Shown in pieces: positions 1 through 64,000 of a DNA stretch of 64,000 nucleotides. Numbering within the stretch: position 1 is the stretch's first letter; every line of letters begins with the position of its first letter. Made by a program: the position numbers and the translations under genes. Source of the DNA: an uncultured Gemmatimonadales bacterium (lineage in GTDB: Bacteria; Gemmatimonadota; Gemmatimonadetes; Gemmatimonadales; Gemmatimonadaceae); contig CAWKNZ010000007.1 in the NCBI GenBank assembly GCA_963851265.1, positions 320,001 to 384,000 on the forward strand, given 5' to 3'. Under the pieces are notes generated by a model. That model saw only the letters and a list, made by a program, of their open reading frames with translations. It was not told the DNA's origin and ran no database searches.

Positions 1-1086
1 CCCGGGGCCTTCAACAACGTCTCGTGCAGCTCCATCGAGCACAAGATGGGGATCAAGGCGAACGCGACCTGCGTCATCAACTTCGACGAGGCGCGCGGCT
101 GGCTCGTCGGCGAGGTGAACCGTGGCATGCGCGCGATGTTCACGATGATGAACGGCGCGCGGCTCGGCGTCGGGATGCAGGGCCTCGGGCTGGCCGAGGT
201 GAGCTACCAGAACGCGCTGGCCTACGCCAAGGACCGCGTGCAGGGGCGCGCGCTCACCGGCCCGAAGAACCCGGCCGGCGACGCCGACCCGATCGTCGTG
301 CACCCCGACGTCCGGCGCATGCTGCTCACGATGAAGGCGTACGTCGAGGGCGAGCGTGCGCTCGCGTACTGGGTCGGCAAGATGATCGACGTCGAGGAGA
401 AGTCGACCGACCCCGAGCAGAAGGAGGAAGCCGGCGACCTCGTCGCGCTGATGACGCCGATCATAAAGGCGTTCCTCACCGACACCGGCTTCGAGGTGAC
501 CAACCTCGGCCTGCAGATCTACGGCGGTCACGGCTACGTGCGGGAGTGGGGGATGGAGCAGTTCGTGCGCGACGCGCGCATCGCACAGATCTACGAGGGG
601 ACGAACGGGGTGCAGGCCATGGACCTCATCGGCCGCAAGGTGCCCGAGGGCGGCGGGCGGCTGCTGCGCCGCTGGCTCAAGCTCGTGCAGGACGACGTGA
701 AGGCGGCGGCGGGCGACGGGCGCGTGGCCGACCTCGCGAAGTCGCTCGGCGAGGCGCTCCGCACGCTTCAGGAGACCACGGCGCACGTCATGCAAGCCGC
801 GATGAAGAACCCGGACGAGGCGGGCGCCGCGGCGGCCGACTTCCTCCGACTCATGGGCACCGTCGCGACGGGGTGGATGTGGCTGAAGATGGCGCGGGTC
901 GCGCTCGAGAAGTTGCCGACCGCCAACGGGGACGCGGGCTTCTACGACGCGAAGGTCAAGACGGCGCGGTTCTACATGACCAAGCTCCTGCCGCAGGTGC
1001 AGGCGCTCAGCGCATCGATCAGGGCGGGCGCGGCGCCGGTGATGGAGCCGATGCTGGACTTCGAGGGAGCGCTCACGCTGGCGTAA
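1..1086 (+). CDS. Acyl-CoA dehydrogenase, 5'-truncated by window edge
   Basis: Frame open from base 1; motifs EHKMGIKA..TC, MFTMMNGARLGVG, QIYGGHGY, DARIAQIYEGTNGVQA typical of acyl-CoA dehydrogenases with the C-terminal extension. Confidence 0.93.
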   Translation, partial: PGAFNNVSCSSIEHKMGIKANATCVINFDEARGWLVGEVNRGMRAMFTMMNGARLGVGMQGLGLAEVSYQNALAYAKDRVQGRALTGPKNPAGDADPIVVHPDVRRMLLTMKAYVEGERALAYWVGKMIDVEEKSTDPEQKEEAGDLVALMTPIIKAFLTDTGFEVTNLGLQIYGGHGYVREWGMEQFVRDARIAQIYEGTNGVQAMDLIGRKVPEGGGRLLRRWLKLVQDDVKAAAGDGRVADLAKSLGEALRTLQETTAHVMQAAMKNPDEAGAAAADFLRLMGTVATGWMWLKMARVALEKLPTANGDAGFYDAKVKTARFYMTKLLPQVQALSASIRAGAAPVMEPMLDFEGALTLA

Positions 1087-2315
1087 CCACTGCCCCGATC
1101 GTCGAGCACGCACGGGGACCCGCGCCGGCACCGGCGCGGGTCCCCGTACTGCTGCTCGCAGTGGCCGGCGGGCTCGTCGTCGCCAATCTGTACTACAACC
1201 AGCCGCTGCTGGCGAGCATGGCGCACGACCTCGGCGCCTCCGAGACGGCAATCGCGCCCGTGGCGACGCTCACGCAGGTGGGGTACGCGCTCGGGCTGTT
1301 CGCGGTCGTGCCGCTGGCCGATATCGCCGAGCGGCGCCGTCTCCTCGTCGTGCTCGTGCTGGGCGCGGCCGTCGCACTGGTCGGCGCGGCGCTCGCGCCG
1401 AACGCCGCCCTCCTCTCGGCGGCCAGCCTCGCGATCGGGTTACTCTCGGTCGCGCCGCAGGTGATCATGCCGATCGCGGCGGATCTCGCGCCCGCGGCCG
1501 AACGCGGGCGCATCGTCGGCACGGTGCTGAGCGGCCTGCTGATCGGCATCCTCATGGGGCGTGTCGTGAGCGGCGCGGTGGGCGAACGGTTCGGATGGCG
1601 CCCGGTGTTCTGGGCCGCGGCGGCGGCGATGGTCGTGCTGGCCGCCGTGCTGCGCGCGCGGCTCCCGCTGAGCCGTGCCGCGTCGACGCTCTCGTACCGC
1701 GAACTCCTCGTGTCGCTGCCGGCCGTCGCGCGGCAGTGGGCGGCGCTGCGCGAATCGGCACTATTCGGAGCACTCGCCTTCGCGAGCTTCTCGGTGTTCT
1801 GGACGACGCTGCCCTTCCATCTCGCCGCGCTTCCCGGCCACTACGGCAGCGGCGCGGCGGGCGGGTTCGGACTCGTCGGCGTGGTCGGCGCGCTCGCGGC
1901 GTCGTTGGTCGGGCGCCGCAACGATCGCGGCGATCCGCGCCAATCGATCGGCGTCGGTCTGGCCGCGACGATGGTCGCCTGGCTCGCGCTCGGTCTGCTC
2001 GGCAACTCGCTGGCCGGCATCGCCGCCGGTGTCATCCTGCTCGACCTCGGCGTCCAGGCAGCTCACGTGAGCAATCAAGCGCGCATCTTCGCGCTCGACG
2101 ACGCGGCGCGCGGGCGCATCAACGCGGTCTACATGGTCGCGTACTTCGTCGGCGGCGCGCTCGGGTCGGCGGTCGGGGCCGCGGCGTGGGTGCGCGGCGG
2201 GTGGCCGGCCGTGAGTGGCACCGGCGCCGCGTTCGCCGCACTCGCGCTCGGCGTGTGGGCCGCGCGCCGGCCAGCCATGCTCCGCGCCGCCATGGCGCAA
2301 CGCGCGCATGGCTGA
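1083..2315 (+). CDS. MFS transporter (start codon uncertain)
   Basis: About 12 hydrophobic segments; ANLYYNQPLL, VPLADIAERRRL, ERGRIVGTVLSGLLIGILMGR. Only the 3' part of ORF 24..2315 is credible. Confidence 0.88.
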   Translation, partial: VTTAPIVEHARGPAPAPARVPVLLLAVAGGLVVANLYYNQPLLASMAHDLGASETAIAPVATLTQVGYALGLFAVVPLADIAERRRLLVVLVLGAAVALVGAALAPNAALLSAASLAIGLLSVAPQVIMPIAADLAPAAERGRIVGTVLSGLLIGILMGRVVSGAVGERFGWRPVFWAAAAAMVVLAAVLRARLPLSRAASTLSYRELLVSLPAVARQWAALRESALFGALAFASFSVFWTTLPFHLAALPGHYGSGAAGGFGLVGVVGALAASLVGRRNDRGDPRQSIGVGLAATMVAWLALGLLGNSLAGIAAGVILLDLGVQAAHVSNQARIFALDDAARGRINAVYMVAYFVGGALGSAVGAAAWVRGGWPAVSGTGAAFAALALGVWAARRPAMLRAAMAQRAHG

Positions 2316-3060
2316 GCCCAACGGGGCGACGCCGGCGATGCCGGCGACGGCGGTGCTCCTTCACTTCTTCGGCGGCACCTCGCGCACCTGGACCGAAGTG
2401 CGCGCCCGTCTCGACGCGCGCGGCGTGCGCTCGATCGCCCCCGACCTGCGCGGGTTCGGGACCGCGATGGACGCGCCGGGCCCGTACACGGTGGACGCGT
2501 ACGCCGACGACGTGGCGGCCCTCGCAGAACGCGAAGCCGGCGATCGCTGGGTGCTCGTCGGACACTCGATGGGTGGTAAGATCGCGTTCGCGGTCGCCGC
2601 GCGCCGACTGGCGGGGCTGGTCGCGCTCGTGCTCGTGGCGCCCTCGCCGCCCTGGCCGGAGCCGATGGCGGAGGCGGATCGCGCGCGGCTGCTTGCGGCG
2701 TACGGCGACCGCAGCGCGGCCGCGACCACCATCGACCGCATAACCGCACACCCGCTCGTCGGCGCCGTACGCGAGCGGACCCTCGACGACGAACTGCGCG
2801 CGGGCGCGGATGCGTGGCGCGCGTGGCTCGAGTGCGGCAGTCGCGAGGACCTGTCGGCGCGTGCGCCCGACGTCGCGGTCCCGGTGCTGGTGTTGGCCGG
2901 GGAAAGGGACGGCGGGATCACGCCCGCCGTTGCTGGCGCGGTCGCCGCGGCGCTTCGTGGAACGGCGCGCACGGTGCCCGACGCAGGTCACCTGCTGCCG
3001 CTCGAGGCGACCGACGTCGTGGCGGCGGCGATCACCACCGCCGCCACGACTGGTCGTTAG
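2308..3060 (+). CDS. Alpha/beta fold hydrolase
   Basis: LLHFFGG, APDLRGFG, nucleophile elbow GHSMGG, C-terminal GHLLPLE; overlaps MFS 3' end. Confidence 0.9.
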   Translation: MAEPNGATPAMPATAVLLHFFGGTSRTWTEVRARLDARGVRSIAPDLRGFGTAMDAPGPYTVDAYADDVAALAEREAGDRWVLVGHSMGGKIAFAVAARRLAGLVALVLVAPSPPWPEPMAEADRARLLAAYGDRSAAATTIDRITAHPLVGAVRERTLDDELRAGADAWRAWLECGSREDLSARAPDVAVPVLVLAGERDGGITPAVAGAVAAALRGTARTVPDAGHLLPLEATDVVAAAITTAATTGR

Positions 3061-3401
3061 GAGCCGCCGACCTGCGTCGACACCGCCGCGAGGCGGTCAG
3101 CCAGCTGGTTCAGCCCACCACCGAGCGGGCCGGCGCCGCCGGCGATCGTCCGCGTCTGCGACGCGAGCTGCGACAGCAGGCTGCCGATGCTCGTGCCGCC
3201 CGACGTCGCGTTGGAGCCGCCGGCCGACGCACCGCCCGACAGCTGCTGGTGCAGGGCGGTGAGGGTGCCGCCGATCTGCTCGGTGCCGGGGACGCCCTTG
3301 AGCGCGCCGAGTACCTGCTCGATCGCGCTCGCGCCCTGCTTCGGGTCGAGCGTGGTGAGCGCATCCGTGACCGACTGGACGATCGCGGTGATCCCGCCCA
3401 T
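3057..3401 (-). CDS. Small Gly/Ala-rich helical hypothetical protein (alternative start 3419)
   Basis: C-terminal part of ORF 3057..5957 (MGGITAIVQSVTDALTTLDPKQ...) has protein-like composition and fills the gap; 4-bp convergent overlap with hydrolase. Confidence 0.6.
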   Translation of the reverse strand: MGGITAIVQSVTDALTTLDPKQGASAIEQVLGALKGVPGTEQIGGTLTALHQQLSGGASAGGSNATSGGTSIGSLLSQLASQTRTIAGGAGPLGGGLNQLADRLAAVSTQVGGS

Positions 3402-3500
3402 GCCGCTATTCTGTGTCATGACTCGTAACCCCGTGCTGAAATGAGAGATCGGACCGGTTACACGTCCGCTGGTAGGCGCGTAGGTCCGGGTCGCGAATGC

Positions 3501-5291
3501 ATGGCGCGGGCGCGCGGTTCCTGCCGCGCGCGATCGCGCGCCTCGCGAATCGCGCGGCTCGCGTGCGCCGGCGTGTTCGCCGCCATCGCCGCGTGCGTTC
3601 CATACCGCGCGTCGGGCGCGCAGGCGGGGGGCGGTGCGGTGCCCGCGGCAGATCGCTGGTGGCGCGAGGGCGTCGTGTACCAGGTGTACCCGCGATCGTT
3701 TCAGGACAGTAACGGTGACGGCGTCGGTGACCTGAAAGGCATCACGAGCCGCCTCGATTACCTGCGCTGGTTCGGCGTCGACGCGATCTGGATCTCTCCG
3801 TTCTTCGCGTCGCCGCAGCGCGACTTCGGCTACGACGTCAGCGACTACCGCGCGGTCGACCCACGCTTCGGCACGCTCGCCGATTTCGACGCGCTCGTCG
3901 CGGCGGCGCACGCGCGCGGCATCCGCGTGATACTCGACTTCGTCGCCAACCACACGTCCGACCAACACGCGTGGTTTGCGGCGTCGCGGAGCGCGCGCAC
4001 AAATCCCAAACGCGACTGGTACGTGTGGCGCGACCCCGCCCCGGGCGGCGGGCCGCCCAACAACTGGCGGTCGGTGTTCGGCGGCAGCGCGTGGACGCGC
4101 GACTCGGCGACGGGGCAGTACTACTTCCACCAGTTCCTCGCGGCGCAGCCGGACCTGAACTGGCGCAACCCGGCGGTGCGTCAGGCGATGTACGCCGTGA
4201 TGCGGTTCTGGCTCGACCGCGGCGCCGACGGATTTCGGCTCGACGCGTTTCCGCACACCGTCGAGGATTCGCTCTTCCGCGACAACCCGGTCGCCGCGCA
4301 CCCCGACGCAGGGCACGGCGACTACGACCAGCTCGACCCGGTCTACACGACGCACCGCCCCGAGAACTACGCGCTGCTCTGCGAGATGCGGCGCGTGATG
4401 GATGCGTACACGACCCGCGGCGCGCGCCCGAGCGCGCGCATTCTCCTCCCCGAGGTGTTCACGACGCCGCAGCGCCTCACGCGCTACTACGGCGACCGGG
4501 GATGCGGGGCGCAACTGCCGTCCAACTACGCTCTCTCGGGTGTCCCGTGGTCGGCCGACACCGTGTTTCAACGCGTGTCGGCGTACGAGGGCGCGCTCGC
4601 GCCGTGGATGGCGCGGGATTGGGCGCTCGGCAACCACGACACGAAGCGCCTGGCGACGAGCGTCGGACCGGCGGCCGCGCGCGCGGCGGCCGTGTTGCTG
4701 CTGACGCTCCGTGGAACGCCCACCATCTACTACGGCGACGAGATCGGGATGCACGACGTGCCGATTCCGCCCGAGTTGGTGCAGGACCCGGCAGAAAAAC
4801 AGCAGCCGGGCATCGGCGTGGGGCGCGATCCGGAACGCACACCGATGCAGTGGGACGGCACGCCGGGTGCGGGATTCACGAACGGCCGCCCGTGGCTCCC
4901 GATCGCGCCGGACGCGCGCACGGCCAACGTCGGGGTCGAGCGCGCGGACTCCGCGTCGATGCTCACGCTCTACCACGACCTGCTCACCTTGCGCCGCGGG
5001 GAGCCCGCGCTCGCGCGCGGGAGCTTCCGCATGCTGCCGCGGCAGGGCGACGTGCTCGCGTACGTGCGCGACGACTCCGCGGGCGGACGGCGATTCCTCG
5101 TGGTCGTGAACTTCGGGGCGACGCCGGCGACGTACGCGCCCGGGCAGGATGCGGCGGGCCTGACCGACGGCGGGCGCCGGACGGCGGCCGTTGTCGCCGG
5201 CACGCACCGGGGTGCGTCGCTCACGTCGGTCGATCGCATCGCGCTCCGGCCGAACGAGGCCGTGGTCGTGCGCCTCGCGCGTCGGGGCTGA
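3501..5291 (+). CDS. GH13 alpha-amylase family glycoside hydrolase (alpha-glucosidase-like)
   Basis: YQVYPRSFQDSNGDGVGDL, DFVANHTS, QPDLNWRN, GFRLDA (nucleophile), PEV (acid/base), GNHD. Confidence 0.93.
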   Translation: MARARGSCRARSRASRIARLACAGVFAAIAACVPYRASGAQAGGGAVPAADRWWREGVVYQVYPRSFQDSNGDGVGDLKGITSRLDYLRWFGVDAIWISPFFASPQRDFGYDVSDYRAVDPRFGTLADFDALVAAAHARGIRVILDFVANHTSDQHAWFAASRSARTNPKRDWYVWRDPAPGGGPPNNWRSVFGGSAWTRDSATGQYYFHQFLAAQPDLNWRNPAVRQAMYAVMRFWLDRGADGFRLDAFPHTVEDSLFRDNPVAAHPDAGHGDYDQLDPVYTTHRPENYALLCEMRRVMDAYTTRGARPSARILLPEVFTTPQRLTRYYGDRGCGAQLPSNYALSGVPWSADTVFQRVSAYEGALAPWMARDWALGNHDTKRLATSVGPAAARAAAVLLLTLRGTPTIYYGDEIGMHDVPIPPELVQDPAEKQQPGIGVGRDPERTPMQWDGTPGAGFTNGRPWLPIAPDARTANVGVERADSASMLTLYHDLLTLRRGEPALARGSFRMLPRQGDVLAYVRDDSAGGRRFLVVVNFGATPATYAPGQDAAGLTDGGRRTAAVVAGTHRGASLTSVDRIALRPNEAVVVRLARRG

Positions 5292-5293
5292 CC

Positions 5294-5761
5294 TCAGCGC
5301 AGCAGGTCGGGGGGCAGGCGCTTCACCCACCCGGCGCCGAGCACGCCCCACAGGCCGACGAGAATGGCCTCGGCCGCGTCGTGGCGGAGCGACGTCGGCC
5401 GCGGCCCGCCGGCCCACGCGATCACCCGGCGCGCGAGGCGGTCGGCGACCGCCTTCATCTGCGGCCCGGTGCCGTGCTCGCGCGGAAGGAGGAAGAGCGG
5501 GCGCCACAGTTCGGCCGACACGACCTGTACCGTGAGCGCGCGCCGCTCGCCTTCCGCGACCCACGGCGTCGCGAGCGGTCCGCCGCCCTCCACGACGACG
5601 CGCGCGAGGTCGAGCGGGTCGGCGAGCAGTGCCGGGACGGCGCGGCGCATCCGCGCCGCGGCGCCGAAATTCTGGGAGCGGTACCACCGCAGTCGTCCGT
5701 CGTCGCCCCAGCAGGCGAATCCGGCGCGGACGCCGAGGTCGACGGCGAGGAGGGCGGCCAT
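5294..5761 (-). CDS. Hypothetical protein, possible RNase H-like/RuvC-like fold
   Basis: N-terminal LLAVDLGVRAGFA, central VVVEG, C-terminal HDAAEAILVG. Confidence 0.6.
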   Translation of the reverse strand: MAALLAVDLGVRAGFACWGDDGRLRWYRSQNFGAAARMRRAVPALLADPLDLARVVVEGGGPLATPWVAEGERRALTVQVVSAELWRPLFLLPREHGTGPQMKAVADRLARRVIAWAGGPRPTSLRHDAAEAILVGLWGVLGAGWVKRLPPDLLR

Positions 5762-5971
5762 GCGGGGGCGGGAGTGCAGGGCGCGTGCGCGCAGCGGCGC
5801 GGGGATGCCTGGGCGGGTGCGTGCGTTTGGTCACACTCGGGCCATAAGTCGCGCCGCGTGCTGCGCGGGCGGTGACACGCGCCACGGACCGGGCGGCGGC
5901 CCGTCGGCACCATTCTCTCCAGGCGCCGACAGCGACGTCGGCCGCCAGCGTCCTCATTCCATGGTGCTCGT

Positions 5972-6193
5972 ATGCGTCGAATCCACACCGCCGCGCTCGC
6001 CGCCGCGCTCGCCGTCAGCGCAGCGTCCCTGGCGGCCCAGCAGCCGCCGTCCCCGTCGCGCCCCGACACGGGGCGGACCGACACCACGCGCACCGACTCG
6101 ACGCGCGGGCGCAGCCCGCGCCGGCGCGTGCCCGGCGACAGCAGCCGACGCGACACGTCGTCGACGCCGCGCCCGACCCCGCCACGGTCTTGA
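5972..6193 (+). CDS. Small secreted low-complexity hypothetical protein
   Basis: Signal peptide MRRIHTAALAAALAVSAASLAA followed by R/T/D/S/P-rich tail with D(T/S)(T/S)R repeats. Confidence 0.55.
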   Translation: MRRIHTAALAAALAVSAASLAAQQPPSPSRPDTGRTDTTRTDSTRGRSPRRRVPGDSSRRDTSSTPRPTPPRS

Positions 6194-6331
6194 TTGCGGG
6201 CGGCCGGAACGGGCCATGCGCTAGGCGGCGCTGACGGACGTCGGACCACGTCCGTCCTGCCGGCTCGTCCCGAGGCGCGAAGGCGGCCGGGCACGAGCCT
6301 CGTCGCGCGCCACCCTCGTCCCGGACCGCCC

Positions 6332-6730
6332 GTGCTTCCACCCGGCATTCGTTCCCGCCTCACCCGCGCCATCCAGAGTGCCGGTTTCGCCGCCGTGTTC
6401 GTGGTGATGACCGGCGCGTCCACCGGGTGCGTGCACAACACGTCGCGTGACCCGAATGCGGAGGCCGACGCCGCCGGCCCAACCACGGTGCGCGTGCAGA
6501 ACCAGGGATTCCAGGACGTCGTGATCTACGTCGTCAAGAGCGGACTTCGTTCGCGACTCGGGATGGTGACCGCGAGCAGTTCCGCGGTTCTCACCATCCC
6601 GAAGACGCTCGTGCAGCCGCTCACGCCGCTGCAGTTCATCGCGAGCCCGATCGCCGGCACGCGCTCCCCCATCAGCCAGGAGATCACCGTCTCACCGGGG
6701 GACGAGGTCGGACTCATCATTCCGCCGTGA
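6332..6730 (+). CDS. Putative lipoprotein, single beta-sandwich-like domain
   Basis: Hydrophobic stretch ending ASTGC; beta-strand rich mature part (TTVRVQNQGFQDVVIYVV); start uncertain. Confidence 0.65.
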   Translation: MLPPGIRSRLTRAIQSAGFAAVFVVMTGASTGCVHNTSRDPNAEADAAGPTTVRVQNQGFQDVVIYVVKSGLRSRLGMVTASSSAVLTIPKTLVQPLTPLQFIASPIAGTRSPISQEITVSPGDEVGLIIPP

Positions 6731-6760
6731 CGGCGTCATATCGGCCCCGACGGACGCGCA

Positions 6761-7873
6761 TCACCCCCACCACACGGCCGCGGCGAACATGACGTACAAC
6801 CCGATCAGCGCCACGCCCTCGAGCCAGATCGATTCGCCGTCGTAGACGACGAACGCGGACGCGAGCGTGCCGAGCGTGAGCGCCGCGAGCAGGATCGGCG
6901 GAAGGACGAGCGTCATCGGCGCGGGCCCAATGAAGAACGAGGCGATGACGAGCACCGGCGTCAGTGCCAACGCGACCTGGAGCGGCGAGTTGAGGATCAC
7001 GGAGAGCGCGTAGTCGGGCTTGTTCTTGGCCGCGAGCGACACGCCGACCGCGTTCTCGACCGCGTTCCCGGCGATGGCGACGACCACCAGACCGGTGAAC
7101 GTCTGCGACAGGCCGAGGCCGCGCGTTGCCGGCAGCAGCGCGTCGACGAACCAGTCCGAGACGAGCGCGGCGCCGAGTCCTGCCGCGGCCAGCACGCCGA
7201 CGCTCTGCGCCGTCGACCAACCGTGCGGAGCCGCCTCGCGCGTCACCACGCCTTCGAAGTCGTCGGCCGACTCCGGTGGGCAGGGAAGCACCGACGGGTG
7301 ACCCGCGAGCGTGAACCGCAGGCTCGCGCCGAACACGATGAGCAGCACGACCGCGCACGCGGCACTGAGCGCCGCCTCGTGCGGTTGCGCGGGCGTGTGC
7401 AGCGTCTGCGCCAGCGTCGGGACGGCGAGGGCAGTCACGGCGAGCAGCATCAGCGTCGCGGCGGTGCGCGGCGGCTGCGAGTCGAAGCGCTGCGTTCCGT
7501 GTTTGAGGCCACCGACGAGGATCGCGAGGCCGAGGACCAGCACCGCGTTGGCGAGGATCGATCCGACGAGTGCGGCGCGCACGACGTCGCGCAGCCCGGC
7601 TCTCAGGCTGAACAGCGACACGAAGAGTTCGGGCAGGTTGCCGAACGCGCCCTGGAGAACGCCGGTCGCGCCCGCGCTCATCCGCTCGCCGAGCTGCTCG
7701 GTCGCGGTGCCGACCGCTCGGGCGAGGAGCGCGAGCGCGACGGCGGCGACGGCGAAGCGAGCCATCGCGGGCGCGTGCGTCAAGGCGAGCGCGCCGGCGG
7801 CCACCGCGGCGGCCAGCGCGGCCCCGAGCCACCGGCTTTCGCCGGGCGTGAACTGAAGCGAGGTCGACGGCAT
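6761..7873 (-). CDS. Calcium/proton exchanger (CaCA family)
   Basis: Alpha repeats AFGNLPE and IAGNAVE, ALVGSILAN, SPLQVAL; multiple TM helices. Confidence 0.9.
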   Translation of the reverse strand: MPSTSLQFTPGESRWLGAALAAAVAAGALALTHAPAMARFAVAAVALALLARAVGTATEQLGERMSAGATGVLQGAFGNLPELFVSLFSLRAGLRDVVRAALVGSILANAVLVLGLAILVGGLKHGTQRFDSQPPRTAATLMLLAVTALAVPTLAQTLHTPAQPHEAALSAACAVVLLIVFGASLRFTLAGHPSVLPCPPESADDFEGVVTREAAPHGWSTAQSVGVLAAAGLGAALVSDWFVDALLPATRGLGLSQTFTGLVVVAIAGNAVENAVGVSLAAKNKPDYALSVILNSPLQVALALTPVLVIASFFIGPAPMTLVLPPILLAALTLGTLASAFVVYDGESIWLEGVALIGLYVMFAAAVWWG

Positions 7874-8041
7874 GACGAGCGCGCAGCGCAAGAGCAGCAC
7901 CGGCGCGCCGACCGCGGCAGGTATGGCGCGAAGATTTCTTCATCTCCGATCGCGGGAATCGGCGTTAACTCCCGCGCGGTGGGAGCGTCCTCGATGCGCG
8001 GCTTCGCGCCGCTCGGCCGCCCCACACGACCTCCTCCCACG

Positions 8042-8959
8042 ATGCACAAGCTTCCGTCCTGGCCCACCTCGACGCGCGCCCGCGAGGCGCTGCGACTCGG
8101 CGCACTGCCTGCCGCGCTCCTGATCGCCGCGCTCCTCGCGGGTTGCGGCAGCAACGACAAGAGCCCGGTCGCACCGTCGTCGGCGAGCACCGATGCGAGC
8201 ACCACCGCGGCCATCACGGCGGACGTCGCCGGCGATGCCGGGGACGCGTCTGCCACGCTGAACGAGACGTTCGGCGCCTCGGAAACCGCGTCGGGCGCCT
8301 CGGCATCGCTCGCCGTGCCCGTGCCCGGCCTCGCCTTCTCCGCCGCGCCGTGGGCCGCCGCGTCGACGGCGTGCAGCGGTCCGGACGCAACAGGCTTCTA
8401 CACCTGCACCAAGGCCCAGGAGAACGGCTTCACGATCACCCGCGCGTACCGCTACTGGGCGGGCGGGAGCATCGCGGTGCGCTACGCCGAGGCGTCCACG
8501 GACTCGGTGAACCACCGTTGGGCGCAGACGGGCGTCCGCGCGGCGACGGATACGAGCAACGGCGGCACGACGCGCAGCGTCAGCGTCAACCGAACGGACA
8601 CGTCGACGATGAAGGTCGTTCGCGGCACGACGCCGCAACACGTGTGGAACGGGACCGGAACCCGCACCGACACGTCTACCGCGGGTGACCGCAACGGGAC
8701 GCGTCGCTACGTGCTGACCGCCGTCGACACCGCCCAGGCGGTGACCTACGCCCTCCCGCGCAGTTCCAACGCGTGGCCGATCTCGGGCACGATCACGCAC
8801 GACGTCCGCGCCGTGTGGACCAGCGCCAAGGGGGCCACCACCACCACGACGCGTCACGCGGTCGTGACCTTCAACGGCACGTCGACGGCCTCGGTGCAGG
8901 TCGGCGGCATCACCTGCTCGCTCGACCTCAAGACGCACGCCGTGTCGGGGTGCAAGTAA
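8042..8959 (+). CDS. Putative lipoprotein, Thr-rich beta-structured hypothetical protein
   Basis: Lipobox LLAGC after hydrophobic stretch; two Cys pairs. Confidence 0.7.
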   Translation: MHKLPSWPTSTRAREALRLGALPAALLIAALLAGCGSNDKSPVAPSSASTDASTTAAITADVAGDAGDASATLNETFGASETASGASASLAVPVPGLAFSAAPWAAASTACSGPDATGFYTCTKAQENGFTITRAYRYWAGGSIAVRYAEASTDSVNHRWAQTGVRAATDTSNGGTTRSVSVNRTDTSTMKVVRGTTPQHVWNGTGTRTDTSTAGDRNGTRRYVLTAVDTAQAVTYALPRSSNAWPISGTITHDVRAVWTSAKGATTTTTRHAVVTFNGTSTASVQVGGITCSLDLKTHAVSGCK

Positions 8960-9133
8960 CGGCCGTCGGTCAACGCGACCGCTCGTCCTTGCCTGCGACG
9001 GAAGGGCAGTAGGGGGACGGCACCCGCGCGGTGTCCTGATTGCAGACGAAGCACTCGGAACGGCGTCGGACTCGGAGGGGCGTGGCGGATACACCGCGCG
9101 TCGCGCTCCCCGAGACCGGCGCCGTTTCGTTCA

Positions 9134-10213
9134 TCAGTCGGCCAGCCAGCGGTCGCGTCGCTCGGCGACGAACAGGTCGTCGGTGAGCTCGGGGTAGAGG
9201 CGCAGCACGCGGTCGATCTCCTGCGCCTGACCGGGCGACAGGCGTTCACGCGGGTCGAGCGTCCACGTGCCGCGCACGAGGTGCTGGCGTCGCAGCACTT
9301 CGTGAATGCCAGGGATGCACCCGGCGAAGTTGTGGTGCGGGTCGAAGATCGCACCGTTCGCGTCGACGAGCGCCGCCGCATGCGCGAGCCAGCGTGGGTC
9401 GAGCGAGCGACCGGACGCGACACTCCGCTGCACGTCGGCCAGCAACTCGACCGCGCGCCGCGTCCAGACCGCCCACTGGCCGAGCAGGCCGCCGACGATC
9501 CGGCGCGTCTCGGGACGGCCGCCGACGGTCACCGGGAACGGCGTGAGCAGGTCGGCGACGATGTTGTCGTCGTTGCCCGTGTAGAGCGCCACGTCCTCGC
9601 GCCCCGATTCGGCCACCGCGCGCACGACGTCGAGCGTGCGGTATCGGTCGAAGGGCGCGATCTTGATCGCGACGAGGTTGGGCACCTCCTCGGCGAGTGC
9701 GCGCCAGAACCGGTATCCGAGCGCGCGGCCGCCTACGGCGGGCTGAAGGTAGAAGCCGACGAGCGGGATGACCTCGCTGACCGCGCGCGCGTGGCGGACG
9801 AGCGCCTCGTCACCGGGGTCGCCGAGCGCGCCGTCGGGGCCGCCCAACGAGAGCAGCCCGGCGTGGTACCCGAGCGCGCGCGCGACCTCGGCTTCGTGCA
9901 CCGCCTGCCGCGTGTCGCCCAGCAACCCGGCGACGAGCGCGAACGGGCGCGGCTCGCGCGCCGACTCCCGCGCGCACCACGCGCGCGCCGACTCGGCCGC
10001 GAGTTCGAGCACCGGACGGTACAGCCCGATCTTCGCGTCGTGGATGGCGAACTGCGTGGTGTGGACGCCCACCGCGACGCCGCCAGCACCTGCGTCGACG
10101 TAGTAGCGGGTGAGGCCGCGCTGCGCGCGCTCGTCCAGGGTTCGGAGCGGCGTGAGAGCGAGCGGATGCGCGGGGATGACCTGCCCCGCGAGCAGGTGAC
10201 GGCGCACGTTCAC
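9134..10213 (-). CDS. Dihydrodipicolinate synthase-like class I aldolase family protein
   Basis: VIPAHPLAL, GVAVGVHTTQF, GFYLQPAVGG, AIKIAPF (putative Schiff-base Lys), YTGNDD. Confidence 0.85.
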   Translation of the reverse strand: MNVRRHLLAGQVIPAHPLALTPLRTLDERAQRGLTRYYVDAGAGGVAVGVHTTQFAIHDAKIGLYRPVLELAAESARAWCARESAREPRPFALVAGLLGDTRQAVHEAEVARALGYHAGLLSLGGPDGALGDPGDEALVRHARAVSEVIPLVGFYLQPAVGGRALGYRFWRALAEEVPNLVAIKIAPFDRYRTLDVVRAVAESGREDVALYTGNDDNIVADLLTPFPVTVGGRPETRRIVGGLLGQWAVWTRRAVELLADVQRSVASGRSLDPRWLAHAAALVDANGAIFDPHHNFAGCIPGIHEVLRRQHLVRGTWTLDPRERLSPGQAQEIDRVLRLYPELTDDLFVAERRDRWLAD

Positions 10214-10279
10214 GGCGCCCTCGTCATCGCGGCATCATCTGCGGCGGCCCGTCTCGGTCACGACGTGCGGGCGCTCGGG

Positions 10280-11326
10280 TCAGAAGCGGCCATCGCGCAC
10301 CTCGAACTTCGTGGGCTTGCCCAGCGTCGGCCCACCCGCCTTGAGCCACTCGGACACCCACTCCACGAGTTGCGCGGTGGGGACCGCGGGCGCGCCGAAT
10401 ACCCGGCGGGCGAGCGACGTGTCGCTCAGCAGCGCGTCGCTCGCCGTCGTGCCGACGAGATGTGTTTCCCGGCGAAACGCGCGCCCGTACCGGCGCGCGA
10501 GGTCGGCGACGGCGAGTGGCTCGGGGCCGGTGACGTTGACGACGAACGCGGGCGTCGCCGCGACGGCGAAGCACTGGAGCGCCTGCGCGTTCGCGTCGCC
10601 CTGCCAGATCACGTTCACCCACCCCGTGCGCACGTCCACCGGCTGACCGGCCTGCACGCGCTGCGCGAGATCGACCAGCACGCCGTAGCGAAGATCGACG
10701 GCGTAGCTCAGCCGCACGAGCGCCAGCGGACTGCGGCTCCGTTCGCACGCCCACTCGAGCACGCGCTCGCGGCCGACGCACGCGTTCGCGTACTCGCCGA
10801 GCGGGGTGAGCGCGTGATCCTCCGCGGCCCCGCGTCCGGGGGCCGGCGTGCGCGGGTACACGTTCCCCGTCGAGAACGCGACGACGCGGGAGCCCGCGAA
10901 GCGCTCGGCCACGAGCGACGGCGCAACCGTGTTGGTCGCCCACATGCGCGCCGGCGCGTCGCTCGCGCCGAATTTGAGCCCGGCCATGTAGACGACGAGC
11001 GCGGCGTCGGGAAGCGCGTCGACCGACCGCCGGTCGAGCAGGTCGACGGTGGTCGTCTCGACGCCGTGCGCCTCGAGCTGGCGCCGGGCCGCCCCGTCGG
11101 TGAAACGCGACGCGGCGACGACCCGCCGCCGCGCGTGCGTGTCGCCCAACGCGTCGAGCGCGCGGCGGGCCATGCGTGCGAGCGACGGGCCCATCTTCCC
11201 GCCCGCCCCCACGATCACCAGGTCGCCCGCGGTGCGCGCGAGGACGCCCCCGACGCCGTCGGTCGGGCGAGAGAGTCGCTCCTCGAGTCCCTCGACGTCG
11301 CGCGGCGGTTCCGCGAGCTCGGTCAC
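10280..11326 (-). CDS. NAD-dependent epimerase/dehydratase family protein
   Basis: Rossmann GAGGKMG, FSTGNVY, GEYANAC (YxxxK Lys not present). Confidence 0.85.
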   Translation of the reverse strand: MTELAEPPRDVEGLEERLSRPTDGVGGVLARTAGDLVIVGAGGKMGPSLARMARRALDALGDTHARRRVVAASRFTDGAARRQLEAHGVETTTVDLLDRRSVDALPDAALVVYMAGLKFGASDAPARMWATNTVAPSLVAERFAGSRVVAFSTGNVYPRTPAPGRGAAEDHALTPLGEYANACVGRERVLEWACERSRSPLALVRLSYAVDLRYGVLVDLAQRVQAGQPVDVRTGWVNVIWQGDANAQALQCFAVAATPAFVVNVTGPEPLAVADLARRYGRAFRRETHLVGTTASDALLSDTSLARRVFGAPAVPTAQLVEWVSEWLKAGGPTLGKPTKFEVRDGRF

Positions 11327-12072
11327 GGCGCCGCGGCGCGGAGCTCGGCCGCGAGTTCGCGGCGCGCGGCGTCGATCAATCCGCGCACCCGTTCGCGCAG
11401 CGCAGGCACGTCATCGGTCGTGAGGCCGACCGTCTCGATGGGGTCGAGCACGCGGCACGCGGCAGTCGTGCGGCCGACGAGAAACGAGTGCTTGGCCATC
11501 GCGTCGCGCGTGCCCGCGATCGCGATCGGCAGCACCGGCGCCTGCACCTGCACCGCGAGGTGGAACGCGCCGTCCTTGAACGGCAGGAGTTCGTCGGTCG
11601 GCGACCGCGTTCCCTCGGGGAAGACCATCACCGACACACGCTTCCGCAGGCGGTCACGGCATTTGGCGAGCGCGCCGAGTGCGCTCTCCCGGTTGCCTCG
11701 CACGAGCGGCACGTCGCCGGCCATGCGCATGATCCACCCCATGAACGGGATGTTGAAGATGGTCTGCTTCGCCAGCCATTTCATCTCCCAGGGCAGGAAG
11801 CAGAGCAGGAAGATGTCGGCGTACGACTCGTGGTTGCTCACCGCGACATACGGACGTCGCGGGTCGCGGATGCGCACGCCGGCCGTGCGGAAGTGCCACC
11901 ACGGGTTGAGCGTCGCACCCGTGAAGCCGAGGAGTCGGAGAAAGCGCCCGACGACGTAGCGCCCGGGGTCGAACGGCGCCGTACAGACGAACAGCACGCA
12001 CGCGATCGGGAAGCCGACGACGACGAGTGCGATCCAGACGACCCAGACCCACGCCGTGACGAGCCGTTGCAT
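11323..12072 (-). CDS. Lysophospholipid acyltransferase (PlsC family)
   Basis: NHESYAD and FPEGTRS motifs, N-terminal TM helix. Confidence 0.92.
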   Translation of the reverse strand: MQRLVTAWVWVVWIALVVVGFPIACVLFVCTAPFDPGRYVVGRFLRLLGFTGATLNPWWHFRTAGVRIRDPRRPYVAVSNHESYADIFLLCFLPWEMKWLAKQTIFNIPFMGWIMRMAGDVPLVRGNRESALGALAKCRDRLRKRVSVMVFPEGTRSPTDELLPFKDGAFHLAVQVQAPVLPIAIAGTRDAMAKHSFLVGRTTAACRVLDPIETVGLTTDDVPALRERVRGLIDAARRELAAELRAAAP

Positions 12073-12368
12073 CACCGCGCCGCGTCGCCGGGCTGGGCGT
12101 CCGGCGGCGGCGCGTCGGTGGTCTGCCCGGCACTGCCCGCGTCGAACGCCTGCTGCGCCGCCTCGGCACCGCGGAACCCGATCTTCGAATGGGTGCCGTC
12201 GCAGAACGGCTTCTTGGTGCTCGCGCCGCACCGGCAGAGCGAGATCGCCTTTCGCCCCTCGGTCGAGATGGTCTGTCCCTGCGCGTCGACGAGGCGCACG
12301 CGGGCGATGTCGTCGCCGGCGATGACGAACGGACCGTTCTCGCGAACGGTGATGGTGATCGGGTCCAT
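12072..12368 (-). CDS. CDGSH iron-sulfur domain protein
   Basis: NGP...LCRCGASTKKPFCDGTH. Confidence 0.92.
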   Translation of the reverse strand: MDPITITVRENGPFVIAGDDIARVRLVDAQGQTISTEGRKAISLCRCGASTKKPFCDGTHSKIGFRGAEAAQQAFDAGSAGQTTDAPPPDAQPGDAAR

Positions 12369-12508
12369 GGTCTCGGATGGTAGAGTCGGATGACGCCGCG
12401 GCCGGGGTCGTCCCGAGCGCGGCGAGGCGCCCCCGTCACGTGCGAGGATCGCGCCCTGTCACCTCGGAACGTACGTCCCCGGCTGCGGCCGGGACGACTG
12501 ACGGCCCC

Positions 12509-12991
12509 TTACGAGGATGCGTGGCCCTGCGCGTCGCGCGCGTGCCGCTTGAGGCGCTCGACCATCGCGTTGAGCCCGACCTCGCGTGCCGCCAACCCGA
12601 GCCCACCCATCAGCTGCCGCACGTAATCGGGGGGGATGGCGAGCGTCGCCGACGGCGGCTGATCGTTCACGGCCTGAAAGGTCAGCGCCAGCACGGCCGC
12701 GATGGTCGGCGACTGGCGCGCATTCACGTCGGCGTAGAAATGGAGCGTGCCGTCGTCGCGCCGCTCCGGAAACAGGTCGACGCGCGTCTGACACTCGGAG
12801 ACGGTGAACGCGGCGCGGTCGACTTCGGCGTAGCGCGCCGGCACCGGCTCGAGCTGCTTCGCGTAGCCGACGAGCGCCTGCATCTTCTCCTCGCGCCCGA
12901 GCGAGCGGAAGCGGTTCAGCACCCGCTCGAGCTTCGGCGGCAGCACGGCGGCCGCGACGCCCACCACGGTGGTGTCCGTGTCGGTAGCCAC
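12509..12991 (-). CDS. SufE family sulfur-acceptor protein
   Basis: REEKMQALVGYAKQL, ECQTRV with conserved Cys, LHFYAD, REVGLNAMVERLK. Confidence 0.82.
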   Translation of the reverse strand: MATDTDTTVVGVAAAVLPPKLERVLNRFRSLGREEKMQALVGYAKQLEPVPARYAEVDRAAFTVSECQTRVDLFPERRDDGTLHFYADVNARQSPTIAAVLALTFQAVNDQPPSATLAIPPDYVRQLMGGLGLAAREVGLNAMVERLKRHARDAQGHASS

Positions 12992-12997
12992 CCGCGC

Positions 12998-14353
12998 CTA
13001 CTGGAAGTCGACGGTCAGCCCGGGCTGCAGCACCGGCGTGAGCCAGCGCGCGTCCCAGTTGGCCATGCGCACGCAGCCGTGCGACATCGTGTAGCCGACG
13101 TCTTCGGGGCTCGGCGTGCCGTGCAGGCCGACGTGCGGCCGCGAGAGCTGCGCCCAGAGCACGCCGACCGGAGAGTTGGGGCCGGCCGGCAGCAGGGCGT
13201 TGGGCCCGGCGCTCCGGTCCTCGCCGAGCACGACGGGGTCGTAGCGGTAGTGTGGATACGGCGTCGTGCTCACCACGTGGAGTCGGCCCGTCGGCGACGG
13301 GAGCGACGTGGAGCCGACCGTCGCCGGCAGCCAGAAGCGCGTCGCTCCGCGCGCGTCGAGGCCGCGGATGGAGCCCTCGCGCTTGTCGACGACGAGGCGC
13401 GCGACCGCGGGTGCCGCGCCGCGCTCGACGTTGGGCACGACGAGCCGCGTACCGACCGGGGCGCGTGCAACGTTGACGTCGGGGTTGAGGCGCTGGATCA
13501 CGTCGGTGGTCGCGTGGAAGCGCTCGCCGAGCATCGCGAGCATCGACGTGTAGCAGAGGCAGCTCGCCTTGGCCTTCGCGTACATGCCGTTCGGCACGGG
13601 GCGGTACGGCCCACGGACGTCGGCGGCCGTGACCACGTACTCCGTGACCGGCGCGCGAGGTCCGGCGATCCGCTCCAGGCGCGCAACGACGTCGGCGTCG
13701 GCGCTGTCTCCCATCGGAAGGCGCGCCGCGCCGCGGAACGCGCGGATCGCGAAGACCGTGTTCTCGTTCCACACGCCGCTGACCGCGCCCGGGCTGAACC
13801 GGGCGACGTCGAGCAACACCTGCAGGTGCAGCACGGCGCCGCCGCTGCCGCCGCTCACCGTTTCGGTCAGCGGAGCGGTCACGTCCTCGCGCGCGAGGGC
13901 CGTGGTGAGACGGCCCGCGTAGTTCGGCGCGCCCGCTACGTTAGGCGCGGCGGTGACGGCCGGCGGCGCCGGCGGGGGCGCGGGAACCGTCGGTGGCCCG
14001 ATCGGGACGGCACCGGGCACGATGTCGCTGCCGGCGGTGTCCGCCATCGCGCGCGGTGGCGGAGCCGCCGCGTCGAGCGCGGTCGGCGCGAGCGAGTCGA
14101 GCACCGGCGTCGGCGCCGCGCTCGCGCGACCCGTCCGGGCGCCCTTGCGACCGATCGGGCGGGCCGAGGGGCCCAGAGCCGCGCGGGGCGTCGCCTGCGC
14201 GCCCACGTCCGGGGCCGCGGCGAACGCGCTCGCGATGACCAGGGTGACGGCTGCCCGGCGCCACGCCGACGTGCGCGACGTCGCGCCTGCGGACGCGACC
14301 GGCGTCGTGCGAACAATCAGCCCGAACGGCATCGGGCGGCGGCGGTGATGCAT
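12998..14353 (-). CDS. L,D-transpeptidase (YkuD) with peptidoglycan-binding and LysM-like segments (alternative start 14332)
   Basis: GPNSPVG, GLHGT, SHGCVRMANWD; LQVLLDVARFSPGAVSG PG-binding-like region; signal peptide. Confidence 0.9.
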   Translation of the reverse strand: MHHRRRPMPFGLIVRTTPVASAGATSRTSAWRRAAVTLVIASAFAAAPDVGAQATPRAALGPSARPIGRKGARTGRASAAPTPVLDSLAPTALDAAAPPPRAMADTAGSDIVPGAVPIGPPTVPAPPPAPPAVTAAPNVAGAPNYAGRLTTALAREDVTAPLTETVSGGSGGAVLHLQVLLDVARFSPGAVSGVWNENTVFAIRAFRGAARLPMGDSADADVVARLERIAGPRAPVTEYVVTAADVRGPYRPVPNGMYAKAKASCLCYTSMLAMLGERFHATTDVIQRLNPDVNVARAPVGTRLVVPNVERGAAPAVARLVVDKREGSIRGLDARGATRFWLPATVGSTSLPSPTGRLHVVSTTPYPHYRYDPVVLGEDRSAGPNALLPAGPNSPVGVLWAQLSRPHVGLHGTPSPEDVGYTMSHGCVRMANWDARWLTPVLQPGLTVDFQ

Positions 14354-14477
14354 GCAACTCCTCGTCGGACGTACCAGACTCAAGCGTGTCGTCCGCGGTC
14401 GCGGCGGCGATTGCCACGGGCGGGAGTCGGAACATGGCAGCGGCCAAGCCACATCGCGAGTGCCTTCGTCGGAATCG

Positions 14478-15650
14478 TCACGATTCGTTTCGACTGGCCG
14501 GGTCCGGTGCGGTGGTTCCCGCCCCGGTCCCGGGCTCCCCGGCGAGGGCGGCCGGCAGCTCGCGCGCGCTTCCCGGGGCCGCGACGAGCACCGTCTCGCG
14601 CCCCGAGAAGGCGAGCTGCACGTGCTCGGCCCGCAGACGCTCCAGCAGGGCCAAATTGATGCGCTGCTGGATATCCATGTAGAGGTTGTAGTCGGCCGAC
14701 GTGACGTAGTACACCGTTTCGACGACGAGTGCCGCGTCGGTGATCGCCGAGAAGTTCGAGCGGTCGAGGCGCGTCTGCGGAATGTCCGTGACGATCCCGC
14801 GCAGCACGTCGGGTACCTTCGCGACGAGGTCCGGGCTCGTCCCCGGGTCGAGCGCGATCTGGAACGACACACGCCGCTCGCTCTGCCGCTGGAAGTTGCG
14901 GATCCGCGCCTTCAGCAGCTCCGCGTTGGCGATCACGATCTGCTCGCCCGAGAGCGACCGGATGCGCGTGGTCTTCAGGCCGACGTTCTCGACCGTTCCC
15001 TGGTACTGATCGACGACGATGTAGTCGCCGACGACGAACGGCTTGTCGAGCGCGATCGCCAGCGAGGCCAGCAGGTCACCGAGGGTGCTCTGGACCGCGA
15101 GCGCGACCGCCACGCCCGCGACGCCGAGCCCGGTGATGAGTGCGGTGACGTTGATCCCGAGCGCGTCGAGCGCGAGCAGGATCAGCACCACCCACAACGT
15201 CATCCGCGCGATGATGCCGAGCAGGTTGAGCGACGTGATCGCCGCCTTGTCGTGCTCGACGCGGTTGGCGCGAGCGCGCGCGAGCCAGAACGCGACCGCG
15301 CCGTTCCCCCAGCTGACGAGCTGGAGGTAGAACGCGATGCGTGCCAACACGTCGACGCGGTGATCGTAGCGCTCCGACAGGTCGAGCCCCGCGCGCGCGA
15401 TCGCCACGGCGATGACGGCGAGAAACAGTATCCGCGTGCGCCGGATCGCCCCGAGCGCGAGGTCGTCGACCTCGGTGGGCGTGCGCGGCGCGCTCACCGC
15501 GAGGCGGCGGATCAGCTCGCGGCGGACGAGCACGAGCACCGCCAGCGCGACGACGAAGATGGCCGCCGCGGTCAACCACGCGCTGAGAGAGTTGCCGAAG
15601 TAGATCGCGTCGAGCACGCCGTCGACGCGCGAGACCGCCCGCGCCCTCAC
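14478..15650 (-). CDS. MscS family mechanosensitive channel
   Basis: LGVAGVAVALAVQ, DKPFVVGDYI, GLKTTRIRSLSGE. Confidence 0.92.
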   Translation of the reverse strand: MRARAVSRVDGVLDAIYFGNSLSAWLTAAAIFVVALAVLVLVRRELIRRLAVSAPRTPTEVDDLALGAIRRTRILFLAVIAVAIARAGLDLSERYDHRVDVLARIAFYLQLVSWGNGAVAFWLARARANRVEHDKAAITSLNLLGIIARMTLWVVLILLALDALGINVTALITGLGVAGVAVALAVQSTLGDLLASLAIALDKPFVVGDYIVVDQYQGTVENVGLKTTRIRSLSGEQIVIANAELLKARIRNFQRQSERRVSFQIALDPGTSPDLVAKVPDVLRGIVTDIPQTRLDRSNFSAITDAALVVETVYYVTSADYNLYMDIQQRINLALLERLRAEHVQLAFSGRETVLVAAPGSARELPAALAGEPGTGAGTTAPDPASRNES

Positions 15651-15687
15651 GGGGCGGCCATGCCGCGCCCGCTCGCCCCGCGCCTGC

Positions 15688-17205
15688 TCACGCCGCGGCC
15701 GCCTTCCGCCGCGTCCACGCCTCCATCGCGTCGCACGCGTCGCAGTTGCCGCAGTGCCACTCGGGATCGACCGCCTCGCCGAAGTACTCGAGGATGTAGC
15801 GCGTGCGACACCGCGCCGTCTGCGCGTAGTCGACGACCGCCTGCAACTTTTCCTGGTCGCGCGCGCGGCGCTCCTCGTAATCCATCAGGTCGAGGCTGAG
15901 GTCGACCTGCGTGAGCGGCCCCGCGCCCGGCAGCCGCTCCCACTCGCCGCCCCTGTGCTCGCGCACCAGGCCGTGTCGCTTGAGGAGCATGAGCGTGATG
16001 CGTGCCTTCCGCCGCGGAACGCCACTCCGTTCGGCGAGTTCGTCGAGCGGGACGGGGGTGTGCTCGTCGTAGCCCTGGAGCACGATCGCGACCTTCGCCG
16101 CCTCCTCGACTTCGGGGTACTTGCCGCCGAGGAAGTAGCTCTGGATGCGCCGGTCCTCGACGCGGTAGAGCAGGGTGCAGGTGGAGGGTTCGCCGTCGCG
16201 CCCCGCGCGCCCCGCCTCCTGGTAGTACGCCTCGACCGACCCGGGAAAGTGGTAGTGGGCGACGAAGCGCAGGTCGGGCTTGTCGATGCCGAGGCCGAAG
16301 GCGTTGGTCGCGACGATCGCCTTGAGCTCGTCGGCCATGAAGCGCTCCTGCGTGAGCTTGCGCTCGGCCGGCGCGAGCTTGCCGTGGTACAGCCCGAACT
16401 CGTGCCGGCGATGGTACTTGTCCGCCAGGAAGGCGTGGATCCGCTCGGCCTCCTTGATCGTCGCCACGTAGATGACGCCGACGCCCGACGTGGTATCGAT
16501 CAGCTGGCGCAGCGCCTCGTCCTTGGCCGTGTCGTTGACGGTGCGTTTGACCTCGAACCGCAGGTTGGGGCGCGCGAAGCCGGTGATGGTGACGTGCGGG
16601 TCGCGCATGCCGAGCTGGCGCACGATGTCGTCGCGCACCTCGGCCGTCGCCGTCGCCGTGAGCGCGAGCACCGGGGGTCGCCCGAGCCGCTTCACCACCG
16701 AGCCGAGGGTGAGATAGTCCGGACGGAAGTCGTGCCCCCACTGCGAAACGCAGTGCGCCTCGTCGACGACGAACAGGCTCACCGTCCGCTGCAGGAGCAT
16801 GTCGAAGAACTCGCGGTCCTTGAACCGCTCGGGGGTGACGTAGAGGATCTCGCCCTCGCCGTCGTGGATCGCGCGCTCGGTCTCACGCGCCTGCCGCGTG
16901 GTCTGGTGCGAATGCACCGCGAGCGCGTCGACGCCCTGCGCCTGCAGCTTGTCCTGCTGGTCCTTCATGAGCGCGATGAGCGGACTCACCACGAGCGTGA
17001 GGCCGGGCAGGACGAGCGCCGGGAACTGGTAGATGAGCGACTTACCGCTGCCCGTAGGCATCACGACGAGGGTGTCCTCGCCGCGCAGGACGTGCTGGAT
17101 TGGCTCGAACTGGCGGTACTGAAAATCTTCGAAGCCGAAGCGCTCGGCCAAAATGGCTTTCGCCCGCGCGCGTGTGAGCGACGCGGGGACGTCGGAGGTC
17201 GTCAT
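15688..17205 (-). CDS. recQ: RecQ family ATP-dependent DNA helicase (no HRDC domain seen)
   Basis: [49 protein letters not shown], Zn-binding CR...CGNCDAC. Confidence 0.9.
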
Positions 17206-17251
17206 GCCGGCGGTCTGGGCATGATTCGGACCCGCCGGCGTGCCCGCGCCA

Positions 17252-17267
17252 TGGCCTTCGCATTGCA
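17252..17267 (+). promoter_or_regulatory. Putative sigma-54 (-24/-12) promoter
   Basis: TGGCCTTCGCATTGCA fits TGGC-N7-TTGCA (GG-N10-GC), about 100 bp upstream of the PRC-barrel gene. Confidence 0.45.
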
Positions 17268-17370
17268 CCGGCGCGACCCGCGGCGGGCGCACGGGCGCGC
17301 GCCGACGGGGGGCGCCGCCGTGCGGGCGCGGCCCCCCGACTCTCACCGCGTCCCTGATTCTGGAGTGGAG

Positions 17371-18057
17371 ATGGCCGAGGACTCTGCCGCACGTGGTGCG
17401 CACGACTTGCAGCCGCTGAGCGACCTGCGGTACTCCGTCGCGGAGGATGAGGCGGACGTGCGCGGATGGCCGGTGGTGTCGTCCGCCGGTGATGCCGTCG
17501 GGACGGTCGCCGACCTGCTGGTGGACGCGAATGCCGGCGAGGTCGTCGCGATGGACATCGCGCGCGCGAACGGCGGACCGCGTACGCTCGCGCCGGTGCG
17601 CGACGCGTACATCGACCGCGGCGCGCGCCGCGTCGTGCTCGACGCGCGTTCGCCCGGCGTGAGCGCGGTCGGCGGGGGAGTGCCGCTCGTCGAGCGGCGC
17701 GCCGATCGCGTCGACGATGCGAGCATGCTCGACGACGCCGCGGGCATCGATCCGCGCGAGTTGGACGCGCAGGTCCGCATCGAAGAAGGCGCGACCGTGG
17801 ACGACGAGGCACCGGTGGCCGGGGTGCGCTACGAGAGCGCCGAGCACACGCCGCACGACTACGGGCGTCCTGACGAAGCGTACGGGCCGGAGTACGGCGA
17901 TGGACGGATCGGCTTCGACAAGGTCGTGGGCCGCGACCCGGCGCTCGCGGGTGCGCCCGACCTCGAGGGCGCGACCGGCGGACGGACCGACGCCCGACGC
18001 GTCGTGCGCTACCGTCGCTACCCGGACGCCTACGCCGGGCCCGACGCGTCGGGCTGA
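17371..18057 (+). CDS. PRC-barrel domain protein with acidic tail
   Basis: [26 protein letters not shown]-like GGAG/GTGGAG before ATG. Confidence 0.82.
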
Positions 18058-18132
18058 GGGGACGGGCTCAAGGGACGGAAGCGATCGGCGAGCGGCACGG
18101 ACCCCGTGACGCCGCGGCGCGTACCAGTGCGC

Positions 18133-19080
18133 ATGCTCATCCGCCGATCGCTCGACCTCGCCTCGTCAGACATCACGCCGGAACCGTCATACCTCGATCG
18201 TCGACGATTTCTCCGGGACGTGGGGCTTCTCGGACTCGGCGCGTCGGGGATCGTCGGCGCGATGGGCGCGGCCGGCCTCGCGGCGTGCACCGGGAGGGAC
18301 TCGGTGCCCGCCGGCCCCGCGGCGCCCGACCGCGTGACTGCGTACGACGACGCGACGGGGTACAACAATTATTACGAGTTCGGCACGGACAAGGACGACC
18401 CGAAGGCGAATGCGGGGTCACTCCGCACGCACCCGTGGAGCGTCGCGGTCGAGGGACTGGTCCGACGCCCCGCGACGTACGCGCTCGACGATCTGTTGAA
18501 GGGAATGACGCCGAGCGAGCACGTGTACCGCCACCGCTGCGTCGAGGCGTGGTCGATGGTGATTCCGTGGATCGGCTACCCCCTCGGCGATGTGCTGCGC
18601 CGCGTCGAGCCGCAGCCGGGCGCGCGCTGGGTGGAGTTCACGACGCTGTTCGACCCGGCGCAGATGCCGGGTGAGCGGTCGAGCGTGCTTCCCTGGCCGT
18701 ACGTCGAGGCGCTGCGCCTCGACGAGGCGATGCACCCGCTGACGCTGCTCGCCACCGGCATGTACGGCAAGACGCTGCCGAATCAGAACGGCGCACCGTT
18801 GCGGCTCGTCGTGCCGTGGAAGTACGGGTTCAAGGGCGCGAAGGCGATCGTCAAGATCCGCCTCTCCGACACGCAGCCGCGGACGACGTGGAACGCCGCG
18901 GCGCCGGACGAATACGGCCTCTACGCCAACGTCAATCCGGCCGTCGACCATCCGCGCTGGTCGCAGGCGAAGGAGCGGCGAGTCGGCGAGTTCCGTCGGC
19001 GCGCGACGCTGCCGTTCAACGGGTACGCGGACCAGGTCGCGTCGCTCTACAGCGGCATGGACCTCGTGCGCAACTTCTGA
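18133..19080 (+). CDS. msrP: Protein-methionine-sulfoxide reductase catalytic subunit MsrP
   Basis: SDITPE, Tat motif [49 protein letters not shown]. Confidence 0.96.
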
Positions 19081-19183
19081 GCAGCCGATGCGTGCTCCGC
19101 CCGTCTGACGCAACGCCGACGCTCGGTCCGCTCGCTCGTCCTCTCGCTCGGCTCCGCACGACACGCGTCGCCCATCGCTCTAC

Positions 19184-19897
19184 ATGACAACGCTGACCTC
19201 TGCTCGTCCCACGGTTCCGCTCGCCCGTCTCCGTCCGTGGTTCGACCGTGCGGGCGGTCCGCTCGGGCGTGTGTTCGGTCGCGACTGGGGGCGCGGTCTC
19301 GTGTGGATCGCGTCGTTCGTCCCGGCCGTGTACCTCGCCTGGCAGCTCTGGCTCGCGTTTCAGGGCGAGCCGCACGACCTCGGCCGCGAACCCGTCAAGG
19401 GACTCGAGCATGCGACGGGCGAGCAGTCGATCCGATTCCTGCTCATCACGCTGGCCGTCACGCCGGTGCGCCAGCTGACCGGGTGGAACTGGCTCGCGAA
19501 ATACCGGCGCGTGTTCGGCCTCGTGATGTTTGCGTATGCGACCGCACACCTCGTCACCTACGCCGCGCTGGACCTCGAACTCAACCTCGGCGACCTCGGA
19601 CGCGAAATCGTGAAGCGGCCGTATCTCGTGGTCGGGTTCATCGCGTGGCTCGTGCTCGTCCCGCTCGCGGTCACGAGTACGACGGGGTGGATCCGCCGCC
19701 TGGGCGGACGCCGGTGGAACGCGCTACATCGGTTCACGTACCTGGTCGCGGTGCTCGGCATGATCCACTACTGGATGAGCCAGAAGCGGGATCACACGGA
19801 GCCGATCCTCTGGGGCGCCGCGTTCCTCGCCGTGTTCGTGTGGCGATGGTGGCGCCGAACGCCGGCGGTCCCGGTCGCGACGGCAGTTCGCGGCTGA
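19184..19897 (+). CDS. msrQ: Heme-binding membrane subunit MsrQ
   Basis: TLAVTP, RRVFGL..FAYATAH, LAVTS, WNALHRFTY, IHYW; follows msrP. Confidence 0.93.
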   Translation: MTTLTSARPTVPLARLRPWFDRAGGPLGRVFGRDWGRGLVWIASFVPAVYLAWQLWLAFQGEPHDLGREPVKGLEHATGEQSIRFLLITLAVTPVRQLTGWNWLAKYRRVFGLVMFAYATAHLVTYAALDLELNLGDLGREIVKRPYLVVGFIAWLVLVPLAVTSTTGWIRRLGGRRWNALHRFTYLVAVLGMIHYWMSQKRDHTEPILWGAAFLAVFVWRWWRRTPAVPVATAVRG

Positions 19898-20142
19898 CGC
19901 TACCGCGCCCGACGGGGCGACGGGAAGGTCTCCGTTCCGACGCCGCGCGCGATCCGGTCCTTGGCGGCCCGCGGGACGCGGGGGTAACGGCGGTGGAACG
20001 GGTCGGCCCGCAACCCGCCGGGTTCGTCGGGCATACGCGGCGCACCCGGGGAGTCGAAGTGGTCCGGCCGTAGGCGCGGGTAGGTCGCGACCCCGGTTCG
20101 TGTGCGAGACCGCACACATCCCGCCTGCACCGCGCGACGTCA

Positions 20143-20158
20143 TGTGACGCCGATCACG
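20143..20158. promoter_or_regulatory. Putative CRP/FNR-family operator
   Basis: TGTGA-CGCCGA-TCACG, one mismatch to TGTGA-N6-TCACA, about 145 bp upstream of the Met-rich protein gene. Confidence 0.35.
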
Positions 20159-20301
20159 GCAGGTGACCGGCGCGCAATTCTGATGTTGCCCGAACGTCAC
20201 GAATCGTGCTGAAAATCGCGCGTCGTGGAACGCAATCCGCAATGTGGTACGCCGGCGCCGCGCGCTGACGCGGGCGGCGTGTTCACTCACAGGAGGCAGT
20301 T

Positions 20302-20910
20302 ATGACCAAACTCATTACGACGCTCGCGACTCTCGCGATTCTTCCCGTAGCAGCGTTCGCCCAGACCACGCCGACGCAGCAGCCCGCGACGGGCGCTGGC
20401 AGCAGCAGCACCGGCGCGATGTCGGGGATGCAGGATAGCGCGGCGCGCCCGCGTGCCCGCGCGCGCACGCACCGTCACGTCACCCGCGTGAGTCACACCC
20501 GCGTCGCCAACACGAACGGCGACACCATGAGCGTGTCGACGATGAGCCAGAGCTCGTCCGTCGGTCGCCCGGGACATCGCACCACGCGGAGCCGGATGAC
20601 CGACAGCAGCAGCATGTCGTCGGGCTCCATGAGCGGGGCGTCCGGCAGCATGGGCGCAGGTTCGATGAGCGCCGGCTCGATGAGCGCGGGCTCCACCGGC
20701 TCCGGTTCGATGACCGGCGGGATGTCGCCGCGGCCGTCGCGCGGGGCGCGGAGCCGCGGCGCACGCAGCCGGACCGATACGACGCAGGCATCGCCCTCGG
20801 CCGACATGAGCGGCGGGACGACCGGTGCCGCGACCGGCTCGACCGGGACCACGGCGTCGCCGCCGCGTACCGGCGGGACGACGCCGTCCAGCACGACGCC
20901 GCCGCGCTGA
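20302..20910 (+). CDS. Secreted Ser/Thr/Gly/Met-rich low-complexity protein
   Basis: Strong SD AGGAGG; Sec signal ending AFA-Q; GSM(S/G/T) repeats; 14 Met in 202 aa. Confidence 0.8.
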   Translation: MTKLITTLATLAILPVAAFAQTTPTQQPATGAGSSSTGAMSGMQDSAARPRARARTHRHVTRVSHTRVANTNGDTMSVSTMSQSSSVGRPGHRTTRSRMTDSSSMSSGSMSGASGSMGAGSMSAGSMSAGSTGSGSMTGGMSPRPSRGARSRGARSRTDTTQASPSADMSGGTTGAATGSTGTTASPPRTGGTTPSSTTPPR

Positions 20911-20984
20911 ACGAGGGGGTAGTCCGCGCGCGATCGGCGTGCGGACGGCTCTCCCCCCTCGTCCCGCCCGTACGACCGCGTGAT

Positions 20985-21017
20985 GACGCCCCGCCCGGCA
21001 CACCCGGGCGGGGCGTC
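20985..21017. terminator. Perfect 14-bp inverted repeat, likely terminator or processing hairpin
   Basis: GACGCCCCGCCCGG-CACAC-CCGGGCGGGGCGTC; no U-tract. Confidence 0.5.
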
Positions 21018-21056
21018 GTGCGTCCGCGTGCACGATCGCCGGGTTACGTTCACCCC

Positions 21057-22250
21057 ATGCCGACCCCTGCCGCGCACCGACTCGCCTGCTACGCCGTGAC
21101 CGCGCCCGGCCTGGAGACGATTGCGGCCGACGAGATCCGCCCGCTCGTCGCGGCGCCGCTCACCCCGGACGTCGGCGGCGTGGCCTTCGCCGCGACGCCC
21201 ACCGAGCTGTACCGCGTCAATCTGTGGTCGCGCGTGGCGAGCCGCGTCCTGGTACGCCTCGCGGACTTCGACGCGGCGCACTTCTCCGAGCTGCAGGCGG
21301 GGTGCGAGCGGATCGCGTGGGAGCGCTTCGTGGGACCGCGCGACGGCGTGCGCGTGCGGGTCACGTGCCGGAAGTCGCGCCTCTACCATTCCGACGCGGT
21401 CGCCGAGCGCGTGGGTGAGGCGATCCGCCGCCGCACCGGTGCCGTCGTGGTCGATGCGGGCCGGGAGGAGGACGACGAAGCGGGAGCGGCACAGTTGATC
21501 GTCGTGCGTCTCTTGCACGACCGGTGCACCGTCTCGGCGGACAGCTCGGGCGAGCTGCTGCATCGCCGTGGGTACCGACAGGCGGTCGCGAAGGCGCCGC
21601 TGCGCGAGACGTTGGCCGCCGCGCTCCTACTCGCGGCCGGCTACGACGGCGACGGACCGGTGCTCGATCCGCTCTGCGGGTCCGGAACGATCCCGATCGA
21701 GGCGGCGCTCATCGCGCGCCGGATCGCGCCGGGTCGTCACCGGGCGTTCGCGTTCGAGCGCTGGCTCGACTTCGACGCGCCGGCGTGGCACGCGCTCCGT
21801 GCGCGCGCGGACGAGGGGGTGCGGTCGTTCGCGCTCCACGCGATTGCCGGGAGTGACCGCGATGCTGGGGCGGTTCAGGCCGCACACGCGAACGCCGAGC
21901 GTGCCGGGGTGTCGGACGACGTCACGTTCGAGCACCGGGCACTATCCGCGGCCGTCCCGCCCGGGACGAACCACGGGTCGGACGGTACGCCGGGATGGCT
22001 CGTCACGAACCCGCCGTATGGCAAGCGGCTTGGCGAGCACGACGCGCTCCGGGACCTGTGGGCCCGGCTCGGTCAGTTCGCCCGGGTGCGCTGCCCGGGC
22101 TGGCAGATGGCCGTGCTCGCGCCCGGCGGACTCGTCGGCGCACGGCTCGACGTGCCACTCGAGGTCGCGGCGGACACGCGTAACGGCGGCCTCGCCGTCG
22201 ACATCGCCGTGGGTCGCGTGCCCGGCGCGACGCCCGCGCCTGTGCCGTGA
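21057..22250 (+). CDS. THUMP-domain class I SAM-dependent RNA methyltransferase (RlmL-like)
   Basis: PGLE, SSGELLHRRGYR, APLRETLAAA, DPLCGSGTIPIEAA, TNPPYG. Confidence 0.92.
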   Translation: MPTPAAHRLACYAVTAPGLETIAADEIRPLVAAPLTPDVGGVAFAATPTELYRVNLWSRVASRVLVRLADFDAAHFSELQAGCERIAWERFVGPRDGVRVRVTCRKSRLYHSDAVAERVGEAIRRRTGAVVVDAGREEDDEAGAAQLIVVRLLHDRCTVSADSSGELLHRRGYRQAVAKAPLRETLAAALLLAAGYDGDGPVLDPLCGSGTIPIEAALIARRIAPGRHRAFAFERWLDFDAPAWHALRARADEGVRSFALHAIAGSDRDAGAVQAAHANAERAGVSDDVTFEHRALSAAVPPGTNHGSDGTPGWLVTNPPYGKRLGEHDALRDLWARLGQFARVRCPGWQMAVLAPGGLVGARLDVPLEVAADTRNGGLAVDIAVGRVPGATPAPVP

Positions 22251-22328
22251 TCGCGCGCTACCCGCGCGCTGATCGTCCGCCACGATCGTCCGCCGCGCAC
22301 CGCAGCGTCGTGCGGGGTGACCGCGAGC

Positions 22329-22532
22329 TCAGCTCCCGTCGGCGGTCACGGTCGCGCCGCGGCCACGGCGACACCGGTCGCTGCAGTAGCGAACCTCGTC
22401 CCATGAACGCTCCCACTTCTTCCGCCAGGTGAACGGGAGCCCGCAGCGAGCACAATGCTTGGCCGGCCGTTCCGAGGGTGGCCGGGCCCGGGTCGGACGC
22501 GGTGTATCGGGTGACCGCGGGCGACGCGACAT
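22329..22532 (-). CDS. DUF2256 family small Cys-rich protein
   Basis: [31 protein letters not shown]. Confidence 0.85.
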
Positions 22533-22598
22533 GGCCGGTTCAACGCCGCCCGCGCGCTCGGCGTTCCGGCGCATGGCACGGCCGGTGTAGGTTTTGGT

Positions 22599-24572
22599 GT
22601 GAACACGAGCGGCGCTGCGGACAGCACATTCGACCCGTCGCAGGTACTCGCCGATCTCGACGTCGGTGTGGCCTACATCGCGCGCGACTGGCGCATCGTC
22701 TACGCCAACGCGGTGTGGGCGGAACTCGCGGGCGGTCACGACCCCGCGTCATACACCGGACGCGAGCTGTGGGACGCGCTCCCCGGACTGGCTGCGACGC
22801 CCGAAGCGGCGGTAATTCGCGCGACGCAGGCCGACGGCGTTCCACGCGCATTCCGGGTGAGGCGCTCTGGCACGGCCAGGACGTCGGCGGGGGCCGCGTC
22901 CTCCGGCGGCGCGCTGCACGTTGCCTTGCGGCGCGTGCCCGGTGACTACGGACTCGTCTGCTCGTTACGCGACGTCACGGCCGAGGACCGGCTCGAGCAG
23001 GTGCAGGACCGCGTGCTCGAGAGCATCGGCGAGGGGCTGCTGGTGATCGGGCGCGACTGGGTGCTGACGTACGTCAACGCCGCCGCCGAACGCGTGGCGG
23101 GGGTGCCGCGCGCGCGCGCGCTGGGGCGCGCGGTGTGGGACGCGTACCCGGCGCTGCTGGGGACGCACGTCGAAGCGATCTGCCGCGCGGCGATGACGGA
23201 GCGGGTGCCACACGCTGCCCGAACGACGCCCGTCGCGAGACACCGGGAGGGCAAGCCCGCGCTGTTCGACGTGCAGTGTTACCCGGTGGTGGGCGACGGC
23301 CTCGTGCTCCTGTTCAACGAGGTGAGCGTGCGGGAGCGGCAGGCGCGCGCGTTGGCCGAACGCAGCGCCGAGAACGAGCGGCTACGCGAACTCGCCCGAG
23401 CGATGGCCGCCGAACGCGACGCGCCCGCGCTATTGGAAACGCTCTGCGGCGCCGCGGTCGACCTGTGCGGCGCGGTGGGCGCGACCGTCGCCGAGGTACA
23501 AGACGGCCACGGCACCATCGTGACGAGCGTCAACTACCCGTCGTACGTACACGCGCACCGCTTTCCGCTCGACGACACACCCACGGGACGCGTGTTGGCG
23601 CTCGTCGAGCGGGGTGCGCCCTCGGCCGTGCTGCGCGCCGACGCTGACGAAAACGCGGGCGCGAGCGACGAAACGCCCGTGTTCGCCGACGGGCGCATGG
23701 TCGGCGCGCGAATGCTCGCCGTCCTGGCCGCCCACGGCACGCCGCTCGGCGTGCTCGAGGTCGCGCGCGCCGCGGGTGCGGCGCGGTTCACCGTGCGTGA
23801 CGCGGAGTGTCTACGCGTGGTGGCCGATCACGCGGCGCTGGCCCTCTGGAAGGCGCGGCTGGTGGACGAGGCCCGCGCGGCGAATGAGACGAAGACCGGC
23901 TTCCTCGCCACCGTCAGCCACGAGTTGCGCACCCCGCTCACGGCACTCACCGGTTACGGCGAGCTGGTGGCGGACGAGATCCTCGGCCCGCTCACGCCGG
24001 CACAGGCCGACGTGATGGAGCGCATGCGCGTCGTGACGCACCAGCTCACGGCGATGATCGAGGAGATCCTCACGTTCTCGGCGCTCGAGGCCGGGCGCGA
24101 ACTCGTGCGTCCCGTGCCGACGAGCGTCGAGGAGGTCGTCGCGGCGGTCGTGGCCGTCGTCGAGCCGATCGCGGCGCAGAAGGCGCTCGCGTTCGCGGCC
24201 GTGGTCCCGCGCGAGGGCCCGCCGCTCGTGACCGACCCGGACAAGCTGCGCCAGATCCTCGTGAACCTGTGTGGGAACGCGGTGAAGTTCACCGAGCGAG
24301 GCGGCGTGCGGCTCGTCGTCGGCGCCGATCGGCAGCACGTGACGTTCGCGGTCGCCGATACGGGGCTCGGCATCGCGACCGGTGACATCCCGCGGCTGTT
24401 TCAGGCGTTCGCGCAGCTCGACACCGGGCTCACGCGTCGCTTCGGGGGTACCGGCCTCGGGCTCTACATCTCGCAGCGGCTCGCCGTGCTGCTCGGCGGG
24501 CGCATCGAAGTCGAGTCGCGGCTCGGTGAGGGGTCGACGTTCACGCTCCGTCTGCCGCTCCGGGCGGAGTGA
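22599..24572 (+). CDS. Cytoplasmic PAS-PAS-GAF sensor histidine kinase
   Basis: Two PAS-like repeats (WRIVYAN, WVLTYVN), GAF-like region, H-box [11 protein letters not shown]-box [11 protein letters not shown]-boxes DTGLGI and GGTGLGL; no adjacent regulator. Confidence 0.92.
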
Positions 24573-24591
24573 GGAAGCTTAGATTGCGGGC

Positions 24592-27432
24592 ATGACTGCG
24601 ACCGCGATCACCAGCGTGTTCAACGACGCGTACATCGCCGAGGTCTTCGAGGCGTACCGCCAAGACCCGGCCTCCGTCGACGCTTCCTGGCGCCAGTTCT
24701 TCGGCATGGCGGAGGCGATGTCCGGGCTCGTCCAGGCGGGTGCGGCCGCGCCCGCGCCCGGCGCCACCGACCCGGATCTGCTGCGCAAGGCGGGCGCGGC
24801 CGCGGCGCTCGTGCACGCGATCCGCGAGAACGGCCACCTCGCGGTCGCCCTCGATCCGTTAGGCAGCGCGCCGCCCGGCGCGCGCGAGTTGACGCCCGAG
24901 TTCCACGGGATCGTGGAGGCCGACCTGGCCGGCGTGCCCGCGGCGGCGATCGGCTTCGCCGACGGGCGCTTCGCGACGGCCGCCGACGTGGTCGCGATGC
25001 TGCGGCGCCGGTACTCGGGCGCGCTCGGGATCGAGTACTCGCACCTGACGACGGACGTCGAGCGCGAGTGGTTCCGGACGACGCTTCGCGAGGAGCGACT
25101 CACGGCGCCGCTGTCCGACGACGAGAAGCGGGCGATGCTCGAGCGGCTGACCGAGGTCGACGGGCTCGAGCGATTCCTGGGCTTCGCGTTCCAGGGCAAG
25201 AAGCGCTTCTCGATCGAGGGCACCGACGCGCTCGTGCCGATGCTGGACGAGGCGATCACGCAGGGGGCGGCGCGCGGCGCGCGCGAGATCGCTATCGGGA
25301 TGGCGCATCGCGGGCGGCTCAACGTGCTCGTGCACGTGATGGGCAAGCCGTACGAGGCGCTGTTCGCCGAGTTCGAGGGGCGCCACGCCGATCCGGCGAG
25401 CGACACCGAGACGGGCGACGTGAAGTACCACATGGGGTACGACGGGCGCCGGACGGTGGCCGGGCGCGAGGTGGCGGTGACGCTCGCGCCCAACCCCAGC
25501 CACCTCGAGTTCGTCGGCGCGGTCATCGAGGGAGAGGCGCGGGCGCGGCAGCGCGTGGAGGGCGCGCCCTGGGAGCGCGACGAGTCGCGCGTGCTGCCGA
25601 TCGCGGTGCACGGCGACGCGGCGTTCATGGGCGAGGGCGTCGTGGCCGAATCGCTCAACATGTACCGGCTGCGCGGGTACCGCGTGGGCGGCACGCTGCA
25701 CATCATCACCAACAACCAGGTCGGCTTCACGACCGACCCGATCGACTCGCGCTCGACGCACTACGCGAGCGACCTCGCGAAGGGGTTCGACATCCCGGTG
25801 CTGCACGTCAACGGCGACGACGCCGAGGCGTGCGTGATCGCGGTGCGGCTCGCGACCGCCTACCGCGCCGCCTTCGCGAAGGACGTGCTGATCGACCTCG
25901 TCGGGTACCGGCGCTGGGGGCACAACGAGACCGACGAGCCCGCGTTCACGCAGCCGATGTTGTACGACGCGATCCGCGCGCACCCGACGCCGCGCCAGGT
26001 GTGGGGCGCGCGACTGGTACGCGACGGCGTGCTCGCGGCGGCCGACGTGGAGCGCGTCGACCGCGAGGTGCGCGCGCGGTTCGAGGCGGCGTACGAGCGC
26101 ACGAAGCGGGGCGCGGGCATCGGGGAGGCGCACGCCGCGGCCTCCAACGGCACGGCGACCCACGGCGAGGAGCGCAACGGCGCGGAGAGCAACGGCGCAC
26201 ACGCGGTCGCCACCGCGATCCCCGCCGACCGGCTCGTCGCGTTGCAGACCGAGCTGCTGACGTACCCCGACGGCTTCCAGCCGCACCCGAAGCTCGCGAA
26301 GATCCTCCAGCGCCGCGGCGACGCGTTAGGCGACCGGGGCGGGATCGAGTGGGGTCAGGCCGAGCAGCTCGCGTTCGCGTCGCTGGTGACCGAGGGCGTG
26401 AGCGTACGCCTGACCGGGCAGGACGCGGAGCGCGGCACGTTCGGCCACCGGAACGCGGTGCTGCACGACCCGCGCGACGGGCGGACCTACACTCCGCTCG
26501 CCAACCTCCGGGAACGGCGTGGCGCGTTCGAGGTCTACAACTCGCCGCTCACCGAGACGGCGGTGATGGCGTTCGACTACGGCTTCTCGGTCGCCGCGCC
26601 CGACGCCCTGACGCTCTGGGAAGGGCAATACGGGGACTTCGTCAACGTCGCGCAGACGATCATCGACCAGTTTCTCGTCGCCGACCGCGCGAAGTGGGGG
26701 CAGGATTCCGGGCTCGTGCTGCTCCTGCCACACGGCTACGAGGGTGGCGGCCCGGAGCACTCCTCGGCGCGACTCGAGCGGTTCCTGCAACTCGCGGCGG
26801 AGGGAAACATGACCGTCGCGTACCCGGGCACGCCCGCGCAGTACTTCCACGTCCTGCGGGCGCAGGCGCACCGCGCGTCGCGGCGGCCGCTCGTCCTCAT
26901 GCAGCCCAAGTCGCTGCTCCGACTGCCGACGGCCGCGTCGCGACTCGCGGAGCTGAGCGAGGGCGCGTGGCAGCCCGTGGTCGACCACGGCGCGCTCGAC
27001 GGGCGCGACGCCGGCGCGGTCCGACGTGTGGTGCTGTGCACGGCAAAGACGTTCTACGACCTCACCCAGCAGGAAGTACCGTCGGCGGTGGCAGTGGTAC
27101 GCGTCGACCAGCTCTATCCGTTCCCGGACGCGGAGCTGCGGACGGTCCTCGCGCGGTACGCCAACGCGCGTGAGGTGGTGTGGGCGCAGGAGGAGCCGCA
27201 GAACATGGGCGCGTGGGGGTTCGCCGCGCCGCGGCTCACGGCGGCGCTGTCGGGCAGGGCGCGGCTGCGCTACACGGGTCGTCCGGAGCGGGCGAGTCCG
27301 GCCGAAGGGTACGAGTCGGCGCACAAGGCCGAGCAAGCGCGGATAGTGGCCGAGGCGCTCGCCGTACCGCAGGAGGCGGTCGACGGCGAGGCCGTCTCCT
27401 CTCCGATCGAGGTCGAGGCGGCGAGCGGCTGA
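24592..27432 (+). CDS. sucA: 2-oxoglutarate dehydrogenase E1 component
   Basis: GKKRFSIEG, GMAHRGRLN, GDVKYH, NPSHLE, HGDAAF, GQDAERGTF, PEHSSARLERFLQL. Confidence 0.96.
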   Translation: MTATAITSVFNDAYIAEVFEAYRQDPASVDASWRQFFGMAEAMSGLVQAGAAAPAPGATDPDLLRKAGAAAALVHAIRENGHLAVALDPLGSAPPGARELTPEFHGIVEADLAGVPAAAIGFADGRFATAADVVAMLRRRYSGALGIEYSHLTTDVEREWFRTTLREERLTAPLSDDEKRAMLERLTEVDGLERFLGFAFQGKKRFSIEGTDALVPMLDEAITQGAARGAREIAIGMAHRGRLNVLVHVMGKPYEALFAEFEGRHADPASDTETGDVKYHMGYDGRRTVAGREVAVTLAPNPSHLEFVGAVIEGEARARQRVEGAPWERDESRVLPIAVHGDAAFMGEGVVAESLNMYRLRGYRVGGTLHIITNNQVGFTTDPIDSRSTHYASDLAKGFDIPVLHVNGDDAEACVIAVRLATAYRAAFAKDVLIDLVGYRRWGHNETDEPAFTQPMLYDAIRAHPTPRQVWGARLVRDGVLAAADVERVDREVRARFEAAYERTKRGAGIGEAHAAASNGTATHGEERNGAESNGAHAVATAIPADRLVALQTELLTYPDGFQPHPKLAKILQRRGDALGDRGGIEWGQAEQLAFASLVTEGVSVRLTGQDAERGTFGHRNAVLHDPRDGRTYTPLANLRERRGAFEVYNSPLTETAVMAFDYGFSVAAPDALTLWEGQYGDFVNVAQTIIDQFLVADRAKWGQDSGLVLLLPHGYEGGGPEHSSARLERFLQLAAEGNMTVAYPGTPAQYFHVLRAQAHRASRRPLVLMQPKSLLRLPTAASRLAELSEGAWQPVVDHGALDGRDAGAVRRVVLCTAKTFYDLTQQEVPSAVAVVRVDQLYPFPDAELRTVLARYANAREVVWAQEEPQNMGAWGFAAPRLTAALSGRARLRYTGRPERASPAEGYESAHKAEQARIVAEALAVPQEAVDGEAVSSPIEVEAASG

Positions 27433-27700
27433 GGCGTCGGCTCGACGGTCGCGCCGCGAGGGCGGCGCGGGCGGCGACGTCGAGGCTCGCTTCGGCCCCG
27501 CGCTGCCGCCCGCGCCGAGTGCGATCGCGAGGGAAGTGCGTGCGGGCGTCGCGGCGGACCTCGTGGCGACGACGGGGAGCCCGCCGCATCGAGGAACGAG
27601 CGTCGATCCCTCGGCGCGCACTCGCGCCGCGTAAAGCCGCGTATACTCGACCCGTGCGTCCCTCCGCGCCTCGCATCATGGATCTTTCGCTCCGCTACGC

Positions 27701-30448
27701 ATGACCTGTTTCTCTCTCGCTCGGGCGGTCCGGCATCGACGCGGACTCCTCGCCGCCGCGGCCGGCGTGGTCGTGGCGGCGCCGACGGTGCGCGCGCAAA
27801 CGTCCACGGCGTATGAGCCGCGCGGGGCGGCGGAGCTGTCCCAGCTCGTCGACGGGCTCGGCATGACCGCGCGGGTGCTGGTGATCGGCGCGCACCCCGA
27901 CGACGAGGACACGCGCCTGATCGCGTACCTCGCGCGGGGGCGGCACGCGGAGACGGCGTACCTGTCGCTCACGCGCGGCGACGGCGGGCAGAACCTGATC
28001 GGCAACGAACTCGGCGAGGCGTTAGGCGCGATCCGGACCGAGGAGCTGCTCGCCGCGCGGCGGATCGACGGCGGGCACCAGTACTTCACGCGGGCATTCG
28101 ACTTCGGGTTTTCGAAGACGGCGGAGGAGACGTTCCGGCACTGGCCGCGCGACACGGTGCTGGGCGACGTGGTGCGCGTGGTGCGCGCGTTCCGGCCGCA
28201 GGTCGTCATCGCGATCTTCTCGGGCACGCCGGCCGACGGACACGGACACCACCAGGCGAGCGGGATCCTCGCGCGCGAGGCGTACGACGCGGCGGGCGAC
28301 ACGGTGCGGTTCCCGGCGGCGCAGTTCGGGCCCGCGTGGTCGGTCGGGAAGTTCTACCGGAACACGAGCTACCGCGGCGGCGAAACGGCGACGCTGCGGT
28401 ACAACGCCGGGGCGTACGACCCGGTGTTAGGCAGGAGCTACGCGCAGGTCGCCGCGATCAGCCGGAGCCAACACAAGTCCCAGGGGCAGGGCGGCCTGGA
28501 GCGGAAGGGCGTGTCGATCGTGAGCATGCGGCGCGAGGCGACGCGCGTCAACGAGGGCACGCCCGCGAACGCCGAGCGCGACCTGTTCGACGGAATCGAC
28601 ACGACGGTGTTCCGTGGACAGGCGCTCTCGGCGCCGGACCGTCCGCGCGCCCGCGTCGACGCGCTCGCGGCGGCGATCGAGGAGGTCCAACGCACGCTGG
28701 ACCTCCGCCGCCCCGAGCGCGTCCTCCCCGCGCTCCTGCGCGCCCGCGCCGACGCGGCCGCACTCAACGTCTCCCGGCCGGCGGCCGGTCCGCGTCCGAG
28801 CGACGGCCCGGGTTACGACGACGCGCCGCAGCAGGTGCCCGGACGCATCGACCGCGCGATCGTGCTCGCTTCGGGGTTGGCCGCGGAGGTCGAGATGTCG
28901 CGCGAGGTCGTCGCCGCCGGCGACAGCGTGCCGCTCACGGTCGCGGTCTACAACCGCGGACGTCAGCCGATCGCACTGACCGGGTTGACCTTCGGCGGCT
29001 GGTCGCACGGCTTTGGACGCAGCGGCCCCGGCGTGTTCGGCGTCTCGGGCTACCCGATCATCCTGCCGGATAGTTCGTTGCGAATCGCCATGAAGGCGTC
29101 CGCGGCGGGGCCGACGGGCGCGGGCGACCGCCCGTCGTACGCGTACACGCAGCCGGGCTGGCTCCTCGGCGGCCGAAACGGCGACTTCTATCGCGACCCG
29201 CTGTCGTTCTCGCAAACCGACGCCACGTTCAACGGACAGGTACTCAACGCGGCCGCCGTGCTCGTGAGTTTTGCGATCGCGCCCGCGGAAGGTGCGTCGG
29301 CACTGCGGACCGATGCCATCGTCACGACGCTCGTCCCGGCGGTGTTCCGCGAGGTGGATCCGGTCCGCGGCGAGGTCGACCGGCGCGTCGCGCTGGCCCC
29401 CGCACTCTCCGTTACGCTCGACCGCGCGGTCGAGTACGCTCGCGCCGACGTTCCACTCGATCGCGTCGTCACCGTGCACCTGCGGTCGGCGTCGACTGCC
29501 GCGCGCACCGCGACCGTCCGCCTGGCGCTCCCGGCCGGACTGACGGCTGACTCCGCGGCGCGCACGGTCACGCTCCCTGGATACGACGCGCGGGCCGCGG
29601 TCGACTTCCGCGTACGCGGCACGCTCCGCCCCGGCCGCGTCGTGGTGCGGGCCTCGGCCGAGTCGAACGGCGACCGGTTCGCGACCGGCTACCAACTCCT
29701 CGACTACGACCACATCCGCGCGCAGCGCCTGTACCGCCCGGCCGAGACGGCGATCGAGGCCGTCGACGTCGCGCTCCCGGCGCACGCGACCGTGGCCTAC
29801 GTGCCGGGCGTGGGCGACAACGTCGCGCCGACGCTCGCCGACCTCGGCATCCCGGTCACGGTACTCGACTCGACCGCGTTAGGCGCCGGCGACCTCTCGA
29901 AGTACACGCACGTCGTGATCGGCCCGCGCGCCTACGAGAGCAACGCCGCGCTCGCCGCCAACAACGGCCGCTTGATGGACTGGGTGGCCCGCGGCGGCAC
30001 GATGGTCGTCCAGTACGGGCAGTACGAGATGACGCGCCCGGGCGTGATGCCGTACCCGATCACGCTCGGGAGACCGGCGCAGCGCGTGACGATCGAGGAG
30101 GCGCCGGTGACGGTGCTCGACCCGGCGGCGGGGGTGCTCGGAGTGCCCAACCGCATCGGCGCGGCGGACTGGCGGGGGTGGGTACAGGAACGGTCGACCT
30201 ACATGCCCGAGACCGCCGACCCGCGCTACCGCACGGCGATCGCGATCCACGACCCGGGCGAGGCGCCAAACGCCAACGGCATCCTCCTCGCGCCCGTGGG
30301 GCGCGGGACGTACGTGTACGTCACGCTCGCCCTCTTCCGCCAGCTGCCGGCGGGGGTGCCGGGCGCGGCGCGCCTGATGGCAAACCTGCTCGCGGCACGC
30401 GCGCCGGCGGTGAATGCGGAGGCGACGCGCCCGGCGACCGGGCGCTGA
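27701..30448 (+). CDS. Secreted PIG-L/LmbE family deacetylase with C-terminal Ig-like and GATase-like regions
   Basis: AHPDDED, RTEELLAARRIDG, DFGFSK, HGHHQ, SRSQHKSQG; signal peptide. Confidence 0.9.
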   Translation: MTCFSLARAVRHRRGLLAAAAGVVVAAPTVRAQTSTAYEPRGAAELSQLVDGLGMTARVLVIGAHPDDEDTRLIAYLARGRHAETAYLSLTRGDGGQNLIGNELGEALGAIRTEELLAARRIDGGHQYFTRAFDFGFSKTAEETFRHWPRDTVLGDVVRVVRAFRPQVVIAIFSGTPADGHGHHQASGILAREAYDAAGDTVRFPAAQFGPAWSVGKFYRNTSYRGGETATLRYNAGAYDPVLGRSYAQVAAISRSQHKSQGQGGLERKGVSIVSMRREATRVNEGTPANAERDLFDGIDTTVFRGQALSAPDRPRARVDALAAAIEEVQRTLDLRRPERVLPALLRARADAAALNVSRPAAGPRPSDGPGYDDAPQQVPGRIDRAIVLASGLAAEVEMSREVVAAGDSVPLTVAVYNRGRQPIALTGLTFGGWSHGFGRSGPGVFGVSGYPIILPDSSLRIAMKASAAGPTGAGDRPSYAYTQPGWLLGGRNGDFYRDPLSFSQTDATFNGQVLNAAAVLVSFAIAPAEGASALRTDAIVTTLVPAVFREVDPVRGEVDRRVALAPALSVTLDRAVEYARADVPLDRVVTVHLRSASTAARTATVRLALPAGLTADSAARTVTLPGYDARAAVDFRVRGTLRPGRVVVRASAESNGDRFATGYQLLDYDHIRAQRLYRPAETAIEAVDVALPAHATVAYVPGVGDNVAPTLADLGIPVTVLDSTALGAGDLSKYTHVVIGPRAYESNAALAANNGRLMDWVARGGTMVVQYGQYEMTRPGVMPYPITLGRPAQRVTIEEAPVTVLDPAAGVLGVPNRIGAADWRGWVQERSTYMPETADPRYRTAIAIHDPGEAPNANGILLAPVGRGTYVYVTLALFRQLPAGVPGAARLMANLLAARAPAVNAEATRPATGR

Positions 30449-32081
30449 CCAGCATCCCCACGGCCAGCACCACCAGCGTGCCCACCACGTTGTGCCAGAG
30501 GAACGACACGCTCGGCGCGCCGAAGTTCACCGCGGCCACCGCGCCCATCCCGGCGAGGAGACCGGCGAACGCCCCCGCCGCGCGCGCGCGCGGCAGCATC
30601 GCCAGGAAGAACACGCCGAGGATCGAGCCGTAGAAGAACGAGCCGAATCGGTTCACGACTTCGATGAGCGAGCCGAGCGTGGCCGCGTAGACCGCCACGC
30701 CGCACGCGAACGCGCCCCAGAGCGCGGTCGCGACGCGCGACGCGTTCAGGTAATGCGCGTCGCTCGCGCCGGCGCGCACCCACCGGCGGTAGAGGTCGAT
30801 CACGCTGGCCGTGGCGAGCGAGTTCAGTTCCGCGGCGACGGCCGCCATCGCCGCCGCGATTACGCCGGCGACGAACAGCCCCGCGAGCCCCACCGGGAGC
30901 TCGCGCGTGACGAAGTGCGGGATGATGTAGTTGACGTCCTTCGCGGGCGAGCCACCGGCCGCGCGCCCCGCGAGGGATAGCGCCTCGTTGCGGACCTGGC
31001 TCACGGCCGAATCGCGCGCCCGGAAGGTCGCGACCGCCGCAGCCGCGCGCGGCTCGCGGGCCAATGCCGCCGCCGCGTCGCGCCGCGCCTGCCACGCCGC
31101 GCCGTAGCGGGTCTCGAGCGCCGCGTAGGACGCGGGCGCGGCGGCGCGCGCCTGCTGCGCGTGGGCCGGGTTGTAGTAGAGCGGGGGGCGCTGAAACTGG
31201 TAGAACACGAACACGAGCACGCCGATCATCAGCACCGCGGCCTGCAGCGGGATCTTCCAGTACGCGCTCACGAGCAGCGACCGGCGCGCCTCGTCCACCG
31301 AACGCGCGGCGAGGTAGCGCTGCACCTGGCTCTGGTCGGTGCCGAAGTACGACAGCATCAAGAAGGTGCCGCCTAACACTCCGGACCAGAACGTGTAGGT
31401 GTTGGTCAGCGAGAACGAGAAGTCGAACGCGCGGAGCCGCCCCGCGGCCCCGGCCACGTGGAGCGCCGCCGCCGGTGACACCGGGATGCGGTGGAGCAGC
31501 ACGAGCACCACGCCCGCGACGGCGACGGTGATGAGCCCCATCTGCTTGACATCGGCCCACGCGACGGCCTGGACCCCGCCAGCCACGGTGTACAGCACGG
31601 CCGGCACGCCCACGAGGGCCACGCACCACGGCAGCGGCCACCCGAAAACGGCGGAGAAGACCACGGCTGGCGCCGCGATGATGGTGCCGCACGACATCCC
31701 CCGCGAGAGGAGGAAGAGCGTCGCCGTCAGCGTCCGCGTCCGCGCGTCGAACCGCCGCTCCAGATACTCGTAGGCAGTGTAGACGCCGGCCCGTCGAAGG
31801 AACGGGACGAGGGTCACGCCGAGCACCACCATCGCCACGGGCAGGCCGAAGTAGAACTGCACGAACCGGAGGCCGTCGACCGCGCCCTGCCCGGTGGTGC
31901 CGATCATGGTCACCGCCGAGAGCTGCGTGGCCATGACCGACAGGCCTACCGCCCACCACGGGAGGCTGCGTCCGGCGAGCAGGTAAGCTTCGAGATCGCG
32001 CGCACCGCCCGTGCGCCGCAGCCCGTCGACGGCCACGTACGCGAGGTACGCGACGACGACGGCCCAGTTGATCCAGTGCAC
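30321..32081 (-). CDS. Sodium:solute symporter family protein
   Basis: YLLAGRSLPWWAVGLSVMAT, YEYLERRF, GTDQSQVQRYL; about 13 TM helices. Confidence 0.92.
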   Translation of the reverse strand: MHWINWAVVVAYLAYVAVDGLRRTGGARDLEAYLLAGRSLPWWAVGLSVMATQLSAVTMIGTTGQGAVDGLRFVQFYFGLPVAMVVLGVTLVPFLRRAGVYTAYEYLERRFDARTRTLTATLFLLSRGMSCGTIIAAPAVVFSAVFGWPLPWCVALVGVPAVLYTVAGGVQAVAWADVKQMGLITVAVAGVVLVLLHRIPVSPAAALHVAGAAGRLRAFDFSFSLTNTYTFWSGVLGGTFLMLSYFGTDQSQVQRYLAARSVDEARRSLLVSAYWKIPLQAAVLMIGVLVFVFYQFQRPPLYYNPAHAQQARAAAPASYAALETRYGAAWQARRDAAAALAREPRAAAAVATFRARDSAVSQVRNEALSLAGRAAGGSPAKDVNYIIPHFVTRELPVGLAGLFVAGVIAAAMAAVAAELNSLATASVIDLYRRWVRAGASDAHYLNASRVATALWGAFACGVAVYAATLGSLIEVVNRFGSFFYGSILGVFFLAMLPRARAAGAFAGLLAGMGAVAAVNFGAPSVSFLWHNVVGTLVVLAVGMLVSARSPGASPPHSPPARVPRAGLPSGAPRPAPPPAAGGRGRA

Positions 32082-32093
32082 GCGGCGCTCGGC

Positions 32094-32246
32094 CTACGGC
32101 GTGAACGCGCGCTGCACGAGCGCGAGCAGGGCGAGTGCCACGACCTGAACCGCCAGCACCCGCACGAGCGTCGCGCCGAAGCTGGGTGGAGCGGTGGCGG
32201 GCTCCGGATCGGCCTGAGGCTCGCGGGGGGAATCGGGGGGACGCAC
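32094..32246 (-). CDS. Small single-TM protein upstream of the symporter
   Basis: GTG start with TACTGT box 7 nt upstream; 50 aa with TM LVRVLAVQVVALALLALV; stop 12 bp before symporter start. Confidence 0.6.
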   Translation of the reverse strand: MRPPDSPREPQADPEPATAPPSFGATLVRVLAVQVVALALLALVQRAFTP

Positions 32247-32467
32247 GCGGCGAACAGTATCAGCCGCGCCCGGCGTATTCCTGGGGAGCGCGTCCGCGAC
32301 GCCCGGTCGGGTGGTCGGCACCGCCAGCGAAGGTCGGAGGTCGTGGCCGGCGCCCGGCCGCGCCGCTGCTCCCCGAACCATTTGTCGCCGCCGGCCCTTC
32401 ATCTCGGGAGCGAATCGCCGTAGCACGATCCTCGCGCTTGGTTTCGTCGACTCCCCCCAGCCCATCC

Positions 32468-33922
32468 ATGCCCGAGACCGCCAGCGGCGCCCCCAACACT
32501 GATAGCCGCGACGCCGCGCACGACGCCGCTCGCCAGGCGGACGTGATCGCGGGGCAACTCCGCGATACGAAGCCGCGCGCTCGCCCGCGGGTAGTCGTGA
32601 TCGGCGGCGGCTTTGCCGGCTACCACGCGGCGCGCAACCTCGGTAAGGCCGACGTCGACGTCACGGTCGTCGACCGGACCAACCACTTTCTGTTCCAGCC
32701 GCTGCTGTATCAGGTGGCGACGGCCGTGCTCGCGCCCACCGACATCACGGTCCCGATCCGGTACCTCCTGCGCAAGTACCGGAACATCGAGGTGATCATG
32801 GCCGAGGTGCGGGAGATCGACGTGAACGCCCGCACGATCTACTTGGACGACGAGCGCACGCCGTTGGAGTACGACTATTTGGTGGTCGCGGCTGGCGCGC
32901 GCCACTCGTACTTCGGGCACGACGAGTGGGAAAAGGACGCCCCGGGTCTCAAGACGATCGCCGACGCGTACGAGATCCGGCGCCGGTTCCTCACGGCGTT
33001 CGAGGAGGCGGAGAAAGACGCGGATCCGCAGACCCGGGCCGAGTGGATGACGTTCGTCGTCATCGGCGGCGGGCCGACCGGCACCGAGCTCGCCGGCATC
33101 ATCCCCGCGACCGCGGAGACCTTCCGCAAGGACTTCCGCCGCATCGACACGCAGCAGACGCGCGTGCTGCTGCTCGAGGGGTCGCCGCGCGTGCTCGCCG
33201 CTTACCCGGAAAAGCTCTCCGCGGAGGCGAAACGGAGCCTCGAGGAGTTGGGCGTCGAGGTGCGAACGGGCGCGCACGTGACACGAGTCACCGACGAGGC
33301 GGTCTACGTGGGCGACGAGCGGATCCCGACGCGTACGGTCTTTTGGGGCGCGGGTAACGCGGCGACGCCCCTGGGCAAGCAACTCGGGGTGGCCGTCGAC
33401 CGAGCCGGACGCGTGCCCGTGGAGCCCGACCTCTCCGTCGCGGGGCACCCCGAGGTGTTCGTCGTCGGCGACGCGGCCGCGTACACCGACCGGGGCAACC
33501 CGGTGCCGGGCGTCGCGCAGGGTGCCATCCAGATGGGGCGCCACGCCGCACGCAACCTACGCGCGTCCGTCGAGGGCAAGCCGCGCACGCCCTTTCACTA
33601 CTGGAACAAGGGCAACCTCGCGACGATCGGCCGCCACAAGGGTGTGGCCGACCTAGGCAAGCACCTGCGCTTCGATGGCTACATCGCCTGGCTCCTCTGG
33701 GTGTTCATTCACATCCTCTACCTCGCCGGGTTCCGCAACCGGCTGAGCGTGCTGATCCAGTGGGGCTACTCGTACCTCACGTACCACCGCGGCGCCCGGC
33801 TCATCTCGGGGCGCATCATGCAGCGCGGCAGCACCGGCGTGCCGAGCGAGCCTCCGGCGAAGGAGGCGACGATGCCGGGGTGGAGCAACGCGCCGCAACC
33901 CGCGGGCTCGGCGGCGGGGTAG
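32468..33922 (+). CDS. ndh: Type II NADH dehydrogenase family FAD-dependent oxidoreductase
   Basis: GGGFAG, FQPLLYQVAT, GGGPTGTELAG, GDAA, PGVAQGAIQMG. Confidence 0.9.
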   Translation: MPETASGAPNTDSRDAAHDAARQADVIAGQLRDTKPRARPRVVVIGGGFAGYHAARNLGKADVDVTVVDRTNHFLFQPLLYQVATAVLAPTDITVPIRYLLRKYRNIEVIMAEVREIDVNARTIYLDDERTPLEYDYLVVAAGARHSYFGHDEWEKDAPGLKTIADAYEIRRRFLTAFEEAEKDADPQTRAEWMTFVVIGGGPTGTELAGIIPATAETFRKDFRRIDTQQTRVLLLEGSPRVLAAYPEKLSAEAKRSLEELGVEVRTGAHVTRVTDEAVYVGDERIPTRTVFWGAGNAATPLGKQLGVAVDRAGRVPVEPDLSVAGHPEVFVVGDAAAYTDRGNPVPGVAQGAIQMGRHAARNLRASVEGKPRTPFHYWNKGNLATIGRHKGVADLGKHLRFDGYIAWLLWVFIHILYLAGFRNRLSVLIQWGYSYLTYHRGARLISGRIMQRGSTGVPSEPPAKEATMPGWSNAPQPAGSAAG

Positions 33923-33940
33923 GCGTTCCGCGCACGCTCG

Positions 33941-34327
33941 ATGTCGGTCCGCGGTTCCGCACTCCGCTGGCTCGCCGGCGCGCACGGCGTGCGCGACGCC
34001 GACATCTTCACCTCGCGCCTCTACCCGCCCGAGCAGTCGTGGACGGGGCGCGCGGCGTGGTGGGTGCAGGTGCCCGTGCACCGCCTGCATGCGTTAGGCG
34101 AGGGCGCGGTGCACCTCGTGTGCGAGGCGAGGCCGGGCGGGCGCGACTTCCACTACCTCCGCGTACCGGGCGCGTACCTGCGCGACCACCTCGCCGACCT
34201 CGACGCCGTGGACGACGGGCGCACGATCAGCCTCTTCCTGTCGGCCGAACCCGACGCGCGATTCCGCGACGAGCGCGGGCCCGGGCGGCTGGAGTTCGCG
34301 CGGTTCGCAGTAGCCCCCGCGACGTAG
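33941..34327 (+). CDS. Hypothetical protein
   Basis: 128-aa ORF with globular composition, 18 bp after ndh stop. Confidence 0.6.
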   Translation: MSVRGSALRWLAGAHGVRDADIFTSRLYPPEQSWTGRAAWWVQVPVHRLHALGEGAVHLVCEARPGGRDFHYLRVPGAYLRDHLADLDAVDDGRTISLFLSAEPDARFRDERGPGRLEFARFAVAPAT

Positions 34328-34358
34328 CCGGGCGTCGCCGGTCGGGCCGCCCACGGCG

Positions 34359-35834
34359 TCACCAGAACGACCGCCCGTCGAGCCCGTCGGGCACCGCCAC
34401 CCCGAGCGCGGCGAGCACGCTCGGCATCACGTCCGCCGTCCGCCGCGGCGCGCGCGCGAACGGCCGGCCGGCGAGCAGTGGGACCAGCATGTGCTCGCGG
34501 TGGAGAGCGCCGTGCGACGACACGTGCGGGATTGGCTCGAATCGCGCGCGGAGGTCCCAGTCCCGCGCGGCCGAGACGATCACGTCGCCCGCGCGCGCGC
34601 TGCCGGCGAGGCTCGCGATCTGGACGAGCGCGTCGGGGTAGTCGGAGCGCTCGCAAACGTCGCACGCGGCGTCCGCGTCGAGGTCGCGGAGCGGCTCGCC
34701 TAACGCGAGCGGGTCGCCGCCGGCGATCGGCTCGTACCCGTACCCGTACGCGCGCGACGACCGGTCGGCCGGCGCGCGGTCGCTCGGCGACGCGCGCGCG
34801 CGCCGTACGCGCACGACGACCGCGCGGCCGCGGTCCCGATGGCGCACCTCGCACCGGTCTGCGTCCAGCGGGAGCAGCACGAGATCGACCGACGGCCGGT
34901 CGAGCAGGTCGGCGACTGCCGGCTCCCAGCGGGCGGCCAGGGCCCCCCACCACGGCCGCGCACGCCGGCCGAGCTCCAGGTACAGGTGCGCCATCGCGTT
35001 CCCGCTCACCATCACGGCGGCCTCGCGCCGCGCCGCGACGGTCACCGGGTGCGCGACCGTCGGCACGCCGCGGGCGCGCAGCCATCCGGCGAGGTCGTCG
35101 TGCGCGCGGACCCGCGAGTGCCCGTGGTCGCTCACCACCAGCAGGCGCGTCTCGCTCCACCATCCGCCGTGCTCGGCGTCCGCGCGCAGCTCGGCCACGA
35201 CACCGTCCACGGTCCGCAGCCCCTCGTCGACGAGTGGCCCCGCGTGCCCCGCCGCGTGCGACGTCTTGTCGATGCCGGTGAGCGCGCAGAACACGACCCG
35301 CGACGGCCGCCCCTCGGCGAACCCCGCCCGCACGCGCGCCGCGACCGTGGCGCCCACGTCGCGGTCGATGCGCAGCCACCCCGCCACGTCGCCGCGGAAG
35401 TGCGTCGCGGCGGCCCGGAGCGCGAACCCGGGACCGCGCGCCACGCGGTCCCGCGGGTCGAGGCCCCGCCCGATCATGTTGAGCGCCGCCAGGCCGGGTG
35501 GCGCGAGTTCGAACAGCGTCGGCGCGTTCGCATCGAGATCGCCGTCGAGGTGACGCATTTCCGCCCCCACGTAGCTGCGCGCCGCATCGGGCCGCGTGCG
35601 CGCCGTGCGGGCCCGATCGAACCAGCGCAGCCCCGGCAGCCCGATCGGTCCCGGAAAGCGTCCCATGAGGAACGGCGCATACGCCGGGCCCGTCACCGAC
35701 GGAAACACGCTCGCGACGGTCGCGAGTCCGCCCTCGTCGCGGAGCCGTGCGAGCGCCGGCACCCGGCCGCCGTCGAGCGCGGCCGCGAACGTGTCGGGGC
35801 GAGCGCCGTCGGCGACGAGGATGATCACGGGCAC
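34359..35834 (-). CDS. Alkaline phosphatase superfamily / nucleotide pyrophosphatase-type protein
   Basis: VADGAR, FPSVT nucleophile, DKTSH, VSDHG, SSHG. Confidence 0.88.
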   Translation of the reverse strand: MPVIILVADGARPDTFAAALDGGRVPALARLRDEGGLATVASVFPSVTGPAYAPFLMGRFPGPIGLPGLRWFDRARTARTRPDAARSYVGAEMRHLDGDLDANAPTLFELAPPGLAALNMIGRGLDPRDRVARGPGFALRAAATHFRGDVAGWLRIDRDVGATVAARVRAGFAEGRPSRVVFCALTGIDKTSHAAGHAGPLVDEGLRTVDGVVAELRADAEHGGWWSETRLLVVSDHGHSRVRAHDDLAGWLRARGVPTVAHPVTVAARREAAVMVSGNAMAHLYLELGRRARPWWGALAARWEPAVADLLDRPSVDLVLLPLDADRCEVRHRDRGRAVVVRVRRARASPSDRAPADRSSRAYGYGYEPIAGGDPLALGEPLRDLDADAACDVCERSDYPDALVQIASLAGSARAGDVIVSAARDWDLRARFEPIPHVSSHGALHREHMLVPLLAGRPFARAPRRTADVMPSVLAALGVAVPDGLDGRSFW

Positions 35835-35898
35835 CCTGCGACGCTAGCGCACGCGGCGCGTCGCGTGCAACAGGCACGCGCGCCATCTTCCGCTCACC

Positions 35899-36924
35899 AT
35901 GCCAAACGAATCGTCTCCGCAACCCACGCCGCCCGGCGCCATGTCGGCCATCACCACCGCGACCGGCAAGCCCGCTGATCCGGCCGCGATGGCCGACGCC
36001 GAACGGCGTGCGCTGGAGGGCGTGAAGGAGCGCACCGAGGTCGGGCACCGGGCCGCCGGGCGAACGTCGCCGAGCGACCCGCCGCAGGACGGCACCGCCG
36101 CGACCCGTCGGGTCGGCGCTGCGCGGGTGCGGCAGGTGGACGAGTCGATCCGCGATTACCCCGGCCCGGGGCGGGCGACCGAGGACGAGAAGCTGCTCAA
36201 CCCGCCCGGTCAGCGGAGCGCGTCCGACTTCACGCGGACCGATCCCTGGCGCGTGATGCGCATCCAGAGCGAGTTCGTCGAGGGATTCGATACGCTCGCC
36301 AGCGTCGAGCAGGGTGTGACCGTGTTCGGCTCCGCGCGGACCGCGCCCGACGACCCGATGTACCAGGCCGCCGAGGAAGTCGGCCTGCTCCTCGCCGAGG
36401 CCGGGTTCGCGGTGATCACCGGTGCGGGGCCGGGCATCATGGAGGCGGCCAACAAGGGCTGCAAGAAGGGCGGCGGGCACTCCGTCGGCTGCAACATCGA
36501 ACTGCCGTTCGAGCAGGGCAACAACCCGTACGTCGATACGCTCGTCAACTTCCGGTACTTCTTCGTGCGGAAGACGATGTTCGTGAAGTACAGCGTCGCG
36601 TTCGTCATCTTTCCCGGCGGCTTCGGCACGCTCGACGAGCTGTTCGAAGCGCTGACGCTCATTCAGACGGGGAAGATCTACCAATTCCCCGTGATCCTGT
36701 TCGGGCGCCACTACTGGGCGGGGCTCATCCGCTGGATCCAGACGCGGCTGCTGGCCGAGGGCAAGATCTCGCCAGGCGATGTCGACCTGATGCTGTTGAC
36801 CGACGACCCACGAGAGGCGGTCGACGCGGTGGTGCGGGCGCACGCGGCGCAGCGGCTGCGCGCCGACGGCGTGAACGGCGCGGCGTCCGACGCCGACCTC
36901 CCGGCGCACGCGTCGCCGGTGTGA
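35899..36924 (+). CDS. LOG family (TIGR00730-type) nucleotide-binding protein with N-terminal extension
   Basis: VFGSAR, GAGPGIMEAAN, FRYFFVRK, PGGFGTLDE. Confidence 0.92.
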   Translation: MPNESSPQPTPPGAMSAITTATGKPADPAAMADAERRALEGVKERTEVGHRAAGRTSPSDPPQDGTAATRRVGAARVRQVDESIRDYPGPGRATEDEKLLNPPGQRSASDFTRTDPWRVMRIQSEFVEGFDTLASVEQGVTVFGSARTAPDDPMYQAAEEVGLLLAEAGFAVITGAGPGIMEAANKGCKKGGGHSVGCNIELPFEQGNNPYVDTLVNFRYFFVRKTMFVKYSVAFVIFPGGFGTLDELFEALTLIQTGKIYQFPVILFGRHYWAGLIRWIQTRLLAEGKISPGDVDLMLLTDDPREAVDAVVRAHAAQRLRADGVNGAASDADLPAHASPV

Positions 36925-37457
36925 GCGATCCGACGGTCGCGCCCGCTCCCGCCGCGCGCGCGGGCGGCGCGGGAACTCGCGACCTCGACGAGGTGCCGCC
37001 GGGTGCGCCGTTCGCGTTAGGCCGGTCGCCGATGCACGGAATCGGCGCGTTCGCCACCCGCGCGATCCCGGCCGGCACGCGACTCGTCGAGTACGCCGGC
37101 GAGCGCATCACCCCGGCCGAAGCCGACCGGCGCTACCCCGAAACGCCCGGTGTCGCGCACCACACCCAGCTGTTCGCGATCGACGGGCCCGACGGCGAGG
37201 AGGTGATCGTCGACGCCGCAGTCGACGGAAACGTCGCGCGGTTCATCAACCACTCGTGCGATCCGAACTGCGACGCCGTCGTCGACGGCGGCAGGATCTG
37301 GATCACGACCGTGCGCGACGTGGCCGCGGGCGAGGAGTTGGCGTACGACTACGCGTTCATCCTCGCCGAGCGCCACACGCCTGCGGCGAAACGGCGGTAC
37401 CCGTGTCGGTGTGGAGCCGCGCGGTGTCGCGGGACGATGTTGGCGAAGAAGCGCTGA
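36921..37457 (+). CDS. SET domain protein-lysine methyltransferase with post-SET Cys cluster
   Basis: HGIGAFA, EYAGE, RFINHSCDPN, GEELAYDY, CRCGAARCRG. Confidence 0.92.
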   Translation: MSDPTVAPAPAARAGGAGTRDLDEVPPGAPFALGRSPMHGIGAFATRAIPAGTRLVEYAGERITPAEADRRYPETPGVAHHTQLFAIDGPDGEEVIVDAAVDGNVARFINHSCDPNCDAVVDGGRIWITTVRDVAAGEELAYDYAFILAERHTPAAKRRYPCRCGAARCRGTMLAKKR

Positions 37458-37470
37458 CGCGCCCCCGCCG

Positions 37471-37941
37471 TCACACCTGCTCGTGGATCGTCTGCAACTC
37501 CACGACCTTCAACCGCCGGACGCTCGCCGGCAGCTTCAGAATCGCCGTCTCGCCGAGCGCCTTGCCCAGCAGCGCGCGCCCGATGGGCGACCCCATGCTC
37601 ACGTTCCCGCCCTCCATGTCGGCGGAGTCGCCGATGAGCAGGTTGTAGGTCTCGCGCGCGCCCGACCGCTCGTCTTCGACCACCACGCGTGAGCCGAGCC
37701 CCACCTTGTCGGGCGGGATCTGCGACATGTCGACCGAGGACAGCTTGCTCAGCCGCTGCCGCAGCTGCCCGAGTCGCGCCTGCACGAACTGCTGACGCTC
37801 GAGCGCGGCCTTGTACTCGCTGTTCTCGCGCAGATCGCCGTGCTCGACGGCCGTGCGAATCTCGATCGGGAGCGTGACGTTCAGCTCGTACTGCAGCTTC
37901 TCGACCTCGGCCGAGAGCTTCTCTTTCAGTTCCTGGATCAT
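37471..37941 (-). CDS. greA: Transcription elongation factor GreA/GreB family
   Basis: HGDLRENSEYKAA, SPIGRALLGK. Confidence 0.88.
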   Translation of the reverse strand: MIQELKEKLSAEVEKLQYELNVTLPIEIRTAVEHGDLRENSEYKAALERQQFVQARLGQLRQRLSKLSSVDMSQIPPDKVGLGSRVVVEDERSGARETYNLLIGDSADMEGGNVSMGSPIGRALLGKALGETAILKLPASVRRLKVVELQTIHEQV

Positions 37942-38072
37942 GGCCGGGTCGCGAGCGGAGCGTGGCGCAGATGGGTACGTGAAAAGGGAGCGCCCGGCCG
38001 GTGGGCCGGGCGCTCGCGCGCGTCGGGGTTCGGACGCTGTTCGGAACATACTGCTGGGTAGACTTCCCGGCC

Positions 38073-38906
38073 ATGCTGCTGTCCACCCACGACCACGGCG
38101 ACGTGACCCGCGTCGTGCTCGCCTCGCCGAGCAGTCGCCTCGTCGGGTACAGCGTGAGCGTGTACGTCGTCGAGACGGCGGCCGGCCCGATGCTCGTCGA
38201 CACGGGGCTGCCGCTCGCGTGGCGGAGCTTGCGGCGCTTCCTCACCGAGCGCGGCGGGGGTGACCTGCGGCGCGCCGTCCGCGGCGCGGTCGTCACGCAC
38301 CGGCACGAGGACCACGCGGGCAACGTCGCGCGACTCGCGCGCGCAGGCGTCCCGCTCGCCATGGCGCCCGCGACGCGCGCCGCGGTCGCCGTCACCGAAC
38401 CGATCGGCGCGTACCGGCGCCTCGTCTGGGGCGCGCGGCAGCCGCTGTCCCGCGACGCACCCGCGGTCGACCCCGCGCCGCTCGTGCTGATGCCGACGCC
38501 CGGACACACCGCCGACCACCACGTGGTGTGGGATCCGGAGCGCGAGACGCTTTACGGCGGCGACCTGTTTCTCGGCGTGAAGGTGCGGGTGGCGCACCCG
38601 ACCGAGAACCCGCGTGCGCTGGCCCGGTCGCTGCGCGCCGCGGCAGCGCTCCGCCCGCGGCGGCTGTTCGACGCCCACCGCGGGTCGGTCGACGACCCCG
38701 TCTCGTCACTCGAGGCCAAGGCCGCGTGGCTCGACGACACGGTGGGCCGCGTGGAGCGCCTGCTCGACGCGGGCTGGCCCGCGCGGCGCGTACGGGACGA
38801 GGTGCTCGGCGGCGAGAGCGCCGTCGGCGTGCTCAGCGCCGGCGAGTACTCGCGTATCGGGTTCGTCCGGGCCGTGCGCGCGACGCGAGAAACGGCCGTG
38901 CGTTAG
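38073..38906 (+). CDS. Metallo-beta-lactamase fold hydrolase
   Basis: VDTG, THRHEDHAG, TPGHT, GGDLF, DAH. Confidence 0.9.
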   Translation: MLLSTHDHGDVTRVVLASPSSRLVGYSVSVYVVETAAGPMLVDTGLPLAWRSLRRFLTERGGGDLRRAVRGAVVTHRHEDHAGNVARLARAGVPLAMAPATRAAVAVTEPIGAYRRLVWGARQPLSRDAPAVDPAPLVLMPTPGHTADHHVVWDPERETLYGGDLFLGVKVRVAHPTENPRALARSLRAAAALRPRRLFDAHRGSVDDPVSSLEAKAAWLDDTVGRVERLLDAGWPARRVRDEVLGGESAVGVLSAGEYSRIGFVRAVRATRETAVR

Positions 38907-38954
38907 TCACCTGGCCGGAGGACGTTAGGCGACCGCGGCGCGTGTGGCCGGCGC

Positions 38955-40520
38955 TCACGCGTCGACCCCGAACACGCGCGCGGCTTCCGCGTCGTAGGCG
39001 GCGAGCGCCGCGTCCACGGCGACCGCGTCCCACCCCAGTACAGGCGCGACCAGTGGCGCCACGACGCGCGCCGCGGCGCGCCCGGCGTCCCGCGTCGCGT
39101 ACGCCACGGGCGCGCGGCGCACCAGCAGGTCGGCGAGCGTCGCGGCCTGCTCGGCCTCCGCCGCGTACACGAACTCCGCGCCCGTGTACGGCAGGCCCGG
39201 CGCGACCGCGGCGGCCAGCAGGGGGGCGGCCGCGGCGAGCGCCGAGACGCGCGCGCGCGCCGCGTCGTGCCCCGGATCGAGCGGGAGTACATCGGTCCGA
39301 GCCCGCGGCCGCCTGGTCCCGAGAAACGCGCACACCGCGTCGACGACCTCGGCGGCCATGCTGCGGTACGTCGTGAGTTTCCCGCCGGTCACGGTCACGA
39401 TCCCGCGCGAGTCGACGTCGATCGCGTGCTCGCGCGATGCCGCGCCGGTGCCGGCGCGCCCGCGCGACGTGGCCGCGGCGAGCGGACGCACTCCCGCCCA
39501 CGCGCTGACCACGTCCGCGCGCTCGAGGTGCGCGTCGGGAAAGTGATGGTTGGCGACCGCGAGCAGGTAAGCCACGTCCGCCTCGGTTGCGCGCACGTCG
39601 TCGGGGCCGCGCTCGACCGACGTCTCGGTGGTGCCGAGTATCGTGTGCGGGCCGGCCGGGAGGACGAACGTGACGCGCCCGTCGAGCGGCGCAATCAGAG
39701 TGAGCGCGGCGCGGTTGGCCACACGCGCCGCGGGCACCGCCACGTGCACACCCTTCGCGCCGAGCACGGCGGGACGCGCGTGCGCGTCGTGCAGTCGGCG
39801 CACCGCGTCGCTCCACGGACCCGTCGCGTTGACCACGGCCCGCGCGCGAAGCTCGACCGCGACGCCGTCGATGGCGTCGCGCACGCAGAGCCGAACGCGC
39901 GCAGGATCTGGCGCGCCGAATCGGAGCGCCGTCACCGAAGCGTGGTTGAGCGTCGCCGCGCCCGCGTGCTGCGCGGCGAGTACCGTGGCGAGCGTGAGCC
40001 GGCTGTCGTCGGTCGCGGCGTCGTAGTAGCGCGCCCCGCCGGTGAGCCCCGCGGTGGCGAGACTCGGCTCGGCGGCCGCCACGTCGTCGGCGGACAACGA
40101 CGCGTGAGGCGCCACGTTGCGCCAGAGCGCGAGCGCGTCGTAGAGCGTGAGCCCGGCTTCGAGCTTCCAGCGCGGCACGCGCGCGCCGCGGTACACCGGC
40201 CAGGTGAAGGCGAGCGGGCGGACGAGGTGCGGGGCGGTGCGAAGCAGGACGCGTCGTTCGCGACTCGCCTCGAAAACGAGCCCCAGGTGCCCGTGCTCCA
40301 GATACCGCACGCCGCCGTGGATCAGCCGCGACGACCGGCTCGAGGTGCCGCTTGCCCAGTCGTCGCGTTCGACGAGGGCGACGCGCAGTCCCCGCAGCGC
40401 CGCGTCGCGCGCGACGCCCGCGCCGGTGATCCCGCCGCCGACGACTGCGACGTCGAACGTGCCGTCGGCGAGCGACGCGCGGGCGGCAGCGCGGGCGGCG
40501 AGGGCCGGCGGTGAACGCAT
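38955..40520 (-). CDS. glpD: FAD-dependent glycerol-3-phosphate dehydrogenase/oxidase
   Basis: GGGITGAG, GTSSRSSRLIHGGVRYL, NATGPW, GGKLTTYR. Confidence 0.92.
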   Translation of the reverse strand: MRSPPALAARAAARASLADGTFDVAVVGGGITGAGVARDAALRGLRVALVERDDWASGTSSRSSRLIHGGVRYLEHGHLGLVFEASRERRVLLRTAPHLVRPLAFTWPVYRGARVPRWKLEAGLTLYDALALWRNVAPHASLSADDVAAAEPSLATAGLTGGARYYDAATDDSRLTLATVLAAQHAGAATLNHASVTALRFGAPDPARVRLCVRDAIDGVAVELRARAVVNATGPWSDAVRRLHDAHARPAVLGAKGVHVAVPAARVANRAALTLIAPLDGRVTFVLPAGPHTILGTTETSVERGPDDVRATEADVAYLLAVANHHFPDAHLERADVVSAWAGVRPLAAATSRGRAGTGAASREHAIDVDSRGIVTVTGGKLTTYRSMAAEVVDAVCAFLGTRRPRARTDVLPLDPGHDAARARVSALAAAAPLLAAAVAPGLPYTGAEFVYAAEAEQAATLADLLVRRAPVAYATRDAGRAAARVVAPLVAPVLGWDAVAVDAALAAYDAEAARVFGVDA

Positions 40521-40601
40521 GCGACCAAGATACCCCGCCGCGCGTCACCCCGGCGGACGTCGGCGCGACGGCGCAGACGTTAGGCGCCCCGGGACGTGCC
40601 G

Positions 40602-40638
40602 GCCGCCGCACGCCGCCGCACGCCGCCGCACGCCGCCG
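40602..40638 (+). repeat. Short tandem repeat (GCCGCCGCAC)x~3.7
   Basis: Seen directly in the glpD-nuclease intergenic region. Confidence 0.6.
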
Positions 40639-40799
40639 GTGGCAGCCACGGCACCGTCGCGACGTGCGCCGATACGACGAGCGCCGTCACGACGCCGTTA
40701 CGCCACCACGCACCGGCGGAACTTCATCCCCGGCGCCCGCCGGGTACGTTCCGGCCGGGGCCGATCGACCGGCCCCGGACCCTCCACCCCGGCGCCCGC

Positions 40800-43379
40800 A
40801 TGCATCCATTCGTTTCACGGCGTCGCTCCCCCGCGGCGACGACGGCTGCGCTGTTCCTGTCGCTCGCCACGGCCTGCGCCTCCACCGAACGCGTCGCGTC
40901 GCCCGGCCCCGCGGTGGCGTCGGTGGGCGGGTCAGCCGGTAGCGTCGTGATCAGCCAGGTGTACGGCGGCGGTGGGAACAACGGGGCCACGCTGAAAAAC
41001 GACTTCATCGAACTCTACAACGCCGGGACGACGGCCGTTCCGGTGACCGGATGGTCGGTGCAGTACGCCAGCTCGACCGGAAGCAGCTGGCAGGTCACCA
41101 CCCTGTCGGGGACGATTGCGCCAGGCGGGTACTACCTCGTGCAGGAAGCGCAGGGCGCGGGCGGGACGACGGCGCTCCCCACCCCCGACGCGACCGGTAC
41201 GATCCCGATGAGCGCGACGGCCGCGAAGGTCGCGCTCGTCAATTCCGCCACGGCGCTCGCGGGTGCATGTCCGGTGGGGACGGCGACGGTGCTCGACTTC
41301 GTGGGATACGGCACCGGCACGAATTGCTTCGAGGGAACCGGCCCGACGGCGGCGCTCTCGAACAGCACCGCGGCCCTGAGGAAGAACAACGGGCAGCAGG
41401 ACACCAACGACAACGCGGCGGACTTCAGCGTCGCGGCGCCCACCCCGCGCAACAGCGGCGTCGTGACGGCACCCGCCGGACCGGTCGCGACCGTAGCCGT
41501 CACACCCTCGCCGGCCGCCGTCACGCTCGGCGCCACGCTGCAGTTGACGGCGCGCGCCGCCGACGCGAACGGCTCCGCCGTCGCCTCCACGTTCGTGTGG
41601 AGCACGTCGAACGCGGCGGTCGCCGCCGTCGACAGCACGGGCCTGGTGCGCGGGCTGGCCGTGTCGCCGGCCCCGGTGACGATCACGGCGACCGCCCCGA
41701 ACGGCGTGGCCGGTTCGACGGCCCTCACCGTGGCCGCCGCGGGCTCGATCGCGAGCATCACCTGGAACGGCACGCCTACCGCGACGACGAGCATGGCGGC
41801 GGGGTTCCAGACGCAGCTCTTCACCCCGGTCTCGAAGGACGCCAACGGCGGTGTCGTGCCGGCCGCGTACACGTTCGAGGCGCTCGACCCGGGCGTCGCG
41901 ACGATCCGCGCGGTCGGCACCTCGGCTGTGATCACGGGCGGTTCAGGCGCGGCCACCAACCCGCGCTTCCGCGTCACCGCCACGCCGGTCGGCGGCGGCG
42001 CGTCGTTCAGCACGGTGACCTCGCCGGTGACGATCGAGACGGCCGTCTACGCCGACTCGACCGCCACGTTCGCCGACAACGCGGAGTTCGGCCGACCCAC
42101 GGCCGCGTCGACGACCAACTTCGACGATCTGCTCATCGCGCGCACCACGTACACGCTCTCGTACAACGCGTCGCGGGGCACGCCCAACTGGGTGAGTTAC
42201 GAGCTCGACCAGCGTCAGCGGAGCACCGGCCAGGACCGGTGCAACTGCTTCACCGCCGAGCCCACGCTCCCGGCCGCGCGTCAGGTCTTCACGACGGACT
42301 ACACGAACGGCGGCTACGACCGCGGCCACATGACGCGCTCCGCCGACCGCACCGTGACCAACGGTGAGAACGCGCGCACGTTTTACCTGTCCAACGTCGT
42401 GCCGCAGATGGCGGACCTCAACCAGGGCGTCTGGGCGACGTTCGAGAATCAGCTCGCCGATTCCGCGGCCGCGGGGCGCGCCGTGTACGTGATCACCGGG
42501 CCGCTCTACTCGCGCGCGCTACCAGCCCGCTACCTCAAACAGGACTCGGGGCAGACGAAGGTGCGCATCCCCGACTCGACCTGGAAGGTCGCGTTCATCG
42601 GGCCCTACGCCGGGGGACACGCGTTCGCGCGCGGCGACGTGCGGAGTTGGGACGACCTCGCCGGTACCACCGTGCTCGCCGTGAACATGCCGAACGTCGC
42701 GGGCGTGCGAAATGACCCGCCGTCCAAGTACTACACGACGGTGGACGCGATCGAGGCCGCGACCGGCTACGACTTCCTTTCGCTGCTGCCGACCGCGTAC
42801 CAGGGGGCGGTCGAGGCCGGCGACCATCCGCCGTCCCCGGTCCTCAACGGGCCGACCGCAGGCGCGACAGGGCAGCCGCTCGCCTTCAACGCCGCGGGTA
42901 GCCTCGACCCCGACGCGGGCGACGTACTGACGTACGCCTGGGCCTTCGGCGACGGCACGTCCGCGACGGGCGCGTCGGTGACCACGCGCTACGCCGCCGC
43001 CGGCGCGTACACGGTCACGCTCACCGTCACCGACCGCTTCGGCTGGGCGATCACGCGCCGCCAGATCGTGAACGTCGGCGCCGTCGCGCCCATCGTGACC
43101 CTCCCCGGCGCGCCGACGACGGCCGCGGCGGGCCAGCCCTACAACCTGCCCGTCGCGTTCAGCGACGCGAGCGCCAACCCGGCGCCGTTCCGTCTCGTGA
43201 TCGACTGGGGCGACGGCACGCAGACCACCGGCACGTACGTCACCGCCTATGCCGCAGCCCGCCCGCTCGTGCGACAGAAGGCGTACGCCGCCTCGGGCGC
43301 CTACACGGTGAACGTCCGCGTCACCGACAGCTACGGAGCCACGTCGAGCCCCGCGTCGGTGCAGGTCACCATCCCATGA
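40800..43379 (+). CDS. Modular lipoprotein: lamin-tail domain, Ig-like (Big_2), DNA/RNA non-specific endonuclease, PKD domains
   Basis: Lipobox LATAC; VISQVYGGGGN..DFIELYN (LTD); TPNWVSY, YDRGHM, FYLSNVVPQ, NQGVW (NucA-like); WAFGDG and DWGDG (PKD). Confidence 0.9.
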   Translation: MHPFVSRRRSPAATTAALFLSLATACASTERVASPGPAVASVGGSAGSVVISQVYGGGGNNGATLKNDFIELYNAGTTAVPVTGWSVQYASSTGSSWQVTTLSGTIAPGGYYLVQEAQGAGGTTALPTPDATGTIPMSATAAKVALVNSATALAGACPVGTATVLDFVGYGTGTNCFEGTGPTAALSNSTAALRKNNGQQDTNDNAADFSVAAPTPRNSGVVTAPAGPVATVAVTPSPAAVTLGATLQLTARAADANGSAVASTFVWSTSNAAVAAVDSTGLVRGLAVSPAPVTITATAPNGVAGSTALTVAAAGSIASITWNGTPTATTSMAAGFQTQLFTPVSKDANGGVVPAAYTFEALDPGVATIRAVGTSAVITGGSGAATNPRFRVTATPVGGGASFSTVTSPVTIETAVYADSTATFADNAEFGRPTAASTTNFDDLLIARTTYTLSYNASRGTPNWVSYELDQRQRSTGQDRCNCFTAEPTLPAARQVFTTDYTNGGYDRGHMTRSADRTVTNGENARTFYLSNVVPQMADLNQGVWATFENQLADSAAAGRAVYVITGPLYSRALPARYLKQDSGQTKVRIPDSTWKVAFIGPYAGGHAFARGDVRSWDDLAGTTVLAVNMPNVAGVRNDPPSKYYTTVDAIEAATGYDFLSLLPTAYQGAVEAGDHPPSPVLNGPTAGATGQPLAFNAAGSLDPDAGDVLTYAWAFGDGTSATGASVTTRYAAAGAYTVTLTVTDRFGWAITRRQIVNVGAVAPIVTLPGAPTTAAAGQPYNLPVAFSDASANPAPFRLVIDWGDGTQTTGTYVTAYAAARPLVRQKAYAASGAYTVNVRVTDSYGATSSPASVQVTIP

Positions 43380-44059
43380 CCAAGCGTCCTCCTTCGATGC
43401 GTTTCGCCTTCGTCGTCGCCCTCGCCGCCGCCGCGATCGCCGCCGCGCCGGCCGCCGCCCAGACGCTCGTGATCCCGCCCTCGTCCACGGGCGCGGAGGT
43501 CGGACCCTTCGGTGCCGATGCCGCGTACGCGTTCACCACGTCGCTGATCGGCCAGTCGTTCGTCGCGCAGAACGCCCGCCTGCTCTCGTTCACGTTCATC
43601 CTGCGCAACGAGGTCGGCGCTGCCGCGGCCCCGCAGTTCCGCGCGTACGTCGCCGACTACGACCCGCTCAACGGCGCGATCGGCACCGTGCGGTTCGCGA
43701 GCGACATGCTCGCCGGGCCGATGGCGGCGAGCTACGCGCCGCTCACGGTCACGCCCAACGCGACGCTCACCGCCGGGCTCTCGTACATCGCGTACCTCTC
43801 TGGCGTGACCTCGACGAGCGGCGTGAGCTACGTGGCCACCAACGAAACCGCTCCCTACGCCAGCGGCGTCCTCGTCTACGACGTGGGTGGCGGCGCGCTG
43901 TACGCCGACGCGTCGCAGGAGGCCGCGTTCACGGCGGTGTTCGCGCCCGCGGTCACCGCGGCGCCCGAGCCCGCGACCCTGGCGCTCGTCGCGGGCGGGC
44001 TCGTCGGCCTCGCCGCCCGGGCTCGGCGGCGGCGGCGCGTGCGCGTTCGCGCGGCGTAG
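43376..44059 (+). CDS. PEP-CTERM sorting domain protein
   Basis: Signal peptide; C-terminal APEPATLALVAGGLVGL followed by Arg run. Confidence 0.85.
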   Translation: MTKRPPSMRFAFVVALAAAAIAAAPAAAQTLVIPPSSTGAEVGPFGADAAYAFTTSLIGQSFVAQNARLLSFTFILRNEVGAAAAPQFRAYVADYDPLNGAIGTVRFASDMLAGPMAASYAPLTVTPNATLTAGLSYIAYLSGVTSTSGVSYVATNETAPYASGVLVYDVGGGALYADASQEAAFTAVFAPAVTAAPEPATLALVAGGLVGLAARARRRRRVRVRAA

Positions 44060-44120
44060 CTGCCGAACGGCGTCCCGCTGGCGCTTCCGGGCAGACGAGC
44101 TGTTCGGCTAACGTCACCGG

Positions 44121-45452
44121 ATGTCCAACCCCAACCGCCACGACCGCGTCCAGTACGGCGCTCCGGGGCGCCGCGTCGCGATCGTCGCGGGGCTGCGTAC
44201 TCCGTTCGCCAGGGCGGGGACGGCCCTCGCGCGCCTCTCCTCTACGGAAATGGGCCGTCACGTCGTCGCCGAGCTGCTCGCGCGCGCCGAACTCGACCCG
44301 GCCGAGGTCCAGGGAATCGTCTTCGGCACCGTCGTGCCGAGCGTCACCGAGCCGAACATCGCGCGCGAGATCTCGCTCCTGCCGCAGCTGCCGCGCGGTG
44401 TGCAGAGCTTCACGGTGAGCCGCGCCTGCGCCTCCGCCAATCAGGCGATCACCGACGCGGCCGACCAGATCGTGCTCGGACACCTCGACTGCGTCGTCGC
44501 CGGTGGGGCGGAGTCGCTGTCGCAGGTGCCGGTGCTGCACTCGCGGCGAATGAGCGACGCACTCGTCGCGTCGAGCAGGGCCAAGACGCTTCCGGCGCGC
44601 GCGCGCACGCTCGCGGGCATCCGGCCCAAGGACCTCGTGCCGGTGACCCCGGCCATCGCGGAGCCGAGCACCGGCGAGACCATGGGGCAGAGCGCGGAGA
44701 AGATGGCGAAGCTGAACGGCATCTCGCGCGACGAGCAGGACGCGTGGGCGCTGCGCTCGCACCGGCTCGCCGCGGCGGGCACCGCCGACGGACGGCTCGC
44801 GGCCGAGATCGCGCCGGCGTTCCTGCCCGGCGCGGACGGCGGCGAGCCGGTCGCGCTCGACCGCGACAACGGCGTGCGCGCCGACACGTCGCTGCAGCAG
44901 CTCGCCAAGCTCGCGCCCGTGTTCGACCGGGCGTACGGCACCGTGACGGCCGGTAACAGCTCGCCGCTCACGGACGGCGCGAGCGCGGTGCTGCTCATGC
45001 GAGAGGACAAGGCGCGTGCGTTAGGCTATGCGCCGCTCGCCTACGTGCGCAGCTACGCCTACGCCGCGCTCGACCCCGGCGACGAGTTGCTGCAGGGGCC
45101 GGCGCTCGCGATGCCCGTCGCGCTCGCCCGCGCCGGGGCCGTCGCGCGCGACGTGGGACTCGTCGAGATCCACGAGGCGTTCGCGGCGCAGGTGCTCTGC
45201 AACCTCAAGGCGTTCGCATCACGCGCGTGGGCCGAGCGGGCCGGCTTCGCCGAGCCCGTGGGGGAGCTCGACCGCGACCGCATCAACGTGATGGGCGGGT
45301 CGATCGCGCTGGGCCATCCCTTCGGGGCGACCGGCGGGCGCGTGTTGACGACGCTCTGCCGCGAGCTCGCCCGCCGCGACGCCGAGCTCGGGCTCCTGAG
45401 CGTGTGCGCGGCCGGCGGGATGGGTCACGTGATGGTCGTGGAGCGGGCGTGA
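44121..45452 (+). CDS. fadI: Acetyl-CoA C-acyltransferase (thiolase)
   Basis: RTPFAR, SRACAS, NSSPLTDGAS, HEAFAAQ, GGSIALGHPFGATG, CAAGG. Confidence 0.92.
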   Translation: MSNPNRHDRVQYGAPGRRVAIVAGLRTPFARAGTALARLSSTEMGRHVVAELLARAELDPAEVQGIVFGTVVPSVTEPNIAREISLLPQLPRGVQSFTVSRACASANQAITDAADQIVLGHLDCVVAGGAESLSQVPVLHSRRMSDALVASSRAKTLPARARTLAGIRPKDLVPVTPAIAEPSTGETMGQSAEKMAKLNGISRDEQDAWALRSHRLAAAGTADGRLAAEIAPAFLPGADGGEPVALDRDNGVRADTSLQQLAKLAPVFDRAYGTVTAGNSSPLTDGASAVLLMREDKARALGYAPLAYVRSYAYAALDPGDELLQGPALAMPVALARAGAVARDVGLVEIHEAFAAQVLCNLKAFASRAWAERAGFAEPVGELDRDRINVMGGSIALGHPFGATGGRVLTTLCRELARRDAELGLLSVCAAGGMGHVMVVERA

Positions 45453-45492
45453 GGGCCCCCGCCCGCGGCGCGACGACACACGCCTACGCCTC

Positions 45493-47721
45493 ATGACGCG
45501 ACTCACCGCCGACACCCCGTCCGCCGTGGACTCCGCACGCGACGCCATCACCGTCGAACTGCGCGACGACGGGATCGCCGTCGCGACGTTCGACCTTCCG
45601 GGCGCGCCCGTCAACGTGCTCGGCGCCACCGCGGCGGCGGCGTTCAGCCTCCTTCTCGACCGCCTCGACCGCGACGCGAGCATCCGCGCGTGCGTGCTCC
45701 GCTCGGGGAAGCCGGACGCGTGGATCGCCGGAGCCGACATCGAGCAGTTCGCCGCGCTGCGCGACGCCACCGACGCCGAAGCGCTCTCGTGGCAGGGGCA
45801 GGCGATGGCCGACCGCGTCGAGCGCTCGCGCGTTCCGGTCGTCGCCGCGGTACACGGTGCGTGCCTGGGCGGGGGTCTCGAGGTCGCCCTCGCCTGCGCG
45901 TGGCGCGTCGCCTCCGAACACGAGAAGACCGTGTTCGCGCTTCCCGAGGTCCGGCTCGGGCTGATACCCGGGATGGGCGGCACGCAGCGCCTGCCGCGCC
46001 GCATCGGGCTGCAGCCGGCGCTCGACCTGATCCTCACGGGCAAGACCGTGCGCGCGAAGCGCGCGCGCGCGTTAGGAATCGTCGACGACCTCGTGCACCC
46101 GGCCATCCTCCTCGACGTGGCGGTGCGGCGCGCGCGCGAGCTCGCGTCGGGCGAACGCAAGCGCGGCGGCGTCGCCCGGCGCCCGTCGGCCGGCGCGGTC
46201 CTGCTCGACGGCAACCCGGTGGGGCGCACCATCACCTTCAGCCGGGCGCGCGAGCAGGTCGTGAAGAAGTCGGGCGGCCATTACCCGGCGCCGCTCGCCG
46301 CTCTCGACGCCATCCACGACGGCTACGCACACGGCCGCGACGCGGGGCTCAAGCAGGAGGCGCGGCGCTTCGGCGAGCTCGCCGTGTCCGACGTCTCGCG
46401 CGAGCTCGTCTACCTCTTTCACGCGACGACCGCGCTCAAGAAGGACGACACGGCGACCCGGGGCGCCGTAGCGCGTCCGGTGCGGCTGCTCGGCATCGTC
46501 GGTGCCGGGTTCATGGGCAGCGCGATCGCCGCCCTCGCCGCGCGTCGGGGCACACCCGTCCGGCTCAAGGACGGCGACCTTCCGCGCGTCGCGCGCGCGA
46601 TGGACGCCGTGCGACGCACGCTCGCCGAGGCGCTGGCGCGGCGCCGCGCGACCGCGCTCGACGTGCAGGCGCAGCAGGCCCTCGTCACCGGCACCGCCGA
46701 CTTCACCGGCTTCCGCCGCGCCGACCTCGTCATCGAGGCGGTGTCCGAGGACCTCACGCTCAAGCGCCGCGTGCTCGACGACGTCGAGGACGCCGCGCCC
46801 GAGGCCGTCGTCGCGACCAACACGAGCACCATCCCGGTCACCGCCATCGCCGACGGCGCGACGCGCCCCGAACGCGTGGTCGGCATGCACTTCTTCTCGC
46901 CCGTGGCCAAGATGCCGCTCTTGGAGGTCGTGCGCGGCGCGGCGAGTTCGCTCGACGCCGTCGCCACCGCGGTCGCGTACGGGCGGCGGCTCGGCAAGAC
47001 CGTGATCGTGGTCGGCGACGGGCCCGGGTTCTACGTCAACCGCATCCTGGTCCCGTATCTCAACGAAGCCGGCTGGCTGCTGGACGCGGGCGTGCCGGTC
47101 GAACGCATCGACGCGGCACTCGTCGCGTGGGGATTCCCGGTCGGGCCCTTTCAGCTGATGGACGAGGTCGGATTCGAGGTCGCGGCGAGGGCCGGGCAGG
47201 TGGTCGCCGACGCGTTCGGCGCACGCCTCACCCCGGCTCCGGCGCTGCAGCGCGTGCTCGAGAGCGGGCGGGCCGGGCGCAAGGGGCGGCAGGGGTTCTA
47301 CAAGTACGACGCGGCCGGGCGACGCGCGGGGGTCGACGCGTCGGTGTACGCCATCGCCGGCGTTCGCCCGCTGAGCGGCGTCGCCCTCGGCACCGAGCGC
47401 GCGGCGCCCGGCGACCCGCCCCCCCAGTACGGGGCCGCCCAGATCGTCGAACGCGCGGTCTACCCGATGCTCGACGAGGCCGTGCGCTGCCTCGGCGACG
47501 GGATCATCGCCTCGGCGAGAGACGGCGACGTCGGCGCCGTGTTCGGCATCGGCTACCCCGCGTTTCGCGGCGGGCCGTTCCGCACGCTCGACGCCCTCGG
47601 TCCCGCCACCGTCGTGGGGGCGCTCGATGCGCTCGCGCGCGCGCACCCCGGCCGCTTCGCGGCGGGCGCCGCGCTCACGGCTGCGGCGAGCGAGGGTGGG
47701 CGCGCCCACCCGCGCGACTGA
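45493..47721 (+). CDS. fadJ: Fatty acid oxidation complex subunit alpha (enoyl-CoA hydratase / 3-hydroxyacyl-CoA dehydrogenase)
   Basis: AGADI, CLGGGLE, LPEVRLGLIPG, GAGFMG, NTSTIP, GMHFFSP. Confidence 0.92.
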   Translation: MTRLTADTPSAVDSARDAITVELRDDGIAVATFDLPGAPVNVLGATAAAAFSLLLDRLDRDASIRACVLRSGKPDAWIAGADIEQFAALRDATDAEALSWQGQAMADRVERSRVPVVAAVHGACLGGGLEVALACAWRVASEHEKTVFALPEVRLGLIPGMGGTQRLPRRIGLQPALDLILTGKTVRAKRARALGIVDDLVHPAILLDVAVRRARELASGERKRGGVARRPSAGAVLLDGNPVGRTITFSRAREQVVKKSGGHYPAPLAALDAIHDGYAHGRDAGLKQEARRFGELAVSDVSRELVYLFHATTALKKDDTATRGAVARPVRLLGIVGAGFMGSAIAALAARRGTPVRLKDGDLPRVARAMDAVRRTLAEALARRRATALDVQAQQALVTGTADFTGFRRADLVIEAVSEDLTLKRRVLDDVEDAAPEAVVATNTSTIPVTAIADGATRPERVVGMHFFSPVAKMPLLEVVRGAASSLDAVATAVAYGRRLGKTVIVVGDGPGFYVNRILVPYLNEAGWLLDAGVPVERIDAALVAWGFPVGPFQLMDEVGFEVAARAGQVVADAFGARLTPAPALQRVLESGRAGRKGRQGFYKYDAAGRRAGVDASVYAIAGVRPLSGVALGTERAAPGDPPPQYGAAQIVERAVYPMLDEAVRCLGDGIIASARDGDVGAVFGIGYPAFRGGPFRTLDALGPATVVGALDALARAHPGRFAAGAALTAAASEGGRAHPRD

Positions 47722-47836
47722 GGGTCGGGCCGCGGGCCGGGCCCCGGCGTCCGCGACAGCGTGTCAGCCGCCGAGCGTCAGCCCTGCTGCCGTCGGCCGC
47801 CTGCGACCGGCGGCAGCCGACCCGGCCGCTGCGGTG

Positions 47837-47885
47837 TATACTCGCCGGATTACCGTGTGAAACCGTGCCCGCGCCCTTAAGCGTA
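47837..47885 (+). promoter_or_regulatory. Candidate promoters of the ECF operon
   Basis: TATACT at 47837-47842 (housekeeping-type -10) and TGAAAC-N18-CGTA at 47858-47885 (ECF-like -35/-10, long spacer). Confidence 0.3.
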
Positions 47886-47965
47886 CGAACTAGTTCAGGC
47901 GTGTTCGAACTGCTGACCGCGGGCAGTGACCGAGCCACATCGTTGAGGGTCTACTGGCTGTGGAG

Positions 47966-48502
47966 ATGAACGATGCGGCGATCGTCGCCCAAGTTTTGGG
48001 TGGGGACGTCGAAGCGTACGCGCTCCTCGTAGCGCGCTACCGCCCGCGCCTGTCGCGGTACGCGTTGCGCATGTTGGGCGACCGGGAGGATGCGCAGGAG
48101 GCATTGCAGGACGCCTTCGTGCGGGCCTATCGGGCGTTGGGGCGGTGCGGCGACCCGGAGCGATTCGGCTCGTGGCTGTTCAGCATCCTCGTGAACCGGT
48201 GTCGGACCACCGGAGCGCGGGCGACCCGGCGGGCGCGGACGTTCGTCTCCGACGAAGCGGCCACGCACGTGGCGGTCGACTCGCATCCGGCGGAACAGGC
48301 CGCGATGCGCGAAGAAATCGAAAGGGCGCTCGCCCGTCTCGATGCGGAGCAGCGGGAAGCATTCCTGCTTAAGCACGTCGAAGGTTTGAGCTACGAAGAA
48401 ATGGCGGAACTCACGGGCGCGGGCGTCTCCGCGCTCAAAATGCGGGTGAAGCGGGCCTGTGACCGGCTGCGCGGACTCCTGCAGGAGGCATACAGTGCGT
48501 AA
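47966..48502 (+). CDS. ECF RNA polymerase sigma factor
   Basis: DAQEALQDAFVRAY, FGSWLFSILVNRC (region 2); QREAFLLKHVEGLSYEEMAELTG (region 4). Confidence 0.93.
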   Translation: MNDAAIVAQVLGGDVEAYALLVARYRPRLSRYALRMLGDREDAQEALQDAFVRAYRALGRCGDPERFGSWLFSILVNRCRTTGARATRRARTFVSDEAATHVAVDSHPAEQAAMREEIERALARLDAEQREAFLLKHVEGLSYEEMAELTGAGVSALKMRVKRACDRLRGLLQEAYSA

Positions 48503-49331
48503 CGGCAGCGACGACGATCACCTGGGGAGTTCCGCGTTCGGGCCCGGCCCGTTCGCGGGCGTTCCGCCGATCGCCGTACCCAGCGCGGTTGACGATGACG
48601 AACCGTTCGCCCTCGGCGAGCTCGTGGCGGCGCTTCGGCGCCCCGCGGACTTCGGACCGGGTGTCGACACGGCGGTGATGGACGCGATCCGCCTCGCGCC
48701 CGCGCCGCTCGTCGTCGTGCCCGGGGCCGCGCGGCGTCCGGCGGTGCGGTCGCGGCGACGCGACACGTCCACGGCCCCCTTCGAACCCGTCGCGCGCGCG
48801 CCGCTGCCGCGTGCCTGGCGCTGGTTCACCCAACCGCGCGCCGTAAGGGTCACCCCCCTCGGCGCACTCGCCGCGGCCGGCATCGCCATCGCGGCCGTGT
48901 TCGGTCTGCGGCGCGAGGCCGGCCGCAACGCCGGCGAGCTCGCGGCAACGACCCCCGACGCGCGGACGGCCACGGGCGAGTTCGCGACCGTGCCGCGCGA
49001 GTCCGCGACGCGAGCCGCGGCGCCCGCGCGAGGCCGTGACACGGTGTACATCACCCGCTTCATGCTCGTCGCGCCGGGCGCGCGCGAGGTCGCGCTCGTC
49101 GGCGACTTCAACGAGTGGGACCACGGCGCGACGCGACTCGTGCGCGTCGCGTCGCAGGGGAGCAGCCACGGCGTCTGGACCATCGATCTGCCGCTCACGG
49201 CAGGGCGCCACTCCTACGCCTTCCTCGTCGACGGGCAGCGCTGGGTGGCCGACCCCGCCCGGCCGCGCGCGATCGGCGACGATTTCGGTCGCCCGAGCTC
49301 GGCCGTGACGGTCGGCGGAGGTGAGACGTGA
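48495..49331 (+). CDS. Single-TM protein with C-terminal CBM48/AMPK-CBM-like glycogen-binding domain, putative anti-sigma
   Basis: GTG start with GGAGG SD, overlapping sigma stop; TM LGALAAAGIAIAAVFGL; APGAREVALVGDFNEW..GVW..YAFLVDGQRWVADP. Confidence 0.82.
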   Translation: MRNGSDDDHLGSSAFGPGPFAGVPPIAVPSAVDDDEPFALGELVAALRRPADFGPGVDTAVMDAIRLAPAPLVVVPGAARRPAVRSRRRDTSTAPFEPVARAPLPRAWRWFTQPRAVRVTPLGALAAAGIAIAAVFGLRREAGRNAGELAATTPDARTATGEFATVPRESATRAAAPARGRDTVYITRFMLVAPGAREVALVGDFNEWDHGATRLVRVASQGSSHGVWTIDLPLTAGRHSYAFLVDGQRWVADPARPRAIGDDFGRPSSAVTVGGGET

Positions 49332-50026
49332 TGCGCATGTCGCGCCCCGCGCTCGCGCTCCTTGCCGGGCTGCTCGCCGCTCCGCTCTCCGGCTTGACCG
49401 CGCAGGCGGCCAGCGTCCAACCGCCCGCGGAAACGCCGGCGTGGCTCCGCGCCCGACTCGACCCCCGCCTCGACCCACACACGCGCGCCCTCGTCGAGCG
49501 AGTCATCGACTCGGCGCGCGCCGACGGCGTCCCGTCCGAGCCGCTCGTCGACAAGGCGCTCGAAGGCGCGAGTAAGCGCGCGTCGTCCGAGGCGATCGTT
49601 CGCGCGGTCCGCGGACTCGCGGTCGACCTCGCGACGGCGCGCCAGTCGCTCGGCGCACAGTCGCTCGCAGAGGAGTTGACCGCCGGCGCGTCGGCGCTGC
49701 GCGCCGGTGTCGATACCGACGCGCTCCGCCGCCTCCGCCACGACCGTCCGGGGCAGCCGCTCGTGATCGCGCTCTCGGTACTCACCGATCTGATTGCGAG
49801 CGGCGTTCCGGCCGACAACGCGACGCACTCGGTGCTGGCCCTCACGAGCAAGGGAGCCGCCGATGAACAGCTCGTCGCGTTCCGACGCGACGTCGAACGC
49901 GATATCGGCATCGGAGCGCCCCCGGGCATCGCGGCGATGTTGCGGCTCGGCGGCGGTCCGTACGCGTCGCTCAACGTTCCCGACGGCGCGACGAACCGGC
50001 CGCCGGCGCACAAGCCCAAACCGTGA
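49328..50026 (+). CDS. Secreted alpha-helical hypothetical protein
   Basis: Signal peptide; 4-bp GTGA overlap with upstream gene; repeated GV(P/D)-helix units. Confidence 0.75.
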   Translation: MMRMSRPALALLAGLLAAPLSGLTAQAASVQPPAETPAWLRARLDPRLDPHTRALVERVIDSARADGVPSEPLVDKALEGASKRASSEAIVRAVRGLAVDLATARQSLGAQSLAEELTAGASALRAGVDTDALRRLRHDRPGQPLVIALSVLTDLIASGVPADNATHSVLALTSKGAADEQLVAFRRDVERDIGIGAPPGIAAMLRLGGGPYASLNVPDGATNRPPAHKPKP

Positions 50027-50031
50027 CGAAT

Positions 50032-50063
50032 CGAACGGGGTAGCGATCTCACTACCCCGTTCG
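50032..50063. terminator. 12-bp stem-loop after third gene of the ECF operon
   Basis: CGAACGGGGTAG-CGATCTCA-CTACCCCGTTCG. Confidence 0.5.
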
Positions 50064-50114
50064 CCGTATCCACGGCCGTGCACGCCTCCGCGGCCACTCC
50101 GCTAGCTTGGCGGG

Positions 50115-51362
50115 ATGTGCGCCGTGCACTCCGCCGTGGGTCGACAGGCCCGACCCATCCGCGTGTTCGCCTGGTGCGCTGGAATGCTCGCCGCTGTCGG
50201 CGCACTGCGGCCTGCCCGCGGTGGCGCCCAGGCCCGCGTGGTCAGCGAGCTGGGACAGCAGATCGGACAGACGGTTAGCCTCGGCCTCGACGTGGGCGCG
50301 TCGCAGGTCACCTACGACGATTACGGCACGTCGCGCGTTGGCAGCGTGACGCCGAGCGTGCGCTGGGAGACGGGCCGGTCGATGGTCATCGCGAACGCCT
50401 CGCTGTCGCAGTTCGAGAGCGGGCGCACGAGTCTGCAGAGCGGCGTCTCCGGCTCGCTGCTCTCGCCCGAGTTCTGGAACCTGCGCGGCGAGGTGTACGG
50501 CACCTTCTCCAACACACGGTACCTGTCGTCGCTCGCCGCGACGAACATCTACGGCGTTGGGCGCCTGCATTTCGTCGGCAACGGCGTCGGCGCGTGGGTC
50601 GGCGGCGGCGGCGGATTCGTCTCCCAGAATTCCGGCCTCCCGCGGTCGATCGCGCAGGCCGACGCCGGCCTTTGGGCGCGCGACGAGGGCGTCCAGTACA
50701 CGCTCACGGTGCTCCCGACGCGCGTGGGGCCGTGGAGCTACACCGACGTGACCGGCGGCGTCCGTTGGGAGGGCACACGCGGCGAGCTCGCGCTCACCAC
50801 GGGGTACCGGGCGCATCCGAGCGACTCGGTACCGGGACTGCAGGCGTGGGCCGAGGCGTGGCTCACCGTCTGGCTGGGCCGGCGCGTGGCCGTGGTGACC
50901 GGCGCCGGCATGTACCCCTTCGACGCCGTGCAGGGATTGCCTGGCGGACGGTACGCGTCAGCCGGACTCCGGCTCGTGACGCGCCGCCCGCCCGTAGGCG
51001 ACCCCGCGGTCCGCGCGGAACTCACCGAGCTGTACGAGCTGCGCCGCCTCGAACGCGCCGCCCGCGGGCGCACGGCGGTCGAACGCTTCCAGATTCGCGA
51101 CAACGCCGACGGCACCCACGAACTCCACTTCCGCGTCGCCGGTGCGAGCCGGGTCGAGATCATGGCCGACTTCACGGACTGGACGCCGGTGCCGCTCGCC
51201 CGCACCGGCGTGGTCGAAGATTGGGGGATCACGCTCCCGATCGGCCGCGGCGTACACCGCGTGAACGTGCGCGTCGACGACCGGGACTGGGAAGTGCCCG
51301 ACGGGCTGACGGCCGTTCGCGACGACTTCGGCGGGGCGGTCGGCATCCTCGTCGTCCGCTGA
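50115..51362 (+). CDS. Exported beta-strand-rich protein with C-terminal CBM48-like domain
   Basis: Signal-like N-terminus; alternating aromatic/Gly strands; ASRVEIMADFTDW..GVHRVNVRVDD..W..DDFGG. Confidence 0.78.
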   Translation: MCAVHSAVGRQARPIRVFAWCAGMLAAVGALRPARGGAQARVVSELGQQIGQTVSLGLDVGASQVTYDDYGTSRVGSVTPSVRWETGRSMVIANASLSQFESGRTSLQSGVSGSLLSPEFWNLRGEVYGTFSNTRYLSSLAATNIYGVGRLHFVGNGVGAWVGGGGGFVSQNSGLPRSIAQADAGLWARDEGVQYTLTVLPTRVGPWSYTDVTGGVRWEGTRGELALTTGYRAHPSDSVPGLQAWAEAWLTVWLGRRVAVVTGAGMYPFDAVQGLPGGRYASAGLRLVTRRPPVGDPAVRAELTELYELRRLERAARGRTAVERFQIRDNADGTHELHFRVAGASRVEIMADFTDWTPVPLARTGVVEDWGITLPIGRGVHRVNVRVDDRDWEVPDGLTAVRDDFGGAVGILVVR

Positions 51363-51439
51363 CTCCGGCGACGCGCGCGGCTTAGGTTCGCAGCACGGCC
51401 CAGATGAGCGGCCGCTCGCCATACCCCGCCCACCTCGTC

Positions 51440-53989
51440 ATGTCACAGCACGTCGCGGCGCCGCGCGCCGCGTGTTCATCCGCGGTCCGTTCCCGTTCGA
51501 CCACGACGCGCGCGGCCGCGACGCTCGCCCTCGGCATAGGCTCCGCTGCGGGTCTCGCCGCGCCCGCCCGGGGCGCCGCGGCGCAGACGTCCGCCGCGCC
51601 GGCGCCCGTCGCGACCGCGGACCCGTCGCGCCTAACGGTCGAGCGGATCTTCGGCCGCGGGGAGTTCGCGGTCGGCGGCGCGCCCGGGCTGCAGTGGTTG
51701 CGCGACGGGCGCGCCTACGTGGAGGTGCGACCGGCCGCGGGCGGCGTCGACATCGTGCGCGTCGACGCGGCAACCGGCGCGGCGACGGTGCTCGTGCCGG
51801 CCGGCGCGCTGCGCGACGAGGCGGGGCGCGCGATCGTCGTCGAGGACCTGCAGCTGTCGCCCGACGAGCGCAAGGCGCTGCTGTTCCACAACTCGGTCCG
51901 CGTGTGGCGGACCAACACCCGCGGGACCTTCCACGTCGTCGACCTCGACACGCGACGCGTCACCCCGATCGCCACCGTGACCACGCCCGGAAAGCCGTCG
52001 GCCGCCGCCGCGAACGCGCCGAGCACGGCGGGCGGCGGCGCGGCCAGCTCGGGCATCCGCGTGCGGATCACCGCCGGGCGACGCGACACGGTCGGCGGGC
52101 AGGCGTTGGGCCAGCGCACCGCCGGGGTGCCCGCCGGTGCGCCGAGCTTCATCGGCCGTGGGCTGGCGAGCGGCGCGGTCGACGCCGACCTCCAGATGTT
52201 CGCCAAGTTCTCGCCCGACTCGCGGTCGGTCGCGTTCGTGCGGGGCAACAATCTGTGGGTGACCGACCTCGCGACCGGCCGCGCGACCCGCCTGACGTAC
52301 GACGGCTCGGACGACGTGATCAACGGCACCACCGACTGGGTGTACGAGGAGGAGCTCGGGCTACGCGACGCGTTCCGCTGGAGCCCCGACTCGCGGCGGA
52401 TCGCGTACTGGCGCTTCGACCAGACGGCCGTGCCTGCGTACCCGATCAACGACGAGACCGACGGCCAGTACCCGACGGTGAGTGTGCTGCGCTACCCGAA
52501 GGCCGGTGCGCCGAACTCGCGCGTGAAGGTCGGCGTCGTCGCGGCCGCGGGCGGCGGCCCCACGCGGTGGCTCGCGGTGGGCGCCGACACCGGCCAGTAC
52601 GTGCCGCAGATGGAGTGGCTCGGCACGGACTCGGTCGCCGTGATCCGCATGCCGCGGCGCCAGAACCGGCTCGACGTGCTGCTGGCGAGCGCGACGACCG
52701 GTGGCGTGCGCGAGGTCGTGAGCGACGTGGATTCCGCGTACGTCGACGTCGAAGGGAGCCCGGTGACGTGGATCGACGGCGGGCGGCGGTTCCTGCTCCG
52801 CAGCGACCGCACCGGGTGGCGCGGCTTCCACCTGTACGACCGCAGCGGGCGCTTCGTGCGGCAGGTCACGCCCGACGGCGCGGACTATCTCGAGGTCGCC
52901 GGCGTCGATTCCGCGCGCGGGTTCGCGTACGTGAGCGCGGCCGCGCCGACGCCCACGCAACGCAACCTGTACCGGTGCGCGATCGCGCCCGCGTCGAACG
53001 CTGCCCCCGCGTGCGCGCGGCTCACGCCGGCCGACGGCACGCACGCCGTCGAGATCGCGCCGGGCAACACGTACGCGATCGACACCTACAGCACCGCGGC
53101 GCGGCCGCCCGTCGCGTCGATGCTCTCGCTGGCGGCGGGGGGCGAGGCGTCGGTCGCGCTGCGCCCCGCGCGCGTGCTCGAGGACAACGCGGCGGTAGCG
53201 TCGCGGCTGGCCGCACTGGGCATCAGCGCGCCGCAGTTCTTCCGCGTCCCGACGCCCGACGGCACGCTGCTGGATGCCTACCGCATCGTGCCGGCTCGCT
53301 TCGACAGCGCCGCGCGGCACCCGGTGCTGATGTACGTCTACGGCGGGCCCGCGGCGCCACAGGTGAGCGACGCGTGGGGCGGCTCGCGGCTGATGTGGCA
53401 CCAGATGCTGGCGCAGCAGGGCTACGTCGTGGTGGTCGTCGACAACCGCGGCGCGGCCTGGCGCGGGCGCGCGTTCCGCAAGGGGACGCAGGGGCGGCTC
53501 GGCGTGCAGGAGTCGCAGGACCAGATCGACGCGGCGCGCTGGGTGGCGCGGCAGTCGTGGGCCGACCCCGCGCGCGTGGGGCTGTGGGGGTGGAGCTACG
53601 GCGGCTACATGACCGCGCTCACGCTCGCGCGCGGCGGCAGCGTGTTCAAGGCGGGCATCGCGGTCGCGCCGGTCGTCGACTGGCGCTTCTACGATTCGAT
53701 CTACACGGAGCGTTACATGTCGACGCCGCAAGCGAACCCGAACGGCTACCAGCTCAGCGCGGTCGCGTCGTACGTCGGCAACATGGCCGCGCGCCTGCTG
53801 CTCGTGCACGGCACCGGCGACGACAACGTGCACCCGCAGAACGCGCTCGTCCTCGCACAGGCGCTCGAGAACGCCAACAAGCCGTTCACGATGCTGCTGT
53901 ACCCCAACAAGACGCACAGCATCAGCGGCGGGCGCACGCAGGTGCACCTCTTCGGCTCGCTCACCCGCTTCGTTCTCGACAATCTGTGA
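51440..53989 (+). CDS. S9B dipeptidyl-peptidase IV family peptidase
   Basis: DWVYEEE, YPKAG, GWSYGG, DDNVH, KTH triad. Confidence 0.94.
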   Translation: MSQHVAAPRAACSSAVRSRSTTTRAAATLALGIGSAAGLAAPARGAAAQTSAAPAPVATADPSRLTVERIFGRGEFAVGGAPGLQWLRDGRAYVEVRPAAGGVDIVRVDAATGAATVLVPAGALRDEAGRAIVVEDLQLSPDERKALLFHNSVRVWRTNTRGTFHVVDLDTRRVTPIATVTTPGKPSAAAANAPSTAGGGAASSGIRVRITAGRRDTVGGQALGQRTAGVPAGAPSFIGRGLASGAVDADLQMFAKFSPDSRSVAFVRGNNLWVTDLATGRATRLTYDGSDDVINGTTDWVYEEELGLRDAFRWSPDSRRIAYWRFDQTAVPAYPINDETDGQYPTVSVLRYPKAGAPNSRVKVGVVAAAGGGPTRWLAVGADTGQYVPQMEWLGTDSVAVIRMPRRQNRLDVLLASATTGGVREVVSDVDSAYVDVEGSPVTWIDGGRRFLLRSDRTGWRGFHLYDRSGRFVRQVTPDGADYLEVAGVDSARGFAYVSAAAPTPTQRNLYRCAIAPASNAAPACARLTPADGTHAVEIAPGNTYAIDTYSTAARPPVASMLSLAAGGEASVALRPARVLEDNAAVASRLAALGISAPQFFRVPTPDGTLLDAYRIVPARFDSAARHPVLMYVYGGPAAPQVSDAWGGSRLMWHQMLAQQGYVVVVVDNRGAAWRGRAFRKGTQGRLGVQESQDQIDAARWVARQSWADPARVGLWGWSYGGYMTALTLARGGSVFKAGIAVAPVVDWRFYDSIYTERYMSTPQANPNGYQLSAVASYVGNMAARLLLVHGTGDDNVHPQNALVLAQALENANKPFTMLLYPNKTHSISGGRTQVHLFGSLTRFVLDNL

Positions 53990-55737
53990 GGTACGCCGCG
54001 CGCTGGACCGCGGCGGCCGGCCTCGCGATGGGCGCCTGTGCCGGGCGCGCGCGCCCGGGCGTCGCCCCCGGCGCGGCGCCAGGCGGGGCGCCGCCGGAGC
54101 AGGCGGCTGCGGCGCGCGTCCTCGCGGCGCGGGCGCGCTACGCCCCGCGCCCGCTCACGCGCGCCGAACGGAGCGGGTACGCCGAAACGTCGCGCTACGC
54201 CGACGTGGTCGCGTTCGTCGACTCCCTGGCCGCGCTCGCGCCCGCGGTGCTGCGCGTCGGCAGCATGGGGACGACGGGCGAGGGGCGCGAGATCCCGGTG
54301 GTGGTCGCGTCGCGCCCGGCGGTCGCGACGCCCGACGACGCGCGGCGCCTCGGCCGTCCGGTGGTGTACGTGCAGGCCAACATCCACGCCGGCGAGGTGG
54401 AGGGGAAGGAGGCGCTGCAGATGCTGCTGCGCGACCTCGCGCTCGCGCCGGCGCCTAACGTGCTCGACTCGCTCGTCCTCGTCGCCGTCCCGATCTACAA
54501 CGCCGACGGCAACGAGCGCGTGCGCGACCAGTCGATCAACCGTACCGAACAGAACGGCCCCGCGCTCGTGGGGCAGCGCCCGAACGCGGCCGGGCTCGAC
54601 CTCAACCGCGACTACATCAAGGCGGAGGCGCCCGAGACGCGCGCGGCGCTCGCGCTCATCAACCGATGGGACCCTGACGCGTTCGTCGACCTGCACACGA
54701 CCGACGGCTCGTACCACGGCTACGCGCTCACCTGGAGTCCGTCGCTCCATCCGTCGGCCCCGCTGGCCCCGTTCGCGCGGGACACCCTGCTGCCCCGCGT
54801 GGCCGAGCGGCTGCAGGCGCGCTGGGGGATTCCCACGTTCCCGTACGGCAACTTCGCCGAGGAGTACGGGGCCGACGTGAACGCCGACACGACCAAGCGG
54901 GGGTGGTACACGTACGACAGCCGGGCACGGTTCGGCACCAACTATTACGGGCTGCGCGGCCGCCTCTCGGTGCTGAGCGAGGCGTTCTCGCACGACCCGT
55001 TCGAGCGGCGCGTGCGGGCGACGTACGCATTCGTGGCGGAATTGCTCTCGGCCCTCGCCGGCAGCGAGACGCTCGCGCGGACGCGCGCCGGAGGCACAGG
55101 GGGCGGTGCGGTGGCGTTGCGGACGCACCTCACGCCCACGCCGCGGCGCGGCCCAGTGCTCGCCGAAGATCTCGAGCGCGCGCCGGACTCGGTGCGAACG
55201 CAGCCCGGGGTACCGCGCGGGCTGCGGCGGACGGGGCGCGTGCGGAGCCTCGAGTTGCCCATCTACGATCGGTTCGTGGCGACGCGCACCGCGAATCTGT
55301 CTGGGGGCGGGTGGGCGTTCAGCGCCGACGTGCCCGGGGCGGCGCAGGCCGCGGCACTGCTCCGACGCCACGGAATCACGGTCGAACAGGTCGCGCGCCC
55401 GCTGGCCCTGAGGACGCGCGTGTTCCGCATCGATTCCGTGGTGACGGCGACGCGGGCGTTCCAGGGGCATCACGAGGTGCGCGTCGAGGGCGCGTGGCGC
55501 GACGAGACGGGCGAGATGCCCGCGCGAAGCTACGTCGTGCCCGCGCAGGCGCGCATGCTGCTGGCCGCGGCGCTGCTCGAGCCCGAGGGCGACGACGGGC
55601 TGGTGACGTGGAACGTCTGGAACGACGCGCTACGTGCGGGGGGCGATTTCCCGGTCGTACGCATACGGGATCCGAGCGTTGGTCACGGAATGCTCGCGCC
55701 GCGGATCGATTCGGTGTCCGGGCCCGCGCGCCGCTGA
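53986..55737 (+). CDS. M14 family zinc carboxypeptidase-like lipoprotein
   Basis: GTGA overlap with DPP IV; MGAC lipobox-like; IHAGEVEGKE, DLNRD, DLHTT. Confidence 0.88.
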   Translation: MRYAARWTAAAGLAMGACAGRARPGVAPGAAPGGAPPEQAAAARVLAARARYAPRPLTRAERSGYAETSRYADVVAFVDSLAALAPAVLRVGSMGTTGEGREIPVVVASRPAVATPDDARRLGRPVVYVQANIHAGEVEGKEALQMLLRDLALAPAPNVLDSLVLVAVPIYNADGNERVRDQSINRTEQNGPALVGQRPNAAGLDLNRDYIKAEAPETRAALALINRWDPDAFVDLHTTDGSYHGYALTWSPSLHPSAPLAPFARDTLLPRVAERLQARWGIPTFPYGNFAEEYGADVNADTTKRGWYTYDSRARFGTNYYGLRGRLSVLSEAFSHDPFERRVRATYAFVAELLSALAGSETLARTRAGGTGGGAVALRTHLTPTPRRGPVLAEDLERAPDSVRTQPGVPRGLRRTGRVRSLELPIYDRFVATRTANLSGGGWAFSADVPGAAQAAALLRRHGITVEQVARPLALRTRVFRIDSVVTATRAFQGHHEVRVEGAWRDETGEMPARSYVVPAQARMLLAAALLEPEGDDGLVTWNVWNDALRAGGDFPVVRIRDPSVGHGMLAPRIDSVSGPARR

Positions 55738-55801
55738 CACCCGGGCGGGCGTGCGCGCGTACGTCTCGCGTGTACGCCTTCTCACCCCCACGCGTGATCT
55801 C

Positions 55802-56185
55802 ATGGCCACCGAATACGGCACGCTCCTTTACGTCGGCATCCAGCGGTACGTCGTCGCTCTCGACCCCGCGACCGGCACCCGCCGGTGGAGCACCGAGCTC
55901 CCAGGTACGTCGCTCTTCACCGGCTTCGTGACCATCCACCTCGACGGCGCGCACGTGTATGCGGCAGCGGCAGGCGAGATCACCTGCCTCGACGCGGCCA
56001 CGGGCGCGGTCCGGTGGCACAACGCGCTCGAGGGCTACGGGTTCGGGTTCGCGACGCTCGCGACGGGGAGCGGGTCGTCGATGCCGACCGAGACGACCGC
56101 GAACGAGGCGAGCGCCGCCGCCGCGTCGTACGTCACCGACGCGACGGCCGCGGCTGCGGCTGGGGGAATCGCGGCGGCGCTGTAG
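55802..56185 (+). CDS. Small PQQ-like beta-propeller repeat protein
   Basis: VALDPATGTRRW and CLDAATGAVRW repeats; Ala-rich tail. Confidence 0.75.
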   Translation: MATEYGTLLYVGIQRYVVALDPATGTRRWSTELPGTSLFTGFVTIHLDGAHVYAAAAGEITCLDAATGAVRWHNALEGYGFGFATLATGSGSSMPTETTANEASAAAASYVTDATAAAAAGGIAAAL

Positions 56186-56193
56186 CCGTCGCG

Positions 56194-57156
56194 TCAGAAC
56201 CGAAGCACGTCGGCGTCCCGCAGTTCGGGCCACCGATCGAGTCGGGCTTCGGGAATGGCGAGGATGTTGTCCTGGACGTACTGGCCCGGCTGCAACCGGG
56301 TGAGCACGCCCCAGTTCCACACGAAGAAGAACCGGTAGCGCGGCCGCGGCAGCGAAGCGAGGTACTCGGTCGCGGCCGGGCTCGGATGGCCGGACGCCAA
56401 AGGCGCGGCGAACAAGTTGGCCTCGTAGGCCAACGTCGGCGCGTCCTCTCGGTCGAGTGTCCGGCGCGCGCCGCGGAAGACGAGGAGCTCGGCTCCCTCG
56501 ACGTCCACTTTCATGACGTCGGGGCGGCGCGCCTCGCCGGCGGCGATCAGGTCATCGAGACGGCGGAGCATGCACGACGTGGGTCGCGGCGGCCCGGCGT
56601 CGAGCGACGCGTACTCCGCCGACAGACTCGCGACCTCGCTCATCTCGGGGACAAACAGCGTCCCCGCGTCGTTGGTGTCGCAGAGCGCGTAACGCAGAAG
56701 CCGGGCATCCGCGAACCCCGCGAGCGATCGTTCCAGGTTGCTCGCCATGTTGGGGTTCGGCTCGAAGACGACGACGTGCCCGTCGGGGCCCACCATCGTG
56801 GCAAGCGCGACCGAGATGAAGCCGCGATTCGCGCCGACGTCGAGCGCCGTGTCGCCAGGTCGTGTCACGTGGCGCAGTACGCGCACCAGCGGCCCATCCT
56901 GCGGCACTTCGGCGTGCGGCGACCCGCGAACGAGCGCGACACTGTTGCGGTCGCGCAGGTCGACGTACACCGGCTGAAATCCTTCGCAGCGCACCGGGAC
57001 CGATTGCAGCGCCGGAGTGCGCCCGGCAAGCGCGCGCACCAGGCGGCCGCCGCCACGCCATCGCGTCCGCAGATACGTTTGCACCAAACGCGTCGTGATG
57101 GAGAGACGATTGTCACGGAACACGCGAGCGTTCGAAATCGTCGGATAAACGTCCAC
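56194..57156 (-). CDS. FkbM family methyltransferase
   Basis: DVGANRG, FEPNP, MKVDVEGAE; GTG start after GAGGG. Confidence 0.88.
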   Translation of the reverse strand: MDVYPTISNARVFRDNRLSITTRLVQTYLRTRWRGGGRLVRALAGRTPALQSVPVRCEGFQPVYVDLRDRNSVALVRGSPHAEVPQDGPLVRVLRHVTRPGDTALDVGANRGFISVALATMVGPDGHVVVFEPNPNMASNLERSLAGFADARLLRYALCDTNDAGTLFVPEMSEVASLSAEYASLDAGPPRPTSCMLRRLDDLIAAGEARRPDVMKVDVEGAELLVFRGARRTLDREDAPTLAYEANLFAAPLASGHPSPAATEYLASLPRPRYRFFFVWNWGVLTRLQPGQYVQDNILAIPEARLDRWPELRDADVLRF

Positions 57157-57275
57157 CAGATCACCCTCGGGCGTGTGGGACGCGGCCAATATATTCCCGC
57201 GGCGCGGCCGCGCACCCCTCTCCGGAGCCCCTCGGAAGCGGCGGGTTCCCGACACGGCCGCCGTTCCCCGACTCG

Positions 57276-58328
57276 ATGCTCCGCAGCGCCCTCCTGTACC
57301 TCAGCAACCAGCAACAGGTCTTCGACTTCGTCCGCCACAACGGCCTCGCGAAGAAGCTTGCGTCGCGCTTCGTCGCCGGCGAGGACGTCGAGCCCGCCCT
57401 CGACGCCGTCGGCGCGCTCAACGCGAAGCGCATCACCGCCTCGCTCGACCTGCTCGGCGAGAGCGTGACCAACGAGGCCGAGGCGCGCGAAGCGGGGCGG
57501 CAGTACGTGCACCTGCTCGACCGCATCCGCGATCGCGCGCTCGACGCGAACGTCAGCCTGAAGCTGACCGCGATGGGCCTCGACATCTCCGAGGAGCTCT
57601 GCATCGAGGTCCTCGGCGCCGTGCTCGGCCGCGCGCGCGACTACGGCACGTTCGTCCGCCTCGACATGGAGTCGAGCGCCTACACCGAGCGCACGCTCCG
57701 GCTGTTCTACGACCGCCTCTACCCGGCGTACCCGGAGAACGTCGGAATCGTGCTCCAGAGCTACCTGTACCGCACCGACCAGGACGCGGCCGACGCGGCG
57801 CGCGCGGGCGCGCGCGTCCGCGTCTGCAAGGGCGCGTACAAGGAGCCGCCGTCGGTCGCGTACCCCGAGAAGGCCGACGTCGACGCGAGCTTCGTGCGCG
57901 CGATGCACACGCTGATGCGCGACGGGCGCTACCCGGGTCTCGCCACGCACGACGAGGCGATCATCGCGGAGGCGAAGCGGTTCGCGCGCGCCGAGGGGAT
58001 CGCGCCGGACCGCTACGAGTTCCAGATGCTCTACGGCGTCCGCCGCGACCTGCAGGAGCAACTCGTGCGCGACGGGTACCGGCTGCGCGTGTACGTGCCG
58101 TTCGGCACGTCGTGGTACCCGTACCTGATGCGCCGCCTCGCGGAGCGCCCGGCGAACCTGATGTTCATGACGGGCAACGTGCTGAAGGAGGCGGTCGCCG
58201 GCGGCCGCGGGGCGAACGGGACGCACGGCGCCAACGGCGGAGGCCTCACGAGCGCGGGCGTGACGGGCGCCGGCGCGCGGCGCGACGCCGGCGCCGACGT
58301 CGCCGGCCCGGGCGCGGACCGTCGTTAG
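57276..58328 (+). CDS. Monofunctional proline dehydrogenase
   Basis: RFVAGE, DLLGE, SLKLT, RLDME, KGAY, ATHD, FQMLYG, YVPFG, YLMRRLAERPAN. Confidence 0.93.
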   Translation: MLRSALLYLSNQQQVFDFVRHNGLAKKLASRFVAGEDVEPALDAVGALNAKRITASLDLLGESVTNEAEAREAGRQYVHLLDRIRDRALDANVSLKLTAMGLDISEELCIEVLGAVLGRARDYGTFVRLDMESSAYTERTLRLFYDRLYPAYPENVGIVLQSYLYRTDQDAADAARAGARVRVCKGAYKEPPSVAYPEKADVDASFVRAMHTLMRDGRYPGLATHDEAIIAEAKRFARAEGIAPDRYEFQMLYGVRRDLQEQLVRDGYRLRVYVPFGTSWYPYLMRRLAERPANLMFMTGNVLKEAVAGGRGANGTHGANGGGLTSAGVTGAGARRDAGADVAGPGADRR

Positions 58329-58332
58329 GCGC

Positions 58333-58755
58333 ATGGCGGCGGACGCGAGCGGGCTCCACCTGCCGCCCGACCCCGCCGCGGGCGACGAGTCGACCGTCGG
58401 CGGATACGCCGCCGTGCACGGGCGCCCGGCGGCGTTCGAGGGACCGGACGGCTTCGCCTACAGCGTCGAGCCGAGCGCCGACGAGACGGGCGAGCGAGGC
58501 GCGCCGTGGGGCGGGTACTTCCTGTTCCTCCGGTGGCGCCGCGTGGGCGCGTCGGGCGTCGACGGGCACCTCGAGAGCGACTTCGTCGTGCGCGCCGCGA
58601 CCGAGGCCGACGCGCTCGCCGCGCTCGGTCGCGTGCCGCTCCTCACCGCGAAGGCCACGCTCGACACGCTCGTGCGCAAGCGCGCCGGCGGCACCCCCAC
58701 CCGCCGCTGGTGGGACGTGATGCGCGATGAGGACGTCCGGGGGCAGGGCGAATGA
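58333..58755 (+). CDS. Hypothetical protein
   Basis: Globular composition, 4 bp after ProDH and ATGA overlap with rsgA. Confidence 0.7.
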   Translation: MAADASGLHLPPDPAAGDESTVGGYAAVHGRPAAFEGPDGFAYSVEPSADETGERGAPWGGYFLFLRWRRVGASGVDGHLESDFVVRAATEADALAALGRVPLLTAKATLDTLVRKRAGGTPTRRWWDVMRDEDVRGQGE

Positions 58756-59858
58756 CGGCCGACGCGCCCGCTGACCTGGACGCGGTTCCGATTGTCGGCA
58801 CGGTGCTCTCGGGGACCGGCGGGGTGTGGCGCGTGCTCGGCGACGACGGGGCGGTGCGCGAGGCCTCGCTCCGCGGTCGGCTCAAGAAGAGCGGCGAAGG
58901 GCGGCGGGTGGACGGATCGATGCGGCGCGACACGATTGCGGCGGCCGAACGGGTGCTCAAACTCGCGGTCGGCGACCGCGTCGCGATCGAGCCCGACGTG
59001 CGTGCCGGCGGCGGCGCCCAGGGGGCGTGGGCGATCGACGACATCATGCCGCGTCGCAGCAAGCTCGCGCGCCGCGTGCCGGGCGGCGGGTACGGCGAGC
59101 GCGTGGTCGCGGCCAACGTCGACCAGGTGGTCGTGGTCTTCGCGGCCGCCAGGCCCGAACCGCATCCGCGCATGCTCGACCGCTTCCTGCTCGTCGCCGA
59201 GGCCAACGCGCTCGCGGCGCGCGTGGTGATCAACAAGTGCGAGCTCGCCGGCGCGGGGGATTCCGAGCGCGGGGCCGATGCCGTGCGCGCGCGCTTCGCA
59301 GCGTACGAGGCCGCCGGCTACACGGTGCACGCGACGAGCGTGGCCACGGGCTACGGGCTCGGCCCGCTGCGCGACGCCCTCGTCGGCCGCACGTCCGCGC
59401 TCACGGGGCCGAGCGGGGTAGGGAAGTCCTCGCTCATGAACGCGCTGTTCCCGGGGCTCGACCTGCGCGTGGGGGCGATCTCGGAGAGCGTCAACAAGGG
59501 GCGCCACACCACCGTCGGCGCGCTGCTCCACCCGCTCCCCGCGTCGGCCGGGCGCGCGTTAGGCGGCGACCCGGCCGCGGCCGGTGCCGCGGGCCCGGCG
59601 CGCGGGTTCGTCGTCGACACGCCCGGCCTCCGCGAGGTCGGACTCTGGGGGCTGCCGGCCGAACGCCTCGACGCCTGCTTCCCCGAGTTCCGCCCGTACC
59701 TGGGCGAGTGCCGGTTCGCCGACTGCGCGCACGGGGCGGAGCCCGACTGCGCGGTGCGGACGGCGGTCGATCGCGGGCTGGTCAGCTCGGAGCGGTACGA
59801 GAGCTACCGCAAGCTCCGCCAGGAGGCCGTCGAGGGAACCCCGCCCGAGTGGGCGTGA
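58752..59858 (+). CDS. rsgA: Ribosome small subunit-dependent GTPase A
   Basis: Permuted GTPase NKCE, GPSGVGKSS, GRHTT, DTPG; Zn motif CRFADCAHGAEPDC. Confidence 0.94.
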   Translation: MTADAPADLDAVPIVGTVLSGTGGVWRVLGDDGAVREASLRGRLKKSGEGRRVDGSMRRDTIAAAERVLKLAVGDRVAIEPDVRAGGGAQGAWAIDDIMPRRSKLARRVPGGGYGERVVAANVDQVVVVFAAARPEPHPRMLDRFLLVAEANALAARVVINKCELAGAGDSERGADAVRARFAAYEAAGYTVHATSVATGYGLGPLRDALVGRTSALTGPSGVGKSSLMNALFPGLDLRVGAISESVNKGRHTTVGALLHPLPASAGRALGGDPAAAGAAGPARGFVVDTPGLREVGLWGLPAERLDACFPEFRPYLGECRFADCAHGAEPDCAVRTAVDRGLVSSERYESYRKLRQEAVEGTPPEWA

Positions 59859-59905
59859 TACCAGTAGGATCGCGCCCGCCGCACGCCCGTCCCGCGCCCA
59901 GACTC

Positions 59906-60952
59906 ATGCCGACCGCCCGACCGCACGTCCGCCGTCCCGTCCCACACGGCGCGGGTCCGCGCGCCACGTTAGGCGTTTGCGCCGCCGTCTCGCTCGCGGC
60001 GTGCGCGGCCAGGGCCGGCGCGCAGATGTCGGCCGGCATGACCGCGGCGACCGCGACCAGCCAGCTCTGCGAGCGCGCGATGGACGGTACGCGCTTCCCC
60101 GACGCGAAGGCCCGCATGGAGACGATGGCCGCCGACGCGACGTCGAAGGACGCCGCATTCGCCCGCGGGTGCCTGTTCATGGGTGAGGAGCAGTACGACA
60201 AGGCGTCGGCCGCGTTCGAGCGCGCGGTCGCGTCGGACCAGGCGAGCGCGGCGTACCACTTCCAGCTCGGGCAGGCGTACGGCTCGCGCGCGCAACACGT
60301 CAACGTGTTCCGCCAGGCGATCCTCGCGCGCAAGACGAAGGCGGAGTTCGACCGCGCCGTCGCACTCGACCCCGACCTCATCGACGCGCGCGTCGGTCTC
60401 CTCTCGTACTACCTCTACGCGCCGGGCATCGTAGGCGGAAGCCTCGAGAACGCGCGCGCGCAGGCCGCCGAGATCCGCAAGCGGAACGCGTACCGCGGGG
60501 GCGTCGCCTACGTCCAGATCGCCACCCACGAGAAGGACCGCGTGGGCGCCGCTCGCGAGCTGGAAGCGCTCACGCGGGCGTTCCCCGACAGCACCACGCC
60601 GTACGTCGGCCTCGCCACCGGGTACGGCGAGCGCGGGCTCTGGCCCGACGCCTGGGCGGTCGCGGACCGGATGGCCCGCGTGGTGCCCAACGCGCCCGTC
60701 GCGCAGTACCTCGTCGGGCGCCTGGCGGGCGAGTCGGGCCAGCAACTCGACCGAGGCGTGGCGGCGCTCACGCAGTACCTCCAGACGGCGCCGCGCGAGG
60801 GCGACCCGCCGCTCGCGGTGGCCCACTGGCGGCTCGGCGTCGTGTACGAACGTCAGGCGAAGAAGGACGCAGCCCGCTCCGAATACGAGAGCGCACTCCG
60901 CCTCGACCCCAAGCTGAAGAGCGCGCGCGACGCGCTCGACAAGCTGCGCTGA
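59906..60952 (+). CDS. Secreted tetratricopeptide repeat protein
   Basis: Signal peptide; TPR-like helices (YHFQLGQAYG, AHWRLGVVYE, ALRLDP). Confidence 0.82.
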   Translation: MPTARPHVRRPVPHGAGPRATLGVCAAVSLAACAARAGAQMSAGMTAATATSQLCERAMDGTRFPDAKARMETMAADATSKDAAFARGCLFMGEEQYDKASAAFERAVASDQASAAYHFQLGQAYGSRAQHVNVFRQAILARKTKAEFDRAVALDPDLIDARVGLLSYYLYAPGIVGGSLENARAQAAEIRKRNAYRGGVAYVQIATHEKDRVGAARELEALTRAFPDSTTPYVGLATGYGERGLWPDAWAVADRMARVVPNAPVAQYLVGRLAGESGQQLDRGVAALTQYLQTAPREGDPPLAVAHWRLGVVYERQAKKDAARSEYESALRLDPKLKSARDALDKLR

Positions 60953-60958
60953 CGCGAG

Positions 60959-61675
60959 GTGGACGACGCTGCGGCACGCGCCGACGAGTACCGTTTCCCG
61001 TCCACCATCGAGTCGGCCACGGCGGAGCAGCAGCGTCTGCGCGCGCGTGTCGTCCTCGCACCGCCGCTCGGGTTCGCGCCGCGGCTCGTCGCCGGGCTCG
61101 ACGTCAGCATGGAGCGCGACGGCGACGTGGCGTACGCCGGGATCGTCGTGCTCGCGCTCCCGGACCTCGACACCGTAGCGGAGGCGACCGCGGTCTCGCC
61201 GATCCGGATGCCGTACGTACCCGGGTACCTCTCGTTCCGCGAACTGCCCGCGCTCGCGGCCGCGTACGCCGTTCTCCGCGAGCGCGGCGTGCGCCCGGAC
61301 GTCCTCGTCTTCGACGGGCAGGGCTACGCGCACCCGCGCCGGTTCGGTATCGCGTGCCACGGCGGGCTCGTGTTCGACACGCCGTCAGTTGGCTGCGCGA
61401 AGTCGATCCTCGTCGGCACGCACGGCCCGCTGAGCGAGGAGCGCGGCGCGCGCGCTCCGCTGGTGCACCGGCGCGAGGCAGTGGGGGACGCCGTGCGGCT
61501 GCGCGCGAACGTGCAGCCGGTCTACGTGTCGCCCGGCCACCTGATGGACCGCGACACGGCTGTCGCGATCGTCGAGGACGTCAGCGCCGGCTTCCGCGAG
61601 CCCGAAACGACGCGCCGCGCGCACCGGCTCGTCAACGCGGTGCGCACGGGCACGCGGGCGGCCGACGCGGGCTGA
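60959..61675 (+). CDS. nfi: Endonuclease V
   Basis: AGLDVS, PYVPGYLSFRE, FDGQGYAHPRRFGIACH, GCAKS, YVSPGH. Confidence 0.93.
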   Translation: MDDAAARADEYRFPSTIESATAEQQRLRARVVLAPPLGFAPRLVAGLDVSMERDGDVAYAGIVVLALPDLDTVAEATAVSPIRMPYVPGYLSFRELPALAAAYAVLRERGVRPDVLVFDGQGYAHPRRFGIACHGGLVFDTPSVGCAKSILVGTHGPLSEERGARAPLVHRREAVGDAVRLRANVQPVYVSPGHLMDRDTAVAIVEDVSAGFREPETTRRAHRLVNAVRTGTRAADAG

Positions 61676-61693
61676 CGCGCGGCCCCCGCCGAC

Positions 61694-63589
61694 TCAGAAG
61701 CTGCTCAGGACGCTGTCGTCCTCGTCGAACGGGATCAGCGTCGCGGCCGTGGTCGGCCCACTGCGACGGTCGTACCGCCCCGCTGCCCGCGCGCTTCTGC
61801 CCGCCGACGCGATGTCACGGACCGGAGCCGTACCGGTGGTGCTCGCGGAGCGGCGCGCGACCGAGGCGGAACGCGGGGCCTCCGGACGCCTTGTCGGCGA
61901 CGGCGGGGTGCCCGCCGTGCGCGGCGCAGTCCCGAGATCGAACGTGCTCACCGTTGCCTGCATCTGCGCCGCCTGAGCCGCGAGCTCCTCCGCCGCCGCC
62001 GAGCTCTCCTCCGCGTTGGCCGCGTTACGCTGGGTGACCGAATTCATCTGATCGAGCGCCGCGTTGAGCTGCCGCACGCCGTCCGCCTGCTGTTCGGCCG
62101 CGGCCGCGATCTCCGCGACGAGTGCGGTCGTCTCACCGACCTTCCGCGTGATCTGTTCGAATTGCGATGCGACCTCGGCCCCGCGTCCGACGCCCGCATC
62201 GATCTGTTTCACCGTCCCGCCGATCACCGTCGCGGTCTCGCGCGCCGCGGCGCTGGACCGAAGAGCCAGCGCGCGTACCTCTTCCGCGACCACGGCGAAG
62301 CCGCGGCCGGCGTCGCCGGCGCGCGCGGCCTCGACCGCCGCGTTCAAGGCGAGCAGGTTGGTCTGGAAGGCGATCTCCTCGATCGTCTTCGTGATCGCGG
62401 CCGTCTGATCCGCGCTCACCTTGATCTCGGCGAGCGCGGTGCTGAGCGAGCGCATCTCGGCGATGCCGCGTTCGGTGGCGGCCTGCGTGCTCGCGGAACT
62501 CGTCCGCGCCTCCTGCGCGTTCCCGGCCGACTGTGCCGCCATGCTCGCCAGCTCGGTGACGCTGGACGCGGCCTCCTCGAGATTCGACGCCTGCTCGCTC
62601 GCACCGTGGGCGAGAACCTCGCTCCCCGAGGCGATCTGGCCCGCGGCGGCGGCGACCTGTTGTGCTGCCTCCTGCACCTCGCCGAGCGCGGTCCGGACGC
62701 TCGTACGCGCTTCAAGAAAGCTCAAGATGATCCCCTGCGTGCGGGAGATGAGCGAGTTGACGGCCGTCGAAAGTTCGCCGACCTCGTCGGACGACGTCAC
62801 CTCGATCTGCGTGGTCGTCGCTTGCAGGACGACGCGATCGCTCAGGTCACCAGCAGCGAGAGCCTCCATTCCGCGGCCGAGCCCCGCGATACAGTTGTCG
62901 GCGAGGCGCTGCGTACGGTCGAGAACCTCGAGGATCGGGCGCGTGACGGACCGGGCGATGAGTCTCGCCAGCGCGATGCCCAGCGCCAGGCAGCACACGA
63001 TCGCGGCGACGAGTACCGTACGCGTGGTCGTGTAGGTCGCGTCGGCGAGGGCGCTTGCCCTGAGCGCACCGGCGTGGTTGATGGCGATGATCCTGGCCGA
63101 TGCGTCGCTCTCTGCCCGGTAGAGTCTGGCCGACGTGCCGAGCATCATCGCGGACGCTTCCGCGTTCTTGTTCGCGCGCGAGAGCGCGCGCACGTCGTTC
63201 CAACTGGTCATGTACGACGTCCACGCGGTCGAGAACGCCTCGTATGCGGCGCGCTCCTCGGGCGAGGTGATCAGCGGCTCGTACTCCCGACGCACGACGG
63301 CCAGCGTGTCCAGCTTGCGGGCGAGGTCGCGCTCCACCGAGGCCATCGCCGTGTCCGAGGTCGTCGTGATGTGCCGGTACTGATCGAGCCGCACGTCCGC
63401 CGTGAGCGCGGCGATCTGCCCCGCCTTCTCGAGGCTCGGCAGCCAGTTCGTCGCGATGTCGGAGGACTGGTCGTTCACGACGCGCAGCCGGTTGACCGCG
63501 AACGCGCCGAGGACGACCAGCAGGGAGAGGACGACGCCGAAGCTGACGAGGAGCTTCGCGCGGAGGCGAAGGTCGCGGAACCGGAGCAT
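61694..63589 (-). CDS. Methyl-accepting chemotaxis protein (four-helix-bundle sensor, HAMP)
   Basis: Two TM helices flanking NWLPS-type 4HB sensor; [37 protein letters not shown]. Confidence 0.95.
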
Positions 63590-63840
63590 GAGGATGTGTT
63601 GGAGTTCGCCGCTGGTGCGGTTCGACGGACGCTGACATCGCGCGGAAATTGTCTGTTCGGAGACGCGCGCTCCGGTTCACCCGTCACGTCGCCGATCGAC
63701 GACCCGCCGACCTGACCAGTCCCTCGGTCCCGTCCGGACCGCGCGACGGGCGCTCGACGGGCGGCGCTGGGACGTACGGAGAGGACGGCGCGCGTCTATT
63801 CTGCTACACGCCGAGACCGACGCGTTCACCCACCGTACCG

Positions 63841-64000
63841 ATGCCATTCATCACTTCAATCCGGCCGTTCGTTTCTGTTTTCGTGCTGACGGTCGCGGTC
63901 TGCGCCGCGACGCGCGGTGCCGCGCAGCCGTCGCCCGCGGTGCCGGTCGCACCGCGCCCGGGGGTGGGTCCGCTCGGACCGTCGGGCGCGCCGTACGCCA
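63841..64000 (+). CDS. Probable secreted protein, 3'-truncated by window edge
   Basis: MPFITSIRPFVSVFVLTVAVCAATRGAAQP signal-like start, frame open to end of window. Confidence 0.45.
   Translation, partial: MPFITSIRPFVSVFVLTVAVCAATRGAAQPSPAVPVAPRPGVGPLGPSGAPYA

What the first reader, a model, noticed from the sequence alone, without database searches (positions are those of the whole stretch)
13940..59974. Highly iterated non-palindromic motif (C/T)GTTAGGC written into core genes against codon bias
Seen: 18 copies of GTTAGGC (14 on +, 4 on -; positions in the repeat feature); 16 are CGTTAGGC, 2 TGTTAGGC, 14 are followed by G. They make up 18 of about 25 TTAG/CTAA tetramers I could find, and 5 of the rest are one-mismatch variants (GTTAGGA 3056 and 46071, GTTAGCC 50274 and minus-strand 44106, GTTAGTC 38902). 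Twelve copies are in-frame TTA-GGC (Leu-Gly), i.e. most of the about 15 TTA codons I saw, in sucA, PIG-L, the symporter, fadI, rsgA, SET and others. Three are antisense within genes (CCT-AAC at 13940 and 54453, CTA-ACG at 51630), two intergenic (38924, 40579) and one spans a stop codon (58324). A zero-order estimate at 73% GC gives about 2 CGTTAGGC per 64 kb versus 16 seen. TTA is two substitutions from the preferred CTC/CTG. Inference: independence from frame and gene orientation points to a DNA-level signal, by analogy with DNA uptake sequences, Chi, KOPS, matS/Noc-type protein sites, HIP1, or a modification target. I do not know a described function for it in this lineage.
Basis: partly seen in the sequence, partly recalled or inferred. 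Interest (0 to 1): 0.8.

Follow-up and report, generated by a model that had tools for sequence, protein, structure and literature searches.

The report
Genome-wide GTTAGGC word, integron-core look-alike
A soil bacterium of the family Gemmatimonadaceae has written the exact DNA word GTTAGGC about 1,800 times into its genes, stop codons and spacers against its own codon habits, in the manner of the DNA-uptake tags of Neisseria and Haemophilus, and the word is spelled like the recombination core of the integron gene cassettes common in this bacterial order.

Summary
The window holds 18 GTTAGGC against 2.5 expected. The genome holds 1762 against 126-160, and coding DNA holds 1307 against 77 after synonymous-codon shuffling.

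It is a DNA-level word:
- It fills every stop-free frame on both strands in proportion to opportunity: 7.8% of Leu-Gly and 11% of antisense Pro-Asn.
- 206 copies overlap stop codons, and it is 8-11 times enriched between genes.
- It shows no replication polarity.
- Close pairs are rarer than chance.
- Positions turn over fast while density is kept.
- It is commonest in genes with native codon usage.

RecC and AddB were not found. Competence genes are present but not diagnostic.

The best reading, at 0.45, is a tag spread by biased DNA uptake or transfer, like DUS and USS. Its reader is unknown.

The word equals the R-box core of the attC sites of integrons in this order. Richness is patchy, 18 of 401 genomes, all in one order, and is not tied to the integron integrase.

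The scan met this word before, in other windows of this genome and in one other genome.

The parts
13940..13946 (+). CGTTAGGCG; antisense to my called gene 12998-14353(-), read there as CCT-AAC (Pro-Asn)
24858..24864 (+).
26325..26331 (+). CGTTAGGCG; in-frame TTA-GGC in the same gene
28021..28027 (+). CGTTAGGCG; in-frame TTA-GGC in gene 27767-30448(+)
28426..28432 (+). TGTTAGGCA; in-frame TTA-GGC in gene 27767-30448(+)
29878..29884 (+). CGTTAGGCG; in-frame TTA-GGC in gene 27767-30448(+)
31371..31377 (-). TGTTAGGCG on the - strand; in-frame TTA-GGC in gene 30321-32081(-)
34093..34099 (+). CGTTAGGCG; in-frame TTA-GGC in gene 33941-34327(+)
34698..34704 (-). CGTTAGGCG on the - strand; in-frame TTA-GGC in gene 34359-35834(-)
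37016..37022 (+). CGTTAGGCC; in-frame TTA-GGC in gene 36921-37457(+)
38924..38930 (+). CGTTAGGCG; intergenic, between the convergent genes 38001-38906(+) and 38955-40520(-)
40579..40585 (+). CGTTAGGCG; intergenic by my calls, between 38955-40520(-) and 40914-43379(+)
45020..45026 (+). CGTTAGGCT; in-frame TTA-GGC in gene 44121-45452(+)
51630..51636 (-). CGTTAGGCG on the - strand; antisense to gene 51404-53989(+), read there as CTA-ACG (Leu-Thr)
54453..54459 (-). CGTTAGGCG on the - strand; antisense to gene 53986-55737(+), read there as CCT-AAC (Pro-Asn)
58324..58330 (+). CGTTAGGCG; its TAG is the stop codon of gene 57276-58328(+)
59558..59564 (+). CGTTAGGCG; in-frame TTA-GGC in gene 58752-59858(+)
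59968..59974 (+). CGTTAGGCG; upstream of my called start at 60026, but in-frame TTA-GGC in the longer ORF 58826-60952(+)

Best explanation
YGTTAGGCV is a lineage-specific genomic tag. It is kept at about one copy per 2.6 kb by a molecular drive, not by a function of each single site. The most likely drive is the one known from the DNA uptake sequences of Neisseriaceae and Pasteurellaceae. In that scheme a surface DNA receptor of the competence apparatus prefers fragments that carry the word. Alleles with the word are then taken up and recombined into the chromosome more often. The word therefore accumulates wherever it costs little: synonymous Leu-Gly or antisense Pro-Asn codons, stop codons, and gene 3' spacers. 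Mutation and codon bias erode it. SHOWN here: the enrichment, its DNA-level nature, strand symmetry, lack of polarity, short-range spacing, positional turnover at constant density, preference for native and conserved genes, patchy lineage distribution, and the presence of uptake genes. INFERRED: that biased uptake (or another sequence-biased transfer such as packaging) is the drive, and that a specific receptor exists. The word's identity with the attC R-box core of the order's integrons is shown. What it means is open.
For: Enrichment:
- 1762 copies against 126-160 expected under Markov orders 1-3, the most over-represented 7-mer family, with all 7 positions sharply specific (neighbours number 8-64, apart from common words).
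- 1307 against 77.3 +/- 10 after synonymous-codon shuffling.

DNA-level and strand-symmetric:
- 885 copies on + and 877 on -.
- Occupancy is 7.8% of Leu-Gly on the sense strand and 11% of Pro-Asn on the antisense strand.
- 124 of 435 TAA stops and 82 of 749 TAG stops are written with the word, and 265 copies are fully intergenic against 25-34 expected.

Placement where it is cheap:
- Convergent 3' spacers hold 1.24 per kb, tandem spacers 0.57 and divergent promoter spacers 0.38.
- There is no orientation bias relative to flanking genes (79 against 69).

No polarity:
- In the one stretch where skew and gene orientation define replichores, intergenic copies are 28 leading and 33 lagging.

Saturating spacing:
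- Gaps under 200 bp number 46 against 130 expected, and gaps under 500 bp number 193 against 307.

Turnover with retention:
- 55-59% of sites are kept in two congeners, against 32% for all 7-mers (95th-96th percentile) and 20-38% for the synonymous alternatives.
- Only 34 of 209 sites are shared by all three genomes.
- The counterparts are mostly CTC-GGC or TTG-GGC, so sites arise by synonymous changes, often two of them.

Native-gene bias:
- Occupancy rises 2.8, 4.2, 6.7, 10.1, 13.3% across quintiles of codon adaptation.
- Density rises from 0.23 to 0.53 per kb with inter-species identity.

Lineage restriction and machinery:
- 18 of 401 genomes of the phylum are rich.
- Flank preferences are the same in two rich genera.
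- ComEC is present in 31 of 31 genomes.
- A ComEA-like protein, a secretin and DprA are each present in 5 of 5 genomes.
- Type IV pilin-like genes are present.
Against: - No receptor was identified. Two pilin-like genes tested do not follow richness.
- ComEC, the ComEA-like protein, secretin and DprA are equally present in poor genomes, so they do not discriminate.
- I found no report of natural transformation or uptake sequences in this phylum.
- Two poor relatives show no alternative word, top ratios 3-6x in 200 kb each. There is no dialect series like that of Neisseriaceae, only a relaxed seventh position in one rich genus.
- Inverted pairs typical of neisserial terminators are not enriched.
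- The same exact word occurs in lineages that are not monophyletic in a quick single-gene tree, and it equals an integron core. A plain uptake model does not predict either fact.
- A 45-kb zone with no copy around parAB is not predicted by uniform drive.
- The word is shorter (7-9 bp) than the 12-bp canonical DUS cited in PMC3868556.
Confidence: 0.45

Rival explanations
1. The word is read by the integron integrase or a protein of the same specificity. The dispersed copies would be solitary R-box or attG-like sites that serve cassette capture, cassette genesis or titration of the integrase.
For: - GTTAGGC is one of the GTTRRRY cores that bound every cassette (PMC3053210, passages).
- In 38 attC sites of relatives' arrays, R' is GTTAGGC in 34, R'' is GCCTAAC in 32, and the base before R' is C in 38. 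The base after R' is G 21, C 8, A 7, T 2.
- The dispersed word has C 79% or T 14% before it, and G 54%, A 22%, C 19%, T 5% after it.
- In poor relatives nearly all copies sit in cassette arrays.
- Integron integrases are concentrated in the same order that holds all rich genomes: 152 of 266 genomes against 14 of 135 elsewhere.
- Integrases can insert cassettes at double-stranded genome sites (attG preprint 10.1101/2022.09.11.507474, passages).
Against: - Integrase presence neither suffices nor is needed. 12 of 18 rich genomes and 140 of 248 poor genomes of the order have one over cut-off.
- G000's own integrase gene is split by a 2.1-kb insertion.
- G396 is rich with no integrase found, and its poor congener G288 has two over cut-off, plus a third just under.
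- Dispersed copies lack the inverse core and the palindrome.
- Only 3 of 84 indel boundaries between congeners lie within 25 bp of a copy, which is no excess.
- attG needs only GWT.
- 57% of copies sit inside genes, where an insertion would be harmful.
- No known integrase reaction writes the word into a site.
Confidence: 0.15
2. The word is the binding site of an abundant chromosomal protein, such as a nucleoid-associated or chromosome-organising factor. It would be kept by selection on the sites themselves.
For: - All 7 positions are sharply specific.
- Spacing is regular at short range.
- A 45-kb zone without any copy surrounds gidA, parA, parB and mnmE in G000. The zone holds 4 copies in about 38 kb in each of G004 and G001, against about 24 expected. 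This recalls site-free zones of nucleoid-occlusion factors, a resemblance recalled from memory and not tested.
Against: - Positions turn over fast, with 34 of 209 sites shared by three congeners.
- Selection on each of about 1,800 weak sites is unlikely to beat codon bias.
- The zone is not seen in G012, which holds 98 copies in 80 kb around the same genes.
- No candidate protein follows richness.
- Density follows codon nativeness, which a structural role does not predict.
Confidence: 0.15
3. The word is a Chi-like self tag that tames a helicase-nuclease during break repair, or that marks self DNA for a defence nuclease.
For: The density, 1 per 2.6 kb, and the length are Chi-like (comparison from memory). 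The word is the most over-represented one. There is a weak trend for more copies on the leading strand inside genes: Leu-Gly occupancy is 7.8% against 5.8%, and Pro-Asn 6.8% against 10.7%, both non-significant.
Against: - RecC was found in 1 of 31 genomes and in none of genus g1.
- AddB models gave no match over cut-off in 5 of 5 genomes.
- Intergenic copies show no polarity, 28 against 33.
- The word uses the rarest codons, not the common ones.
Confidence: 0.07
4. The word is a by-product of a context-specific mutation or mismatch-repair bias, such as a methylation hotspot or very-short-patch-like repair.
For: The distribution is patchy, as for mobile methyltransferase genes. The one-step neighbour GTTGGGC is 2.5x enriched.
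Against: - The commonest orthologous counterpart, GCTCGGC, differs at two positions by different kinds of change.
- Candidate precursors are not depleted. GTCAGGC numbers 605 against 479-957 expected, and GTTGGGC is enriched.
- No single transition is synonymous in all three used frames (my reading of the code).
- Sites are retained above background.
Confidence: 0.05

Closest known systems
DNA uptake sequences: DUS of Neisseriaceae (read by the minor pilin ComP; PMC3868556, abstract and passages) and USS of Pasteurellaceae (recalled)
   Same: - An exact short word is present at thousands of copies, about one per 1-3 kb, on both strands equally.
- It sits inside genes in all tolerated frames and is enriched in gene 3' spacers.
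- It is lineage-restricted and commonest in native and conserved genes.
- Positions turn over while density is kept.
- Uptake genes are present.
   Different: - The phylum is different, and no competence is reported for it.
- The word is shorter.
- No receptor was found.
- There is no series of dialects in sister lineages.
- There is no excess of inverted pairs.
- The same word occurs in non-monophyletic lineages.
- The word equals an integron core site.
Integron recombination core GTTRRRY and its inverse RYYYAAC, the R boxes of attC and attI (PMC3053210, passages), and the attG genome sites (preprint 10.1101/2022.09.11.507474, passages)
   Same: The spelling is identical, flanking preferences included, to the R' and R'' boxes of attC sites in this order. 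Integrons are common in the same order.
   Different: - Dispersed copies are solitary, without the palindrome.
- They are not at insertion boundaries.
- They are independent of integrase presence.
- attG needs only GWT.
Chi sites of RecBCD and AddAB (recalled)
   Same: An asymmetric over-represented 7-8-mer at a comparable density.
   Different: Neither RecC nor AddB was found. There is no replication-oriented skew in intergenic copies. The word is written with rare codons, not common ones.

Membership tests
DNA uptake sequence (DUS/USS) | Exact short word far above composition- and codon-aware expectation genome-wide | tested here: met
   1762 against 126-160. 1307 against 77.3 after codon shuffling.
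DNA uptake sequence (DUS/USS) | Both strands equal, no replication polarity | tested here: met
   885 on + and 877 on -. Intergenic copies are 28 leading and 33 lagging in a 1-Mb stretch with inferred replichores.
DNA uptake sequence (DUS/USS) | Present in all tolerated reading frames and enriched in spacers at gene 3' ends | tested here: met
DNA uptake sequence (DUS/USS) | Commoner in core or native genes than in atypical ones | tested here: met
   Occupancy runs from 2.8% to 13.3% over quintiles of codon adaptation. The low quintile may hold some false gene calls.
DNA uptake sequence (DUS/USS) | Related dialects in sister lineages | tested here: inconclusive
   G012 relaxes position 7, with C 284, T 52, G 34, A 20. 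Two poor relatives, 200 kb each, have no other abundant word.
DNA uptake sequence (DUS/USS) | Inverted pairs acting as terminators (neisserial trait) | tested here: not met
   About 6 short inverted pairs. Gaps under 50 bp number 19 against 33 expected.
DNA uptake sequence (DUS/USS) | Competence machinery encoded | tested here: met
   ComEC in 31 of 31 genomes. HHH_3 (ComEA-like), secretin and DprA each in 5 of 5. Pilin-like genes are present. All are equally present in poor genomes.
DNA uptake sequence (DUS/USS) | Cognate receptor that co-varies with the word | tested here: not met
   Two pilin-like genes are spread over rich and poor genomes alike, and one was not found in rich G001 and G002. 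Only 2 of about 8 pilin-like genes were tested.
DNA uptake sequence (DUS/USS) | Sequence-biased uptake or transformation | not testable with these tools
   Needs a cultured word-rich strain.
Chi site | RecBCD or AddAB present | tested here: not met
   RecC in 1 of 31 genomes. addB_alphas in 0 of 5, and addB_Gpos with no match over cut-off in 5.
Chi site | Orientation skew with replication | tested here: not met
Integron attC/attI site | GTTRRRY core | tested here: met
   By spelling. R' is GTTAGGC in 34 of 38 attC sites of relatives.
Integron attC/attI site | Inverse core plus imperfect palindrome of 57-141 bp | tested here: not met
   Flanks of the dispersed copies are featureless. About 9 attC-like pairs lie in G000, mostly at C6:1-3.5 kb and C10:188-204 kb.
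Integron attC/attI site | Integrase present and sites at cassette boundaries | tested here: not met
   The integrase is split in G000. 12 of 18 rich genomes have one. 3 of 84 indel boundaries lie near a copy.
KOPS / polar architecture motifs | Strong strand skew switching at origin and terminus | tested here: not met
   The skew of all copies follows gene orientation only, and intergenic copies show none.

The most novel reading that the evidence does not exclude
The word is an uptake (or transfer-bias) tag copied from the integron attC core. Competence in these Gemmatimonadales would then be tuned to fish DNA that carries gene cassettes. Each attC carries the word twice. Biased uptake would then have spread the same word through the core genome of lineages that recombine often. 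Transformation and integron capture would thus be coupled by one shared DNA word. This would also explain why the same spelling appears in separate lineages of one integron-rich order. The coupling is plausible because chromosomal integrons recruit cassettes from single-stranded DNA taken up by transformation (PMC12614218, abstract).
Probability: 0.15. Interest if true: 0.9.

Novelty: new variant of a known kind. Interest (0 to 1): 0.8.

Why it matters
Sequence-specific DNA uptake is established in only two proteobacterial families. A tag of this kind in Gemmatimonadota, a major but little-cultured soil phylum, would point to frequent within-lineage DNA exchange there. It would also give a simple genomic marker for that exchange.

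The identity of the word with the integron core is unexpected. It makes a link between transformation and cassette capture directly testable. The same-genus contrasts found here (rich G235, G292 and G396 against poor G288; G008 against G006) give a practical route to the unknown reader protein.

Tried and rejected
- **Replication polarity (Chi or KOPS):** no skew in intergenic copies. The test covers only 1 Mb, where cumulative GC skew and gene orientation agree.
- **RecBCD and AddAB:** not found.
- **Promoter or regulatory motif:** lowest density in divergent spacers.
- **Translational signal or rare-codon ramp:** antisense, stop-codon and intergenic copies argue against it. Occupancy is lowest in the first gene decile, not highest.
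- **Off-frame 'ambush' stop codons:** each genic copy does carry an off-frame stop, but this cannot explain seven specific positions or the intergenic excess.
- **Mutational hotspot:** precursors are not depleted, and the changes are two-step.
- **Alternative words in poor relatives:** none.
- **Receptor by phyletic pattern:** two pilin-like genes, and the ComEC, HHH_3, secretin and DprA families, do not discriminate.
- **Integrase as the determinant:** no clear association.
- **Copies as insertion boundaries:** no excess, though HSP ends are imprecise.
- **Core against accessory by alignment:** 0.39 against 0.35 per kb, no difference.
- **parS by a recalled consensus:** no match within 2 mismatches.
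- **The careful tree:** it did not finish, so only the quick tree was used. Two rows (G013, G026) were wrongly extracted ORFs and are to be ignored.
- **Sequencing runs:** one soil run holds 0.30 of the sampled words, as contigs only. Nothing was laid, so this says nothing about read ends or variants.

Full report
**What is there.** Shuffles give 2.46 +/- 1.65, and 0 of 100 reach 18. The flanks, the frame assignments and the count of 25 TTAG/CTAA tetramers also check out. One copy, 59968, is genic only if the longer ORF is used.

**Genome-wide scale.**
- The genome holds 1762 copies, 885 on + and 877 on -, against 397, 160, 96 and 126 under Markov orders 0-3.
- It is the leading over-represented 7-mer family, and 71% of all 2470 TTAG tetramers lie inside it.
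- Every one of the seven positions is specific. Single-base neighbours such as GTTAGCC (36), GTTAGGG (23) and ATTAGGC (14) are rare.
- The base before the word is C in 1396 copies and T in 243. The base after is G, then A, then C, and rarely T. Beyond that the flanks are featureless.
- Synonymous-codon shuffling within genes leaves 77.3 +/- 10 of 1307 coding copies.

**It is a DNA word, not a codon signal.** I used my own gene caller, which gives 3741 genes over 90% of the genome. The copies divide as follows:

| Class | Copies |
|---|---|
| sense xxG-TTA-GGC | 998 |
| antisense CCT-AAC | 205 |
| antisense CTA-ACx | 77 |
| sense GTT-AGG | 24 |
| stop-creating frame (likely gene-call errors) | 2 |
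| intergenic or gene edge | 456 |

- The imbalance follows opportunity. 1007 of 12862 Leu-Gly (7.8%) and 210 of 1911 Pro-Asn (11%) are written with the word.
- TTA occurs 1329 times, and 1007 of those are followed by GGC. A tRNA-Leu with anticodon TAA is present.
- 124 of 435 TAA stops and 82 of 749 TAG stops are supplied by the word. 265 copies are fully intergenic, against 25-34 expected from intergenic composition.
- Between genes the density is 1.24 per kb in convergent spacers, 0.57 in tandem spacers (skewed towards the upstream stop) and 0.38 in divergent spacers. There is no orientation preference, 79 against 69.

**Polarity and spacing.**
- The strand of all copies follows gene orientation.
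- In C2:0.8-1.83 Mb, cumulative GC skew and gene orientation peak together. There, intergenic copies are 28 leading and 33 lagging. Occupancy in leading- and lagging-strand genes differs only weakly and not significantly.
- Short gaps are under-represented: under 100 bp, 26 against 66; under 200 bp, 46 against 130; under 500 bp, 193 against 307.

**Evolution of the sites.** I compared 400 kb from each of two congeners, G004 and G001, which are 77-87% identical.
- 59% and 55% of G000's copies are kept. This compares with 32% for all 7-mers (95th-96th percentile), 24-30% for GTTGGGC and 37-38% for GCTCGGC.
- Where the word is absent, the counterpart is mostly GCTCGGC or GTTGGGC, which are other spellings of Leu-Gly.
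- In 203 kb aligned three ways, presence in (G000, G004, G001) falls as follows:

| G000 | G004 | G001 | Sites |
|---|---|---|---|
| yes | yes | yes | 34 |
| no | yes | yes | 30 |
| yes | no | no | 19 |
| no | yes | no | 41 |
| yes | no | yes | 9 |
| yes | yes | no | 15 |
| no | no | yes | 61 |

- Positions therefore turn over fast while density is kept. By parsimony G000 is losing copies on balance and G004 is gaining them.
- Occupancy of Leu-Gly rises with codon adaptation: 2.8, 4.2, 6.7, 10.1, 13.3% by quintile.
- Density rises with inter-species identity, from 0.23 to 0.53 per kb (Spearman 0.32 and 0.36). Both trends fit a lineage-specific drive acting on long-resident DNA. They are confounded with gene conservation.

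**Who has it.**
- Among 31 relatives the 8-mer is abundant in all 5 genomes of the genus (727-2415). It is also abundant in G012 (6360), G008, G017, G018 and G030 (345-605). It is scarce elsewhere, at 6-65 copies, well below its reversed control.
- Among 401 genomes of the phylum, the count reaches the reversed control in 14 of 95 genomes of family f1 and in 4 of 166 of f2, all of one genus. It does so in 0 of the other 140. These counts are my reading of the table.
- One genus holds three rich genomes (3479-4141) and one poor genome (66).
- A quick single-gene tree does not unite the rich genera.
- G012, at 63% G+C and 1.37 copies per kb, shares the flank preferences but tolerates T at position 7. 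Two poor relatives have no other abundant word.
- Unpublished genomes (G011; also G078, G117, G198) enter only as rows of these tallies, all among the poor. G117 and G198 count among the integrase-positive genomes.

**The integron connection.** I tested that.
- In poor relatives the copies cluster at about 550-bp spacing on one strand. These clusters are cassette arrays with classical attC sites.
- Of 38 attC sites, R' is GTTAGGC in 34 and R'' is GCCTAAC in 32. C precedes R' in 38. G, C, A and T follow it 21, 8, 7 and 2 times. This matches the flanks of the dispersed word. GTTRRRY and RYYYAAC are the defining cores of attC (PMC3053210).
- G000 has its own small arrays. Its integrase gene is split by a 2.1-kb insertion that encodes a large serine recombinase.
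- Integrases over cut-off occur in 152 of 266 genomes of the order and in 14 of 135 outside it. All rich genomes belong to that order.
- Richness is not tied to the integrase. 12 of 18 rich and 140 of 248 poor genomes of the order have one. The poor G288 has two over cut-off, plus a third just under, while rich G396 has none found.
- The dispersed copies lack attC architecture. They do not mark insertion boundaries, with 3 of 84 boundaries near a copy.

**Readers sought.**
- RecC was found in 1 of 31 genomes, and AddB models gave nothing over cut-off.
- ComEC is present in 31 of 31 genomes. ComEA-like HHH_3, secretin and DprA are each present in 5 of 5. Pilin-like genes exist. All of these are also in poor genomes.
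- Two pilin-like genes do not follow richness.

**Reading.** A drive is needed, because about 1,800 weak and quickly replaced sites written in the rarest codons are unlikely to be held by selection on each site. The only established drive that favours an arbitrary word is biased uptake followed by recombination, as for DUS and USS (PMC3868556). Nearly every population-genomic hallmark I could test is met. The receptor, the dialects and the experiment are missing. I put this reading at 0.45. The integron identity is too specific to ignore. One 7-mer out of about 8,000 strand-paired words matches, flanks included, in an integron-rich order. It could mean an integrase-like reader (0.15), or, as the boldest reading, an uptake specificity aimed at cassettes (0.15).

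**Literature.** Full-text searches found no paper on this word as a genomic motif and none on uptake sequences or transformation in this phylum. For the papers I saw only the listings, except for those I read by passage or abstract.

**Earlier notes of this scan.** Notes on other windows of this genome and on one other genome reached the same uptake-like reading. They are not independent evidence.

Noticed in passing
G000:C1:182876-227962 (L188-L190): A 45-kb stretch of normal G+C (0.738) holds no copy of the word. The next largest gap is 22 kb. The stretch holds mnmG/gidA, parA, parB and mnmE among 37 genes. The aligned part, 38-39 kb at 77-78% identity, holds only 4 copies in each of G004 and G001, where about 24 would be expected. 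G012 has normal density there. This is unexplained.
   Followed up: partly
G000:C6:3005-6044 (L191): The only integron integrase over cut-off is split. Model positions 2-265 and 260-313 lie 2.1 kb apart, and a large serine recombinase gene (Resolvase, Recombinase, Zn_ribbon_recom) sits between them on the other strand.
   Followed up: partly
L136-L140 (G021:C95, C80, C43; G019:C3): Motif-poor relatives carry long cassette arrays with very uniform attC sites of about 85-95 nt. G021's integrase hits are fragmentary and below cut-off.
   Followed up: partly
G000:C6:1-3500 and G000:C10:188900-203800 (L191, L192): attC-like pairs, with an inverse core 90-114 nt upstream of the core, show that G000 has cassette arrays of its own. 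One array lies at a contig start next to the split integrase.
   Followed up: no
G000:C2:116118-116147; C7:567607-567639; C7:601246-601273; C8:177681-177714; C2:11211-11230: A few intergenic hairpins are built from two inverted copies of the word. They look like terminators but are not more frequent than chance.
   Followed up: no
genome-wide: GTTGGGC, one transition from the word and spelling TTG-GGC, is 2.5x enriched. It is the commonest one-step counterpart at orthologous sites, so it is probably a way-station in gain and loss.
   Followed up: partly
G004:C1:2320001-2720000 and G001:C3:1-400000: A second word, CTACTAC/GTAGTAG, is 8.6-10.6x over-represented in both congeners, with 53-59 copies per 400 kb. 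I did not look at it in G000.
   Followed up: no
G288 against G235, G292, G396: One genus holds three genomes with 3479-4141 copies of the 8-mer and one genome with 66. This is the sharpest contrast for finding the gene that reads or writes the word.
   Followed up: partly
L002 (named Gemmatimonadaceae MAG record, 9.8 kb): This record has 7 copies of the word in 9.8 kb. The 17 other named Gemmatimonadaceae and Gemmatimonadales loci examined have 0 or 1.
   Followed up: no
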